Positions 1 to 45,591 of a stretch of DNA of 45,591 nucleotides are shown piece after piece. The DNA lies in the NCBI GenBank assembly GCA_964405305.1, contig CAYONL010000001.1, positions 6,167 to 51,757 on the forward strand. Reading direction: 5' to 3'. Made by a program: the position numbers and the translations under genes. The notes under the pieces are model-generated. The model saw only the letters and a list, made by a program, of their open reading frames with translations. It did not search any database and was not told the DNA's origin. Numbering within the stretch: the stretch's first letter is position 1; the number at the start of each line of letters is the position of its first letter. Origin of the DNA: an uncultured Oscillospiraceae bacterium. GTDB lineage: Bacteria; Bacillota; Clostridia; Oscillospirales; Ruminococcaceae.

Positions 1-333
1 GATGATGCAGTTGACCACGATAAGCGGCAGGAACACGCCGAGCTGCTTATCCAGCGCCGGAGCAAAGGCCTGCACCAAAAACTGTACCATGGTGACGAAG
101 CCCGCTATGACAACTATGAAGCAGGGTATGCGCACCGTGTCCGGGATCACCTTTCTGAGCATGGAAATAGCTATGTTTGAGCATATGAGCACGATAGTGG
201 CCGCTATGCCCATACCTATCCCGTTTTCGACCATCGTTGTGACGGCTATCGTCGGGCAGGTGCCAAGCGCCAGCACCAAAACAGGGTTTTCTTTAATTAT
301 GCCGTTGGTGAGGGTCTTGATATTGCTGCTCAT
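1..333 (-). CDS. rnfE: RnfE (Rnf complex membrane subunit), 5' part only; the gene continues past the left edge
   Basis: My minus-strand translation from the ATG at 333 reads MSSNIKTLTNGIIKENPVLVLALGTCPTIAVTTMVENGIGMG..., a hydrophobic RnfE/NqrD-type N-terminus. The start overlaps the rnfG stop (ATGA). It is absent from the ORF track because no stop falls inside the window. The listed + ORF 2..358 is its antisense shadow. Confidence 0.8.
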   Translation of the reverse strand, partial: MSSNIKTLTNGIIKENPVLVLALGTCPTIAVTTMVENGIGMGIAATIVLICSNIAISMLRKVIPDTVRIPCFIVVIAGFVTMVQFLVQAFAPALDKQLGVFLPLIVVNCII

Positions 334-863
334 CAGCCCTCGCCTCCTTCCGTACTAGCGCCGTAAGCGTCCAAAGCTGTCTGCACGGCGTTCTTTATGG
401 CAGTGGAGGTTATGGTCGCGCCGGAAATAAGATCCGGCTCCGAAACCGTCATGCCCTTATACTGCTCAAGGTAGCCGGCGACCGTAGCCTTTGCGCCCAG
501 TCCGGGTGTCTCCCCATGCTCGGTAACCTTCACGCCGGTCACCGCGCCGGAACCATCCACACCTATCATCGTCTCCACCTTGCCGCCGTAACCCTTTACG
601 ACCACGGTGAACACAAACCCAGCGTCGTTACCGTCCTGCTTCGCGGCGTAGACGGCCGTAATGCTGTCACTGAGCAGCTTGCTGTCCTCCTGCCGCTCAA
701 ACACAACGTCGCCGGGAAACACCTCCGTGAGAGCCTCCTGTGTGGCGGCCTCCTTGGCGGCGTCTATATACGGCTTGGTGAACTGATAGGTAAACGCCAG
801 CAGACCGACAATAACAAAACAGATGACCGTCAAAACGATTATCGGCTTAGTGAAATTCTTCAT
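333..863 (-). CDS. rnfG: RnfG (FMN-binding subunit of the Rnf complex)
   Basis: 176 aa with an N-terminal TM helix (PIIVLTVICFVIVGLLAF). The FMN-binding region GYGGKVETMIGVDGSGAVTGVKVTEHGETPGLGAKA is typical of RnfG/NqrC. Overlaps both neighbours in rnfC-D-G-E order. Confidence 0.9.
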   Translation of the reverse strand: MKNFTKPIIVLTVICFVIVGLLAFTYQFTKPYIDAAKEAATQEALTEVFPGDVVFERQEDSKLLSDSITAVYAAKQDGNDAGFVFTVVVKGYGGKVETMIGVDGSGAVTGVKVTEHGETPGLGAKATVAGYLEQYKGMTVSEPDLISGATITSTAIKNAVQTALDAYGASTEGGEG

Positions 864-1825
864 TGCGCCGCGCCCCCCTTCTTTACAGGAGCCAGCGCTC
901 CAAAGGGATGCGTTTTCGTGTATCTGTCTATCAGCGGGGTGACGATGTTCATAAGCAGTATCGCAAAGGACACGCCCTCCGGATAGTTACCGTAAAACCT
1001 GATAAGAAACGTTATCAGCCCGCAGCCTATGGCAAATATCAGCTTTCCTTTGAAAGTGACAGGCGAGGTCACATAGTCCGTCGCCATAAATATAGCGCCC
1101 AGCACGAGGCCGCCGGTCAGCACCTGATACAGCGGGTCATACCCCACCGCGAAGGACAACACCGCCACCGTGCATATGTATGTAAGCGGAATAACGGGGC
1201 TTATCACCTTCATGGCGACCAGGAACACGCCGCCCAGCAGAAGCAGCAGCGCCGACACCTCGCCCAGCGAACCGCCCTTGAAGCCCAGCAGCAGCGGCAC
1301 ATAATCCGTGGACGCGCCCAGCAGCTTTTCCCCTGCCACAGCGAGAGGCGTAGCTCCGGCGACGAGCTCCACACCCGTTCCCGTAAGCTGCGGCACCACC
1401 CACTGCGTCATCGGTCCGGCAAAGGAGATGAGCAAAAATACACGGCCGGCGATAGCGGGGTTGACAAAGTTTTGGCCTATGCCGCCAAAGAACTGCTTTA
1501 TCACGATTATTGCGAACAGGCAGCCGACCAGCGCCATCCAAACCGGAAACGCGGGCGGCAGATTGTACGCCAGTAAAAGGCCCGTGACCACGGCCGAGAG
1601 GTCGCCCGTAGTGTCCGGCTGGTGGGTTATCTTCTCCCATAGCAGCTCAAACAGCGGGCACGCGATGGCGCAGGACGCTATCAACACCGCGGCGTTCAGC
1701 CCAAACACAACCACCGCAAATATACCGGCCGGCGCCAGCGCTATAAGCACCCGGAGCATTATTTTCCGAGTGCTGTCGCTTGACCGTATGTGAGGCGAGC
1801 TTGCAACAGAAAGCTGGCTTGCCAT
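860..1825 (-). CDS. rnfD: RnfD (polytopic membrane subunit of the Rnf complex)
   Basis: The track ORF 860..2032 is trimmed to Met70 (MASQLSVASSPHIRS...) at 1825, directly after the rnfC stop at 1828. The longer N-terminal extension would lie inside rnfC. Polytopic protein with the RnfD/NqrB-type motif FMATDYVTSP near the C-terminus. Confidence 0.88.
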   Translation of the reverse strand: MASQLSVASSPHIRSSDSTRKIMLRVLIALAPAGIFAVVVFGLNAAVLIASCAIACPLFELLWEKITHQPDTTGDLSAVVTGLLLAYNLPPAFPVWMALVGCLFAIIVIKQFFGGIGQNFVNPAIAGRVFLLISFAGPMTQWVVPQLTGTGVELVAGATPLAVAGEKLLGASTDYVPLLLGFKGGSLGEVSALLLLLGGVFLVAMKVISPVIPLTYICTVAVLSFAVGYDPLYQVLTGGLVLGAIFMATDYVTSPVTFKGKLIFAIGCGLITFLIRFYGNYPEGVSFAILLMNIVTPLIDRYTKTHPFGALAPVKKGGAAQ

Positions 1826-1827
1826 TC

Positions 1828-3129
1828 TTATTTTCCACCTTTCTGTTTGAGCAGAGCTTTGCCAAGGCGATTTGTCTGAACCAGAGGACGGCCCGCCGGG
1901 CACACATAGGCGCAACAGCCGCACTCCATACAAAGATTCACTTTGAGACTGGCTAGTTCGTCCACGTTCTCGTTTTGCACGGCGCGGTCTATGGCAGCCG
2001 GCATAAGGTCGAAGGGACAGGCCTCTACGCATCTGCCGCAGCGAATACAGGCGCTCTCTTTTTTCTCGCTGCGGCCTTTTTCGGTGAAGGCGAGAATGGC
2101 GTTGTTATTTTTGAGCACGGGGAAAGTGTCATCGTAGACGTCAATACCCATCATGGGGCCGCCCATGAGCATCTCCTTCGGCTCCTCTTTATATCCGCCG
2201 CAGAAATCAATAACATCGCCGTACGCCGCGCCAAGAGGCACGCGCACGTTTTTCGGCTCAACCACCGCGTCTCCGTCCACCGTAAGGCGCTTTGACACCA
2301 GCGGCATGCCGGTCTTGAAGTAGGTATCCAACGCTATCAGCGACGAGACGTTCATAACTATCACGCCCACATCCGCCGGAAGCCCGCCCTCGGGAACGAT
2401 CTTGCCCGTTGTTTCGTATATCAGAACTTTCTCGCCGCCCTTGGGGTATTTTGCCGGAAGGACGTAAAGCTCCATATCGCCGCGGCAAAGCGGCTTTAAC
2501 AGCTCTATGGCCTCTGGCTTGTTGTCCTCTATGCCTATGATGACCTTTTTAAGGCCCATCTCTTTTTTCACACGCTCGATGCCCGAAATGAGCGCGTCGG
2601 TATCCTCAAGTATGGCGCGCAGGTCGGCCGTTATATACGGCTCGCACTCCGCCGCGTTAACGATGAGCGTATCCACATCCGCCAGATTTTTCGGGTTCAG
2701 CTTGATGAACGTCGGGAACGCCGCGCCGCCCAGACCGACCAGGCCGGACGCGCGAACCGCCTTTATAAAGCCCTGAAAATCGCTGTACTCCGGAACCTTA
2801 ACCTCCTCTGAAACAGCCTGCTCTCCATCGCTTTCGATGGTTATGGCGGGACAGACGGAGCCGTTGGGGTTGCGGAAATCGCTGATGGCGGTGACCTTGC
2901 CGGAGACGCTGGCGTGGATCGGCACACTGAAGAACGCGTCTGAATCCGCTATCTTCTGCCCCACCTTGACCAGATCGCCCACCGCGACCATAGGAGTACA
3001 CGGCGCGCCGATGTGCTGCGACATGGGGATGACCACATGCGCCGGAACCGGCATGTCAACTGTTTTGCACGCGGAGGTGTGCTTGTTGTGCGGCACCTTT
3101 ACCCCGCTGAGATGCTTACCAAATCCCAT
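1828..3129 (-). CDS. rnfC: RnfC (NADH-binding / 2x[4Fe-4S] subunit of the Rnf complex)
   Basis: Start moved to the ATG at 3129 (MGFGKHLSGVKVPHNKH), which has GGGGAGG 7 nt upstream. Contains GLGGAAFPTFIK and two ferredoxin cluster motifs, CIRCGRCVEACP and CMECGCCAYVCP. Confidence 0.92.
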   Translation of the reverse strand: MGFGKHLSGVKVPHNKHTSACKTVDMPVPAHVVIPMSQHIGAPCTPMVAVGDLVKVGQKIADSDAFFSVPIHASVSGKVTAISDFRNPNGSVCPAITIESDGEQAVSEEVKVPEYSDFQGFIKAVRASGLVGLGGAAFPTFIKLNPKNLADVDTLIVNAAECEPYITADLRAILEDTDALISGIERVKKEMGLKKVIIGIEDNKPEAIELLKPLCRGDMELYVLPAKYPKGGEKVLIYETTGKIVPEGGLPADVGVIVMNVSSLIALDTYFKTGMPLVSKRLTVDGDAVVEPKNVRVPLGAAYGDVIDFCGGYKEEPKEMLMGGPMMGIDVYDDTFPVLKNNNAILAFTEKGRSEKKESACIRCGRCVEACPFDLMPAAIDRAVQNENVDELASLKVNLCMECGCCAYVCPAGRPLVQTNRLGKALLKQKGGK

Positions 3130-3235
3130 ATTTGAACCTCCCCTTTGAGCCTTTTTTACTTTTTTTGATACGCGCCTGTGACGATATGACAACAGCCGCA
3201 GCGCATTTTCAGCTCCGCACTGTTATTCATTATAT

Positions 3236-3264
3236 ATTATATATAGTAACGCCCAGCTTTTCAA
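3236..3264 (-). promoter_or_regulatory. Candidate sigma-70-type promoter of the rnf operon
   Basis: On the minus strand, TTGAAA (3264-3259), a 17-nt spacer, then TATAAT (3241-3236). It sits in an AT-rich intergenic stretch about 105 nt upstream of the rnfC ATG. Confidence 0.45.
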
Positions 3265-3366
3265 CATCTTCCGCTTTTTAAACTTATCTTTTTGCATCAT
3301 AAACATATTTAGAACCGCGGCCCGTTGCTTCGATGTGCAATAGCATCACCGGGCGCCTCCGCCTTG

Positions 3367-5481
3367 TCAGGCATATTGTTCTATCAGTTCCAGCAGTTCC
3401 CTTCGCCTGGAAAGCTCTCTTTCGGCCTCCTGCAGCTTTGTGCGCCGCTCGGCCGCTTCCTTTGTCCTCTCCTCCAGCGCCAGCGACGTAAATCTCGCCT
3501 CGGAGTTTTGCGCGCTCTCCCTGAAAATTCGGGCGCTGTTTTCAAACTGCCGCAAAATGCTGTCGGCAAGGCTGCCCATGGTCTCCTCGGCGTAGTGGCG
3601 GAAGTTTTCCTGCTCCCTTTCGGAGTGCAGCTTTGCGGGAAAATTCTTTTCCAGCGCGATGATATAGGGCACCGGGTCCACCTTTATTTTCGGTATGGTT
3701 ATCCGGCCCTTCGCAATGCGCACCCATTTTTCAAGGCTGCCCTCCTCCGCGGCAAGGCCGTTTTTCGCCCGGTCGTCGCTCACCGCCGCGGCTATCCTAT
3801 TGCCAAGCCTCGTTGTGTCCGCGAACGGCGAAAAAACGGCGTCGTGCAAAAGCTCCGCCTCGTTTGCCGCGCGCCTTATGCTTTCGGCCATCTCGCCCGG
3901 GTCCATATATGTGTAATCCCGCTGGCTGCTGGTGACCTCCACATGGCTCTTTCCCCAGGTCCACGGCTTATAGAACACGCTGTCGGACACCGTCTCACGG
4001 TTCGTCTCAATGGCCACGGCGCGCTTGGCGTGTACAGCCTCGTCCTCCTGCCCGCCGCGCAGACTCATGCCCGCAGCGGAGAGCCGTGTCGGTAGCTCCG
4101 CCATATATTCCGCATACGCCGCGCCCACCTGATCCCTCAGGGCGTTCGCCTGCTCCGATATCTCAAGAAGCGAGCTTTCAAGCTCCTCTCTGCGCCGCTT
4201 TATATCGCCCTCAATATCCTCCCGGACAGCGGCTTTCAGCTTTTCCAGCTCGCCCACAAGGTCGCTTTGCCCAACCACAGCCATAGCCGCGGCTTTACGC
4301 TCCAAAAGGCTGTCCTTGTCGTCCACCATGGCGGCAAAGATCTCCCTAACCCGGGCCATGTTCCCTATCTCGGACAGCTTTTCGGACGAAAGCTTGCCGC
4401 CGTACTCCAGCCTTTCGCGCACCACGCGCTCCTGTGCCGTATATTTTTCCGGCGGCTTTTTCGCAAGGTTGTCGGCCACGGCGGAAAAGAACACCGGCCG
4501 GCGGCACTGATCCACCACCTCCACCACATGCGGAGAACAACCTGACCGGCGCATATCCAGCTCCGCCGCGTCCATGTTTTTCTCTGCGTGCCCGGTAAGC
4601 TGGCGTTTGGCCAAAGCTATTGCGGCATCCACGTCCGCGCAGTCGTATATGAGATCCATTATGGCGCTGTCAAACTGGCTTGCCATCAGCACCAGCCGGC
4701 GCACGCCCTTTTGCGGCAGCGACGAGGTCAGCAGCTCCATATCGTTCCTGTCCAGAAAGTAGCTGGCCCTTGACAGGAAAAAGGCCGCGTCGCAGGTCTC
4801 TATAAACTCCCTTGTCCGCTGTGTCCGGGAAGGGATGGGGTCGTTAAGTCCCGGCGTGTCCACCACCGATATGTCGCGCAGCGGCTCCAAAGCAAGCTTC
4901 AGCGTGGCGGCCTTCACCAGCGGGGTGTAATAGCCGTTTTCGCCCACATAGTCGTTGAGCCTGCCCATCAGCTCGGCCACGGAGCCGAACCTGTTCACCT
5001 CGGCGCCCTTAAAAATAAGCTCCTGCACCGGAAGGCCGCCGCTCTCCGCCTGTATTACCGTCTCTGTGGCGGCACGGGCGCGGTCGCTGTTCTCTCTTGA
5101 CGCGGCCAGCCGCTTTAGCCAAACCCAGTCCTCCGGCGAATAATATTCCACCTCTATGGCGTTTTCCGGCGCGTACTCTATGCGGGTGAGGGCGGCGGTC
5201 TTGGGCATGGCATCCTTGGGCAGGACCTCCTCTCCGCCAAAAAACAGAGTGTTTAGAAACGACGTTTTGCCCGCCTTTACCTGCCCTATCACGGCCACGT
5301 TGTATTTTCTGTCCTCCCGGAAAAAGTCCTCCACCTTGCGCCTGAAGCTGTCGCATATGGCGCGTATGGGCGCTATATCCGCGCAGTCAGAATACGGCGA
5401 CAGGGCGGCGCATATCTCGTCCTGATGCCCGCAAAAGCTCTCAAGCTGGCGAGAAAGCATCTCCGTCTTATAAAACGCCAT
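3367..5481 (-). CDS. Bacterial dynamin-like GTPase (second gene of the pair)
   Basis: 704 aa. P-loop GQVKAGKTSFLNTL, G3 motif VVDTPGLNDP and a G4-like ASQFD, followed by a long helical stalk-like C-terminal half. The ATG at 5481 has AAGGGGGAG 6 nt upstream and overlaps the upstream gene by 14 nt. Confidence 0.8.
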   Translation of the reverse strand: MAFYKTEMLSRQLESFCGHQDEICAALSPYSDCADIAPIRAICDSFRRKVEDFFREDRKYNVAVIGQVKAGKTSFLNTLFFGGEEVLPKDAMPKTAALTRIEYAPENAIEVEYYSPEDWVWLKRLAASRENSDRARAATETVIQAESGGLPVQELIFKGAEVNRFGSVAELMGRLNDYVGENGYYTPLVKAATLKLALEPLRDISVVDTPGLNDPIPSRTQRTREFIETCDAAFFLSRASYFLDRNDMELLTSSLPQKGVRRLVLMASQFDSAIMDLIYDCADVDAAIALAKRQLTGHAEKNMDAAELDMRRSGCSPHVVEVVDQCRRPVFFSAVADNLAKKPPEKYTAQERVVRERLEYGGKLSSEKLSEIGNMARVREIFAAMVDDKDSLLERKAAAMAVVGQSDLVGELEKLKAAVREDIEGDIKRRREELESSLLEISEQANALRDQVGAAYAEYMAELPTRLSAAGMSLRGGQEDEAVHAKRAVAIETNRETVSDSVFYKPWTWGKSHVEVTSSQRDYTYMDPGEMAESIRRAANEAELLHDAVFSPFADTTRLGNRIAAAVSDDRAKNGLAAEEGSLEKWVRIAKGRITIPKIKVDPVPYIIALEKNFPAKLHSEREQENFRHYAEETMGSLADSILRQFENSARIFRESAQNSEARFTSLALEERTKEAAERRTKLQEAERELSRRRELLELIEQYA

Positions 5482-7276
5482 CGTCGGCTCCCCCTTTCGC
5501 CGCGCAAAGCCCGCGTTTTATTATGCCCAACAAATTTATATCGGTCTCAAGCTCTATAAGGCGCGCCTCACGCTTGGAATCCTCCCGCGTCTTTTCCCGG
5601 CGTATGTCCTCCAGCGCACGCTGACGTACCGCTATGTCCTCCTCTATCGCGCGGGCCACGCAGTCATGTATATTCGCGGTCACCGCCGCTATGCCGTTTA
5701 TTATGCAGTTTTCCGCCAGACTGAGCAGCCCCGGCAAAACGTGGTGCAACAGCGACTCCTGCGCGGCGCTCTCCCTTGCCGCCCGCGTACCCTGAACCGG
5801 GACCATGGGCATGCTGTCAAACACCTGACGGGAGCCCAAAAACCTGTCCAGCACCGCCTTTGTCGCCGGGTCCAGCCCCTGAGGGCGCGGCGGGCGCTCG
5901 GCTCTCGGTGAAAGCGGTTTTCCCTCCTCCGGCCTTATCAGGCGATGACCGCCGTGTGTTCCGGGAACATGTATTTCCGGGTCTATGGTGAAGCGAACGC
6001 GCGGCTCCGGCTCCGGCGTCTCCGTTTTCTGCCCCTCCGGCGGGGAGTATATCGCCAAAAGCTCGTCTATCTTGGCCTTTGCCGCGCCGCAGACGACGCC
6101 GCCCGCCAGATCGGAATCCAGCATGACGGCCAGCGCCCGCAGATGTGAGACAAGGGCGGAGGTGAACTCACTGGGCACCCCCGCCGCCAGCACGCCAATT
6201 ATCAGCCTGTCGGCCTGGGGCCATGCCTCTGACCCGGAAAGCAGCGTTGACAGCAGGGCGGCCTTGCTCTCGCGCAGATTCACAAAGATCTGGCGGCGGA
6301 GGGCGGCGACGTCCCTGTCCTTTTCTTCGGCAAAACGGCGCTCCTCCCTGTCCACCGCGTCGGAAAGCAGCTCGCCCCGGCGCTGCAGCTGCTCGATGCG
6401 CCCCTGCAGCTCCGAGACCGGTATTTTTTCTCCGGCCAGCCGCTGGCGTATATATCCCTCGGCCTGACCGACGCTGTCCAAAAGTTTTTCGGTCAGCAGT
6501 CTTTCGCGCATACCGTCCGCCTGGGCCTCCAGCCTCATAAGCAGACCGCTTAACGGCGTCATATCCCGCTGTGCCTTCGCCTTTACGCAGTAGACGTCCA
6601 CGCCCTCTATGCCCAAAAGCTTTTCCGTCATCTCTTTAAGATACGCCGCGGCGGAAGCCACGTCCTCCGGCGGGACCTTGTCGCACTTGGAGAGCACCAC
6701 ATAGACCGGCATCTCGCGCAGCCCCAGCTCTGAAAGAAAGCCGGCGACGCTCTTTTTTACGACCGGCTCGTCCGCGCTGAACATAAGTATGTACGCAAGG
6801 CTGTTGTGCAGGTAGTCGCGCATGGCCCGGTCGTGCTCCGCTATTCCGGAGTCAAGCCCGGGCATATCCACCATCTTTACGCCCGAAAGCAGCTTTAAAA
6901 AATCGCTTTCCAGCTCCAGATGGAGCATGGTGACGCCGGAAAGATCCAGCGTTCTGTCGCGCAGCTCGTGCAGGCCAGCGCTTTGCACCGACCGGCCTCT
7001 GTACACCGTCATGGTGTTCTGGCCATACACTATCTCTGTAGGCACGGTGGTGTTCGCCGTTATGCTTGACGGCAGCAGGCTCATATCCAGCAGCGCGTTT
7101 ATGGCGGAGCTTTTTCCGGTGTTGAACGCGCCTATGAACGGAACGGTGACCCTGAAGCCGTCGTATTCGCGCAGGGCCTCCTCCAGCCGCGCGGTGCTTA
7201 TGCCGTATTTTTGCAGGATCGCCGCAGCCTCGGCCGCGCTCCTTCTGAACGCGCCCGCACCGTACTGCTCCCTCAT
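5468..7276 (-). CDS. Bacterial dynamin-like GTPase (first gene of the pair)
   Basis: P-loop GAFNTGKSSAINALL, G3 motif MVDMPGLDSG, G4 motif LSKCDK, and a coiled, Arg/Glu-rich C-terminal half. Start trimmed from the TTG at 7336 to the ATG at 7276 (MREQYGAG), which follows GGTGGTGAG and fits the candidate promoter at 7314-7342. Confidence 0.78.
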   Translation of the reverse strand: MREQYGAGAFRRSAAEAAAILQKYGISTARLEEALREYDGFRVTVPFIGAFNTGKSSAINALLDMSLLPSSITANTTVPTEIVYGQNTMTVYRGRSVQSAGLHELRDRTLDLSGVTMLHLELESDFLKLLSGVKMVDMPGLDSGIAEHDRAMRDYLHNSLAYILMFSADEPVVKKSVAGFLSELGLREMPVYVVLSKCDKVPPEDVASAAAYLKEMTEKLLGIEGVDVYCVKAKAQRDMTPLSGLLMRLEAQADGMRERLLTEKLLDSVGQAEGYIRQRLAGEKIPVSELQGRIEQLQRRGELLSDAVDREERRFAEEKDRDVAALRRQIFVNLRESKAALLSTLLSGSEAWPQADRLIIGVLAAGVPSEFTSALVSHLRALAVMLDSDLAGGVVCGAAKAKIDELLAIYSPPEGQKTETPEPEPRVRFTIDPEIHVPGTHGGHRLIRPEEGKPLSPRAERPPRPQGLDPATKAVLDRFLGSRQVFDSMPMVPVQGTRAARESAAQESLLHHVLPGLLSLAENCIINGIAAVTANIHDCVARAIEEDIAVRQRALEDIRREKTREDSKREARLIELETDINLLGIIKRGLCAAKGGADDGVL

Positions 7277-7313
7277 AATTCTCACCACCCCGCCGCTCAT
7301 AATCCATCCAATT

Positions 7314-7342
7314 ATTATACACGACAAACGGGTCAAATTCCA
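7314..7342 (-). promoter_or_regulatory. Candidate promoter for the dynamin-like gene pair
   Basis: On the minus strand, TATAAT (7319-7314) is immediately preceded by TG. A weak -35 TGGAAT (7342-7337) sits at 17-nt spacing. A better TTGACC is present but only 11 nt away. The predicted leader to ATG 7276 is about 30 nt. Confidence 0.3.
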
Positions 7343-7400
7343 TAGCTTTTTATGAATAGCCCTTTTGCATTTTGCCCCGCAAAACCGCCGCCGCGGGCAT

Positions 7401-7432
7401 AAAAAACGGGCCTCCGTAAAGCGCGGCGGCCC
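7401..7432 (-). terminator. Probable intrinsic terminator ending the CIS operon
   Basis: The minus-strand RNA reads GGGCCGCCGCGCUUUACGGAGGCCC followed by GUUUUUUAUG. It forms a 5-bp GC stem plus 3 further pairs across a 1x1 mismatch, then a U-run, starting 18 nt after the stop at 7450. Confidence 0.5.
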
Positions 7433-7449
7433 ATATCATCAAATCAAAT

Positions 7450-8568
7450 TCACCCGACCACTATATGGGAGCCCAGCATCACGCCATCCACCGTGGCGGC
7501 GGTAGGAGTTGACAGACAGCTGTTCACATCCAGATAGCAATAGGTGTCAGTATGGCTGCACCGGCGCAGATAGACCAGCCTGTGGCTCGTGCCTATCACG
7601 CTGTAGCTGTCTATCACCCTCTCCAGCGCCATCTCGTCTATCGGCAGGTCGCCCTGGCGGTCCGTCATATCCAGTATCACGCAAAAATCGTTGCTGGACT
7701 CGCCGTAAAGGCTTTCAATCAGGGCGCGCTGCGCCTGCGCCTGGGAAAAACGGCTCCACTGGAAATGCTCCACTATGCGCGGGCGCACGCCCGTCACCAG
7801 CTCCACGATATTTTCTAGCGCGTACCTTGTGCCCTTGCCCCCCTGATAGAGGTCGTTGTCGCGTATGAGCCGGCGAAGCTGGTCTATGGTATACACTCCG
7901 CCCGGGTTATCCAGCCCCAGCCAGTCCGCAAGATAGGCGACATTTTTGTCCGGCGTGGCCTCGTAGTCCAAAATCCGCGGTATCTCGTCTATCCTTTTCT
8001 CCTCGTCCAGATACATGGACTGGAAAATGGCTATGAACCTGTCGAAAAACTCGTCGTCCTGGTATATCTCCGGAAAATACTCGGTAAAGCTGTATTTCGG
8101 AAACTCCAGCCGTATACCGCGCAGTAAGCAGGAGCCCTCCCCGCTGGGATAGGCGCCCACAAATATCCAGAAATACCTGCCCTCAAGCTGGTGCAGCAGC
8201 ACATCCTTCTCGTTCACCATGCGCACGTGGGCAAGGCCCCGCAGCGTTTCGTTTTTCTTCGCCATGGGCACCGTGGGGTCGGCGAACCACCTGTCCAGCT
8301 CCACATCCCTGTCGTCTATGGTGGCGATCAGCGAATCCGTGGCGGCCACTATGACCTCCAGCTTCACGTTTGAAAAATCCCCGTTCACCACCAGCCGGTT
8401 ATAGGTGGAGCCCTCGTCAAAGGTGTCGAAGGCACGGGTGATGTACATGCCCGGTTTATATTCGTCCGCAAGGCCGAGCTCCATGGCGCTGTTCTCCGTA
8501 AAGCCCTCGTATATGCCCCTCTCCAGGGTGCGCTTGTAGAAATTAACATGCTTTAACGTCTGTTTCAA
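7450..8568 (-). CDS. CIS baseplate-periphery protein (P2 gpI-like 'phage tail protein' domain)
   Basis: 372 aa. TTG start with AAAGGAGG 8 nt upstream. The central motif EYFPEIYQDDEFFDRFIAIFQSMYLDEE matches, from memory, the TIGR02242-type phage tail protein domain that follows baseplate J genes in tail-like clusters. Last gene of the operon. Confidence 0.65.
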   Translation of the reverse strand: MKQTLKHVNFYKRTLERGIYEGFTENSAMELGLADEYKPGMYITRAFDTFDEGSTYNRLVVNGDFSNVKLEVIVAATDSLIATIDDRDVELDRWFADPTVPMAKKNETLRGLAHVRMVNEKDVLLHQLEGRYFWIFVGAYPSGEGSCLLRGIRLEFPKYSFTEYFPEIYQDDEFFDRFIAIFQSMYLDEEKRIDEIPRILDYEATPDKNVAYLADWLGLDNPGGVYTIDQLRRLIRDNDLYQGGKGTRYALENIVELVTGVRPRIVEHFQWSRFSQAQAQRALIESLYGESSNDFCVILDMTDRQGDLPIDEMALERVIDSYSVIGTSHRLVYLRRCSHTDTYCYLDVNSCLSTPTAATVDGVMLGSHIVVG

Positions 8569-8586
8569 CAGGAGCGCCTCCTTTCA

Positions 8587-10683
8587 TCACACATACTCTA
8601 TGCCCAGCTCTTTTAGATAGCTCAGGCTGTCCGGATATATCACTATGTCGCCGTTGTCGTTTTTCTTTGCGCCCGCGCCTATGTATTCCAGCGAAAGCTG
8701 CGACACGCTCCCGACGCAGTCCAGCATCTCCAGCGCGGAGAACAGCCGGCCATAATCCACTTTTTTTCCAAACTCGCCGGTGGAGACGGTATCTACCGCC
8801 CTTCTGATGACTTCCTCTATCTCCGCCCGGGCCACCTGCGTATTGTCGCGCAGACGTATGCGGCAGTAGACCCCTATGCCGTCATATTGCGCGGACACCA
8901 CCCGTATATCTGTGGAGATCAGGCGGTACCGCTCAAGGTTATCCTCAATTATGCGCTTATATGTGTCGCTGAGCACCGGGTACTTTTCCGATGAGCCGGG
9001 CTTCACCGCCACCACCACGGTGTTCGGCGCGAAAGGAACGTTGTAATAGTCGCAGTACTCCCGCATGGAGACGACCGCCACGCTGTCTATCATCAGCCCC
9101 GGCGTGCTCATCACGAGCTTTTTATAGTCCTCGGCGGTAACGGCCCTTGTCACCGCGGTGAGCTTGTTCTCCACCAGGCCCTCCAGCTCCGCCGCCGTCT
9201 TTCTGTGGCAGCCGCCAAAGGCCGGGGCCGGGTTGTACACCGCAAACGGGAACCCGCCGCCCACCATATCCGTCACCCTTTCGGCCATCACGTTCCCGCC
9301 GCCGTAGGCCGAGGTGCGCACCACGACGGCGCGCACGAAAAATCCCGGCTCCGGCTCCACCCCATGCAGGCCGCTTCCAAAGGTTATCTCCGATGTTCCG
9401 TCGTCAAAGCTGAACACCTTGTCGTCCGGGCCGGCGGTCTCCATATACTCCACCGAGCGCCAGATCTCCATCGTGCTCGCTCCGTCCTCCGTCCTGCAAA
9501 GCGCAAGGCTGATATCCGACACATGCTTCGCGTCCAGCTGCAGCTTCTGGTTGGCCGTACCGTCGGTCATGCCCACGTCCACGGCCTCCCGCACCGACTC
9601 ATCCAGTATGAGCGCCAGAAGCTCCGCGCCCTTTTCCGGCGTCCGGCCCTCGTCAAACCTTATCACACGCCGCCACGGCTCGCTTCCGGCCTCCACATGG
9701 CAGCCATCCTCTATCTGATCGTACTCGTCGTAGACCATTCTGTACACGTCGCCCTGTTTTTCCGCGACGGAGACGGAGACGCCCTCCCCCACCCAGCAGT
9801 CGACCGGCAGCACTTTCTCACCGTTCGCCGTAAGCTCCACCATATCAGCGTAGGTGTTGCGCTGGATGGCCATGGTGCAGTTGGGCAAAACGCGGCCTAT
9901 CCTCGGTCTGGCGTCGTACTGGTTCTCCACCAGGCGGCAGCGCAGGTAGTGCCCCGCCGCAAACCCCTCCAGGCGCAGCTCCCCCGTCTCTCCGCCCAGC
10001 TCCAGCTCTATAAACCCGCTGCGCAGGAAACCGCAGGTGCCGTCGCTGACCGTTTCCGCCGCCCGCCAGTCGCTTCCGTCCCAAAAATCCCACTCCACCT
10101 TGGAAAGTGAAAAGCTCTGGTCAAAAGCGTTGCGGGCGCTGGGCGCAGTCTCCACATACATCCTCGCCGAACCGTAAAACGGGCCGGCGAACCCAAAATA
10201 CACCGCCGACTCCTGCGCCGGGTCCAGCGTAAAGATCTGCGCAAAGCTGCCGTCCCTTCCGGCCAGCACGGTGAGATCTATTTTTCTTCCGCCCGCCTCG
10301 CCATACACCGCGGTCAGCTCGTTCGCCTCCGCCACATATGTTTCCGGCGTCTCAAACACCAGATCCCCGGCCTTTATCTTCGCGCCCCGCGGCAGCTCCA
10401 GCGCGGTCCCCGCCCCCGCCGCCAGCGAAAGGTAGCACCGCGCCGGGCTTTGCTCTGGAGTTATGCCCAGCAGCTTGAGATATTTGAGCTTGTGCACCTC
10501 TCCCGTGGCTCCCAGATAGTAATTCATGGTATCGTAAAGCCAGGCGAAGGTCTGCAGCGTCGTTATTCCGGGGTCGTGGTCGTTAAAATCCGTCCACTCG
10601 CTCGTCATGGTCGGTATCATGCCGCGGGCGCGCTCGAACAGCTTCTGATAATTCAGGTCGTCCAGCTTTGGAACTTGCAGCAC
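8587..10683 (-). CDS. CIS baseplate protein (putative baseplate assembly protein, gp6/J-like, Afp11/12 class)
   Basis: 698 aa. GTG start after GAAAGGCGGTG. The N-terminus PKLDDLNYQKLFERARGMIPTMTSEWTDFNDHDPGITTLQTFAWLYD is typical of baseplate assembly proteins. The C-terminal segment TRAVTAEDYKKLVMSTPG is Baseplate_J-like. Confidence 0.75.
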   Translation of the reverse strand: MLQVPKLDDLNYQKLFERARGMIPTMTSEWTDFNDHDPGITTLQTFAWLYDTMNYYLGATGEVHKLKYLKLLGITPEQSPARCYLSLAAGAGTALELPRGAKIKAGDLVFETPETYVAEANELTAVYGEAGGRKIDLTVLAGRDGSFAQIFTLDPAQESAVYFGFAGPFYGSARMYVETAPSARNAFDQSFSLSKVEWDFWDGSDWRAAETVSDGTCGFLRSGFIELELGGETGELRLEGFAAGHYLRCRLVENQYDARPRIGRVLPNCTMAIQRNTYADMVELTANGEKVLPVDCWVGEGVSVSVAEKQGDVYRMVYDEYDQIEDGCHVEAGSEPWRRVIRFDEGRTPEKGAELLALILDESVREAVDVGMTDGTANQKLQLDAKHVSDISLALCRTEDGASTMEIWRSVEYMETAGPDDKVFSFDDGTSEITFGSGLHGVEPEPGFFVRAVVVRTSAYGGGNVMAERVTDMVGGGFPFAVYNPAPAFGGCHRKTAAELEGLVENKLTAVTRAVTAEDYKKLVMSTPGLMIDSVAVVSMREYCDYYNVPFAPNTVVVAVKPGSSEKYPVLSDTYKRIIEDNLERYRLISTDIRVVSAQYDGIGVYCRIRLRDNTQVARAEIEEVIRRAVDTVSTGEFGKKVDYGRLFSALEMLDCVGSVSQLSLEYIGAGAKKNDNGDIVIYPDSLSYLKELGIEYV

Positions 10684-10728
10684 AGCTTTGCACCGCCTTT
10701 CAGGTTAGGATTAGGTCTTGCCGAACCG

Positions 10729-13623
10729 TCACTCCGTCGTGACATATATGGTGTGCTCTCCGTTCACCGCCATGGCAAACGGGCTTTTTATACGGGAGTA
10801 AATGTCGTCGTCCACCGCGAACTCCGACGCGCCCACTCTGGCGGCCATGGCTATGTGATCTATCACAATGCCGGGGCGCTGCATCTTGAGGTAGGCCAAA
10901 AGCTGGCGCGGGGTGGGCATTACGCCTATGGTCCAGCCCTTGCCGTCAAAACCGCCGGACAACGGGTCGATAAACTTTCTTATGTCCTCGTTCGTCTGAC
11001 TTTGCAGCTCGTAAACGTTCTCCATATCCGAGCAGCGCAGCCATATCCTGACCGAGCACTTGATGAAATGCGGCTGGGACAGCACCAGCGTCTTGCCCAG
11101 AGGGATGATGCTGCTTGTGGCCATCAGCTTCTCCCTTATGGCGTCCTTGACCGAGGAGAAAATGTGGCTTCCCTTTTCATACTCGTCTATCAGCAGGGCC
11201 ACGGTTATCACGTCGTCGGCAGGCTCGCCGAACCGGTCCACCCCCGACACGCACTTTATCTGGCAGACGCCGCCGGAGACCTGCTTTATAATATCGAAGT
11301 AGTCCCGGTTAGAAACGGCCCTTCCGCGGGTGCGCAACAGGTTTGAGATAAACGACGAGGCCGTGCCCTCGTTGTAGCCGTCGTACCCGCCGTAAGCCGC
11401 GATGGGGTTCGATACCTCCGAAATATACGCCAGCGACTCCGCTGAGGTGTTTATTGCGCCGGGGCCGACGTTGGCCTTGGCGCCCTGATAGGCCTGATAC
11501 TCCACTCTGACGGCGGCGTTGCCCTCCATCAGCGGGTAGCTGGAAAACACGTTGCGCGGGAAGGTGACGGCGCCGTCCGCCAGGTCCATATCGCAGACCC
11601 GGCCGCGCTCGTCCGCATGGGTGCGCTTTGTCCACTCCACCCAGTTTTCAGAAACGCCCTCGCCCTCCGCGGCCTCGTTCACAAACACCCTCATGGAGAG
11701 CAGGTTCTTTTCGCCCAGTTGCAGCGCTATCACGCCCTCCGGGTTGTCGACGTAAAACACCTGCGTCAATTTGCGCACGTTCTCCACCTTTGCCATGTTC
11801 GTGATCACTCCGTGGACGCCCGGCAAACTGACCAGCTCCTCCGGCCTGTTGCGGCAGGCGAAACGCAGCCACCAGCCGTCGTAGCCGAACAGCTTCTTCC
11901 TCCCGGCGTCCGACGGAACAAGCGCCAGCACCGCGCCGGAATAGAGCATACCGCTGGTGCCGTCGGAGGTCTGTACCGGCGAAAAACCGTTTTGGCCCAG
12001 ATACTCCACCGCGTAGTCCAAAGGCGAATCCTGATCGTTCTCAACCTCAAAATAAAGCGAAAGCGGGCTGCCCTTCGGGTTCGCGCTGAAGCCGAAATAC
12101 ATGGCCCTCTCCGCAAGCTCGCTGTTGTAGAACAGGCGCGAGGTCACGCGGCGGCGCAGCTTGTCGGTTATATCCTCAAACTCAAAGTTGTTTTCGGTGC
12201 AGGCCCTGTCCGGCGGCAGCGGGTTTTCCATATACGAATAGGAAAAACTCAGGTCGGATATTACCGGAACATGCTGATCCGACGGCATGGCGAAAAGGTT
12301 GTCGGCCCGCATCAGCCTGATGCGCAGGCGACACGCGCCCTCCACCCAGTCGGCCATGTCCTCGGGACAGATGAACTCTATGCTCATGTCGCCGCGCTCC
12401 GACCCGTTGAACAAAAGGGCCGTGTGCTCATCCTTGAGCAGGCGTTTCCAGGCGTTCTGATCGCTCAGGTACTCTATGAGCACGTAGTCGGGCTTTATAT
12501 CAGGAACGGCGGTCTTGGGCGTGGGCCGCTCCTTAGTCATGACTATTTTATAGTTTGTCTCCTCCGCCACCTCGGGCAGACGCTGCTCCAGCGTCTCAAA
12601 GTCGAGGTTGAAGCTCATCCGCACCAGCGAGCCCTTTCTGGACAGGGCGCCGGCGCACTCCAGCTCGCAGGAGGAGTAAAGCTCCAGCGGGCTTCCGAAG
12701 GGCTTGAAGCTGGCCACGCCCTGGGCTATGCCGCCGCAAAGCACGTCGTCCACCGCAAGCGCGTCGTCGGAGTACACCAGCTCCGCGCCGTTTATCTCCG
12801 CCTCGGCCAGCCTTTGGGCCCGCACTGTGATAACGTATTGCTCCCGGCCCAGCGCGTCCGTCCTTTCGGGCTGATATTCCTTCATCCCGAGCCAGATCAC
12901 GCCATCCCGCGCCTCGACCGAGTCAAACAGCCGCGGCACTATCTCCCCGGAGTTATCTTTATCCTTCGACCTTTCAAGTATGCTGTATTTTACGCTCTCC
13001 TTCGTCATTATCCCGATCAGCTTGCCCATGTCCTGCTGCTCCGCAACGGAAAAACGGAGGCCGACCTCAAAATCCTCCATCATGTCGAAGGCGTGGTCGA
13101 ACGCCAGCAGCAGCACGTGCTCCGAGCAGTTGTCGCCCGAAATGTCAAACGCTGAAAACGCCCTGTTTTCCGGCGCGCCGTCGGTTTCCGCGTCGAACAG
13201 CTTCACTATCCTGTCCTCGGCCCGGCCCGCGGAATATATGCGCTCCAGCGCCGCGGAGGTCGTGGTGATGCCGTGGGTCGTCTCAAACGCCATCTCCTGG
13301 CCGGACTCCGGGTCGGACGCCAAAAGCCTTGTTCCACGGGCTATGTACACCGGCTCCTCCATCCCGGCCACCGGCGTGAACCGCACATAGCTTTTGGCGG
13401 ACTCCACCGGCTCCTCCTTCAGCTTGTCGAACAGGTTCAGATACTGTATCTTATGCTTGTGCAGGACCTCTCCGTACCTCTCCCTGCTCTCCTCAAGCAT
13501 ATCATCCACAAGCATGGCGAGCACAGAACCGGGCTCCGGCTCCCTCTCGGTAAAATGCCACTCAGGAAGATATGAACCGGCAAGCTCAGCCAGTTTTTCA
13601 TGCTTTTTTTCTTCTGTGCGCAT
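10729..13623 (-). CDS. CIS baseplate J-like protein (large paralog, Afp11/12 class)
   Basis: 964 aa. ATG with AAAGGAG 8 nt upstream. N-terminal YLPEWHFTEREPEPGSVLAMLVDDM and C-terminal RGRAVSNRDYFDIIKQVSGG (Baseplate_J signature RAV..DY). Directly follows the gp25 gene. Confidence 0.75.
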   Translation of the reverse strand: MRTEEKKHEKLAELAGSYLPEWHFTEREPEPGSVLAMLVDDMLEESRERYGEVLHKHKIQYLNLFDKLKEEPVESAKSYVRFTPVAGMEEPVYIARGTRLLASDPESGQEMAFETTHGITTTSAALERIYSAGRAEDRIVKLFDAETDGAPENRAFSAFDISGDNCSEHVLLLAFDHAFDMMEDFEVGLRFSVAEQQDMGKLIGIMTKESVKYSILERSKDKDNSGEIVPRLFDSVEARDGVIWLGMKEYQPERTDALGREQYVITVRAQRLAEAEINGAELVYSDDALAVDDVLCGGIAQGVASFKPFGSPLELYSSCELECAGALSRKGSLVRMSFNLDFETLEQRLPEVAEETNYKIVMTKERPTPKTAVPDIKPDYVLIEYLSDQNAWKRLLKDEHTALLFNGSERGDMSIEFICPEDMADWVEGACRLRIRLMRADNLFAMPSDQHVPVISDLSFSYSYMENPLPPDRACTENNFEFEDITDKLRRRVTSRLFYNSELAERAMYFGFSANPKGSPLSLYFEVENDQDSPLDYAVEYLGQNGFSPVQTSDGTSGMLYSGAVLALVPSDAGRKKLFGYDGWWLRFACRNRPEELVSLPGVHGVITNMAKVENVRKLTQVFYVDNPEGVIALQLGEKNLLSMRVFVNEAAEGEGVSENWVEWTKRTHADERGRVCDMDLADGAVTFPRNVFSSYPLMEGNAAVRVEYQAYQGAKANVGPGAINTSAESLAYISEVSNPIAAYGGYDGYNEGTASSFISNLLRTRGRAVSNRDYFDIIKQVSGGVCQIKCVSGVDRFGEPADDVITVALLIDEYEKGSHIFSSVKDAIREKLMATSSIIPLGKTLVLSQPHFIKCSVRIWLRCSDMENVYELQSQTNEDIRKFIDPLSGGFDGKGWTIGVMPTPRQLLAYLKMQRPGIVIDHIAMAARVGASEFAVDDDIYSRIKSPFAMAVNGEHTIYVTTE

Positions 13624-13642
13624 TATCCGTGCTCCTTTTCAA

Positions 13643-14056
13643 TTATTCTGCGCCTACGCCCTCGTAGATGTAATACGGGAACACAAGGTTGTTCGGGTTG
13701 TTGGTGTCCCTCACCGTATATGTGATATTGAAATAGACCTTGCCCTCCGATATGTCGCTGAGGTCCGCGTTGACTATCGTATCTATTATCCTCGGCTCCC
13801 ATCTGGTCAGCGCGTCCACTATCTCGTTCTTTACAAGATGGAGGAAAGCGTCGTCCGGCAGCTCGAAGATGAACCGGCTCACATCGCTTCCGAAATCCGG
13901 GTTCATGGCGCGCTCGCCCAGCCGGGTCATTATGATGATATATATGGACTGGCGGATGTCCTCCTCCTCGCTGCACATAACGAAGCGGCCCGTCGCCTTA
14001 TCGACCCTGGGTGGGAACGCAAAGCCGCACCCCAGAAAATCCCTTGTGTCTGCCAT
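13643..14056 (-). CDS. GPW/gp25-family baseplate wedge protein (Afp9 class)
   Basis: 137 aa. FLGCGFAFPPRVDKATGRFVMCSEEEDIRQSIYIIIMTRLGERAMNPDFGSDVSRFIFE is the classic gp25/GPW lysozyme-like fold signature. Confidence 0.88.
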   Translation of the reverse strand: MADTRDFLGCGFAFPPRVDKATGRFVMCSEEEDIRQSIYIIIMTRLGERAMNPDFGSDVSRFIFELPDDAFLHLVKNEIVDALTRWEPRIIDTIVNADLSDISEGKVYFNITYTVRDTNNPNNLVFPYYIYEGVGAE

Positions 14057-14084
14057 ATCTGCACCCGCTTTCCGCTTTTTGCTG

Positions 14085-14867
14085 TCAGCCTATGCTTATC
14101 ATGCCGCCCTTTAGCTCGGCCGTGGTACCGCCCTTGAAGGAGGCCATCTGTTTTCCCTGCGCCGTCAGCATGCCGCCGGTAAGATCCAGCTTCTGCCCGC
14201 CGTCGAAAGCGCCGGACTGCGTACCCTTTATCTCCACCTTGTCGCCGGAAACGGAGACCGAGCCGCCCGTTCCATTCATGGCCACAGAGCACTTTCCGGC
14301 CTTTAAATTTATCTTTTTCTCCGCCGTTATACTGATCTCGCCGTTCTTGCTGTCTATCTTCAAAAGGTTTTTGCCTGCCTTATCGGTGACGGTTATTACC
14401 TCCGCCTCGTCCTCAAGCTTGATGGTCAAACCCTTTGGGGTCACGGCCGTCACGCTGGCCTTGTCCTTCTCCTCGCTTATGGTCACATCCACCCCGCCTT
14501 TAAATTTCAGGCGGCGCTTTGTGTTTTTATCCACCCAGTTTTCCGCGACAAAGGTGTTGTCCGCCGGAAACAGCGAACCCACGATAAATGGCCGGCGCAT
14601 ATCCTGCCCCATAAACGAGACTATCACTATGTCGTCTATCTCCGGCATGACGTAAAGGCCGTATCCTTTGCCCGCGTATGGGCGCATCACCGGTATCCAC
14701 TCCACCACGTTCTTTTTCGCGGCCCACTCGGTATACTCCACCTTTACAAGCCCCTTATTTTTGGAGTCGGCGATATCCAGCACCTTGCCCTGAACAAAGG
14801 GCGGCGGCGCGATGAATTTCTGGTTGTCTCCATATTGTCCGTGGAGCAGATCAGTTATGTCGCTCAT
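14085..14867 (-). CDS. Spike protein, gpV/gp5-like OB-fold plus beta-helix (C-terminal half of a split VgrG/Afp8)
   Basis: 260 aa. GKVLDIADSKNKGLVKVEYTEW...WIPVMRPYAGKGYGLYVMPEIDDIVIVSFMGQDMRRPFIVGSLF is gpV/gp5-like. The C-terminus is a repetitive beta-helix-like stretch (VTISEEKD..ITVTDKAG..ISITAEKK..VSVSGDKVEIKG). The start overlaps the upstream stop (ATGA). Confidence 0.8.
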   Translation of the reverse strand: MSDITDLLHGQYGDNQKFIAPPPFVQGKVLDIADSKNKGLVKVEYTEWAAKKNVVEWIPVMRPYAGKGYGLYVMPEIDDIVIVSFMGQDMRRPFIVGSLFPADNTFVAENWVDKNTKRRLKFKGGVDVTISEEKDKASVTAVTPKGLTIKLEDEAEVITVTDKAGKNLLKIDSKNGEISITAEKKINLKAGKCSVAMNGTGGSVSVSGDKVEIKGTQSGAFDGGQKLDLTGGMLTAQGKQMASFKGGTTAELKGGMISIG

Positions 14868-15982
14868 AGCGTGTCTATCCTCGCTTCCGTAGTGGTCACA
14901 TAGCCGTCCGGCCCAACGCTGTGGTGTACCGCCGTGATGTAAAAGGTCTGTTCCGCATCCGGCATAAGCCCGCTCACCTTGACGTCGCGCCCAGGCACCA
15001 GCTCCGGTATGCCCACCGTCTCTATCTCAATGGAGCCGAATTTTTCCCTTAGGCCGCCCATTATGATCTTTGCTCTGTCCGCCGCCTCCTTTGCCGATAT
15101 GGACAGCGGATCTATATATGTTCTTTCCGAGGAGCCCATCATCTTTTTCGGGCCGCTGCCTTTGCCGAACTTTCCGCTTATTGTGGCGGAGCCGGAAACC
15201 AGCTTGTCGGTGGCGGGGTCTATGGTGACGACGCTCACTTTATTCACCAGCGACTCGCCCCTGAGCGACATCTGCGCTCTGCGTATGCCCGCCCTGGGCG
15301 ACAGAGTCATGACCGCGCTGGCGCTGGCCGGTTTCTCTCTGAAATACGCCTTACCGCAGATGATGAAAAACTCGCAGCCCATATATTGCGCCAGCTCGAC
15401 TATGTAGTCGTAGTCGCTTTTCATGTCCATCTGCAGGCGCAGCTGCTTCTGGCTCTGGGTAAATTTTATCTCTTTTCCGTCAAGGTAGCTGCCCACCGGG
15501 CTTTCGCCCAACAGCGCCGTCACCAGCTTTGAAACGTCCTTCTCCGCCCGGACCTCCACCCGCTGAAACTTCATCAGCAGGCACTTGACGTCCACGCACT
15601 CCACGTGTATATACGGCTTGTCGTCCTCGTCCCCAAACACGTACTCTACGGTGGAGATATAGCCCGAGAACACCTTTTCCGTCTTTACGTGCCCCAGCTT
15701 TATTTCCACCTTGGCGCCCAATTGCACCTTGCTGTAGCAGCCCTTTGCGTCAAACTTTGTCTGGTTCTGTACGTACTGGTTCTTTATGTTGAAGCTGGCG
15801 CCCGACGCCTCATATCCGCAAGTCAGATCCACCGAAACGTCGTCCACGGTGCAGGAAAGCTGCTTTACCAGCTGCGTCCCGTCCACCAGCACCTCTACGG
15901 AGGGCGCGCGGAAACCATAATATTTTTTAGCAAGCTGCGCGTACGTAGTGCTGCCCTTCATCAGATCCATCTGCGGCCCCAC
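14864..15982 (-). CDS. Phage late control gene D-like hub protein (gp27/VgrG N-terminal class)
   Basis: About 368-372 aa. Position and length fit gpD/gp27. Motifs DYDYIVELAQYMGCEFFI and the C-terminal VGIPELVPGRDVKVSGL...FYITAVHHSV are gpD-like. The GTG at 15982 abuts the SD, so the ATG at 15970 (MDLMKGSTTY) is the more likely start. Confidence 0.75.
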   Translation of the reverse strand: MGPQMDLMKGSTTYAQLAKKYYGFRAPSVEVLVDGTQLVKQLSCTVDDVSVDLTCGYEASGASFNIKNQYVQNQTKFDAKGCYSKVQLGAKVEIKLGHVKTEKVFSGYISTVEYVFGDEDDKPYIHVECVDVKCLLMKFQRVEVRAEKDVSKLVTALLGESPVGSYLDGKEIKFTQSQKQLRLQMDMKSDYDYIVELAQYMGCEFFIICGKAYFREKPASASAVMTLSPRAGIRRAQMSLRGESLVNKVSVVTIDPATDKLVSGSATISGKFGKGSGPKKMMGSSERTYIDPLSISAKEAADRAKIIMGGLREKFGSIEIETVGIPELVPGRDVKVSGLMPDAEQTFYITAVHHSVGPDGYVTTTEARIDTL

Positions 15983-16000
15983 CGCCTTTCAAATAAAATG

Positions 16001-16840
16001 CTACTGTATGGAGGGAACCTTCAGGCTCACCGTCTTATCTATGGCCCGGGGGTTCGTTATGCCGTTCGCCTCCGCTATGGTGCGCCACATGGCCGGGTCG
16101 TTGTACTCGCCGTCCGCTATCATCCAAAGCTGGTCGCCCACGAGCATGGTGCGCTCCTTCGTGCGGTCCGGCGACTGGGGCGGAAACTGCATCATCTGCT
16201 TGGCAAGGCCCGTCTCCTCGCCTATTACGGAGAGGTCCACCTTCATGCGCACCGGCGTGCCCTTGGGCGAAAACATTGTGTAGTGCGCCGTGCAGGAGGC
16301 CACCTTGCCCGTAAAATCCAGGCTGCCCCACACCAGCTCCACCGTGGCGGGCTGATGCGACTTCGGCTCAAATTTGAGCAGGGACATCAACATGTCCGCC
16401 ACAAGCTGCGGGTCCTTATGGGAGTTTGGAAAAAGATGCAGGCCCAGCAGGTTCTTCATCTTGTTCTTTGTTCCGCCGGGCACGTCGCCCCTGAAAACGT
16501 TTAGCAGGTCGGTCAGCCCCACGCTTCCGAAATCCGACCACGTGTCGAAATAAAGCGAAATGCTCAGCGTCGCCGGCTCGCCGTGTATGACCTTTTTCTC
16601 CTGCCCGCTGCTGTCCTGCGAGGCGCCCGGCTTTCCGGCCATCTTGACCCCCCGCGATATCGTGTACTCCGACGGGTTGAACTGCACATATATCGGATTG
16701 GACTTGGTGAGCTTGGGCAGACCGGTGGAATCCGTCTTTTCCTCGTCGTAGACGAATATTTTGAGCTTCTCGAATTTTTCGTCTTTTTTGCCCAGCAGAC
16801 GCTCATTTTTAGCCTTGGCGAAAACCTCTTTTACGCCCAT
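16001..16840 (-). CDS. CIS tube-initiator protein with C-terminal LysM domain (Afp7 / P2 gpX class)
   Basis: 279 aa. The N-terminal tube-like region reads IYVQFNPSEYTISRGVK...PATLSISLYFDTW. The C-terminal LysM is GDQLWMIADGEYNDPAMWRTIAEANGITNPRAIDKTVSLKVPS. The start lies 3 nt after the tape-measure stop. Confidence 0.82.
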   Translation of the reverse strand: MGVKEVFAKAKNERLLGKKDEKFEKLKIFVYDEEKTDSTGLPKLTKSNPIYVQFNPSEYTISRGVKMAGKPGASQDSSGQEKKVIHGEPATLSISLYFDTWSDFGSVGLTDLLNVFRGDVPGGTKNKMKNLLGLHLFPNSHKDPQLVADMLMSLLKFEPKSHQPATVELVWGSLDFTGKVASCTAHYTMFSPKGTPVRMKVDLSVIGEETGLAKQMMQFPPQSPDRTKERTMLVGDQLWMIADGEYNDPAMWRTIAEANGITNPRAIDKTVSLKVPSIQ

Positions 16841-16843
16841 CTT

Positions 16844-19240
16844 TTAAAGTCCCCTCCTCATCTTTTCGGTACGGATGCGGGCCTCTAAGGCCCTGTAGAC
16901 TTTATCGGTTATCTTGTTGATATCCACCGCTTCCTCCACCATGGCCGGCGTCAAAACCGGCGGCGGCGGGTTTTTGCCCGGCGCGTTTATGGCCTCGTGG
17001 GTCTCAACCTTTTTTTCATTTACGGTCGCGGCGGTCTTTCTGTTCTCCGTCTTGCGCACCGTTTCAATGCCGGCGGCGGAAAGAGCCTGCTCTATCTGCG
17101 CCGGGCTGCCGCTCATCCGGTGCACCATGTCTGTGGCGTAAACCGGCGCGGCCTCACGTCTCACGGTGCTGTGTCCGTACTCCACCGACGCCGCTCTTCC
17201 CTGATTTTCCGCATAGGGCTCCCTTTCCCGCCCTGTCTGCGGAGCTTGATACTCCAGCACCGCCGGTCCGGGCCTGTAGCTTTCACGCCTTGACGCGTTC
17301 TTAGCCTGCGCCGCCTGTTCTACGTCCGCCCTGCCCGCGACGCTTTTTTGTTCTTTTACCGAGGCCGGACGCCGCACCGTCTCTGTGGAACCCCTGAGCG
17401 CCGCCGCCAACATTCTTCCCGTCATGTCCGTCTGGCTCAACTTTAACAGCCTTTTCTGCGATATCGCCGGGAACTGCGGCAGTCTCGGCTGCTGCATCTG
17501 GCGCTTCGCCGTGCCCTCCTCCGAAACCTGCGCGGGCGTTTTGTTGTCGGAGCCGTGCTTTGCTCCACGGCGGGCGTTCTGTATGAAATCCTCGAAATTA
17601 TCCCTGGAAATGTCCCCTGCCCTCTGTTTTGCCGCCTGCGGCAGCGTCATATCCGCGGCAAAAGCTGTCTCAGGCTTCCTTGCCACGGCCTCGCTTTGCT
17701 GCGAACGCGGCTGCTCCACGGCTTTGCGGTTTCCGCTGTCCGTCGGCGCCCTCTGCTCGGCACGCTGCTCCGCATACATGATATCTGCGGGCGCGGCCTG
17801 CTCCATACGCCTTGACACCGGCCTAAAGCTGCCCGCCTTTGTCTCATCACGCACCTGGCGCACCGCCGGCCGCGCCGCCGTATCGGTCAAACGCCGCCCG
17901 ACGACATTCTCTTTTTCATCCGCGCGCGCCGTATCTTCCTCCGGATATACCAGCTCCGCCGGCCGCGCCGTTTCGGGAACGCGCAAGCTCTCCGCCTTCT
18001 CCTCAACCGGCCCATGCCGCGCTGCGGAGCTTTGCGGGTTTGGAGTTCTCTCCTCATATGCAAGCGGTCGCGCCGGTTCGGCATCCGCGCTTTCCGCTTT
18101 CCGCACCGGCCTGCTCGCCTTGTCGCTCATTTCAATCCGGGTTTCGCGCTCGCCCTCCGGCTTTTCCGCTGTCCGTGAACCGGACGATTCGTCCGTCCTC
18201 CCGGCACGCTTCTCCTGTGGCGCGCCCTGCTGGTATACCATGCTCGCCGGAGCCGCCGTTTCCGGACGCCTCGCGGCTGTTTCGCCCGCCGTTTTTTCCC
18301 GCGGCGCGCTATATTTATCGGAGTTCCCGGCGGCTTCCCTGCCGCTATCGCCCTCCGCCTTTTGCTCGTTTTCAGTACTTTGCCGTTTTTCCACGGCGGC
18401 CCGGGTGGATCTTTCCACGGCTTTTGCCGTGTCCTGCGCCGCCGGGGAACCCTCCGCGCTTTCTTTCTCGCCAAACACCAGCTCCGCCCCGGTGGGGCGT
18501 TCCGGCGGCCTGCGCTCCGCCGCCATCGGGGAGCCATCCTGCGCGGCGGCCTGCCCCGGCTCGGCCAGCACCGTATCGTGCTCGATCTCACCAGTGTGCT
18601 CGCGCAGCTCCGTAACCCTGTGCTCAAGCGTGCTCACGTCGTGCTCAAGCGTTTCGCGCGTCTCTCTCAGTATTTCCGTCTCATGCAGAAGTGTCTCTTT
18701 TTCCGTCTCAAGTCTATGCTCCACGGCGTCCGGGGCTTTTTCCGGTTTCAGCCAGACCTTTTCGGTCTCCGCCGGGATTGGGGACGCCAAAACGTTTTTC
18801 GTCTCCCGTATCACCTGCATGGCTGTGGTCGGTCCGCCCTTTGCTGTGGCGCCATTTATGCTCTGATAGAGCTTATATGTCTCATTTTTATCCACATACA
18901 CCTTCCCGCTCTCCTTTTGCAGGGCGGCCGGGCGCGACAGCATCATGCCGTGGCGGGTGTATGTGTTCGTTATGTTCGTCACCGCGTCGGTTATCATCTT
19001 ATCGGTGAAACGCAGCTCAAGCTGCAAATTTATCATGGGGTTTTGCTCTATTACGCTGTTTATATGGGTTATATTCGTTATATTCGTCTCGTACTCTGTG
19101 GCCTTCGTCGGCGCGTAGGTCTGATTCTCCAGATACAACATCTGGGCCTCGTCGCTGATGTTCGCGCCAAAATCGGTGTAGCGGTCAATTATGCCGCGGG
19201 AAAAGCCCTTTTCCACGTACATACCTATCATCTGCCACAC
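16844..19240 (-). CDS. Tape-measure-like / tail-length protein (Afp14 class), largely low-complexity
   Basis: 798 aa, positioned between the tube genes and the LysM initiator. It has an ordered N-terminus of about 130 aa and a conserved-looking basic helical C-terminus (INKITDKVYRALEARIRTEKMRRGL). The middle is rich in Ala, Glu, Arg, Pro and Thr. The start is ambiguous (GTG 19240 or ATG 19231). Confidence 0.65.
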   Translation of the reverse strand: MWQMIGMYVEKGFSRGIIDRYTDFGANISDEAQMLYLENQTYAPTKATEYETNITNITHINSVIEQNPMINLQLELRFTDKMITDAVTNITNTYTRHGMMLSRPAALQKESGKVYVDKNETYKLYQSINGATAKGGPTTAMQVIRETKNVLASPIPAETEKVWLKPEKAPDAVEHRLETEKETLLHETEILRETRETLEHDVSTLEHRVTELREHTGEIEHDTVLAEPGQAAAQDGSPMAAERRPPERPTGAELVFGEKESAEGSPAAQDTAKAVERSTRAAVEKRQSTENEQKAEGDSGREAAGNSDKYSAPREKTAGETAARRPETAAPASMVYQQGAPQEKRAGRTDESSGSRTAEKPEGERETRIEMSDKASRPVRKAESADAEPARPLAYEERTPNPQSSAARHGPVEEKAESLRVPETARPAELVYPEEDTARADEKENVVGRRLTDTAARPAVRQVRDETKAGSFRPVSRRMEQAAPADIMYAEQRAEQRAPTDSGNRKAVEQPRSQQSEAVARKPETAFAADMTLPQAAKQRAGDISRDNFEDFIQNARRGAKHGSDNKTPAQVSEEGTAKRQMQQPRLPQFPAISQKRLLKLSQTDMTGRMLAAALRGSTETVRRPASVKEQKSVAGRADVEQAAQAKNASRRESYRPGPAVLEYQAPQTGREREPYAENQGRAASVEYGHSTVRREAAPVYATDMVHRMSGSPAQIEQALSAAGIETVRKTENRKTAATVNEKKVETHEAINAPGKNPPPPVLTPAMVEEAVDINKITDKVYRALEARIRTEKMRRGL
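17138..18496 (-). repeat. Degenerate protein-level repeat in the tape-measure-like protein
   Basis: Eight copies of a short motif ending in a hydrophobic-aromatic pair: PTGAELVF, AAPASMVY, PARPLAY, ARPAELVY, AAPADIMY, AFAADMTL, GPAVLEY, AAPVY. Spacing is irregular (about 37-130 aa). Confidence 0.5.
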
Positions 19241-19263
19241 CGCCCTTCAAACGATTTTACTAA

Positions 19264-19773
19264 TTAGAACGCGCTTATTCCCATCATGCCCATGACTCCG
19301 CCGGCTAACGCCGAAGTTATCGGGTTGGTGTCCAGCTTTTCATAGGCCACCTCAAAGCTCTCTATCCACACCCCGCCGCTGGAAGCGTCCAGGTCGCCCG
19401 CCTTCCAGGATTTCACGTAGCAGCCCTGCAGCGTTATGAGGCTGCAAATGGCGCCATTCCTGCCGCCGACCATTATCAGAATATCATTTGTAAGCCTTTG
19501 TCCCGGGCTAAACCTGAGCTCGAGCAGAGCCGTCACCAGCCCGCGGCCGGCGATACCGCGCTCAAACACCATGGTTTTCTCACCGGTGCGCGGCTTTGCC
19601 AGCGAGTACACCATGTCGTTGGTGCCGCCCTCCTGAAGCGCGTCGGTCTCATACACGTTCTCAATATTTGTGATCTTGGAAAAGCCTAACGGGAACCCCT
19701 GTATGAACACCCTGAACTTGCTGACAGGGTACGGCTCCGGATGCCCATTATACAGCGCTGATAAAATACCCAT
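19264..19773 (-). CDS. Second tube-family protein (Afp5-like tube paralog)
   Basis: 169 aa. SKFRVFIQGFPLGFSKITNIENVYETDALQEGG...MVFERGI parallels the tube protein at 20409-20858 (YRLEIDGI..AAFSEVSGFDATIDVIEYREG). GAGGTG lies 6 nt upstream of the ATG. Confidence 0.7.
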   Translation of the reverse strand: MGILSALYNGHPEPYPVSKFRVFIQGFPLGFSKITNIENVYETDALQEGGTNDMVYSLAKPRTGEKTMVFERGIAGRGLVTALLELRFSPGQRLTNDILIMVGGRNGAICSLITLQGCYVKSWKAGDLDASSGGVWIESFEVAYEKLDTNPITSALAGGVMGMMGISAF

Positions 19774-19776
19774 AGA

Positions 19777-20001
19777 TCACACCTCGAATAAGTTCTTTGG
19801 AGCGTCGCTAATCTGTTTATGTATAGAGGATATCTCGGCGCAAAAACGTCTGCGCGTTCTGTGATCAAGCGTCATAACGGTCTCGTAATCCCAGTGATAG
19901 TAGTACGCGATGAAGGAGACTTCCTTATATACCTCCTCCTCCGGGTAGACCGCTATTCCGCTGAAGTAAAATTTATTTCCTGACGGAACGTGTGTCCGCA
20001 T
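19777..20001 (-). CDS. Small ORF in the -1 frame of the chaperone gene; likely expressed as a frameshift extension (E' / gpT-like)
   Basis: 74 codons overlapping the last 49 nt of the upstream ORF. The ATG at 20001 has no correctly spaced SD. The conserved-looking core is VSFIAYYYHWDYETVMTLDHRTRRRF. See the slippery site at 19968-19974. Confidence 0.55.
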   Translation of the reverse strand: MRTHVPSGNKFYFSGIAVYPEEEVYKEVSFIAYYYHWDYETVMTLDHRTRRRFCAEISSIHKQISDAPKNLFEV

Positions 20002-20327
20002 TCAGGACAGGTTATCTCCTCCACAATTGGCTCCACGGCGTTTATGCGCTGATACATGCTTTGGAGGAACGCAAGGTCGGAGGAATACAGCCGCTCGATA
20101 AGGCGCGGGTCTATCCTTGTGATGTCGCCCAGCCGGGTTATCACCCTTGAAAGCAGGATGATGCTCAGGTATCCCGGATTTTGCACCACCCTCGGGTCCC
20201 GCAGCGGCAATATTTCATCCGCAGCGGTGGCCAGGCGCATTACGCCGTGCCTGTGCAGCGTGCCGTCCTTGTCAATATATCCCTTAGGCAGATCAAATTC
20301 AAATTCCGTGGCAAACATGTCGTCCAT
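19953..20327 (-). CDS. Tail assembly chaperone (P2 gpE / lambda gpG class) with a C-terminal zinc-ribbon-like CPECGH
   Basis: 124 aa located between the tube and tape-measure genes. FEFDLPKGYIDKDGTLHRHGVMRLATAADEILPLRD resembles the E/gp41-type phage tail assembly chaperone family. AGGAGG lies 7 nt upstream of the ATG. Confidence 0.6.
   Translation of the reverse strand: MDDMFATEFEFDLPKGYIDKDGTLHRHGVMRLATAADEILPLRDPRVVQNPGYLSIILLSRVITRLGDITRIDPRLIERLYSSDLAFLQSMYQRINAVEPIVEEITCPECGHTFRQEINFTSAE
19968..19974 (-). promoter_or_regulatory. Candidate -1 programmed ribosomal frameshift heptamer A-AAT-TTT
   Basis: In the zero frame of the 124-aa ORF the codons read ...GAA ATA AAT TTT ACT TCA GCG GAA TAG. 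A AAT TTT fits the X-XXY-YYZ rule, and the -1 frame stays open for 63 more codons. Confidence 0.45.
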
Positions 20328-20367
20328 TTTGTGTCCTCCTAACGCTTACGCTTAAGATTTGGGATGT

Positions 20368-20395
20368 CGGGGAGCCCCAGCCCTGAGGCCCCCCG
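20368..20395 (-). promoter_or_regulatory. GC-rich intercistronic hairpin after the tube gene (no U-run)
   Basis: The minus-strand RNA CGGGGGGCCUCAGGGCUGGGGCUCCCCG can form up to 11 pairs (two G-U) with a 6-nt loop, starting 13 nt after the tube stop. It is not followed by a U-tract. Confidence 0.4.
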
Positions 20396-20408
20396 AAATG
20401 ATAAAAAC

Positions 20409-20858
20409 TTACTGGTTGCGGTGCATCTCTTCATACACGATCTCGACGCTCTCAAACGCTATCTCGGAGGAGGAGGCGTTGAAGTCCGGGGCGGTGTATT
20501 TGCTCGGCCAGGCGTTTATCAGCTCCCAGCTGGCGATGTCGTTGTGGGCGTCATCCTGAAGATAGATGTTCATATCCACTACACGGTCCTCGGCGGCGGC
20601 TTTCGTTCCGTCGGAGATGCCCGTTACCCACTCGTAGAAGGACATGTTCTCGCTCATGCCCCACTTAAGCGTTACGTTGCCGTACTTGGTCAGACCGGGC
20701 ATTTTGCGCGGAGAGTTGATCGTCTCGGTGCCTTCGCGGTACTCGATGACGTCTATCGTCGCGTCGAAGCCGGAAACCTCGGAGAACGCCGCCATATCGA
20801 TCCCATCGATCTCAAGGCGGTAGTTATATTTTTTGTAGGGATAGGTGTTAACTGCCAT
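20409..20858 (-). CDS. CIS tube protein (T4 gp19-like / Afp1 class)
   Basis: 149 aa. MAVNTYPYKKYNYRLEIDGIDMAAFSEVSGFDATIDVIEYREGTE is the canonical tail-tube N-terminus for this family. AAAGGAAGGG lies upstream and the gene directly follows the sheath gene. Confidence 0.9.
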   Translation of the reverse strand: MAVNTYPYKKYNYRLEIDGIDMAAFSEVSGFDATIDVIEYREGTETINSPRKMPGLTKYGNVTLKWGMSENMSFYEWVTGISDGTKAAAEDRVVDMNIYLQDDAHNDIASWELINAWPSKYTAPDFNASSSEIAFESVEIVYEEMHRNQ

Positions 20859-20914
20859 TGTGATTGCCCTTCCTTTCGTTACTCTTTTTTATTTATTTTA
20901 CCGTGTCAGAAGGG

Positions 20915-22633
20915 TTACTCCTTCATGTACTGGGTGATGCGGAAGATGACGAACTCAGCCGGACGGCTGGGCGCGACGCCGATAACGCAGATAAGACGGC
21001 CGTTAAGTATGTCGGACTGGGTCATGGTGTCGTGGCCGATGTTGACAAAGAACGCCTCGTCCTCAGAGGAGCCGACCAGAGCGCCGGAACGGTACATATC
21101 GCGCAGGAACGCGGTGATGGTGCGCTGAACGCGGAGCCACAGCACCTCGTCGTTCGGCTCAAAGACCGCCCAGTTGGTCTGGGATTTGATGGTCTCCTCA
21201 AGGAAGATGAACAGACGGCGCACGTTGACGTATTTCCACAGGCTGTTGGAGGAGCAGGTGCGGCCGCCCCAGACGCGGATACCCTGTCCCGGCAGCGCAC
21301 GGATAAGGTTGACGCCGGCGGGGTTCAGCAGATCCTGCTCGCCCTTGTTGTACATGCAGGAGAGGCCGAGGCAGCTGTTGACGACCTCGTTGGCCGGAGC
21401 TTTGTGCACGCCGCGGGTTTGATCGCTGCGGGCGTAGATGCCCATAACAGCGCCGGACGGAGGAATGTACGCGGCTTTTTTGGCGCCCATGTCGTAGATC
21501 TGGAGCCACGGATGATACATGGCGCAGTAGTCGGAATCGACTATTTCGCGGTGTTTCAGCAGGTCGGTGGCCTTGCTCAGCTCAAACGGCATATCGAGCA
21601 CGGCGAAACGGGAGGCCAGCAGCGAGCAGTGTGAGACGAGCGCAAGCTGTACGGCAGGGCTGGTGATTCCAGGGATGGCCATGATGGAGACGTTGGTGAC
21701 CTCCTCAAACGCGGCAAGACCCGTGCGTTTGCCCGGGGCGTCGCCGCCGCCGATGAAGATGGAGTCGTCGGCTTTCTTGCAGTCGCCGTCAGAACCGCCG
21801 GCAAGACCGAACACCGCGGACTCGGCAGCCGCGTCGCCGGCGATGGCCAGCATAGGCGGGCAGATGTCCTCTATCTCGTTCACCTTGACGTCGACAAGCA
21901 CGGATTTGGACAGCGCGTTCCCGATATAGTCGGTGGAGGAGATGTTCAGCGAGACGTTCTCATAGGCTTCATAGATGTCGTCGCAGACAATTTCCAACGT
22001 CACGTCGCAGGTGGAAACGGTCTTTTTGGGCACGAGGTTTTTGTCGATGAAGTCGCCCTCTATCTCGCTCTCAAAGCAGATGGTGTTGTCCTGCACCTTG
22101 GAAACGCGGTTGTAGCCGATGACCTTGTTTCCGTCGCTGAAGGCCACAACGTCGCCCACGGAGAAGGCGGAAGCGTTCTTTGCGGTGTAGATCGTGGTGG
22201 CGGTGACGGCGTCCTCGGCCTTTTCCATAAGCTGGGTCTTGGCCTTGCTGGCCGCGGTGGCTTTAACCTTGATGTTGTTGCCCCATTTTCCGGGGTTCTT
22301 GGCGGTCATCACGATGGAGCTCATGACGGCCACGGCGGCCTTTGCGTCCTCCGGCGCAACACGCATTACGAAGCAGCGGGAACCGCCATTGTTAAAGAAC
22401 GCTTCCACGGCGTAGGGAAGAAAGCGGTTTTTGCCATAAGCGGCCTCGGAAAGATATCCGCCAAATTTGCGGCGATATTCCGCAAAGCTGGTAACGAACT
22501 CCGGCGTCCCGATAACCGCGCCTTTTTCAGCCATTCCGACGAAGCCGGCGGTGGAGGTGGAAACGCCCTCCATGCCCCTCATTCCGGATTCAAATTCTTC
22601 AACATAGACGCCAGGAGATAAATATTCTGCCAT
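20915..22633 (-). CDS. Contractile sheath protein (Afp2-4 class)
   Basis: 572 aa. N-terminus MAEYLSPGVYVEEFESG and C-terminal domain GVNLIRALPGQGIRVWGGRT...NDEVLWLRVQRTI are hallmark tail-sheath motifs. Confidence 0.93.
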   Translation of the reverse strand: MAEYLSPGVYVEEFESGMRGMEGVSTSTAGFVGMAEKGAVIGTPEFVTSFAEYRRKFGGYLSEAAYGKNRFLPYAVEAFFNNGGSRCFVMRVAPEDAKAAVAVMSSIVMTAKNPGKWGNNIKVKATAASKAKTQLMEKAEDAVTATTIYTAKNASAFSVGDVVAFSDGNKVIGYNRVSKVQDNTICFESEIEGDFIDKNLVPKKTVSTCDVTLEIVCDDIYEAYENVSLNISSTDYIGNALSKSVLVDVKVNEIEDICPPMLAIAGDAAAESAVFGLAGGSDGDCKKADDSIFIGGGDAPGKRTGLAAFEEVTNVSIMAIPGITSPAVQLALVSHCSLLASRFAVLDMPFELSKATDLLKHREIVDSDYCAMYHPWLQIYDMGAKKAAYIPPSGAVMGIYARSDQTRGVHKAPANEVVNSCLGLSCMYNKGEQDLLNPAGVNLIRALPGQGIRVWGGRTCSSNSLWKYVNVRRLFIFLEETIKSQTNWAVFEPNDEVLWLRVQRTITAFLRDMYRSGALVGSSEDEAFFVNIGHDTMTQSDILNGRLICVIGVAPSRPAEFVIFRITQYMKE

Positions 22634-22643
22634 TGCTTCTTTG

Positions 22644-22676
22644 GGCCCGATGCCTTACCATTCGGGCCACTCCTCC
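22644..22676 (-). promoter_or_regulatory. Strong SD separated from the sheath ATG by a hairpin; alternatively it drives a 20-codon out-of-frame uORF (22599-22661)
   Basis: The minus strand reads AAAGGAGGAG-U-[GGCCCGA AUGGUAAGGCA UCGGGCC]-CAAAGAAGCA-AUG(sheath). No good SD lies next to the sheath ATG. GGAGGAG sits 8 nt before an ATG (22661) opening MVRHRAQRSNGRIFISWRLC*, which overlaps the sheath start. Confidence 0.4.
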
Positions 22677-22737
22677 TTTTCCTGTAAGTAGTGATTTGGG
22701 TTTCTTATTAAGTTTGCCGCGGGAGCGATCAATGTCA

Positions 22738-23421
22738 TCACATCGCCTCCGCTTTCAAGAACTGAAAAGCCGGGTCTTTGCCGCTAAATCCGGGTTCCAC
22801 CGGAACAGAAAACTCTCCGTTTTCACCGCACACGGCGGCAAACGTCCTTACCACCTGATCTCCGTTCTTATGCTTTTTCACAAGCGACCTGTCGATCAGG
22901 TATTGGCCTTCGTCGAGCTTTTTCGTGATGATAAACGTTTCGCAGTCGGCCTTTTGCCCTATGGAGAAACGCAGACCCACCAGATCGCGCGTGCTGAACC
23001 CCATGAGCCCAACTTTGGTTCCGGCGTCTGACGCATCCGTTCCCCTGAGGGACAGTGTCAGCGTTTCCGGCGAAGGCAGGATAGCCAATTGCCCGGGTTT
23101 GCCCTTCTTCCCATCCAGCCATTCGCTGTCATGGAACCAGAGCCCCGACCGGCGGAAAAGCCTTACAGTCACCACCGGATATTTTGGGTCCAGCTTCTCC
23201 GTGTCTATCCGGAGTCTCGTGTCAAGGTACTTTGCGCTTGATATGCTGACCTCGAACTCCGTGCCCGGAAGCTCGAAAAAGACCAAATAGCCCTCCGGTT
23301 TTTTCATGGGGCACACCGTTCTTCCGTTTACTGAGAACCGCTGCCCCGGGTCGGACTGAATCGCGCCGTTAAAGTCATCCTGCAACAGCAGCGCGAAGTT
23401 CACCGTCTTCTTGATCACCAA
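22738..23421 (-). CDS. Hypothetical CIS-associated protein (between the cap-like and sheath genes)
   Basis: 227 aa. TTG/GTG start after GAGGGTGA. Beta-rich sequence (NFALLLQDDFNG...YLVFFELPGTEFEVSISSAKY) with no motif I can assign. Its position suggests the second half of a split Afp16-like terminator. Confidence 0.5.
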   Translation of the reverse strand: MVIKKTVNFALLLQDDFNGAIQSDPGQRFSVNGRTVCPMKKPEGYLVFFELPGTEFEVSISSAKYLDTRLRIDTEKLDPKYPVVTVRLFRRSGLWFHDSEWLDGKKGKPGQLAILPSPETLTLSLRGTDASDAGTKVGLMGFSTRDLVGLRFSIGQKADCETFIITKKLDEGQYLIDRSLVKKHKNGDQVVRTFAAVCGENGEFSVPVEPGFSGKDPAFQFLKAEAM

Positions 23422-23440
23422 TCCATCACCCTCTTTCCAG

Positions 23441-23460
23441 CAAGCAGGCGCGCCCGCTTG
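23441..23460 (-). promoter_or_regulatory. Palindromic GC-rich intercistronic hairpin
   Basis: CAAGCGGGCGCGCCUGCUUG forms an approximately 8-bp stem around a central GCGC (it contains GGCGCGCC). It lies 25 nt after the DUF4255 gene stop and has no U-run. Confidence 0.3.
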
Positions 23461-23485
23461 TCACGCAGATTTTATTTTCACTTTT

Positions 23486-24070
23486 TTATCTCTGATCAAG
23501 CTGCTCGACGGACGTCTCCGTCGCCACCACGCGCGAGAAAGGAAGCACGCGCCTGCTGGAAAGCAAGACTGGTGAGACCGAAAAATACACCCCCACCTGA
23601 TATGGCACCGAAAGACTTGACCAGATCTTTGTTTTGTCCTCAAAGCTGAGATTGAGGAATGTTACGCCGGCATCCTCCTCATCCGCGGGTTTGTAAGAGT
23701 GTGCGGCGGTCACATCAATAATCGGCTCGTCGGAAAGAGCCTGCAATGCGCGCCCGAGTATGCGCTGCTCCGCCTCCGCACCGGCTGCTATCTGCGCCCG
23801 GCTGTTGAGAAAGAGCATATAATTCAGGGTCAGCGGCTTGGGCGGGAAGGTTCGGACGTTGTCCGTGCCCCTTGTCTGCTGCGAAGTCCTGTACTCGTTC
23901 AGATCCCTGATGTCGTAAAGAAAAAGCCCCAGCTGGAAATCGCCGTTTTTATCGCTGGGCGACGCAAGCTGTATGGATTCCGGCGACTGCATTGCCTCCG
24001 GACAAAGGGCGTCGCGCAGTTTTTTCAGCAGGCATTCGCTCATATCCGCAATTATCGAAAACTCTGACAA
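23486..24070 (-). CDS. DUF4255-type protein (Afp16/Pvc16 N-terminal, tail cap/terminator class)
   Basis: 194 aa. TTG start with GGGGGAGGAG upstream. IADMSECLLKKLRDAL...IQLASPSDKNGDFQLGLFLYDIRDLNEYR matches the DUF4255 pattern as I remember it (short leader, '...LGLFLYDI.en' segment). This family is a hallmark of eCIS loci. Confidence 0.75.
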   Translation of the reverse strand: MSEFSIIADMSECLLKKLRDALCPEAMQSPESIQLASPSDKNGDFQLGLFLYDIRDLNEYRTSQQTRGTDNVRTFPPKPLTLNYMLFLNSRAQIAAGAEAEQRILGRALQALSDEPIIDVTAAHSYKPADEEDAGVTFLNLSFEDKTKIWSSLSVPYQVGVYFSVSPVLLSSRRVLPFSRVVATETSVEQLDQR

Positions 24071-24082
24071 AAGCTCCTCCCC

Positions 24083-26053
24083 CTATCCTTCAATTACGTA
24101 GTACATAAGCTGTTTTTCATCGTCGCCGAACTGGTAGCAATAAAGATAAGTCATATCGTCCACCGAATACGCCTTGCGAACTATGAGTCCCGCGTAGTTT
24201 ATGCCGCTGACCTCCACAATAAGGCGCATCTGGGAATTGGTTTCAAACACTATGTTGGAAAACGCCGTGGGCTTGCGGTTGCGGATAAAACCTATCGCCA
24301 CGCAGTCGCCCAAAGAAGGCGGGTCGTTGTTCTCGTACTCGTTGGCGTTCTCCAGCGGAACAGGCGCGTCGCCGTTGAATACGATAACGGAGCTGACCTG
24401 CACCTTGGTTTTATCCAGATCCTTCTCCGCCTGCCAGACGCCCGTGTCCACCTCATAATACAGAGTATAGGTCGTCTCGATAAAGCTCGGCGTGGTGCTG
24501 GGCGCTGTGTCGGCCGAGGAGGAGGAGGACGATCCCTCCGCCACCGCAGACCCTGACGAAGCCTGCCCCACCGAGGAGGACGACGACTGGCCGGATTGCG
24601 ACGATGTGGCTCCGGATGCCGGCGCTGACGATGCGGACGAGGATGAACTCGGAGCGTTGGAGCCCGCGTCCGTCACCTCCCACGCACAGTTTTCCGCGAA
24701 CAGCTCCGGCAGCCTTGCGCCCAGCTGATGTATCGTCTCGCTTCCCGCCGCCGCCGCGAAATCCGGTATGCCGGTTCCGCCGATAATTATGGGCGAGGAG
24801 CCGGACGACGCGCTACTCTGCTGGGACGAACTTTGCGACTGGGAGGAACTTTGCGACTGTGAGGACGAGCTTGATGAACCGTCGCCCAAAACCGCGCCGC
24901 TTTGCGAGGACGGAGGAGACACCACCGTGCCATCGCCCGTTGTCACAGAGCCATCCGGGAAGAAGAAGAAGCTGTTCCCGCCGCCCGTCTGTGCCGTAGT
25001 GGTGTTCTGCTGCTCATAGAGCTTGACCGCGCAGTTTACCGTAAGCGCGCACCCGGCCTGCTCATACACGAACACGCAGTCGGAGGCGGTGTAATAGATT
25101 ATCGGCGTCTCCGTAAACGCCGCGCCTATGTCCTCCAGCGTCGCATGCATCAGCGAGCGGTAGTTTATCGTTCCGCCGTACATGGCGCCGGTATAAAGCA
25201 GCTTGCCAGATTCGCTGTAAAGCGAGCCGGTGCCCTGGGCCGCGCCCTCGAAAAACTCTCCGATATATTTGGCCACGCCGTTTTTGTAGTAACAGGTCCC
25301 GGCGCCGTGGTAGCGGCCCTTCATGAACGCGCCCTCGTAGGTCAGCAGGCCGTCCGTGTCGTAGGTCTGGCCCGCGCCCTCGTAAAGTCCGTTCAGGAAC
25401 CCGCCGGTGTAGACCAGCTTTCCGTCCTCGTTGTAGAGCCTGCCCTCGCCGTCATAAAGCCCTTTTAAGAAGCCGCCCTCGTACTTGATCTTGCCCGACG
25501 CCGGGTAATACTGTATCCCGGAGCCGCTGTACTCATTGTTCAGGAACCCGCCGATGTATACCATGCGCCCCTGTCTGTCGTACAGAGTGCCGGTGCCGGT
25601 GGCCACGCCCTTTACCACGTCGCCGGTGTAAACCACCTTTTTGTCGGCCGATTTTATATTCGCCACGCCCTCGAAATCCTTGAGAGCCATGTCGTTATAC
25701 ATGTATTCCACATTTGTGACCACCTGCTCCGTCGTCTCCGGCACCTTTGGTATGGCCGGCATATACATTGTAAACAGGATGAAGATTCCGGCGCAGATGA
25801 TCAGCACAACGGTCAGGAACAGCTTTTTGTATACGTAGCGTTTCCCGATCTTGTAATAGTCCTTCCAGGATTGGGGTTTCAGCGTGATTAAGGACTTTAC
25901 CTTTTTGGTAACCGGGCTTATGAGCTTCGCCGTTATCACGTTGAAGTTCAGCGCACGGCCTATCTTTACGATAAGCAGCCTGAACGGCGACGTGATTGCC
26001 GTTATAAGCCGTTTGAACGCCGAACCCAGCAGTTTGAACACCTGGCTCACCAC
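24083..26053 (-). CDS. Bitopic membrane protein with MORN repeats, two poly-Ser tracts and a C-terminal globular domain
   Basis: 656 aa. Lys/Arg-rich N-terminus of about 77 aa, TM helix LFLTVVLIICAGIFILFTMY, then 6-7 MORN-like repeats of about 24 aa. The GTG at 26053 lies inside the SD GGAGG, so the GTG at 26041 is a plausible alternative start. Confidence 0.75.
   Translation of the reverse strand: MVSQVFKLLGSAFKRLITAITSPFRLLIVKIGRALNFNVITAKLISPVTKKVKSLITLKPQSWKDYYKIGKRYVYKKLFLTVVLIICAGIFILFTMYMPAIPKVPETTEQVVTNVEYMYNDMALKDFEGVANIKSADKKVVYTGDVVKGVATGTGTLYDRQGRMVYIGGFLNNEYSGSGIQYYPASGKIKYEGGFLKGLYDGEGRLYNEDGKLVYTGGFLNGLYEGAGQTYDTDGLLTYEGAFMKGRYHGAGTCYYKNGVAKYIGEFFEGAAQGTGSLYSESGKLLYTGAMYGGTINYRSLMHATLEDIGAAFTETPIIYYTASDCVFVYEQAGCALTVNCAVKLYEQQNTTTAQTGGGNSFFFFPDGSVTTGDGTVVSPPSSQSGAVLGDGSSSSSSQSQSSSQSQSSSQQSSASSGSSPIIIGGTGIPDFAAAAGSETIHQLGARLPELFAENCAWEVTDAGSNAPSSSSSASSAPASGATSSQSGQSSSSSVGQASSGSAVAEGSSSSSSADTAPSTTPSFIETTYTLYYEVDTGVWQAEKDLDKTKVQVSSVIVFNGDAPVPLENANEYENNDPPSLGDCVAIGFIRNRKPTAFSNIVFETNSQMRLIVEVSGINYAGLIVRKAYSVDDMTYLYCYQFGDDEKQLMYYVIEG
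24509..24880 (-). repeat. Ser-rich low-complexity linkers (coding)
   Basis: Translation gives GSSSSSSQSQSSSQSQSSSQQSSASSGSS and NAPSSSSSASSAPASGATSSQSGQSSSSSVGQASSGSAVAEGSSSSSSAD. The DNA is GAG/GAC/GCT-rich simple sequence. Confidence 0.85.
25169..25633 (-). repeat. Tandem MORN-type repeats (protein level, about 24-aa period)
   Basis: YTGDVVKGVATGTGTLY / YIGGFLNNEYSGSGIQYY / YEGGFLKGLYDGEGRLYN / YTGGFLNGLYEGAGQTYD / YEGAFMKGRYHGAGTCYY / YIGEFFEGAAQGTGSLYS / YTGAMYGG. Confidence 0.8.
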
Positions 26054-26081
26054 CTCCGATCATTTAGCGTTTGCGCCGAAG

Positions 26082-28766
26082 TCAGTCCTCCGACGGAATA
26101 TTTCGCTCGCAGGCGAACACGTAGTACCTTGCCACGTTGTCATATTGGTTCTCGCGCAGCACCACCGCGAACAGGTTCTTTGCGTCGTAATAGCGGTGCT
26201 GATGATAAAGCTCCAACGCCCGGTCAAAGGTGTCCTTCGTCTCGTTGGTGAGGCGCGTGACCTCCGGCGAGCTGCTGTCATAGAAATCGTAAAGGCCGTA
26301 CTTTTCGCTGAATATATCGCCGGGATAGCCTATGAAGCGGTTGAAGTAGTGGCCCGAATCCACCTCGCCATACGCGGCGGCGGTAACTATCAGGCGGCTT
26401 GAGAGCTGTCGGAACAGCTCCTCGTGCTCGGTTATGTAGTCAAAATCCTCCGACACCATGGTGGGCACATAGCGGTGCTCGTCGCCGCAGATGCCGTAAA
26501 ACACCTCCGCCTTATGGAGCACGAACAGCACGTCAAGGCGGTTCTGCATCATGCTTCTGGCGTTGTGCGCGTCTATGCGGGACAGGGCCGAAAGCGCTAT
26601 GGTCACGGCGTTGTCCGCTCCTGCCGGGCAGATTATTTTCAGCCTCCGCAAATTCGCGCTGTCGCTGAATATCACCGCGCCGTTTTCATCCGAAACGGAG
26701 TTTACGATGTTGAAGAAGCGGTTGGTAAGCTGCTGTGTCTGCTCCGAACCCAGGTGGTCGCTGCCCAATTTAAGACTGACGCAGAGGACGGTATACCCCG
26801 TCTCCACCGAGCTTCCGAGTTCCAGCTCCGAAAGGTTGTCTTTCCCCAGCAGGCGGAACACCTTTTGCGGTATGAAGCGGAAATATGTCTCGCTTATGCG
26901 CTGCAGGTTGTATATCTGGGCGTCTATGTCGTTGGCCATCATGTTGAACACGCGGATTATGTCGGCCAGCTCGTCTGTGGAGGTGTTTTGCAGCCGGATG
27001 GAGCGGTTGCCCTTTGCAAACTCCTCCAGCCCCTCCTTTATCTTTGACAGCGGGCTGAGCACGCGCATGAATATCAGCGTGAGCACCAGGCCGATCGCTA
27101 TGACGAATACGGCGGAGATGATGCAGTAGTTTCTGAGATACACGCCGGTGTAGCGGCTGACGTTGGAGGTCAGTATGCCCGTTTCAAACAGGTACACCGT
27201 GTCCGCGCTGGAGCCTCCTATAGGAGTTACGCAGGCCAGACGCTCTCCGTTCAGGTCGCTTATCACGCCCTTTTGCGTCGCGCCGGTGTAGGCCGCCTTC
27301 ATATAAAGGTTTATGGCGTCTATGTTCAGCGCCACGCCGAACGGATAATAACAGGGCAGATCGTTGTCCACGCCGGTATAAAGCACGCCCTTCTCGTAAT
27401 ACCCGCTGCGGGTGTATATCTGGCGGGTGTTCATCTGCTTGATAAGATACTGATACGCCTCGCCCGAATGGTCATAGGGATACTCTATCTCTTCAAAACT
27501 CTCCGTTCCGAACAGGGCCGTGAGCATGTTGCCCTCGTCCTCCACCTGCTTGGAAAAACTCTGGTCTATGGACTGGCTGTAGCTTGAGTATGAGAAGAAG
27601 CCGAACGCCACCAGCGCGACTATCAAAAGCGGCACCGCGCTGAACACCAGCTTGATGAGCAGCGTGCGGCTGTTGGCTATGAGGACCGCTATGCCCCTTA
27701 TGAGCATGAGCACGCCGAATATCGCCAGCGCCCCGCCTATGAACCAGAGCGCGAAGGAGCCTATCCTCGCTATGGCGGATTCGCGTATGCCCGTTATTAC
27801 GGCGGCCCTTCCGGCCGAGCTCATTATAAGCTCGAACCGGTCGCCCTCGGTCGATACGGCGGCGGCGATAAAGTTCTCCGGGTCCGTCATCGACATGGCC
27901 ACTATGTCCTGCGGCGAATATTGGGACAGGCCCACAAAGGGTTCCGTGCCGTTTTTAACTATGGCGGTTGAACCGTCGGCGAGCTTCAGGATGGACATGT
28001 TGCCGCTCTCCTGCTCGCCTATATAGACAGTGTCGCCGTCTATCGGCGCTATGTACATGGCGTACATCAATGTCTCCAGCGTGCGGTTGGGATAGACCTC
28101 ACGGGCCTTTTCATCCTCCGCCGCGTAAAACACCTTGCCCGAACCGCTTATGCAGGCCTCCCCCTGACCCGCGGGAACGGCGTAAGCCACGCCCTCCGCG
28201 CTGTCTATGTCGTAGACCCACTGGTTCTTCTGGGTTATGCTTTTTTTGCTGAGCACGCTGTCTATGTCGAAGGACTGGCGGTTGAGCTTTGTTCCGCGGC
28301 CGGAGTACCCGGTCAGCGTGAGCGAGCCCGAAAGCGACATCCAGCGGTAGGATACCCCGTCCTCGTTTTCCAGCGAGTGGCTCTGCACCCGCTTGAACAT
28401 CAGCCTTGACAGGTTGTAAACGTCCAGCATCTGATACTGCTCGTCGCCGCTGTAGCGGTCGCAGACGTTTTTGAGCACGTAGATATTATTGTCGCTGTCC
28501 ACCGCCATGTCGAGCACGGAGATAATATTTCCGCCCTCATACCGGGAGAAGCTGGTGCTGTTCCGTATGACTCCGTTTTCGTCGATCATGGTCAGCTTTA
28601 TCTTCCCGCCGTCGTACTCCGCCACCGCGGCGCCGCCGTTTTTGCCTATTGCGATATCCGCAATGTTTGTAACGTCGTTCGACACAAGGACGAAGTTCAT
28701 AAGTATCGAGACGCACAGGGCCGCGGTGACCGCCAGAACCAGAAGCATTTTTGTGGTATTTTTCAT
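26082..28766 (-). CDS. Four-TM sensor-like protein: two extracytoplasmic domains, HAMP, class III cyclase-like (probably degenerate) domain, helical C-terminus
   Basis: 894 aa. GGGAGGG SD. TM helices at about aa 7-28, 336-362, 369-392 and 546-568. HAMP-like SPLSKIKEGLEEFAKGNRSIRLQNTSTDELADIIRVFNMMANDIDAQ. The cyclase-like entry YFRFIPQKVFRLLGKDNLSELELGSSVETGYTVLCVSLKLGS has Ser where the F-x-D-I-x-G-F-T metal Asp is expected. Confidence 0.65.
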   Translation of the reverse strand: MKNTTKMLLVLAVTAALCVSILMNFVLVSNDVTNIADIAIGKNGGAAVAEYDGGKIKLTMIDENGVIRNSTSFSRYEGGNIISVLDMAVDSDNNIYVLKNVCDRYSGDEQYQMLDVYNLSRLMFKRVQSHSLENEDGVSYRWMSLSGSLTLTGYSGRGTKLNRQSFDIDSVLSKKSITQKNQWVYDIDSAEGVAYAVPAGQGEACISGSGKVFYAAEDEKAREVYPNRTLETLMYAMYIAPIDGDTVYIGEQESGNMSILKLADGSTAIVKNGTEPFVGLSQYSPQDIVAMSMTDPENFIAAAVSTEGDRFELIMSSAGRAAVITGIRESAIARIGSFALWFIGGALAIFGVLMLIRGIAVLIANSRTLLIKLVFSAVPLLIVALVAFGFFSYSSYSQSIDQSFSKQVEDEGNMLTALFGTESFEEIEYPYDHSGEAYQYLIKQMNTRQIYTRSGYYEKGVLYTGVDNDLPCYYPFGVALNIDAINLYMKAAYTGATQKGVISDLNGERLACVTPIGGSSADTVYLFETGILTSNVSRYTGVYLRNYCIISAVFVIAIGLVLTLIFMRVLSPLSKIKEGLEEFAKGNRSIRLQNTSTDELADIIRVFNMMANDIDAQIYNLQRISETYFRFIPQKVFRLLGKDNLSELELGSSVETGYTVLCVSLKLGSDHLGSEQTQQLTNRFFNIVNSVSDENGAVIFSDSANLRRLKIICPAGADNAVTIALSALSRIDAHNARSMMQNRLDVLFVLHKAEVFYGICGDEHRYVPTMVSEDFDYITEHEELFRQLSSRLIVTAAAYGEVDSGHYFNRFIGYPGDIFSEKYGLYDFYDSSSPEVTRLTNETKDTFDRALELYHQHRYYDAKNLFAVVLRENQYDNVARYYVFACERNIPSED

Positions 28767-28783
28767 CTGTCAGCCCTCCCGCC

Positions 28784-29680
28784 CTAAATATCTTCATCGC
28801 CGAGATATACCTCGCCGATGTTCTCCATGCCCGCGTACATGACGTTCTTCTCTATGGCCCGGCTCGCGTTCAGCCGCGCCGCCAGCTGGTAGATCAGGAA
28901 ACCCAGCGTTACGGTGATTATCGCCACCACGAAAAGCGTCATGGAGTGATCCTTTATCCACTGCCAGAGGTCCTTGCACTTTTCCCAGAAGGCCCGCCAG
29001 CCCGTAAAAAGCTCCCTCGGCTCGTCCGGCAGAGCCTTTACAAAGGTAAGGATGCCGGAAAACGAGCGAAAGTCGCGGTTTTGGGTCTTTTTATAAAGTA
29101 TTTGCAGCTCGCTGGGGTAGCTGTCGAGATCCCCGGCGTACTTTGCCTCAAATACGCGCGAGAGCAGTTCAAACACCGTCTGCCCCACGTCGTGGTAAAA
29201 CTGGGAGTTATCCAGCTCCGGGTTCCAATTTTTAAAATCAAGAAAGTAGTTGAAATACACCGAGCGGTCGCTGTTCACGTTTATGTTCCGGTCATCCATC
29301 AGCAGTATGCCTACGGAGCCGGTGATCTGCGTTTCCGCGCACGCTATGAGCAGGTTTTCGGCCATCTCCTTGCGCTGGGCAAAATTGGCGGCGTACATCT
29401 GCTCGTGGGTGGAGAGGCGGTTTTCCGGCCTGTAAAGGAACACCAGACAAAATTCCTCTCCTCTTGTGAACGAGCCTATGAAGTCGCTGTTGCTTGTAAA
29501 CAGCCCCTCGGCCCCTATAAGCTGCGCCAACTGGCGGCGGACCGGCGGAGACGTGATCGAAATAAGCGTATAGAAAACATCCGTCGTGCGGTTTTTATCC
29601 ACACAAACAATTATCTCGTTAACTTCATTGCGCATAACTGTACGCACAGCCTCGAGCTTCATGTTCAGCGCTTCAATCAA
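28784..29680 (-). CDS. C-terminally anchored membrane protein (about 245-aa cytoplasmic domain, one TM, about 30-aa tail)
   Basis: 298 aa. TM helix MTLFVVAIITVTLGFLIYQLA near the C-terminus, preceded by the Trp-rich amphipathic stretch FTGWRAFWEKCKDLWQWIK. The start is uncertain (TTG 29680 or ATG 29662). No family recognised. Confidence 0.6.
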   Translation of the reverse strand: MIEALNMKLEAVRTVMRNEVNEIIVCVDKNRTTDVFYTLISITSPPVRRQLAQLIGAEGLFTSNSDFIGSFTRGEEFCLVFLYRPENRLSTHEQMYAANFAQRKEMAENLLIACAETQITGSVGILLMDDRNINVNSDRSVYFNYFLDFKNWNPELDNSQFYHDVGQTVFELLSRVFEAKYAGDLDSYPSELQILYKKTQNRDFRSFSGILTFVKALPDEPRELFTGWRAFWEKCKDLWQWIKDHSMTLFVVAIITVTLGFLIYQLAARLNASRAIEKNVMYAGMENIGEVYLGDEDI

Positions 29681-29733
29681 GCAGTTCTACCACCCATCCG
29701 ACCGCGTTCCGTTTACCGCGCGGTTATTTTACA

Positions 29734-31551
29734 TCACTCGGTCTCTTTTTCTTTTTTCTTCTTCTGCGTAACTATGGCAAAGGCGTGAGTATAGATCGTG
29801 GGATCGGACAGCGCCTCCACCCTGATCTCATATACGCCCTCTTTGGCCGGCGCCGTATACACACCGTTGTTGTCCACTCGTCCGCCCTCGGCATCCAGCA
29901 GCTTGTAGCTGCACGCCTCCGTCGGCATGTTGATGAACACGGGCTTGATGTGCGCGGTGGCCTTGGGCTGCAGCACAAAGGTATCGGGATTTATCATTAT
30001 CATCTTCTCGCCCTCGTGCTTCGGCTTCAGCTTCTGGTTCACCTCGCCCAGACGGAAGGCGTACCAGCGTATGCGCAGGCTGATGAGATCCGTGGCTTCG
30101 TTCGGCCTGACGCCGACAACAAAGGTTCCGCGCTCCGGCAGCACCTTTACCGCCACATCCAGATTATAAAGCCGCTCCTCGTCGTCCAGCCTGTCGTCCG
30201 CGAATATGGTCGCGTCACCCAAAACTATCTCCGACGTGGTGGAGCGCTCGTCCGCCCGCAGATACTCTATGCCGATATCCACATACACCGGGCCTTTGCC
30301 GAGCCCATGCATGATCTCCTCTGAAAACAGCGGCTGGTGAGGCGCGTAACCGAGCCCCAGCGGAAAATCGAACACACCGCAGGCCGTAAGCTTCGCGTTA
30401 TCGCCGATCTCGGCCGCCGCGGGCACCTTTGCAACCGCCTCTGTCATCGCCGCGGCCTGTACCGGAAGCGCGCGCCCGGCCGCCGGATAGTAGCCCGCCA
30501 GCTGGTGCAGCATCATTAGCTGCTGGGCGTTGTAGCAGTACTGGGCGTAGGGCGACGGCGCTATGCTGTCGATTATGACGGAGTTTTTCTGCCTTATCAG
30601 GTTTATCTTCGCTATCCAAAGCCGCTCGTCATACGTGTCGCCCAGCGTCTTATCCATGGACTTGTTGTAGTAGCTGCTTATGTAATAGGAGGTGAGACCG
30701 CTTTCCACCGGACGCAGCGTCACATCAATGTTCTGCTTTACGGTGAAGTTTTCGTCGTTCTTTTGAATGGCGAAGCCCGAAACCGTCATGGTTACGGAGC
30801 CGCCCGCGCCCCATATGTAATCCTCCGGCGTGAAGAAGTTTTCAATGGCGTGGCTCTCTCCGCAGGCAAGGCGCAGATTGTTGGCCACCACGGCTATTCC
30901 CGGGCCTCCGCTCTTGCTGGTAAAGCCGGGCGCGTTCAGGTTGTAGGCAAAGGAAAACTCCCCCGTGCCCGGAGACAACCTGCTGATCACCGTTCTTACG
31001 GCTATGTCGCTGCCTCTGACCACGACCTTGGGAGAAAGCTGCGCCACCTCCACATCCGGGTCAGAATAAAGCACAGTGCGCTCAATGAACTCATCCATGG
31101 GCGAAGCGATCTTTGCGACCACGTTTTCGTCCAGCAGCATCAGCTTGAACGTCTCGCGCACTCTGTTGTGCTGAACTCCGGCGTTCTCTTCGCTCATTAC
31201 GCTGTAGACCTCGTCCACCGGCTGCTCGTCATACGCTATGCCGAGATACGCCGTGGAGGTCGAGAGCTGGCCGTACCCCTCTATGGTGGAGAGCTTGACG
31301 ACCTGGGTCTGGCCCACCACCACCTCGCGGCCGGAGGCATCGAACGCGCACCCTGCTTGCAGGATGATCGAGGCGTCGTCCGCCATGATCACCCCAAGCC
31401 CGGCCACTACACCATTCGCCCCCGTCACGCGGTTCACGAAACGGCGTTTGTCATTTATGTAGCGCTGTTCGGACTCAAAATCCTTCGCGGTCAAGAGTTT
31501 ACCGAAATAGTACCGGTTGCGCTCAAATGGGAAATATTTGCGGTTTAGCAT
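29734..31551 (-). CDS. Conserved hypothetical CIS-associated protein with a C-terminal Ig-like module
   Basis: 605 aa with no TM helix. The N-terminus FPFERNRYYFGKLLTAKDFESEQRYINDKRRFVNRVTGANGVVAGLGV resembles a motif I recall from hypothetical proteins in phage-tail-like clusters (unverified). The C-terminus YKLLDAEGGRVDNNGVYTAPAKEGVYEIRVEA looks Big/Ig-like. Confidence 0.55.
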   Translation of the reverse strand: MLNRKYFPFERNRYYFGKLLTAKDFESEQRYINDKRRFVNRVTGANGVVAGLGVIMADDASIILQAGCAFDASGREVVVGQTQVVKLSTIEGYGQLSTSTAYLGIAYDEQPVDEVYSVMSEENAGVQHNRVRETFKLMLLDENVVAKIASPMDEFIERTVLYSDPDVEVAQLSPKVVVRGSDIAVRTVISRLSPGTGEFSFAYNLNAPGFTSKSGGPGIAVVANNLRLACGESHAIENFFTPEDYIWGAGGSVTMTVSGFAIQKNDENFTVKQNIDVTLRPVESGLTSYYISSYYNKSMDKTLGDTYDERLWIAKINLIRQKNSVIIDSIAPSPYAQYCYNAQQLMMLHQLAGYYPAAGRALPVQAAAMTEAVAKVPAAAEIGDNAKLTACGVFDFPLGLGYAPHQPLFSEEIMHGLGKGPVYVDIGIEYLRADERSTTSEIVLGDATIFADDRLDDEERLYNLDVAVKVLPERGTFVVGVRPNEATDLISLRIRWYAFRLGEVNQKLKPKHEGEKMIMINPDTFVLQPKATAHIKPVFINMPTEACSYKLLDAEGGRVDNNGVYTAPAKEGVYEIRVEALSDPTIYTHAFAIVTQKKKKEKETE

Positions 31552-31608
31552 CGGCTCATCCTGCTTTCTTGTATATTATTCAGCTTTGTTCTGCACCATG
31601 TTCAGCGT

Positions 31609-34600
31609 TTACTTTTCCTGCGGCGGCGGCGCGGAAGGACTTTGGCTTTGCGGAGCGGCCGGTTTCGGCCCTGCCTGCGCCGCGGGTTTTCCCGGGCCTT
31701 TTTTGTCCTTCTTTTTCTTGCCGAGCACCAGCATGGCGACCCCTCCGCCCACAACGCCAGCGCCCGCCACTCCGGCCACCCAGATCCAGGTGTTATCCTT
31801 CTTTATCTGATCCTTGGGCATCGTTATGGCGTAGCGGTACAGGCTGTCGGTCATTACGTAGGCCATACCGCCCGCGCGCCTGGCATCCAGAAGCTTTGCC
31901 GTACCATTGGAATTTATCTGCACTATCTCAAGCGTGGCGTTCTGATAATCGCTGTCTATGGGCATACCGATCTCGATCTCGCCCTCCGGCTGGATCTCCT
32001 CGCCGTTTCGCATGAGCTTGATCTCGTAAAGCTGCGCTATGCCGTACTCGCCGTTCACGCTGGAGGCGGCGCTCACGTCCTGCGTTCCGGGATTTATCTC
32101 GGTTATCACAAGCTCGCAGTCCTTGGGTATGACACCCGTTTTGGCCGAAACCAGCATACCGAAATCAGCGTTGGAAATGACGACGTCTTTAAAGGACGGG
32201 CCGGTGTCGGTATCGCTGTAGGTACGGCGGCTGGTGAGCCTGTCGGAGTTCGTCCCGGCGGGAATATCGCCGGCGCCCTCGCCCTCATCGACCGGCTCCG
32301 GCACCTTTACCGTGTAGGTCGCGGTGTTCACCATATCATTAAAAAACTGATCCTTTATGGCGATGGCCTTTATCGTCACCGGGCGCGTCACCGTTATCGG
32401 GCCGGTGTAAAGCGTCAGCGAATCAAGATTGCCGGCCGACGGGTCGGTGCCCTTTGTGCTGTAGTAAATGCTGGCGCCCTCCGTCGCCGTTTCAAGCGAT
32501 ATAGCGCTGTTTTGATCTATCTCTCCGCTGGTCACGCTGAACGTGGGCGCGCTGACCTGGCCGGCCTTCGTGTACACGAACTGCGCTATGTCGCTGTTGG
32601 CCTTGCCCGACACGACCGCTATGGCCTTTATTACGGACGAGTCGCGCAGCGTGATGTCCGGGTACGCCGTAACATCGTTGCCGAGCTTTGCAATATCGCC
32701 GTACAGGCTGCTGGAGGTGGTGGGATCGCTGCCGTCCGTCGTGTAGTAGATAAGCCCTTCCGCGGCGGTCAGCTTGATGGTGGCCCCCTCCATGAAGTAC
32801 GCGCCGGATTCCACAGAGGAGCTTGGCGCGGACGCCTTTTCCTGTATCTTGTAGGTCACGAGCGTGGTGGTTCCGGGTTTGCCGGAGGAATCGAACACGC
32901 TGACCTTGAGGTTTACCGTGGCGCCCGGCGCTCCGGATATTGCGACGGAGTTGCCGGAGGGAGAACTTGCCGTCGGGTCTGTCCCATCCGTAGTATAGTG
33001 TATGGTCGAGCCCGTAAGCGTAGTCGTCATGTTGACCACCGTGCCGTTGGCAATAGTGGAGCCCGTGGCCGGACTGACGGTCAGGTAGCCGTTATTGGTG
33101 GCGATGGTGTAGGTGGCGGTCATTATCTCGCTGGGGGTGTAACCGGTCTTGGTGGCGTAAGCCTGCACACTGACCGCCGCGCCGTAGTCGCCGTTCAGCA
33201 GCACCGTGTCTCCGTACATCAGGGCCTTGTTGTCCGCCTTTGTGGGGTCGGAGCCGTCGGTTGTATAAACTATTGTAGCGCCTTCCTTTGAGGTGAGCTT
33301 TATGCTGGTGCCCTTGCCCACCACGCTGCCCGTGGGTATTGAGGGCGTCGGCGTCGGAAGCGTCTCCGCCACCGTGTACTTAAACGAGGTGACCTCGCTC
33401 TTTACGCCGTCCTTGACCGCCATTGTGTATATGGTCATGTTGGCGTCGATCTTTATTGGCGTGCCCTCGTCAAACGTCTGGCTCTTGTTGGCCTTCAGGT
33501 TCGAGGCCTTGCCCGTCTCATAATAGATCGTGGCGCCCTCCGTGGTCGTTTTCAGCGTTACCTCCGTACCCTTGACTACCGAACCGGCCACCGGCGTAGC
33601 GTATACCGCCTGAACCGGCGCCGGAAGCTGATACGTAAACGTCGCAAGCTCGCTGGCCGCGTACTCGCCGTTTGGCACATACGCCACGGCCGAGACGATA
33701 TAGAAGGTCTTTATGTCGCCGGGCATCGTGAGGCCCGTATCGAAGTCATAGAGCTTTGTCTCCATCTTCTCGCGGTCAGCCTCGGAGGCCGCGTTGTACG
33801 CCAGCGGATCCGGCACCGTGCCGTTTGTGGTGTAGTATATATCCGCGTTCAGCGTTTTGGTGCGCAGACGTATGGATGACTCCGGCGCAAGAGTGATGAT
33901 ATCGTCGGTCGCCGTCACAGGGGTGCTCTGCTGCGTCACCTTTTCGGCCTTCATAAGGTCGTAATCAAAACGGCTTATAGCGCTGTTCTTCATCATGCCG
34001 CTTGTCGATACGGCCATGGCCCTTATTGACAGGGACGACTCCCCATCCTTCGGCGCCATGGATATCTGCTCCGTGGAGACATATTCCTTTGTGGCAGGAC
34101 CGTAATTCGCGGCGTTGGCGCCAGTGACATATTTAGCTATCAGCTCGCTGTTCGAAAGCTTCCCCAGATCTCCGCTCTCAAGATACTTGTTCAGCGAGGC
34201 CGTTTCGCTGCTGAGCAGCATATCCTTGCCGAATTTCTGCACGCTGCTGAGCGCCTTGTCGTAATTTATGCGTTCCGCAGGCAGCGGGTCGGAGCCGTCC
34301 AGCGTGTAATAAATGGTTGTATTGCCCGTACCGCTGGCCAGAGATATCAGCTCTCCCCGCTTGACCTCTGTCGGGTTGTTGGTGGTGGTTGCAGGCTCGG
34401 CGGTAACCGCCTCCACCTGCTTCACCTCGTTTATGGTGAACTGGAACGTGGATATGGCGCTCGGTCCCAGATTGCCTATGGTGTTGGGGTCGCCGTCGGC
34501 ATCCGCGCTGCTTACAGCCATGGCGCTTATGGTGAGGTAGTTCTGGCTGTTTTGCTGTACCTGCAGCGTTTGAGTGTATTTTTGCACCACGGGCTCTTCG

Positions 34601-37600
34601 TTTCCAAGGCGCTGGTAATACTCCCGGGCTTCCTCGGTGTCCTCAGTATATTTGCTCCGAACCTCGGTCGATGGCAGGCCCTTGTTGCTCTCCAGCCATT
34701 TTGCAAACGCCAGCTCCCAGTTCATCCTGAGCGCCACATCTTCCTTAGTCATCGTGTTGTTCGCCGTGGAGTAATAAATATCCGTTCCCAGATCTGACGA
34801 AATGAGCTGGATAGGAGAACCGACATCCACCGCCGTCACTCCCGAGACCTCTTTACCTCCGTAAAGCGCCGTCGGCACCTTGGCGTTATTGCGTATTTTC
34901 AGCGTGATGTTCAGTATGCCGCTGCTCACCTTATCCGTGTCGGAGCCGGTGATGTACATGGAGTAGGTCACACTGCTCCCCGCCGCGCCGCTGACTGTTA
35001 TCACCTGCGGAGCGACACGCTCATACACCGTCTTTAACGATTTGTTTATTATCTTCGGCGTTTCCTGCGCGTACGACATGGTTATGCCGGATACGGAGGT
35101 GATATTTCCCAGGGCATACTTTATCTGAGGCAGCAGGTACTTATCATTGCCTTCGAAGATCACGCGCTTTTCGGTCTGGCTTTCAGTCCCGGCCTTAATC
35201 ACTATACTGCCGTCTTCCGCCACGCTCTCCGCTATTCCATAGCCGATAACGCTCTTCATATTGCTTGGTATGTCTGCCTCGCTTACGGCCAGCGCGATCA
35301 GCTGTCCATCTTCAATGGTGTCGCCGTCTTTAAGCTTCGCGCCGATCTGCACATCTCCGTTATCGTCATAGTAGGCGATATGCACCTCCGGCGTCTGGTA
35401 AGCCGTCTTGAACTTGATGGCGGCCGACGTCACCGCGGAGTTTTTATACGCCGTGCTTGTCGGCACAAAAATCGCCCTCAGCTCCACCGCCGAGCCCGAT
35501 GTGCGCCCCGTCACATAATCTATTTCGGTTCCCTTTACATACTCTATACCCGAGGTCTTAGGATCGCTGCCGTTGAGCGTATACAGTATCTTGCCCTCCG
35601 GCTGTTTCCCGTCCATGCTCTCGTGGTACAGGGTAATCTTTGAGTCTCCAAACGTGTAATACAGGCCGGCATCAAAATCCACTCCGTCCAGCTTAACTTT
35701 TATGGCCGCGGGCGTCGCCCTGTCCGAGTTTTTATACGTGACATAGGTGGAGTAGCTTACAGGCCGCGCGCCTTTTGTATCCCGCGCCATAGCCGTTACG
35801 GTCATGGTGCTCTTATCCGACGGGAACGGGATGGCTTTGCCATCATACTCCGCAATCACCACCTCGGCGGTAGATGCCTTTACCGAACCGTCGGAATTTA
35901 ACGGTTCATAGGAGGTATCCGAATAAGAGACAGAGTACCATATCTCCACATTCGTACTGTCCTCCGGGTAGCTTATCGTTACGCCGCCGTCGTTGTCTAT
36001 CTTTTCACCCGCCGCGTTAGGAGATATGACGGGCTTTGCCAGCCTTGTTCCTATCGTGGCCGAGCCGGAACCTATTCCTTCAGTCGATGGCTCGGATGTG
36101 ATCATCCAGGCGTAAACCTCTACCGAGGAGCCGGGCGCCAAAACTCCCGTGTCTCCAATGCGCTCTTTCAGCGTGTTCACGCTAAAGGACAGAACCTCTG
36201 TCGCCGCGTCCCATGTCTCCCAGCCCGTGCCCGCTCCAGTATTCAGCGTGTTGGGGTTGCCAGGGGTCGTGACCGGTTTGGTGTAATTGTTGTTTTCTCC
36301 GCTGTTTATCGACCAATAGGTGTCTGTGGTAACATTTTTACCGCCTGTGGCGTCGTTCTTCTCGCCAACGAAGTCCGTTATCGTATCGCCGGCCAGGCTT
36401 CCCTCCTCGGCAAATTTTCTGAGGTCAAAAACCAAAACGTTGCTGGCCGAAAGCCCACTGTTTTTCGGGTCCTCGGCGTCCACCCAAACGGCCAGATAGC
36501 GCGTCGCGTCATTTGCTCCCACGCCGTCCCACGAAATCCCGTTTGTGGTATCATACACGGCTTTGCCGGACAGCGCGCTCAGTTCCTCCGTCGGCTTAAC
36601 TGTATAGCTGCCTGCGCTTCCGTTCATCAGCGCCAAATCGTTGCCGAACACATAGTAAATGAACGCCGGCTCGTTGACGCCGCCCACCACATTTGAATCG
36701 AAGCCGTTCAGGTTCTCCGGCAGATCCACCTTCACATTCATAAATGTGACGTTGTCGCCCTCGCTCCACCACGGATGCGCGCTGGCCTTCATGGTCGCTT
36801 TGTCCGGGGCCGCTTTTTTCACCGCGCTCCCACGGCTGTCGGCAAGGGACAGCGGCGTCACCTGGAACCCATCCAGACCGTAATCGTCCACAGGGTTCCC
36901 CAGATTGCTTATGACATAATTATCATCCGCCGCCGTCCCCGTGGTCACAGAAAGGTTCACAACAAAGATCTTGGCCGCCGTCGGATAGTTCACCGGCGTC
37001 GCGGTTATTGTGTAGCTGCCCACCGTTACGGTGGGCGCCACCGTCACACTGGCGGTCGAGGTCGTGCTCTTTGTCCCGGAGGAGGGTGAGCTTTGGCTGA
37101 CCGTCAGCCAGCCGCCGCTCGGCGACACTGTCCAGTTCCACGCGGTGCTGTCCACCGTTCCGGCACTCAGCGTAAACGTGTCGCTCGCATACACCGTTCC
37201 GTTATAGGCAAGCGTACCGCTGCTTCCATTGTGAGTATACGAGGTGCAGATCACCTCATTGGCCGCCGTGCCCACGATCACTGTAAATGTCTGGGCCAGC
37301 GACACCTGATTGCCCGGCTGAACTGTTATTATATATGTGCCCGGTACGGTTATGACGTCGCCCATCGTGAAAGAAACCGTGCTGCTTTGGGCGGCGACCG
37401 CGCTTGTCACGCCGTTTACCAGATTTCCGCTGGCAACATTATTCGGGTTCTTTATCGTCCAGTTCCAGACCGCCGTGCCCTGCGACAGCGAAGCTTTCAG
37501 TGTGAAAGTGTCACCAGGATATATCTGTTCCCCACTGTCGAGCAAGTTGGAGGCGCTGCCGTTGTATTTTGTACAGGACAGCGTACTCGTCACGCTTGTT

Positions 37601-40600
37601 CTCTTAATATTCACCCTGAAGGTGTACACATTGTAGGCTCCGGTCACCTGCACCGGCGAAAAACCGGAAGGCGTGGCGGTAACGGTGTAATAGTCTCCGT
37701 CCGCCGCCGTCTGTGAGCTTGAAAGCGTAAGGGTCAGCGTTCCCCTATTCCTGCTCAACGTTATTTTAGTGTCGTCGCTGACCTCTTTGCCATCCTTATC
37801 TTTCACGTTCCAATTCCATGTGGACGCCGACGCGCCGCCGTCCAACGACGCGGTAAGGGTCATGCTGGTCGATCCGCTGGCCGGCGCCGTCATGTCGCAG
37901 CTTGCGTCATACTCCGCGCCGCTCACCATTGTGTAATTGCTGTAGCCACTGCCGCCCGGAGTCAGTGTCTGGTTGGGCAGAACGTATATATTTGACGACG
38001 TTTTTGGCAGCGTAACTCCGTTTACCGTGGCGCCCGTGGAAAACGTCAGCACACCCGCCGTAGAAACAAAGGTGGTAAGCGACCCAGACGATACGTCAAC
38101 GCTGAAATTTATCGCGGCTGTAGTCGGCGGATCGCTTGACGACAGCTCCACGCCATTGCGGGCCACGGACCACAAAAACGTCTCCTCGGTGTAATGGCCT
38201 GAATTTTCGCTGTATGACACCTTGGCCGTTATAGCCTTATTCGCAAACTTGGTCACGTCGCCAACGGGAACGACCACCTTGTCGTCCGTCTCATCCATAT
38301 TGTTTTCTATGGTAAACCCTGTTGGCGTTTTATAGATTCTAACGTCGCACTGTCCGACCACATCTCCGTCGTCTTTGCCGCTATTCCCATTGCCGTCGTA
38401 ATAGGCATAGACCGTAACGGTTCCCGCCTCATGCCCGGTCACCGCAGCGGCACGGCCTTCTTCATTGGCGCCCACCGTCAGTTTTCCGCTGCTGTCCACC
38501 GTGGTGCCGCTATCGGTATTGCCCTCCACGCCCCATAAAAGCTTCGGAGTGCCGACGCCTGTGACCGTGGCCGTAAAGGTTCCGGTCGTGCCGGCCATAA
38601 AATATTTTACCGCTGTCGGCGCGGCAACGGTTATGGAGGAAACGCTCGGCGCGACCTCCACCAGACCGATGCTTTTTATAGTGCTGCTGCCGTAGGTGCC
38701 GGTTATTGTGACCGGCTTTCCAACGTCGCCGGCGCTCACGGTCAGTCTGCCGCTATTGGTGCTGGAAAAAACAGAGCTTGCTGTGGTATTGTTTCTCGTT
38801 CCGACTTCCCAATTTATCGTTACGTTGTTCAGCAAATGTATATTTTTGCCGTTTACCATCGCCAATGCCTGGTAAGTGCTTCCCGCCTTGAGCGTTATTT
38901 CCGTAACGTTGTTCAGCCCGACGCCGTTGTCAAGATATGTAACGTTCCCGTTGCCGTCGACCTTTATTTCGTATAAATACAGGTCAATGCTCTCGACCTC
39001 GGGAATTCCCTCTCCCTTGAGCACGCCCTTCGCGGAGGCAAACTGGCCCTGTGTTATATATTTAACGAAATAATACAGCCTCTCATTTATAAAGGCTTTA
39101 TCACGGGTTATGGAAACCGTCGTGTCGCTGTCGGTATATTTTACAGCCACCTCCGGCGGCGGTGTTTTAAGCCATTTAAGCGTAAGCGCACCCGAATCGT
39201 CCAGCGCCCACACGCCGTTATCATTTATGCCGCTATACGCGCTGCCTGTGCTGGCCACCACTTTGTCCGGAACATAGCTTGCCGACACGACAGTGCCCGC
39301 GCTAGTAACCGCAAAAATGTTAGAATTTGACCCTGCCAATGAAATGGAGAAGCCATCATGCTCCAGCGTCTGCATCAGCACCGAGTCAAGTGCCGCTGTC
39401 GTGCAGTAGTTACTATTATCGTAATCCTCCAGCAGATTCCCTATGGCGGAGGCCTGCGCCACGCTCTTGCTCGCCACAGAATTAGATCCTCCGACGCTGC
39501 TTCCGTCCTGATCCCAGCCGCCGCTGTTAAAAAGGTATACCCTGTACGTTCTTCCGGCCACCATACAGTTGGAGACCGTGTTGGACGCCGCCGCATTGCC
39601 GTTTCCTATTATGCCACCCAACCGGAAGGTCCCTTTAAAAGCCGTTGGCACGGACATTGTAAATTGGTTCCAGCCGCTTTGGATGGGACTCATGCTCATG
39701 GAGCCCATGGAGTAGCAGTCTTTTATAGTTGTTGACGACGCGGCAAAGCCCAGTATGCCGCCCTGATTTATGCTTCCGCCCATTTCAAAGGAAGCACCCG
39801 GAGTAAGCTCCGTATTTATATTTATAAAATCCATGCTGGTGTCTATTGCAACGTTTGTGTACACCTCGGATATTGTCGCGCTGCCCGAATACCCGACAAG
39901 ACCGATGTTAAAATACGGGTGGGCGACCCCTCTGTTATATTTTCCAAAATAGGATACATAGAGACCCGGCGACGTCAGGCCGGAGACCTGCACCTTTTCA
40001 AGCTTTGCGCCGTTCCACATGGAGCCCACCAGCGCGCCAATATCTATGGAGTAAGGTATTTTATCACTGCTTATGTCTTTTATGGACACCTTGTTTGTGC
40101 CCTTCAGCGAAACACGCAGATTGGTGACAACGCCTGAATCCAGCACCGCGAAAAGGCCGCCGTACGAATACTTGTTATCCGGGTTTTTCATTCCATGAGT
40201 CATGCTTACCAGATTGCTGTAATCGTCGCTCGACCGCGTATTTAAAGTTACCGTGTAGCGCCCGCCGTCCAGCGTGCCGCAGAAATAAGATATGGCTCCG
40301 CTGCCCCACTCGGCGATAACATCCGCCGCGAGGGTAAAGGTAACGCCTCTGCAGCCATCGTCGCGGTAATTTAACGTGGCTGGGTTTGTCAGAACCCCAT
40401 CATTGTTCACATAAATACTGTTTTTCGTGACCGCTTCTCTATTATTGTTTACATAATCCACGAAAGCTCTCCAGCCCACGCTATCATATATCGTGCCGCC
40501 GGAAATACGGTTGCCCCCATCAAGCGTAACGACGAGCCCTCTCATTTCCTCCGCTCCCGCCGGCTGCGTCAGCAAAACCGTTGGCACCACTACAGCCGCT

Positions 40601-40647
40601 ATGAGCAGCACAAAAGCAAGGACAGTCAGCACAGTACGTTTTTTCAT
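31609..40647 (-). CDS. Giant (3012 aa) surface protein: signal/anchor N-terminus, GLUG-type region, Ig-like modules, about 10 chitobiase-C/Fn3-like modules, C-terminal TM anchor and Pro-rich cytoplasmic tail
   Basis: The start overlaps the AAA+ ATPase stop (ATGA), with AAAGGAG 8 nt upstream. N-terminus MKKRTVLTVLAFVLLIAAVVVPTVLL. GLUG-like segments GGLFAVLDSG, IGALVGSMWNG, GGILGFAASS and GGIIGNGNAA. A Big_2-like module and three W-N-W modules. C-terminus WIWVAGVAGAGVVGGGVAMLVLG followed by KKKKDKKGPGKPAAQAGPKPAAPQSQSPSAPPPQEK. No LPXTG motif. Confidence 0.85.
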   Translation of the reverse strand: MKKRTVLTVLAFVLLIAAVVVPTVLLTQPAGAEEMRGLVVTLDGGNRISGGTIYDSVGWRAFVDYVNNNREAVTKNSIYVNNDGVLTNPATLNYRDDGCRGVTFTLAADVIAEWGSGAISYFCGTLDGGRYTVTLNTRSSDDYSNLVSMTHGMKNPDNKYSYGGLFAVLDSGVVTNLRVSLKGTNKVSIKDISSDKIPYSIDIGALVGSMWNGAKLEKVQVSGLTSPGLYVSYFGKYNRGVAHPYFNIGLVGYSGSATISEVYTNVAIDTSMDFININTELTPGASFEMGGSINQGGILGFAASSTTIKDCYSMGSMSMSPIQSGWNQFTMSVPTAFKGTFRLGGIIGNGNAAASNTVSNCMVAGRTYRVYLFNSGGWDQDGSSVGGSNSVASKSVAQASAIGNLLEDYDNSNYCTTAALDSVLMQTLEHDGFSISLAGSNSNIFAVTSAGTVVSASYVPDKVVASTGSAYSGINDNGVWALDDSGALTLKWLKTPPPEVAVKYTDSDTTVSITRDKAFINERLYYFVKYITQGQFASAKGVLKGEGIPEVESIDLYLYEIKVDGNGNVTYLDNGVGLNNVTEITLKAGSTYQALAMVNGKNIHLLNNVTINWEVGTRNNTTASSVFSSTNSGRLTVSAGDVGKPVTITGTYGSSTIKSIGLVEVAPSVSSITVAAPTAVKYFMAGTTGTFTATVTGVGTPKLLWGVEGNTDSGTTVDSSGKLTVGANEEGRAAAVTGHEAGTVTVYAYYDGNGNSGKDDGDVVGQCDVRIYKTPTGFTIENNMDETDDKVVVPVGDVTKFANKAITAKVSYSENSGHYTEETFLWSVARNGVELSSSDPPTTAAINFSVDVSSGSLTTFVSTAGVLTFSTGATVNGVTLPKTSSNIYVLPNQTLTPGGSGYSNYTMVSGAEYDASCDMTAPASGSTSMTLTASLDGGASASTWNWNVKDKDGKEVSDDTKITLSRNRGTLTLTLSSSQTAADGDYYTVTATPSGFSPVQVTGAYNVYTFRVNIKRTSVTSTLSCTKYNGSASNLLDSGEQIYPGDTFTLKASLSQGTAVWNWTIKNPNNVASGNLVNGVTSAVAAQSSTVSFTMGDVITVPGTYIITVQPGNQVSLAQTFTVIVGTAANEVICTSYTHNGSSGTLAYNGTVYASDTFTLSAGTVDSTAWNWTVSPSGGWLTVSQSSPSSGTKSTTSTASVTVAPTVTVGSYTITATPVNYPTAAKIFVVNLSVTTGTAADDNYVISNLGNPVDDYGLDGFQVTPLSLADSRGSAVKKAAPDKATMKASAHPWWSEGDNVTFMNVKVDLPENLNGFDSNVVGGVNEPAFIYYVFGNDLALMNGSAGSYTVKPTEELSALSGKAVYDTTNGISWDGVGANDATRYLAVWVDAEDPKNSGLSASNVLVFDLRKFAEEGSLAGDTITDFVGEKNDATGGKNVTTDTYWSINSGENNNYTKPVTTPGNPNTLNTGAGTGWETWDAATEVLSFSVNTLKERIGDTGVLAPGSSVEVYAWMITSEPSTEGIGSGSATIGTRLAKPVISPNAAGEKIDNDGGVTISYPEDSTNVEIWYSVSYSDTSYEPLNSDGSVKASTAEVVIAEYDGKAIPFPSDKSTMTVTAMARDTKGARPVSYSTYVTYKNSDRATPAAIKVKLDGVDFDAGLYYTFGDSKITLYHESMDGKQPEGKILYTLNGSDPKTSGIEYVKGTEIDYVTGRTSGSAVELRAIFVPTSTAYKNSAVTSAAIKFKTAYQTPEVHIAYYDDNGDVQIGAKLKDGDTIEDGQLIALAVSEADIPSNMKSVIGYGIAESVAEDGSIVIKAGTESQTEKRVIFEGNDKYLLPQIKYALGNITSVSGITMSYAQETPKIINKSLKTVYERVAPQVITVSGAAGSSVTYSMYITGSDTDKVSSGILNITLKIRNNAKVPTALYGGKEVSGVTAVDVGSPIQLISSDLGTDIYYSTANNTMTKEDVALRMNWELAFAKWLESNKGLPSTEVRSKYTEDTEEAREYYQRLGNEEPVVQKYTQTLQVQQNSQNYLTISAMAVSSADADGDPNTIGNLGPSAISTFQFTINEVKQVEAVTAEPATTTNNPTEVKRGELISLASGTGNTTIYYTLDGSDPLPAERINYDKALSSVQKFGKDMLLSSETASLNKYLESGDLGKLSNSELIAKYVTGANAANYGPATKEYVSTEQISMAPKDGESSLSIRAMAVSTSGMMKNSAISRFDYDLMKAEKVTQQSTPVTATDDIITLAPESSIRLRTKTLNADIYYTTNGTVPDPLAYNAASEADREKMETKLYDFDTGLTMPGDIKTFYIVSAVAYVPNGEYAASELATFTYQLPAPVQAVYATPVAGSVVKGTEVTLKTTTEGATIYYETGKASNLKANKSQTFDEGTPIKIDANMTIYTMAVKDGVKSEVTSFKYTVAETLPTPTPSIPTGSVVGKGTSIKLTSKEGATIVYTTDGSDPTKADNKALMYGDTVLLNGDYGAAVSVQAYATKTGYTPSEIMTATYTIATNNGYLTVSPATGSTIANGTVVNMTTTLTGSTIHYTTDGTDPTASSPSGNSVAISGAPGATVNLKVSVFDSSGKPGTTTLVTYKIQEKASAPSSSVESGAYFMEGATIKLTAAEGLIYYTTDGSDPTTSSSLYGDIAKLGNDVTAYPDITLRDSSVIKAIAVVSGKANSDIAQFVYTKAGQVSAPTFSVTSGEIDQNSAISLETATEGASIYYSTKGTDPSAGNLDSLTLYTGPITVTRPVTIKAIAIKDQFFNDMVNTATYTVKVPEPVDEGEGAGDIPAGTNSDRLTSRRTYSDTDTGPSFKDVVISNADFGMLVSAKTGVIPKDCELVITEINPGTQDVSAASSVNGEYGIAQLYEIKLMRNGEEIQPEGEIEIGMPIDSDYQNATLEIVQINSNGTAKLLDARRAGGMAYVMTDSLYRYAITMPKDQIKKDNTWIWVAGVAGAGVVGGGVAMLVLGKKKKDKKGPGKPAAQAGPKPAAPQSQSPSAPPPQEK
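32308..34893 (-). repeat. Eight consecutive chitobiase/beta-hexosaminidase-C-like (Fn3-like) modules, protein level
   Basis: Recurrent signature G-x-x-I-Y-Y-T-x-D-G-S/T-D-P ... I-x-A-x-A: GTDIYYSTANN, NTTIYYTLDGSDP, NADIYYTTNGTVP, GATIYYETGK, GATIVYTTDGSDP, GSTIHYTTDGTDP, GLIYYTTDGSDP, GASIYYSTKGTDP. The first three carry helical inserts. Two or three more diverged copies lie upstream. Confidence 0.65.
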
Positions 40648-42473
40648 ATCAAGCCGCTCCTTTCCGAAGGAAACATCATTCCAAATTTTTGGGGGAAAGC
40701 CTTCCCCTGCTTGCCATATTCAAGGCGCGCCGCTTCCGCTATATGCGCCATAGCTATCGGTTCATCCGCCGCCGCGGCCATATACGCCGCATTGACCGCC
40801 GTGTTTCTTATTCCCGCACCCGTAAGCTCCAGGCTCTCCGCCAAAAGTGGAAGATCCAGCGCCTTTTTTGGGGCCGCCTCCGGAAATATTCCCTGCCACA
40901 TACGCAGCCTTTGCGCCGCGTCCGGCAGAGGAAAATATATTATGTAGCCTATCCTTCTTCTGAATGCCTCGTCGAAATTTTGGAGCAGGTTTGTCGCCAT
41001 CAGGATAATGCCGTTGTACTGCTCTGTCCGCTGAAGCAGGTACGCTATCTCCGCGTTGGAGTACTTATCCTGCGAGTCCGCCGCGTCGCTCCTTCTTGCG
41101 AACAGGGCGTCCGCCTCATCGAAAAAGAGTATGCAGCCCGAGTTTTGCGCCGAGTCGAATATTTTCCCGATATTTTTTTGCGTCTCGCCCACGTATTTGC
41201 TTATAAGCTGCGATATGTCCGCCCGGTAAAGGCGCAGACCCAGCTCGTTCGCTATGACCGATGCCGCCAAAGTCTTGCCCGTGCCCGACGCACCGTAAAA
41301 CAGCGCCGATATCCCGACGCCATAGGGCACCTTTTCACCAAAGCCCCAGTCCTCAAACACCCTGTACCGCGCCCTTGCAAAGGCACATATATCCTCTATC
41401 TGCCTTTTCTGCGCCGCCGGCAGCACCAGGTCCTCCATCGTCTTGTTCGTTTCCAAAAGCTCCGCACTGCCGGCGAAGGAAAGACTGTTCACCTCTTTGA
41501 GCACCGCGAGCCGTTCGTCGGCGTCATCCATCCTGCCCAGCAGATTTTCGGCGGCGCACCTTTCGGCGGCCGTACGCAGTTGGCCCGGAGTCATACGGTA
41601 AAACCGCGCTGCCTGACGCCATTTCTTTCCGTCGTCCGCGCCCAGCCAAAGCTTCATGGCCGCAAGCCGCTGCTCCGAAGTCAGCTCCGGCACACGCCTT
41701 ACAAGGCTTGCTCCGCCTGTTTCCGGAGAGAACGCCGGGTCCTCCTCCGTCATCAAAAGCACGCCGCAGCCGTCCGCCAGCCGCCTCAGCTTTTCCTGAG
41801 AAAACTTCTTTGCCTCCGCTATGAGCACCAGCGCGTCATACAGCGCCGACGCCATGAGCACGGCCTCGTCGTCCGCGTTCTTTTCCGAGACTGTCAGCAC
41901 GGAATTTCCAAGCAGGCCCGCCGCACGTTTGAGCACGTCGCGCTTGCCGTACCCGCGGCCGCCCGTAATGAGCACGCAAACGGGATACACCGCGGACTCC
42001 AGCGAAGCAGCGAGAAAACTCGCCGCCTCCGCCGCCATATCCTCACCGTGGAACGCCGGCGCCATCTCGTCGCACCGCTCCAGTGAAACGCCCTCCGGCA
42101 GCCTGGGCGCGCGCTCCAACAGAAAGTCGCATACCATAGGGGCCAGGCTTCCGCCCTCCCCGCCAAATACGGATGAAAGCTCTCCGGCCTGCGCTCCGAA
42201 CGCCGAGAGCATCTCCCTCAGCTCCTTGCCGGAGGGCAGCGGGCGAAACGAAAACAGCCTTGCCGCCGAAATATCGAGCGCCAGACTTTCCGCCTCACTG
42301 AGTGAAAAAGCCGCCCTCACCCTCGCCATGGGATAAAATTCGCCGTTTTCCTCGCGCCGCAGCAGCTCTCCGTGCAGCTCAAAAAGACGCGAAAGCTCCT
42401 TCCCGTCACTAAAAGCGGCGTCCACAGCCCCTACCGCCTCAAAATATTCAGTTGCGGTCGGAGCATTACTCAT
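40644..42473 (-). CDS. CIS-associated AAA+ ATPase (Afp15/Pvc15 class)
   Basis: Walker A GASGTGKTLAASVIANELG and Walker B CILFFDEADALFARR in the C-terminal half, with a long non-ATPase N-terminal region. The track start at 42503 is a GTG inside the upstream gene. The ATG at 42473 (MSNAPTATEYF) overlaps the upstream stop (ATGAGTAA) and follows GAGGACGAGG. Confidence 0.82.
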   Translation of the reverse strand: MSNAPTATEYFEAVGAVDAAFSDGKELSRLFELHGELLRREENGEFYPMARVRAAFSLSEAESLALDISAARLFSFRPLPSGKELREMLSAFGAQAGELSSVFGGEGGSLAPMVCDFLLERAPRLPEGVSLERCDEMAPAFHGEDMAAEAASFLAASLESAVYPVCVLITGGRGYGKRDVLKRAAGLLGNSVLTVSEKNADDEAVLMASALYDALVLIAEAKKFSQEKLRRLADGCGVLLMTEEDPAFSPETGGASLVRRVPELTSEQRLAAMKLWLGADDGKKWRQAARFYRMTPGQLRTAAERCAAENLLGRMDDADERLAVLKEVNSLSFAGSAELLETNKTMEDLVLPAAQKRQIEDICAFARARYRVFEDWGFGEKVPYGVGISALFYGASGTGKTLAASVIANELGLRLYRADISQLISKYVGETQKNIGKIFDSAQNSGCILFFDEADALFARRSDAADSQDKYSNAEIAYLLQRTEQYNGIILMATNLLQNFDEAFRRRIGYIIYFPLPDAAQRLRMWQGIFPEAAPKKALDLPLLAESLELTGAGIRNTAVNAAYMAAAADEPIAMAHIAEAARLEYGKQGKAFPQKFGMMFPSERSGLI

Positions 42474-43305
42474 CCTCGTCCTCGTCTCCCTTGTTGCCGC
42501 CACCCGGCAGTTCTTCGTTCATAGCTTCCAGCTTGCGGCGCTCCCGCTCATTGCGATAATACTCAAACATCTTCGCCTTTTGCAGGTCGAAGGCCATGTT
42601 GATTCTGTGGAAGAAATTCTGTGACTGGGCCGCCTTGCGGTATATGAGCGCGTCAATGTGCTCCATATTGTGCAGCGTCCGCGTATCCATGGCCCGGAGC
42701 ATACGCACGCTCTCTGCATCGTTTCGTAAAACAGCGTCGCGGATATTCCGCTCATAGCTTTTTCTCCGCCGCATATCCGTCTGCCGCTGCTCCATCTCCA
42801 CTTCTTTTTGAAGGAACGGCATCGCCTTCTGCAACGCCTGCAGATCCACTCTTAACAAATACGGCTTGACGGAGCCCTCCGTCCACGGCTTGTTCTCCAT
42901 CTTATAAAGAAGCACGGAGCTGTTCTGCATACGCCTGGATGAAAAGGCCACGTTCTGGTTCCCGGTCTTCAGCTGCTTCATCATCATGTTTTCCTTCATG
43001 CTGCGCTGGTAACCGCTGGCGGCGTTGTCATAAATGGACGTTTTTATGTTTGCGAACAGAAAGCTCTGGCCCTTGCGCGGGTCATACGCCAGCTGTATGC
43101 GCCCGTACATCGTGTCCACCTTCATCAGGCGGTCGCAGCCGTAGTAGTCGGCCACGTCCCTGTCCTGCTCGTAGCCCTCCACCGGGGCGTGCTCCTCAAA
43201 CCTTGTATATACTATGTGCTGCGGGGCTGTAAGTCTGGCGGCAAGCTCGCTGTTCTCGTTTTCTTCCTCGCGGAGGCGATCCTGTTTTGCGGCCAAGGCT
43301 TTCAT
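42466..43305 (-). CDS. Hypothetical protein, first gene of the CIS operon (highly charged termini)
   Basis: Start trimmed to the ATG at 43305 (MKALAAKQDRLREEENENSE), which has GGGAGGGGG directly upstream. About 279 aa with the acidic C-terminus GGGNKGDEDEDE. No recognisable motif. Confidence 0.6.
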   Translation of the reverse strand: MKALAAKQDRLREEENENSELAARLTAPQHIVYTRFEEHAPVEGYEQDRDVADYYGCDRLMKVDTMYGRIQLAYDPRKGQSFLFANIKTSIYDNAASGYQRSMKENMMMKQLKTGNQNVAFSSRRMQNSSVLLYKMENKPWTEGSVKPYLLRVDLQALQKAMPFLQKEVEMEQRQTDMRRRKSYERNIRDAVLRNDAESVRMLRAMDTRTLHNMEHIDALIYRKAAQSQNFFHRINMAFDLQKAKMFEYYRNERERRKLEAMNEELPGGGNKGDEDEDE

Positions 43306-43340
43306 CCCCCTCCCACATGTTTTCATTACTCTACGTTACC

Positions 43341-43369
43341 AATATAATGTTTATCAATTTATTTTCCAA
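43341..43369 (-). promoter_or_regulatory. Candidate promoter of the CIS operon
   Basis: On the minus strand, TTGGAA (43369-43364), a 17-nt spacer, then TATATT (43346-43341), in an AT-rich gap. The predicted leader to ATG 43305 is about 30 nt. It lies immediately downstream of the LuxR terminator. Confidence 0.4.
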
Positions 43370-43392
43370 CTATCCTAAAGTATAGGTTTTCC

Positions 43393-43435
43393 AAAAACAC
43401 AAAGCGGCGCGGCGCTTTACCCGGCGCCGCGCCGC
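43393..43435 (-). terminator. Strong intrinsic terminator after the LuxR-type regulator gene
   Basis: The minus-strand RNA forms a perfect 12-bp GC stem, GCGGCGCGGCGC-CGGGUAAA-GCGCCGCGCCGC, followed by UUUGUGUUUUU. Confidence 0.85.
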
Positions 43436-43479
43436 AATATCCAGTTCCAACGCCGTTTTTTTACGGCGTCCGCCCGTCT

Positions 43480-44979
43480 CTACAGTATGTTTCTCTTTTT
43501 CGCGGCGGAAAGCGCCGCCGTCCGGCTGGAGACGCCCATCTTCTCATAAATATTTTTCAGATGGAATTTCACGGTGGGTAGCTTTACGGCCAGCTCGTCG
43601 GCTATTTCGCTGTTGGATTTTCCCTCGCCCAGCAGGTGCAGTATCTGCGTCTCCGTGGCGGTAAAGTCCGGCGGCGCGCCAGCCTGCCCCTCCTGCACCC
43701 CCTCCGAAAAATACGCGGGCCAGCGCAGAGAAAAGCCCTTCGCCGCCTCCGTGATCCGGGCCACGTATTTTCCAAACATGCCCTGAAGCGGCGTCTCCTT
43801 TGCGTACCGCAGCAGCAGATGAAGCATCGGCGTGCCGCAGTCGGCAAACACACGTATGAACCCAAACGGCTCCATCATCCTGAGCGCCTGGTCCAGCTTC
43901 TCCATCGCCTGCTTCCCGCTGCCCAGCCTGTCGCAGGCCACCGCGACGTGCACAAGGCACTCGGCCTGGTCGAAGGGCCTTATGTCGCACTCCAAAAAAC
44001 GCAAAAGCTGTTCGAGCAGAGACATCGCCTCCCTGTATCTGCCCAAAGCTATGTATACCCTCGCCTTAGTGGCCATTTCATAATATGTTTCGGAGGTGAC
44101 CCCGTCCCACTCGCTCACCGCGCCGGCCAGCCACTCCTCGGCCTGCTCCGTGCCGCCCTCCAGCAGCGAAAAGCGTACGCGCAGGGCTTTGTAATTGGGC
44201 AAAAGCCAGTCCGCCCCTCTGTCCTCCAGCACCTTGCCTATGTGCTCCAGCACCCTGACGTAGCTTTGCGCGTACGGGTCCAGGCTGTACAGCTTCGCCA
44301 GCAGCGTGTACCCGGCAAACAGCACCTCCGGGTCCTCCGCCGAAAGCGCGGCGGCGTTTTCCATCGTCGCCGCGTTCAGGTCGTTGCGCTCGTAAAAAAT
44401 CTCTCCCCTTGCGCAGCCCACTATGCCCTTCGCTCCGTCGCCGCGGTTCCCGGCAAGCATGGGCCCGACAATGCTCGTGACCGCGCCGTAATGCGCGCAC
44501 CAATCCGAAAGGTCCTTGCGCCCGTGTATTATGCTGGGCCGCTTTCCCGTTACGCTTAAAAACGTTTCGGAACGTTCGCCCTCCCCGCGCTCGTTGAAAA
44601 TCACGGCCATCAGCAGCATCATCGTCGCGTTGCTCGTCATGGGCCGCAGCATGCCGGCGTAGCTTATACATAGCTCCAGCAGCGACCGCCCCTGATCGCC
44701 GTCTCTGCCGCTGTCGCGCATGGCGACCACGCAGTTGTACCACTTCTGTATCTCGCCCGTCCTACCCGTCAGCTGACAAAGCTGTATCTCCTGCACACAG
44801 TGGAGCGGAGACGCCGCACGCTGCTCCTCCGGCAGACTGTCAAACAGCCTGCGTATTTCACTTACTTCATCCCTCGTCAGCCGCTCCACCTGCACGCTGT
44901 CCAGCAGATTTACGGCCTCGCTGAATCTTTCCTCGCCAACGGCAGCCTTTGCCCGCCTTATAATGTCACCGTCAAGCAT
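43480..44979 (-). CDS. LuxR/GerE-family transcriptional regulator with a long helical-repeat (MalT/TPR-like) N-terminal region
   Basis: 499 aa. GGAGGG lies 5 nt upstream of the ATG. C-terminal HTH TETQILHLLGEGKSNSEIADELAVKLPTVKFHLKNIYEKMGVSSRTAAL. Confidence 0.88.
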   Translation of the reverse strand: MLDGDIIRRAKAAVGEERFSEAVNLLDSVQVERLTRDEVSEIRRLFDSLPEEQRAASPLHCVQEIQLCQLTGRTGEIQKWYNCVVAMRDSGRDGDQGRSLLELCISYAGMLRPMTSNATMMLLMAVIFNERGEGERSETFLSVTGKRPSIIHGRKDLSDWCAHYGAVTSIVGPMLAGNRGDGAKGIVGCARGEIFYERNDLNAATMENAAALSAEDPEVLFAGYTLLAKLYSLDPYAQSYVRVLEHIGKVLEDRGADWLLPNYKALRVRFSLLEGGTEQAEEWLAGAVSEWDGVTSETYYEMATKARVYIALGRYREAMSLLEQLLRFLECDIRPFDQAECLVHVAVACDRLGSGKQAMEKLDQALRMMEPFGFIRVFADCGTPMLHLLLRYAKETPLQGMFGKYVARITEAAKGFSLRWPAYFSEGVQEGQAGAPPDFTATETQILHLLGEGKSNSEIADELAVKLPTVKFHLKNIYEKMGVSSRTAALSAAKKRNIL

Positions 44980-45089
44980 TTTCGCCCTCCATGCTCACTT
45001 GCGTAAACCGCATACCTCAGTGCGATAAACAGCGCGATCCTTCCACGCGCTCTGCCCATGTCCGATTGATATACTACATATATAATACG

Positions 45090-45117
45090 ATTATAAACCT
45101 TTTTTTCTGCTCTGCAA
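45090..45117 (-). promoter_or_regulatory. Candidate promoter of the LuxR-type regulator gene
   Basis: On the minus strand, TTGCAG (45117-45112), a 16-nt spacer, then TATAAT (45095-45090), in a very AT-rich region about 110 nt upstream of the ATG. Confidence 0.35.
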
Positions 45118-45186
45118 ACAATTTTTGCTTATTAATTTATAACAAAATACCACATCCTTTAAATTTTTCTTTTTTTGCAAAAATAC

Positions 45187-45215
45187 TTGATTTTTATATT
45201 CCCGTTGTGTATACT
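45187..45215 (+). promoter_or_regulatory. Candidate promoter of tRNA-Ser
   Basis: TTGATT (45187-45192), a 17-nt spacer, then TATACT (45210-45215), about 45 nt upstream of the mature tRNA 5' end. It is divergent from the LuxR promoter. Confidence 0.45.
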
Positions 45216-45259
45216 AATAAAGCGCTTGTGAAATAGCGCTATCTTGAGCGGACAGGCAC

Positions 45260-45351
45260 GGAGATGTCGCCTAGTTGGTCGAGGGCGCGCGACTGGAAAT
45301 CGCGTAGGGGTCAAAAGCTCCTCAAGAGTTCGAATCTCTTCATCTCCGCCA
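45260..45351 (+). tRNA. tRNA-Ser, anticodon GGA, genomically encoded CCA
   Basis: Folded by hand. Acceptor GGAGATG/CATCTCC; D arm GCC...GGC; anticodon stem CGCGA/TCGCG with loop CTGGAAA; long variable arm AGGGG-TCAAAAG-CTCCT (class II); T arm AAGAG-TTCGAAT-CTCTT; discriminator G followed by CCA. Confidence 0.9.
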
Positions 45352-45358
45352 AAAAGAA

Positions 45359-45402
45359 AACCGCGCAACTAAGCCTTAAACGGCATGGTTGCACGGTTTT
45401 TT
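45359..45402 (+). terminator. Intrinsic terminator after tRNA-Ser
   Basis: AACCGCGCAAC ... GTTGCACGGTT forms an 11-bp stem with one C/A mismatch and an 18-nt loop, followed by TTTTT. Confidence 0.55.
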
Positions 45403-45473
45403 CATGCTTTCATCTCGTTTAAAAATGCCCCAAAACACCTCGTTTTAACACAAATTACAGTGTCAAATTCGTG

Positions 45474-45505
45474 TCAAAAATAAGTCGGAGGTTTGACCCT
45501 CCGGC
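45474..45505 (-). terminator. Intrinsic terminator of the minus-strand gene entering from the right edge
   Basis: The minus-strand RNA GCCGGAGG-GUCAAA-CCUCCGAC forms 8 pairs including one G-U, followed by UUAUUUUUG. It starts 6 nt after the TAA at 45512-45514. Confidence 0.55.
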
Positions 45506-45511
45506 TTTCCT

Positions 45512-45591
45512 TTACCCCAAAATTTTTTTTATCTGTTCCAGCTTGTCCAGCGCCTTGCCGTACCCGTCGGCCTGCGCCCGGATTTTAAGGT
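45512..45591 (-). CDS. 3' end of an unidentified gene (last 25 codons only)
   Basis: The minus-strand frame from 45589 is open: LKIRAQADGYGKALDKLEQIKKILG*. It ends just before a terminator. Too short to identify. Confidence 0.3.
   Translation of the reverse strand, partial: LKIRAQADGYGKALDKLEQIKKILG

Follow-up and report, generated by a model that had tools for sequence, protein, structure and literature searches.

A CIS operon with five additional genes

What do five minus-strand genes (24083-40647) contribute to the contractile injection system (CIS) in whose complete operon they lie, flanked by the genes for the AAA+ ATPase and the Pvc16 cap? We analysed the locus within a window of 45,591 nucleotides, by which we mean the whole stretch of DNA under study. 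The features discussed below are collected in Table 1. Sheath, tube, gp25-like protein, VgrG-like spike, baseplate-J-type wedge, Pvc16 cap and AAA+ ATPase are encoded together, with Pfam and NCBIfam matches above cutoffs, and identify the locus as an Afp/PVC-type CIS. The core genes are arranged in the order 227-aa unknown, sheath, tube, 124-aa Zn-ribbon protein, second tube, 798-aa tape-measure-like protein, CIS_tube (Cis7), 372-aa tail protein, VgrG-OB spike, gp25, two baseplate-J-type proteins (964 and 698 aa) and a Tail_P2_I-like 372-aa protein.

Table 1. Features of the CIS locus, with positions in the window.
Feature	Position	Strand	Evidence
Giant type-I surface protein, 3012 aa	31609..40647	-	Pfam, hydropathy, conservation
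Cis13/Cis19-like cytoplasmic fibre-like adaptor, 605 aa	29734..31551	-	NCBIfam, PDB match, AF2 model
Tail-anchored pseudokinase-like membrane protein, 298 aa	28784..29680	-	AF2 and Foldseek, alignment
Four-TM receptor-like HAMP/dead-cyclase protein, 894 aa	26082..28766	-	Pfam, BLASTP, alignment
Bitopic (N-in) MORN protein, 656 aa	24083..26053	-	Pfam, PHROG, hydropathy, conservation
CIS AAA+ ATPase (Cis15-type)	40644..42503	-	PF00004, E 6e-29
Pvc16/Cis16 cap (tail terminator), 12 nt downstream of block	23486..24070	-	PF14065 (Pvc16_N), E 9e-24
Core CIS genes	7450..23421	-	Pfam, NCBIfam and PHROGs matches
286-aa conserved unknown (overlaps ATPase start) and MalT-TPR/LuxR(GerE) regulator, upstream	42466..44979	-	Pfam TPR_MalT, GerE
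Two bacterial dynamin-like proteins, 622 and 704 aa	3367..7336	-	Dynamin_N, E 1.8e-14 and 1.7e-16

Upstream of the ATPase, a promoter scan places a cluster of promoter-like sites at 43328-43369, between the 286-aa gene and the MalT-TPR/LuxR(GerE) regulator. A homologue of the 286-aa protein (56% identity) precedes the ATPase in locus L084 as well, and eCIS loci are known to have GerE regulators next to them (PMC8213781). The two dynamin-like proteins are encoded directly downstream of the last baseplate gene. Each of the three relatives found likewise has such a pair beside its CIS, encoded on the opposite strand in two cases, and the pair is possibly associated with the system. Profile searches revealed neither a holin nor an endolysin within the window, and no effector or toxin was recognised there. 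A PAAR-like DUF4280 gene occurs in 58 relatives but neither here nor in the nearest relative.

The five genes are tightly integrated into the operon. An ORF check returned the coordinates and lengths originally given for them, all on the minus strand, and the tight junctions were reproduced: the start of the giant gene overlaps the ATPase stop by 4 nt (ATGA), and the gaps that follow are 57, 53, 17, 28 and 12 nt, the last separating the 656-aa gene from the cap. GC content does not set the block (0.52-0.59) apart from the remainder of the operon. Promoter-like sites (10, against 11.2 expected) and terminator-like sites (30, against 21.3 +/- 5.7 expected) occur at chance level, and the block's intergenic gaps contain no minus-strand terminator-like site, in agreement with the earlier view that the block holds no terminator or convincing promoter. 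A PADLOC scan for defence systems gave no match for the 605-, 298-, 894- and 656-aa proteins.

Four membrane proteins and one soluble protein had been proposed, and a Kyte-Doolittle scan finds transmembrane (TM) segments in the 3012-, 298-, 894- and 656-aa proteins and none that is convincing in the 605-aa protein. The original prediction further described a type-I surface protein, a soluble protein with a terminal Ig-like module, a C-terminally anchored protein and a bitopic MORN protein, all of which are borne out by the features given below. It also described a four-TM protein with HAMP and cyclase-like domains, whose architecture is upheld but whose catalytic residues turn out to be lost.

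A Cis13/Cis19-like adaptor

The NCBIfam profile NF053767 (CIS13_fam) matches residues 9-141 of the 605-aa protein at profile positions 4-136 of 392 (E 3e-22). The match covers only the N-terminal third of the profile and, at 79.4 bits against an equivalog cutoff of 370, falls far short of full-length membership. An independent weak match in the PDB (E 0.0027) is to All3314 (7B5H), the tCIS Cis19, and pairs residues 18-84 with Cis19 residues 18-87; All3314 is the crown protein of tCIS (PMC8894136). Judged by these alignments, the 605-aa protein carries a homologous N-terminal CIS13-family domain. With a domain of Cis13-family/Cis19 type, one of the five block proteins is thus a canonical CIS part, and the earlier claim that none of the five appears on the canonical parts list is wrong for this protein. 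Cis19 belongs to the baseplate crown, and a physical link between block and particle is plausible.

In the AF2 model (pLDDT 78.6), the N-terminal domain (about 9-141) is accompanied by several beta-sandwich domains, a disordered linker (355-385) and a highly conserved C-terminal Ig-like beta-sandwich (517-594). Within the protein, conservation is highest in the N-terminal domain (0.73) and the C-terminal Ig domain (0.75). A Foldseek search with the model returned generic Ig-like folds only, with TM-scores <0.2, and no CIS or anchor structure. The tCIS-type C-terminal TM helix is absent, and the protein itself lacks any TM or amphipathic anchor; the sole hydropathy segment above threshold (48-66, score 1.62) lies inside a predicted beta domain.

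Pseudo-enzymes and surface proteins in the membrane

The 298-aa protein consists of a kinase-like domain (about 1-245), a TM segment (249-267) and an extracellular tail of about 30 aa that is nearly invariant ('Y.G...IGEVYLGDE'). Its AF2 model (pLDDT 84.9, pTM 0.70) yields 1130 Foldseek matches in the PDB at E<=1e-3, and the best 50 are all protein kinase or pseudokinase domains (TM-score 0.36-0.59); the model thus predicts a kinase fold. No Pfam family describes the protein. Pkinase and YukC appear as stray weak matches only (Pkinase in 2 of 49 distant members, E 0.036; PF10140 YukC in one of 36 family members, E 0.0016, and in no other), and a PDB sequence search gave no match. Of the kinase hallmarks, the beta3 Lys and the Gly-rich loop are missing, as the 36-sequence alignment of the family shows neither an invariant Lys anywhere nor a GxGxxG; mapping by eye would put an invariant Leu125 and a near-invariant Leu126 at the HRD position, where active kinases have the catalytic Asp. 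Asn and 'DF' motifs are kept. The family comprises 282 representative clusters among 1.84 billion proteins, the listed full-length ones being mostly of about 270-305 aa, together with fragments.

The 894-aa protein has the layout of a receptor. Hydropathy identifies TM segments at 10-28 and 548-566 and a double hydrophobic stretch at 332-387, which gives the order TM1, ECD1 (31-331), TM2-TM3 hairpin (332-391), ECD2 (392-547), TM4, HAMP (567-614), cyclase-transducer element, class-III cyclase homology domain and TPR-like hairpin. ECD2 is the domain with the most invariant residues. HAMP (PF00672, 31.8 bits against a cutoff of 25) directly follows TM4 and is found in 38 of 38 family members. Residues 465-888 align with HAMP + PF00211 cyclases (BLASTP E 7e-27), and PF00211 is detected in none of the 38 members. 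Class III cyclase catalysis depends on two metal-binding Asp residues, a substrate-specifying Lys, and a transition-state Asn and Arg. When the protein is aligned with cyclases P0058-61, FSDIR is replaced by CVSLK, IGDAIMA by NLRRLKI, DKY by DSA and AVNLASRLE by FDYITEHEE. Across the family, which numbers about 57 clusters, all uncharacterised, these catalytic residues are replaced and none is conserved. The cyclase domain is predicted from these substitutions to be catalytically dead, so any signal would be conformational or protein-protein rather than a cyclic nucleotide.

In the 656-aa protein a conserved basic N-terminus (1-77) precedes the TM segment (78-96), and the positive-inside rule points to an N-in topology with this N-terminus in the cytoplasm. 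MORN (PF02493) is matched at 33.6 bits against a cutoff of 22.5 (E 2.8e-8), with 'faint' MORN matches in homologues, and PHROG 7324 covers residues 166-291. The conservation profile of this protein was built on 49 distinct homologues.

The giant protein has an N-terminal signal-like segment (6-24) and a C-terminal TM segment (2957-2975) by Kyte-Doolittle analysis, and contains Fn3_assoc (E 7e-50), CHB_HEX_C_1 (E 1e-48) and Ig-like repeats. A variable distal part gives way to a conserved membrane-proximal domain, the TM segment and a short basic tail, and conservation in relatives is limited to the C-terminal ~800-1400 aa. An 'RRSGG.AY' motif followed by the TM segment and a KKKK/RRRR tail is common to most of about 45 loci. 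The sequence of the cytoplasmic tail is not conserved among these loci and therefore provides no docking motif.

The block co-occurs and co-diverges with the CIS

The Cis13-like, 298-aa, HAMP and MORN genes are present, in the same order, in all 51 related loci that have enough upstream flank (sheath at least 62% identical). This census was made on MAG contigs with flanks of 10 kb, and the 51 loci include 43 species-representative genomes; the six exceptions are cut at contig ends. All relatives encode the giant protein, either in one gene or in two, the cap follows the MORN gene in all block-bearing loci, and the ATPase-to-giant junction is kept in loci L084-86 and L092/93. Block genes diverge along with the sheath, with Spearman rho values of 0.80-0.87 for their identity against sheath identity, compared with 0.72-0.90 for core genes. 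Searching in the reverse direction, HAMP-family members (36-86% identity) sampled on long contigs all lie within the same CIS context, as does a Cis13-like homologue. The original prediction had considered that closely related CIS loci might lack the block and that the block might occur alone elsewhere. The census favours its interpretation of the block as part of the CIS: all 51 loci carry the block, and the contexts sampled never showed a block gene outside a CIS.

Two rearranged loci are informative about which genes travel together. In L051 the Cis13-like, 298-like and HAMP-like genes lie on the opposite strand, divergent from the sheath. L069 has, in order, a 923-aa gene with a Tail_P2_I-like end, a Cis13-like gene, a gene for a 376-aa single-TM protein with no detectable similarity to the 298-aa protein, and finally a HAMP-like gene. 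Both loci thus keep together a trio that corresponds, in L069 by position for the middle gene, to the 605-, 298- and 894-aa genes. In a sister clade without the block (sheath 54-60% identical, viewed within 10-kb flanks), ATPase, DUF4157-like gene, cap and sheath are mutually adjacent, which puts the DUF4157-like gene where the block lies here. The position of the block is therefore a variable accessory slot; DUF4157 typically marks eCIS cargo (PMC8213781). The block is a lineage-defining accessory module of the CIS in gut and anaerobe Clostridia (Oscillospiraceae, Lachnospiraceae). Anaerotruncus massiliensis AT3, Ligaoa zhengdingensis NSJ-31 and Hominiventricola filiformis are among the carriers in culture.

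Comparison with known systems

The closest solved structure to the sheath is haloarchaeal (9EZM, E 6.6e-111), followed by Streptomyces structures 8BKY/8BL4 (E ~1e-98), and the tCIS sheath is more distant (E 3e-47). For the 964-aa baseplate-J-type protein, the PDB match is limited to the Streptomyces CIS 9GTP (E 1.3e-19). By sheath and baseplate similarity, the Clostridial CIS groups with the haloarchaeal (clade IIa) and Streptomyces systems. Its relatives, one a membrane-anchored T6SS-like CIS and the other a cytoplasmic CIS, thus act from within the cell.

The haloarchaeal CIS of Halogeometricum borinquense (clade IIa, 9EZM) shares with ours, besides the closest sheath, two baseplate-J-type genes, and Bacillota are reported as the closest Cis11 relatives (PMC11566945). 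In haloarchaea, a T6SS mode correlates with a conserved locus-encoded membrane protein, and Cis12/Cis13 contact the membrane (PMC11566945). That system is described with one 6-TM candidate anchor carrying a cytoplasmic domain of ~150 aa, whereas the Clostridial block encodes four membrane proteins with pseudokinase, HAMP/pseudo-cyclase, MORN and giant-adhesin architectures. The envelopes differ too, with an S-layer in the haloarchaeal host and peptidoglycan here.

The cytoplasmic CIS of Streptomyces coelicolor (9GTP/9GTS) has a Gram-positive host and a related sheath and baseplate-J protein. Its firing requires the locus-encoded membrane protein CisA, which is needed for membrane association and is a proposed sensor (PMC12237407). 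CisA, a single bitopic protein, combines a disordered N-terminus in the cytoplasm with a solute-binding-like domain in the periplasm. None of the five block proteins matches this architecture as described, and CIS-Sc has no tail-fibre-like protein (PMC12237407). The Clostridial system, by contrast, encodes a Cis13/Cis19-like adaptor together with pseudo-enzyme domains that are folded and cytoplasmic. In the thylakoid-anchored CIS (tCIS) of Anabaena, trimeric baseplate-attached Cis13 and Cis19 mediate the membrane connection or form the crown (PMC8894136). The likeness to tCIS (7B5H) lies in the N-terminal domain shared with Cis19 (All3314); Cis13 of tCIS has its own TM helix, whereas the 605-aa adaptor lacks one, and the membrane proteins here are separate products of neighbouring genes.

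Two further comparisons concern single proteins. The 894-aa protein resembles Leptospiraceae HAMP + class III cyclases (PF00672 + PF00211; P0058-P0060) at 23% identity (E 7e-27), with collinear parts: end of the sensor domain, TM, HAMP, transducer element, cyclase domain and TPR-like hairpin. It differs from them in an extra N-terminal TM, ECD1 and TM hairpin and in its replaced catalytic residues. EssB/YukC of Gram-positive type VII secretion (T7SSb) is a scaffold made of a pseudokinase and a single TM, with a sizeable extracellular domain. The 298-aa protein is analogous in that a cytoplasmic kinase-like domain free of catalytic motifs is followed by one TM, but it exposes only ~30 residues outside.

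A model for docking and triggering

We propose, at a probability of roughly 55%, that the block is the membrane-docking and trigger complex of a cell-anchored CIS. The particle would assemble in the cytoplasm, with the 605-aa protein held on the baseplate periphery by its N-terminal domain. All three smaller membrane proteins have conserved cytoplasmic parts, and the adaptor has a conserved C-terminal Ig domain. The adaptor's conserved C-terminal Ig-type domains could reach these parts, namely the 298-aa pseudokinase, the HAMP/dead-cyclase/TPR-like end of the 894-aa protein and the 77-aa N-terminal tail of the MORN protein, and such contacts would dock the baseplate at the cytoplasmic membrane, on its inner side. 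Outside the cell, receptor ECD2, the pseudokinase exo-tail, the MORN/Ser-linker/C-terminal domains and the giant anchored adhesin with its variable tip may sense or bind something, for example a neighbouring cell or the wall. HAMP-type conformational signalling would then pass the outside event to the docking platform and license assembly or firing, with the pseudo-enzymes (kinase-like fold and dead cyclase domain) serving as scaffolds.

The protein-protein contacts, the topology, the docking and the signal gating are what we infer, and firing may be directed either outward, as in a T6SS, or at the cell's own membrane, as with CisA. Several observations count against the model: the generic Ig-like folds found for the adaptor, which has no anchor, the limited and weak Cis13/Cis19 matches, the unconserved cytoplasmic tail of the giant protein, and the lack of a recognised effector and of the PAAR-like gene. 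The original prediction of a membrane-tethered or signal-gated CIS variant adapted to a thick wall is partly supported, in that the block is tied to the CIS in 51 of 51 loci, and needs amending in that one part is canonical and the cyclase is predicted to be dead. Tethering, gating and thick-wall adaptation are putative features of such a variant.

Other readings of the block deserve consideration. That it is a surface-protein and sensor gene set lodged in the operon by chance, with no functional tie to the CIS, is highly improbable and already disfavoured: the ATPase-cap slot does vary between clades, and the N-terminal two-thirds of the giant protein vary like ordinary adhesins, but such a passenger would hardly be found in all 51 loci, co-diverge with the sheath, stay within CIS contexts throughout the sampling, retain its three smaller genes in rearranged loci, and include a domain of Cis13-family and tCIS Cis19 baseplate-associated proteins. 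It is also quite unlikely that the particle is an extracellular CIS released by lysis, with the 605-aa protein an ordinary tail fibre and the module, free of any docking role, serving the producer's surface as kin receptor, immunity, niche or partner adhesion, or as a sensor timing production. Compatible with this are the complete set of eCIS genes, among them AAA+ ATPase, cap and an eCIS-typical GerE regulator, the resemblance of the 605-aa fold to multi-Ig phage tail or receptor-binding proteins, and the sister clade that looks like a standard eCIS with its DUF4157 gene. Against it, the 605-aa gene keeps two genes for membrane proteins as neighbours even where the group has been moved or inverted, the window has no recognisable holin or endolysin, and the nearest characterised relatives act from inside the cell. 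A purely surface role also makes little sense because the membrane proteins keep conserved cytoplasmic pseudo-enzyme domains.

An unlikely alternative is that a CisA-type stress-sensing complex recruits free cytoplasmic particles to the producer's membrane, where firing causes regulated death or lysis and no neighbour is injected. The closeness of sheath and baseplate-J protein to Streptomyces CIS structures speaks for it, together with the requirement of a membrane protein and proposed signal sensor, CisA, for firing in that system (PMC12237407), the full receptor architecture kept in the 894-aa protein, the lack of a recognised effector and the absence of PAAR in this sub-lineage. The domain architectures are nevertheless unlike CisA, and by its sheath the haloarchaeal T6SS-like system is a closer relative still. 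Contact with other cells more readily explains a giant adhesin-like protein with a variable tip, and the dynamin-like proteins linked to the CIS would suggest membrane repair and survival rather than suicide.

Implications

No five-gene arrangement of this kind has been described with a CIS for Gram-positive bacteria. Taken one step beyond the docking and trigger complex that we favour, the locus might encode the first T6SS-like system of monoderm bacteria, a tentative and rather doubtful extension. Such a system would be docked at the membrane by the Cis13/Cis19-like adaptor and the pseudokinase/pseudo-cyclase platform. A contact signal, picked up by the ectodomains of the receptor, the MORN protein and the giant adhesin, would make it fire outward across the wall, and the two dynamin-like proteins would then close the membrane again. 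The system occurs widely in gut-associated commensal Clostridia, among them human-derived isolates such as Anaerotruncus, and Ruthenibacterium, Lachnoclostridium, Hominiventricola and Laedolimicola.

Organization of the locus

All large ORFs of the window lie on the minus strand, where a contractile injection system (CIS) operon carries a block of five genes between the AAA+ ATPase and the Pvc16 cap. The block encodes proteins of 3012, 605, 298, 894 and 656 amino acids. Features are given in transcription order in the table, followed by the related loci (L-numbers) discussed below.

Features of the window in transcription order, and selected features of related loci
Sequence	Feature	Coordinates	Strand
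Window	MalT-TPR/LuxR regulator	43480-44979	minus
Window	Top promoter-like cluster	43328-43369	
Window	286-aa unknown protein		minus
Window	AAA+ ATPase	40644-42503	minus
Window	Five block genes	40647 down to 24083	minus
Window	Pvc16 cap		minus
Window	227-aa unknown protein		minus
Window	Gap corresponding to DUF4280 gene of relatives	22633-22738	
Window	Sheath		minus
Window	Tube		minus
Window	124-aa Zn-ribbon protein	19953-20327	minus
Window	Second tube protein		minus
Window	798-aa tape-measure-like protein		minus
Window	CIS_tube		minus
Window	372-aa tail protein		minus
Window	VgrG-OB spike		minus
Window	gp25		minus
Window	Two baseplate-J-type proteins (964, 698 aa)	8587-13623	minus
Window	Tail_P2_I-like protein		minus
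Window	Two dynamin-like proteins (622, 704 aa)	3367-7336	minus
Window	RnfC (as listed)	1828-3192	minus
Window	RnfD (as listed)	860-2032	minus
Window	RnfG		minus
L051	Locus with 1000-aa polytopic membrane protein	16-9842	
L054	Sister-clade order (also L050, L052, L053, L055-57, L059, L063)	5823-10001	
L087	Dynamin-like pair	11261-15194	
L088	Dynamin-like pair	11216-14753	
L089	Dynamin-like pair	17356-20863	
L092	DUF4280 gene (example)	15799-16182	

The original prediction described tightly packed junctions around the block, and these are reproduced exactly: the ATPase stop and the start of the giant 3012-aa gene overlap by 4 nt, and gaps of 57, 53, 17, 28 and 12 nt follow. The absence of terminators that it proposed is borne out by a count of zero minus-strand terminator-like sites in the block's intergenic gaps, from a scan in which promoter-like and terminator-like matches across the window are at chance level. 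The top promoter-like cluster is located upstream of the 286-aa gene. GC content is uniform over the block and the core genes.

Several further features of the operon were recorded. The 124-aa protein has a zinc-ribbon-like C-terminal Cys motif (CPECGHTF) and could not be assigned to a family. Few proteins of the locus are as well conserved: it is 52-86% identical in all lineages, block-less ones included, and is probably an unnamed core component. In 58 related loci the 227-aa-like gene and the sheath are separated by a DUF4280 (PAAR-like) gene. DUF4280 gave no tblastn match in the whole window and is also absent from the nearest relative (L094/L095); the sub-lineage of the window seems to be without a spike tip gene at this position. 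The end of the CIS region is marked by Rnf genes. As mechanically listed, the RnfC and RnfD ORFs share 205 nt. For RnfD the listing probably places the start too far upstream, since its Pfam match starts only at residue 76, and the initial 21 residues of the listed RnfC ORF, ahead of an internal Met, may be spurious.

The CIS is related to membrane-anchored and cytoplasmic systems

The best solved relative of the sheath is 9EZM (E = 6.6e-111), from Halogeometricum borinquense, whose CIS is membrane-anchored and T6SS-like. Sheaths of the Streptomyces cytoplasmic CIS rank second (E ~1e-98), and those of the thylakoid-anchored CIS of Anabaena (tCIS), Afp, PVC and AlgoCIS are far more distant (E 1e-41 to 1e-48). 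The sole match of the 964-aa baseplate protein is the Streptomyces baseplate-J protein in 9GTP. The two baseplate-J-type genes are consecutive TIGR02243 genes, an arrangement reminiscent of the haloarchaeal cluster, which has two cis11 genes, and of the Streptomyces CIS, whose wedges contain two copies of Cis11 each. The haloarchaeal system belongs to clade IIa, with its nearest Cis11 relatives in Bacillota, and its T6SS-like mode is tied to a conserved locus-encoded membrane protein, with Cis12 and Cis13 at the membrane contact (PMC11566945). In Streptomyces, firing requires the membrane protein CisA, which is predicted to bind Cis11 (PMC12237407). The relatives that have been characterised thus work from within the cell and rely on locus-encoded membrane proteins.

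The block is retained with the CIS across a large clade

A search of the sheath protein against one genome per species yielded 80 loci, several of them from cultured strains. They come from Oscillospiraceae, Lachnospiraceae and relatives, and their sheaths are 54-83% identical. We ran a tblastn census on the fetched loci, which are mostly MAG contigs with flanks limited to 10 kb. Sheaths at least 62% identical were found at 57 loci among all those fetched. The Cis13-like (605-aa), 298-aa, HAMP (894-aa) and MORN (656-aa) genes precede the cap and sheath in the window's order in 51 of these, and the remaining six loci run into a contig end. The gene-neighbourhood census called for in the original prediction therefore finds the block kept with the CIS. 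Species-representative genomes account for 43 of the block carriers. Identity of the block proteins to the window copies follows sheath identity (Spearman rho 0.80-0.87), a correlation as strong as that of the core genes in the same comparison (0.72-0.90). We rejected a recent horizontal insertion of the block, since its composition is uniform with its surroundings and it co-diverges with the sheath. A scan of viral contigs with the ATPase as query found no relatives.

The reverse test agrees: the HAMP-family members sampled on long contigs, at 36, 38, 43, 48 and 86% identity, all occur in the same context, as does a Cis13-like homologue at 57% identity. These loci have one or two giant Fn3_assoc/CHB_HEX_C genes upstream, and the giant gene abuts the ATPase wherever the flank is long enough. 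Two loci are rearranged. At L051 the Cis13-like, 298-like and HAMP-like genes occupy the other strand and run divergently from the sheath gene. At L069 a 923-aa gene with a Tail_P2_I-like end precedes the Cis13-like gene, which is followed by a 376-aa single-TM protein with no detectable similarity to the 298-aa protein, and then by the HAMP-like gene. The trio of Cis13-like, small single-TM and HAMP-like genes therefore stays together, and with the CIS, despite rearrangement. Directly upstream of the L051 sheath are genes for a 1000-aa polytopic membrane protein with about 10 or more hydrophobic segments, a response-regulator-like protein and a small 166-aa protein.

A sister clade, with sheaths 58-60% identical, has the order ATPase, 311-aa gene, cap, 255-aa gene, sheath, with no membrane module within 10 kb. 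Judged by eye, the 311-aa protein appears to have a typical DUF4157-like, HExxH-containing N-terminus; DUF4157 is a domain that marks eCIS cargo (PMC8213781). On this reading a typical eCIS cargo marker takes the place that the block has in one large clade, and the slot is therefore a variable, accessory one.

The block encodes a putative adaptor, two apparent pseudo-enzymes and two further membrane proteins

Topologies of the block proteins were assigned from hydropathy and the positive-inside rule, and the hydropathy scan backs the membrane segments proposed originally. Neither PHROGs nor PADLOC assigned any block protein, the PADLOC scan covering the four smaller ones. PDB sequence and profile searches returned no significant match for the 298-aa or 894-aa family.

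Residues 9-141 of the 605-aa protein match the NCBIfam "CIS13 family contractile injection system protein" (E = 3e-22), over the first 136 of 392 profile positions only and far below the equivalog cutoff. The family profile also weakly matches residues 18-87 of All3314 in the tCIS structure 7B5H (E = 0.0027). All3314 is Cis19, a trimeric "crown" protein on the tCIS baseplate (PMC8894136). The AF2 model (pLDDT 78.6) has an N-terminal helix plus beta domain, several beta-sandwiches, a disordered linker (355-385) and an Ig-like domain at the end. Conservation is highest in the N-terminal domain and last Ig domain. Foldseek matches in the PDB and BFVD were all generic beta-sandwiches of Ig-like, macroglobulin or BIG2 type (TM <0.2), and the whole-chain fold comparison is therefore uninformative on a CIS role. 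We read the protein as a baseplate-attached, fibre-like adaptor with no membrane anchor of its own.

The AF2 model of the 298-aa protein (pLDDT 84.9, pTM 0.70) shows a domain with two lobes and, C-terminal to it, a long TM helix. Foldseek against the PDB returned 1130 matches at E<=1e-3, and the best 50 of the 1130 are all protein kinase or pseudokinase domains. No lysine is invariant in the 36-sequence family alignment, which also lacks a glycine-rich loop; apparent Asn and "DF" motifs are retained. Leu125 is invariant and Leu126 nearly so, and the two appear to occupy the position of the HRD motif. An extracellular tail of about 30 residues ("Y.G...IGEVYLGDE") is nearly invariant. The family comprises 282 representative clusters among 1.84 billion proteins, with most full-length members listed at about 270-305 aa, plus fragments. 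It has no Pfam home; we do not assign it to YukC or Pkinase, as relaxed scans of the family and its distant relatives gave only scattered weak matches (1/36 and 2/49, respectively). One protein of the representative library, P0275 (3202 aa), has 14 separate matches to the family profile and no informative Pfam domains, and may be a tandem array or an assembly artefact.

HAMP is present in all 38 members of the 894-aa family; relaxed Pfam scans add only weak beta-propeller hints for the first extracellular domain, in 6/38. Residues 465-888 align collinearly with Leptospiraceae HAMP adenylate cyclases (E = 7e-27), through the end of the sensor domain, the TM, HAMP, a "YYRFIP" transducer element, the cyclase domain and a C-terminal TPR-like hairpin. 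Class III cyclases use two aspartates to bind metal, a lysine for substrate, and an Asn and an Arg in the transition state. All of these are replaced in the family and not conserved. On these sequence grounds the protein is a pseudo-cyclase receptor, and the loss of the catalytic residues led us to reject an active second-messenger (cAMP/cGMP) output. Its second extracellular domain (392-547) contains 26 invariant residues, the maximum among its parts.

The 656-aa protein has a basic, conserved N-terminus (1-77), predicted to be cytoplasmic, and then a single TM. The 3012-aa protein has a signal-like N-terminus and a distal part that varies among relatives. Conservation is seen in the C-terminal ~800-1400 aa, where Fn3_assoc/CHB_HEX_C_1 repeats and a membrane-proximal "RRSGG.AY" domain lead up to a TM. 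The short basic tail behind the TM has no fixed sequence, and no conserved cytoplasmic docking motif was found in it.

A model for membrane docking and triggering

Starting from the observed gene content, homologies, residue losses and co-occurrence, we consider the block most likely to be a membrane-docking and trigger complex, and we infer its contacts, gating and direction of firing. The N-terminal domain of the 605-aa adaptor would bind the baseplate, and its conserved C-terminal Ig domains would bind the membrane proteins at their cytoplasmic tails and pseudo-enzyme domains. Contact or wall status would be reported by the ectodomains and giant adhesin and relayed inward by HAMP-type signalling.

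Three other readings were considered. The locus could encode a CisA-like self-directed death system. It could also encode a released eCIS whose producer bears an unrelated but co-regulated surface module. That the block is a passenger cassette is clearly disfavoured: within the block-bearing clade the genes stay and diverge with the CIS.

The dynamin-like pair (Dynamin_N) lies 113 nt downstream of the last baseplate gene. A metagenome scan with that gene gave three loci only, and each of these has the pair next to its CIS. Two carry the pair on the opposite strand, and its CIS linkage therefore outlasts inversion. We found no literature linking dynamin-like proteins to a CIS. A possible role is membrane resealing or remodelling after firing.

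Significance

To our knowledge, Bacillota CIS loci exist as database entries, none of them characterised, and CisA so far gives the sole handle on what places a phage-tail-like machine at a Gram-positive envelope and sets it off. We found no literature description of a Clostridia CIS with such a module or its conserved membrane-protein set. Its components (CIS, HAMP receptor, kinase fold, MORN) are of recognisable kinds. At least 43 species-level genomes, from gut-type Oscillospiraceae and Lachnospiraceae, carry the lineage, cultured strains among them. Cultured carriers include Anaerotruncus massiliensis AT3 (L047), Ligaoa zhengdingensis NSJ-31 (L025), Hominiventricola filiformis (L041) and Laedolimicola ammoniilytica (L033). 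Large surveys report eCIS to be depleted from the human digestive tract (PMC8213781).

The module offers a defined, testable parts list with cultured carriers for experiments, and two cases of signalling enzymes converted into pseudo-enzyme scaffolds. It also raises a possible tie between CIS firing and dynamin-mediated membrane repair. Should its targets be neighbouring cells, the machine would represent a new type of weapon used between bacteria of the gut microbiota.

What the first reader, a model, noticed from the sequence alone, without database searches (positions are those of the whole stretch)
31609..40647. Giant 3012-aa membrane-anchored adhesin-like protein translationally coupled to the CIS ATPase; possible fibre surrogate or anchor
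The ORF starts with an ATGA overlap on the AAA+ ATPase stop, so it is almost certainly co-translated with CIS machinery.

Its architecture, read by eye:
- a cleavable or anchoring N-terminal hydrophobic segment;
- a GLUG-like region;
- Ig-like modules, including three W-N-W modules;
- about 10 chitobiase-C/Fn3-like modules with the IYYTTDGSDP signature;
- a 173-aa membrane-proximal domain;
- one TM helix (31720-31788);
- a 36-aa Lys- and Pro-rich tail (31612-31719) that should be cytoplasmic.

There is no LPXTG sortase motif and no SLH domain, so attachment is through the membrane.

The locus lacks an Afp13-type tail fibre. This protein could provide target recognition, or it could couple an external binding event to the cytoplasmic CIS through its tail.

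GC content appears lower in its 5' half. Two 60-nt lines I counted (39061 and 38821) gave 21/60 and 25/60 GC, against 39/60 for a sheath-gene line at 21361. That difference may reflect amino-acid composition or a separate origin.
Basis: partly seen in the sequence, partly recalled or inferred. Interest (0 to 1): 0.68.

Follow-up and report, generated by a model that had tools for sequence, protein, structure and literature searches.

The report
Giant surface adhesin in CIS operon
A 3,012-residue membrane-anchored surface protein with a fast-evolving outer tip is a fixed part of the gene cluster for a phage-tail-like injection machine in one group of gut Clostridia, so it probably finds or holds the target cell for that machine.

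Summary
The ORF (31609-40647, minus strand, 3012 aa), its ATGA overlap with the AAA+ ATPase stop, the signal peptide, the C-terminal TM helix with a basic tail, the three W-N-W modules, the Fn3_assoc/CHB_HEX_C_1 repeats and the GC counts are all real.

Main new result: the gene is not a stray adhesin. In 70 of 70 related Oscillospiraceae and Lachnospiraceae loci with enough upstream sequence, a gene with the same C-terminal region ends just before the same downstream gene. In 8 of 8 loci where it can be seen, the gene starts at the ATPase stop.

Conservation is polarised:
- the outer head is hypervariable and has deviant codon usage;
- the stalk and the membrane-proximal domain are conserved;
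- the cytoplasmic tail is not conserved (0-79 aa).

The membrane-proximal domain models as a GAIN-B/ZU5-like ("MAIN") beta-sandwich. About half of the orthologs carry the H-L/F-S autoproteolysis motif. This protein has S-L-Y instead.

The next gene is a Cis13-family (fibre-position) protein, so the locus does not lack a fibre-position protein. Signalling through a specific tail motif is not supported.

Best reading: a clade-specific target-adhesion or contact module of a probably membrane-anchored, T6SS-like Gram-positive CIS. All evidence is computational.

The parts
40644..40647 (-). ATGA overlap between the stop of the AAA+ (Cis15-position) ATPase gene and the start of the giant gene
   Evidence: Read directly. 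The same ATGA overlap is present in orthologous loci L081, L093, L100 and L107. The other four junctions lie 4 nt before to 24 nt after the end of the ATPase stop codon.
40552..40647 (-). N-terminal Sec-type signal peptide or signal anchor, aa 1-32 (MKKRTVLTVLAFVLLIAAVVVPTVLLTQPAGA|EE)
   Evidence: Hydropathy peak of 2.86 at aa 6-24 and an A-x-A site. All 8 full-length orthologs with a visible start have comparable N-termini.
39088..40551 (-). Outer head, aa 33-520: all-beta, GLUG-like by motif only, hypervariable
   Evidence: No Pfam hit at E <= 1 and no hit among 5.8 billion proteins in the word-index search. Only one homolog (P0005, the L081 ortholog) among 1.84 billion representatives. It is 38-49% identical to the nearest relative. 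The AF2 model is unreliable, pLDDT 39.6.
36928..38910 (-). Ig-like modules, aa 580-1240. Includes a widely shared Ig-like stretch (aa 580-750) and three W-N-W repeats (aa ~900-1240)
   Evidence: 48 of the 49 representative hits map to aa ~560-750. W-N-W occurs at aa 944, 1061 and 1170, and the internal repeats are 37-48% identical. The only Pfam signal is a weak I-set hit.
32308..35601 (-). Stalk of Fn3_assoc / CHB_HEX_C_1 modules, aa ~1683-2780
   Evidence: Pfam E 7e-50 and 1e-48, with 7 stretches each. The signature occurs at aa 1689, 2112, 2270, 2459, 2549, 2633 and 2727. This region aligns collinearly with all orthologs at 30-40% identity and is 86-93% identical to L081 over aa 2250-2700.
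32218..32244 (-). Conserved linker motif D-R-L-x-S-R-R-T-Y, aa 2802-2810, between the stalk and the membrane-proximal domain
   Evidence: L15 and R18 are nearly invariant in alignment A1 of 18 orthologs. Function unknown. The region has low confidence in the model.
31801..32175 (-). Membrane-proximal beta-sandwich, aa ~2825-2949: GAIN-B/ZU5-like ('MAIN'-like) domain. The turn between the last two strands is S-L-Y (aa 2935-2937, nt 31837-31845)
   Evidence: AF2 pLDDT is 76-88 over this stretch. The top Foldseek PDB hits are ZU5 (4d8o, 3ud1/2), GAIN (4dlo, 9mqr, 8oek) and FIIND (7crw, 7jn7), E 1e-4 to 2e-2. Invariant residues are E, G, Y, N, RR and Y.
31720..31788 (-). Single C-terminal transmembrane helix, aa 2954-2976, rich in Gly/Ala
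   Evidence: Hydropathy 2.05-2.08. 48% of its residues are small. A TM helix is present at this position in 39 of 45 distinct ortholog C-termini.
31612..31719 (-). Cytoplasmic tail, aa 2977-3012: KKKKDKK followed by a Pro/Ala/Gln-rich stretch. Not conserved
   Evidence: Only the basic cluster is shared. Tail length across orthologs is 0-79 aa, median 14.
40644..42503 (-). AAA+ ATPase (Cis15/Afp15 position), immediately upstream
   Evidence: Pfam AAA E 6e-29. It is a classic Cdc48/VCP-type module. The order LuxR - 286-aa protein - ATPase - giant is conserved in L099, L100 and L107; in L091, L093 and L108 the 286-aa protein, ATPase and giant are visible in the same order.
29734..31551 (-). Cis13-family (tail-fibre-position) protein, 605 aa, immediately downstream
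   Evidence: NCBIfam CIS13_fam E 3e-22. It is highly conserved, 43-87% identity. In giant-less relatives it follows the Tail_P2_I gene.
24083..29680 (-). Three conserved membrane proteins of the same operon: a 298-aa tail-anchored protein (TM 249-267), an 894-aa 4-TM HAMP protein, and a 656-aa single-TM MORN-repeat protein. These are candidate partners of the giant protein in the membrane
   Evidence: Pfam HAMP and MORN hits. All three are present in every giant-containing locus with coverage and also in giant-less relatives.

Best explanation
The gene encodes a type I membrane-anchored surface adhesin that is an accessory component of a contractile injection system (CIS) in one clade of Oscillospiraceae and Lachnospiraceae.

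SHOWN (architecture)
- It is exported by a signal peptide.
- It displays a hypervariable beta-rich head and Ig-like modules at the end of a conserved stalk of Fn3_assoc/CHB_HEX_C_1 modules.
- The stalk ends in a GAIN-B/ZU5-like ('MAIN'-type) beta-sandwich directly above a single Gly/Ala-rich TM helix.
- The cytoplasmic tail is short, basic and otherwise unconserved.

INFERRED (function)
- The head binds a surface on a target cell or particle.
- The protein either holds that target against the producer's envelope or reports contact to the CIS.
- The CIS is probably anchored to the cytoplasmic membrane from inside. The anchor would be the Cis13-like protein and the three conserved membrane proteins: the tail-anchored 298-aa protein, the 4-TM HAMP protein and the MORN protein.
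- Any coupling to the cytoplasmic machine most likely runs through TM or juxtamembrane contacts with those membrane proteins, not through the tail.
- In this particular protein the autoproteolysis motif of the MAIN/GAIN family is degenerate (S-L-Y instead of H-L/F-S). It is therefore predicted to stay in one piece. About half of its orthologs are predicted to self-cleave and could shed the ectodomain under force.
For: LOCUS IDENTITY
- The window carries sheath, tube, CIS_tube, VgrG-like, baseplate, Tail_P2_I, Pvc16 and AAA ATPase genes on one strand with short gaps.

SYNTENY
- 41 species-representative genomes and 29 metagenome loci were informative. In all 70 of 70, a homolog of giant aa ~2600-2990 ends 11 nt inside to about 150 nt before the Cis13-like gene.
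- Full-length orthologs are 1110 to over 3300 aa. They sit between the ATPase and the Cis13-like gene and start at the ATPase stop in 8/8 loci.

POLARISED CONSERVATION
- Against the nearest relative, identity is 38-51% over the outer half, 86-93% over the inner stalk, and 78-97% for the neighbouring CIS proteins.
- More distant orthologs have non-homologous heads.
- The 5' part has deviant GC3 and codon usage: RSCU correlation r is 0.79-0.81, against 0.96-0.97 for the comparison sets.

TOPOLOGY
- Signal peptide, C-terminal TM helix, K/R cluster after it.

MEMBRANE-PROXIMAL DOMAIN
- AF2 pLDDT is 76-88 and Foldseek returns ZU5, GAIN and FIIND hits.
- H-L/F-S lies in the turn between the last two strands in 19 of 45 distinct C-termini, plus the 'VVDHFSKYAVAVP' group.
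- This matches the MAIN family as described in preprint 10.64898/2026.05.12.724683: HX(S/T) cleavage, the order signal peptide - adhesion domains - MAIN - anchor, 'GPS' or 'ZU5' labels in the authors' structure-based tables, and frequent CHB_HEX_C_1 partners.

MEMBRANE-ANCHORED MODE
- The closest solved sheath is 9EZM from the haloarchaeal membrane-anchored, contact-dependent T6SS, E 6.6e-111.
- That paper places its nearest Cis11 relatives in Bacillota.
- TM-containing Cis13 anchors the Anabaena tCIS.
Against: - Every piece of evidence is computational. No expression, localisation or interaction data exist.
- The synteny survey was anchored on CIS genes (sheath, Cis13-like). It shows that this CIS clade always has the giant gene. 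It does not show that the giant's subfamily never occurs elsewhere.
- Unbiased protein searches with the C-terminal profile were crippled by the word index and returned only one partial hit.
- Related CIS loci function without any giant gene, so it is not a core part.
- The tail shows no conserved motif, and no contact with the membrane partners has been tested.
- The structural model rests on an alignment of two sequences. The Foldseek E-values are moderate (1e-4 to 1e-2) and TM-scores are low when normalised to the whole 292-residue query.
- MAIN-domain adhesins are a large generic family that, as described, has no link to CIS.
Confidence: 0.6

Rival explanations
1. Co-regulated but physically independent adhesin. 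The giant protein would be an ordinary MAIN-type surface adhesin used for biofilm, mucus or particle attachment. It would sit in the operon only so that it is expressed together with the CIS under the MalT/LuxR-type regulator, with no contact or signalling between the two.
For: - MAIN-domain proteins with Ig-like, CHB_HEX_C_1 and beta-solenoid modules are common in Bacillota and are described without any CIS link.
- The Fn3_assoc stalk modules recur in unrelated giant proteins P0001-P0003.
- The tail is unconserved.
- Giant-less relatives of the CIS exist.
Against: - The gene sits in a fixed position between two CIS structural or assembly genes across two bacterial families.
- Translational-coupling geometry is kept at both ends.
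- The anchor is a membrane TM helix, not the sortase or SLH anchors typical of MAIN proteins.
- The inner stalk and TM-proximal part are conserved as strongly as the CIS proteins.
Confidence: 0.2
2. Docking site or self/non-self marker. The exposed stalk or head would be the surface structure that CIS particles bind through their Cis13-like fibres. The particles could be the cell's own, released by lysis, or those of kin. The variable head would act as a strain-specific identity tag.
For: - The gene is adjacent to the Cis13-like gene and, in Lachnospiraceae, overlaps it.
- The head is extremely variable between close relatives.
- The first 1000 codons have GC3 below every window of the other genes, which suggests exchange of the head by recombination.
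Against: - No evidence exists for release of these CIS.
- The conserved TM proteins in the operon and the affinity of the sheath to a membrane-anchored archaeal system point to an intracellular, anchored machine.
- Nothing was tested directly.
Confidence: 0.1
3. Structural trans-envelope anchor that signals through its cytoplasmic tail. The Lys/Pro-rich tail would bind the baseplate or ATPase and transmit an outside binding event directly.
For: - The tail is predicted to be cytoplasmic.
- The start is coupled to the ATPase gene.
- The tail is shared with the nearest relative L081.
Against: - Across 45 distinct orthologs the tail ranges from 0 to 79 aa, median 14, with only a K/R cluster in common.
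- Six orthologs have no TM helix and tail at all.
- A conserved function is unlikely to rest on an unconserved segment.
Confidence: 0.05

Closest known systems
MAIN-domain (microbial GAIN-like) surface proteins, e.g. Bacillus subtilis YfkN (Brogan & Rudner, bioRxiv 2026, 10.64898/2026.05.12.724683)
   Same: - The domain order is the same: signal peptide, large adhesive ectodomain, GAIN-B/ZU5-like beta-sandwich, surface anchor.
- The partner domains are the same: CHB_HEX_C_1, Fn3_assoc, Ig-like, beta-solenoid.
- Many orthologs carry H-L/F-S in the turn between the last two strands, the position where YfkN cleaves (HF|S).
   Different: - The anchor is a TM helix, not sortase, SLH or a wall-binding domain.
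- The gene sits inside a CIS operon, a context not mentioned in that work.
- This window's copy has S-L-Y and so lacks both the His and the Ser/Thr nucleophile.
- No sequence-level match to any Pfam or PDB entry was found.
Adhesion GPCRs (GAIN domain plus tethered agonist plus membrane signalling unit)
   Same: - A giant adhesive N-terminal region is followed by an autoproteolysis-type beta-sandwich directly above the membrane.
- Foldseek hits include BAI3, BAI2 and CD97 GAIN domains.
- In cleavable orthologs the sequence after the motif (S-x-Y-A-I) resembles the H-L-T/S-x-F-A-V/I pattern of GPS sites. That pattern is recalled from my own knowledge and was not checked here.
   Different: - There is one TM helix, not seven, and no G-protein machinery.
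- Any signalling partner would be a separate protein, such as the HAMP protein.
- The alpha-helical GAIN-A subdomain is absent.
Afp13 / Pvc13 / Cis13 tail fibres of extracellular CIS
   Same: The proposed role is the same (target recognition). The pattern is also similar: a conserved machine-proximal part and a variable distal part.
   Different: - The giant protein is exported and membrane-anchored, whereas fibres are cytoplasmic and bound to the baseplate.
- It has no Cis13 N-terminal domain.
- The actual Cis13-family protein is the next gene.
Membrane adaptors of intracellular CIS: Anabaena tCIS Cis13 (TM helix), Streptomyces CisA, haloarchaeal Hbor_38620
   Same: Like them, it is a membrane protein encoded within a CIS cluster of a lineage whose machines work from inside the cell.
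   Different: - CisA is N-in/C-out with a long cytoplasmic N-terminus that is proposed to touch Cis11.
- tCIS Cis13 is a short baseplate-bound protein.
- Hbor_38620 has six TM helices.
- The giant protein is almost entirely extracellular with a minimal cytoplasmic part.
- The 298-aa, HAMP and MORN proteins of this locus are closer functional analogues of those adaptors.
Generic giant Fn3_assoc/CHB_HEX_C_1-repeat proteins (P0001-P0003)
   Same: They share the stalk repeat type, at 26-41% identity per module.
   Different: They have different N- and C-termini (RCC1 repeats and other C-terminal sorting regions) and no MAIN-like domain with a TM helix. They are not orthologs.

Membership tests
MAIN (microbial GAIN-like autoproteolysis-inducing) domain proteins | GAIN-B-like beta-sandwich fold next to the surface anchor | tested here: met
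   The AF2 model has pLDDT 76-88 over aa ~2825-2949. Foldseek top hits are ZU5, GAIN and FIIND at probability 1.00, E 1e-4 to 2e-2. The family's authors' own structure-based tables label the domain 'GPS' or 'ZU5'. Caveat: the alignment had only two sequences.
MAIN (microbial GAIN-like autoproteolysis-inducing) domain proteins | Catalytic H-X-S/T motif in the turn between the last two beta-strands | tested here: not met
   The window protein has S-L-Y at aa 2935-2937. By contrast, 19 of 45 distinct ortholog C-termini have H-L-S or H-F-S at the aligned position, plus the VVDHFSKY group. The window copy is therefore a predicted non-cleaving member, or a degenerate relative.
MAIN (microbial GAIN-like autoproteolysis-inducing) domain proteins | Signal peptide, then adhesive or enzymatic ectodomain, then MAIN domain, then cell-surface anchor | tested here: met
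   The anchor is a TM helix rather than the sortase, SLH or wall-binding anchors reported for most members.
MAIN (microbial GAIN-like autoproteolysis-inducing) domain proteins | Autoproteolysis with cleavage products that stay associated | not testable with these tools
   This needs the His-MAIN-SUMO assay or an immunoblot of a Ser-to-Ala mutant, as in the preprint.
Afp13/Pvc13/Cis13 tail fibre | N-terminal baseplate-binding Cis13 domain | tested here: not met
   The giant protein has no such hit in Pfam; it was not scanned against NCBIfam, the library that holds the CIS13_fam model. The neighbouring 605-aa protein does match CIS13_fam (E 3e-22).
Afp13/Pvc13/Cis13 tail fibre | Cytoplasmic assembly onto the baseplate (no export signal) | tested here: not met
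   The protein has an N-terminal signal peptide and a C-terminal TM helix.
Sortase-anchored (LPXTG) or SLH-anchored wall proteins | LPXTG-type motif before the C-terminal hydrophobic segment, or SLH domains | tested here: not met
   The only LPxT[GASN] match is LPKTS at aa 880 and the only [SP]PxTG match is at aa 2525; neither lies next to the TM helix. There is no SLH hit.
GLUG-motif proteins (Pfam PF07581) | Significant match to the Glug profile | tested here: not met
   No hit at E <= 1 in aa 35-520. One ortholog (L099) scores E 2.5e-5. The resemblance is at motif level only.
Fn3_assoc / CHB_HEX_C_1 repeat proteins | Matches above the Pfam gathering score | tested here: met
   167.3 bits against a cutoff of 23, and 163.2 bits against a cutoff of 22, with 7 stretches each.
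CisA-type CIS membrane adaptor (Streptomyces) | Bitopic N-in/C-out protein with a long cytoplasmic N-terminal region and an extracytoplasmic C-terminal domain | tested here: not met
   The predicted topology is the opposite: N-out after signal peptide cleavage, and C-in with 36-37 cytoplasmic residues.
Core component of this CIS family | Present in all related CIS loci | tested here: not met
   The gene is present in 70/70 loci of the clade where the Cis13-like protein is at least 40% identical. It is absent from loci where that protein is 27-31% identical. It is therefore a clade-specific accessory.

The most novel reading that the evidence does not exclude
A bacterial counterpart of adhesion-GPCR mechanosensing, wired to a contractile injection system.

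Proposed sequence of events:
1. The giant adhesin grips a neighbouring cell.
2. Tension on its MAIN/GAIN-like domain changes the short peptide left at the membrane. In cleavable orthologs this would happen by pulling the two fragments apart. In non-cleaving ones such as this protein it would happen by deformation.
3. The change is read by the extracellular loops of the co-encoded 4-TM HAMP protein.
4. The cytoplasmic domain of the HAMP protein then triggers, or positions, the membrane-anchored CIS through the Cis13-like and tail-anchored proteins.
5. The machine therefore fires only on contact.

This would be the first signalling role for the membrane-retained fragment of a MAIN domain. It would also be the first contact sensor described for a Gram-positive CIS.
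Probability: 0.15. Interest if true: 0.9.

Novelty: new variant of a known kind. Interest (0 to 1): 0.7.

Why it matters
How CIS of Gram-positive bacteria reach a target through a thick wall is an open question. So is whether they work from inside the cell, like a T6SS, or only after lysis. Known examples (Streptomyces CisA, Anabaena Cis13, the haloarchaeal anchor) concern attachment to the inner face of a membrane. None has an extracellular recognition part.

Here a whole clade of gut Oscillospiraceae and Lachnospiraceae carries a giant exported adhesin with an exchangeable head, fixed between the CIS ATPase and the fibre-position gene and next to three conserved membrane proteins. Several members of the clade are cultured isolates. 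This gives a concrete, testable candidate for target selection or contact sensing.

It also places a MAIN/GAIN-like domain directly on a TM helix, beside a HAMP protein. For MAIN domains no downstream signalling is known, so this would be the first such context.

For engineering, a swappable head on a conserved stalk is the kind of module used to retarget injection systems.

Tried and rejected
1. The search for homologous proteins with the full protein returned only three repeat-sharing, unrelated giants. With the head (aa 33-520) it returned nothing. With the C-terminal profile A1 it returned one partial protein. The word index is saturated by repeats and low-complexity words, so these negatives say little.
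2. Exact-sequence look-ups of the giant protein and the ATPase found nothing on record.
3. AF2 of the head (aa 33-540, with the one homolog) gave mean pLDDT 39.6. I did not use it for fold search.
5. A profile of the C-terminal domain against PDB sequences gave only chance-level hits. PDB sequence searches with aa 1-1166 and aa 1240-1700 were also empty.
6. The A1 scan of viral contigs and tblastn of the MAIN-like domain against plasmids and phages found nothing.
7. SEA/SEAL-type autoproteolytic domain: I considered this first and dropped it, because the fold hits are to the ZU5/GAIN beta-sandwich.
8. Cargo or effector role: rejected because of the signal peptide and TM anchor.
9. PADLOC and PHROGs scans of the neighbours added nothing specific.
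10. Literature searches for a described Clostridia CIS with a surface adhesin found none.


Full report
**1. What is in the window**

All large genes lie on the minus strand. Read 5' to 3' on that strand, the order is as follows.

| Coordinates | Gene product |
|---|---|
| 43480-44979 | MalT-TPR/LuxR regulator, followed by a strong terminator |
| 42466-43326 | 286-aa protein |
| 40644-42503 | AAA+ ATPase |
| 31609-40647 | Giant ORF |
| 29734-31551 | 605-aa protein |
| 28784-29680 | 298-aa protein with a C-terminal TM helix |
| 26082-28766 | 894-aa 4-TM HAMP protein |
| 24083-26053 | 656-aa single-TM MORN protein |
| 23486-24070 | Pvc16-type cap |
| 22738-23421 | 227-aa protein |
| 20915-22633 | Sheath |
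| 20409-20858 | Tube |
| 7450-19773 | Further tube, tape-measure-position, CIS_tube, VgrG-like, two baseplate-wedge and Tail_P2_I genes |
| 3367-7336 | Two dynamin-like GTPases |
| 333-3192 | rnfC, rnfD, rnfG |

This is a contractile injection system (CIS) locus of an anaerobic Firmicute.

**2. Checking the observation**

Confirmed points:
- The ORF is 3012 aa.
- Its ATG overlaps the ATPase TGA as ATGA.
- GGAG lies 8-11 nt upstream of the start.
- Hydropathy finds exactly two hydrophobic segments. One is aa 6-24, inside a signal-peptide-like N-terminus that ends AGA|EE. The other is aa 2957-2975, followed by KKKKDKK and a Pro/Ala/Gln-rich end.
- No sortase motif lies near the C-terminus and there is no SLH domain.
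- W-N-W occurs at aa 944, 1061 and 1170, in repeats of about 110 aa.
- Pfam gives Fn3_assoc and CHB_HEX_C_1 with 7 significant stretches each. The signature motif occurs 7-8 times, so 'about 10' is somewhat generous.
- The three 60-nt GC counts are exact.

The GC effect is real and lies in the third codon position:
- GC3 is 0.61-0.65 in the first 1000 codons and 0.75-0.76 in the last 1000.
- The value of 0.626 for the first 1000 codons is below the minimum (0.676) of 1023 windows of equal length from the other 24 genes.
- Codon-usage correlation with the rest of the locus is 0.79-0.81 for the 5' half. It is 0.96-0.97 for the 3' half and for other gene sets.

Points that did not hold:
- Pfam finds no Glug match at E <= 1 in this protein. 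The head does carry GG(I/L)xG and 'DGxxYT' motifs, and one ortholog has a Glug hit.
- Pfam also does not call the Ig-like modules.

**3. Is it part of the CIS?**

I ran two surveys.

*Survey anchored on the sheath.* A scan of one genome per species returned 80 loci. In those with a sheath at least 63% identical, the block Cis13-like / 298-aa / HAMP / MORN / Pvc16 / 227-aa / sheath is conserved. At the edge of the 10-kb flank lies the 3' end of a gene homologous to giant aa ~2600-2990.

*Survey anchored on the 605-aa protein.* A scan of metagenome contigs returned 80 more loci.

Results from the two surveys together:
- 73 loci have a 605-aa homolog at least 40% identical. Three of them have too little upstream sequence to judge.
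- All 70 others have the giant-type C-terminus ending just upstream.
- Full-length orthologs range from 1110 to over 3300 aa. All have a signal-peptide-like start and a C-terminal TM helix.
- Where the ATPase is visible (8 loci), the giant gene starts 4 nt before to 24 nt after the end of the ATPase stop codon. Four of these have the same ATGA overlap.
- In Lachnospiraceae the 3' end overlaps the next gene by 4-11 nt.

The carriers include cultured Anaerotruncus massiliensis, Ligaoa zhengdingensis, Hominiventricola filiformis, Laedolimicola ammoniilytica and Anaerosacchariphilus hominis.

Limitation: both surveys started from CIS genes. They show that this CIS clade always has the gene. They do not show that the subfamily is found nowhere else. 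The searches that could have tested this failed for technical reasons.

**4. The gene is specific to one clade**

In loci where the 605-aa homolog is only 27-31% identical, it follows the Tail_P2_I gene directly. It is then followed by a tail-anchored protein, a MORN protein, Pvc16, the ATPase and HAMP-type 4-TM proteins. No giant gene is present.

The 605-aa protein matches NCBIfam CIS13_fam over its N-terminal 133 residues (E 3e-22). So the locus does have a protein in the fibre position. The giant gene is an insertion between Cis15 and Cis13 in a rearranged cluster.

**5. Pattern of conservation**

Against the nearest relative (L081), the neighbours are 78-97% identical. The giant protein shows a gradient:

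| Region of the giant protein | Identity to the L081 ortholog |
|---|---|
| aa 1-1500 | 38-51% |
| aa 1500-2250 | 53-68% |
| aa 2250-2700 | 86-93% |
| Last 300 residues | 75-78% |

L081 also has a 195-aa insertion after aa 1242. More distant orthologs align only from about aa 1500-2200 onward and carry unrelated heads.

In 1.84 billion representative proteins, the first 512 residues have a single homolog. That homolog is the L081 ortholog.

The cytoplasmic tail is 0-79 aa (median 14), with only a K/R cluster in common. Six orthologs end in an amphipathic GWLQNIWxxLMMLL-type helix instead.

**6. The membrane-proximal domain**

Alignment of 18 orthologs shows three conserved motifs: DRLxSRRTY..GPS, EIGLPIPxxYQN and TRRSGGxAY.

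An AF2 model of aa 2721-3012 is confident only for aa ~2825-2949 (pLDDT 76-88). That stretch forms a beta-sandwich with one helix.

Foldseek against the PDB puts these structures at the top (E 1e-4 to 2e-2):
- ankyrin and UNC5 ZU5 domains;
- GAIN domains of BAI3, BAI2 and CD97;
- the NLRP1 and CARD8 FIIND.

The turn between the last two strands reads H-L-S or H-F-S in 19 of 45 distinct C-termini, and also in the VVDHFSKYAVAVP group. In the window protein and its closest relatives it reads S-L-Y or S-L-G.

A 2026 preprint describes exactly such domains as MAIN domains:
- They are microbial GAIN-B-like domains that cleave at HX(S/T).
- They sit between large adhesive ectodomains and a surface anchor.
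- They are enriched in Bacillota.
- No signalling role is known for the retained fragment.

The preprint's supplementary tables label the domain 'GPS' or 'ZU5' and list CHB_HEX_C_1 and Fn3_assoc among the partner domains.

I therefore file the domain as MAIN-like. The window copy is predicted to be non-cleaving, because a defining catalytic motif was tested and is absent.

**7. Mode of action of the machine**

- The nearest solved sheath is 9EZM (E 6.6e-111). It comes from the haloarchaeal T6SS-like CIS, which stands on the cytoplasmic membrane and mediates contact-dependent antagonism.
- That paper finds the closest Cis11 relatives in Bacillota, and it proposes a multi-TM protein as the anchor.
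- In Anabaena a TM-bearing Cis13 anchors the CIS. In Streptomyces the bitopic CisA is needed for firing.
- The present operon encodes a Cis13-like protein followed by a tail-anchored protein, a HAMP protein with two predicted outside loops and a 280-aa cytoplasmic domain, and a MORN TM protein.

A membrane-anchored, T6SS-like mode is thus plausible but unproven.

**8. Synthesis**

Shown:
- the architecture;
- the fixed position in the operon across two families;
- the polarised conservation;
- the MAIN-like fold, at moderate confidence;
- the degenerate motif in this copy.

Inferred: the head binds a target, and the protein serves the CIS by adhesion or by contact sensing through membrane partners rather than through its tail.

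The main rival is an adhesin that is only co-expressed with the CIS.

I found no description of this arrangement in the literature searches.

I rate it a new variant of known kinds (a CIS membrane accessory and a MAIN-domain adhesin), with interest 0.7.

Noticed in passing
window 3367-7336 (minus strand): Two overlapping dynamin-like GTPase genes (622 and 704 aa, Dynamin_N) follow the last baseplate gene (Tail_P2_I). No minus-strand terminator lies between them and that gene. An 11/12 promoter-like site appears only after them, before rnfC. They look like the tail end of the CIS operon. A membrane-remodelling or membrane-repair pair attached to an injection system would be worth a look.
   Followed up: partly
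window 29734-31551 (minus strand): The 605-aa protein is a Cis13-family protein by its N-terminal 133 residues (NCBIfam E 3e-22). It has no TM helix. Its N-terminus also weakly matches Anabaena tCIS All3314 (7b5h_AA, E 0.008). It is the most conserved non-core gene of the block (43-87% identity).
   Followed up: partly
window 26082-28766 (minus strand): An 894-aa protein has 4 predicted TM helices, two predicted extracellular regions (about 317 and 160 aa), a HAMP domain and a 280-aa cytoplasmic domain with no kinase or other known output. It is conserved in every related CIS locus, and L117 has two copies. It looks like a sensor inside a CIS operon.
   Followed up: partly
window 24083-26053 and 28784-29680 (minus strand): A single-TM MORN-repeat protein and a 298-aa tail-anchored protein (TM at 249-267) are conserved with the CIS, including in giant-less relatives where the TM positions are 81 and 246. 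They are candidate membrane anchors, analogous to tCIS Cis13 or to CisA.
   Followed up: no
window 7450-42503 compared with loci L117 and L119: The gene order here is a circular permutation of the order seen in more distant relatives. There, the order is baseplate, P2_I, Cis13-like, tail-anchored protein, MORN, Pvc16, 227-aa protein, ATPase. Here, the ATPase-to-Pvc16 block precedes the sheath.
   Followed up: partly
window 32218-32244 (giant aa 2802-2810): A strongly conserved D-R-L-x-S-R-R-T/S-Y/F motif lies in an otherwise acidic, variable linker just before the MAIN-like domain. It could be a processing site, an extra strand of the domain or a partner-binding site.
   Followed up: no
loci L017, L018, L019, L046, L058, L061 (3' ends of the giant orthologs): Six orthologs lack the TM helix and basic tail. 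They end in a short amphipathic GWLQNIWxxLMMLL-type helix, which implies a different mode of attachment.
   Followed up: no
locus L081:311-9940: The nearest ortholog (3209 aa) has a 195-aa insertion after the position of window aa 1242. That is one extra module, which shows ongoing gain and loss of modules in the outer half.
   Followed up: no
window 43328-43435 (minus strand): A 12-bp all-GC hairpin with a T-run lies right after the MalT/LuxR-type regulator gene. Promoter-like sites follow, before the 286-aa gene. The CIS operon therefore probably starts at the 286-aa gene, which is conserved together with the ATPase in related loci.
   Followed up: partly
window 8587-13623 (minus strand): There are two consecutive baseplate-wedge (Cis11/gp6-like) genes of 964 and 698 aa. 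The haloarchaeal T6SS-like cluster, whose sheath is the closest solved relative, has the same arrangement.
   Followed up: no
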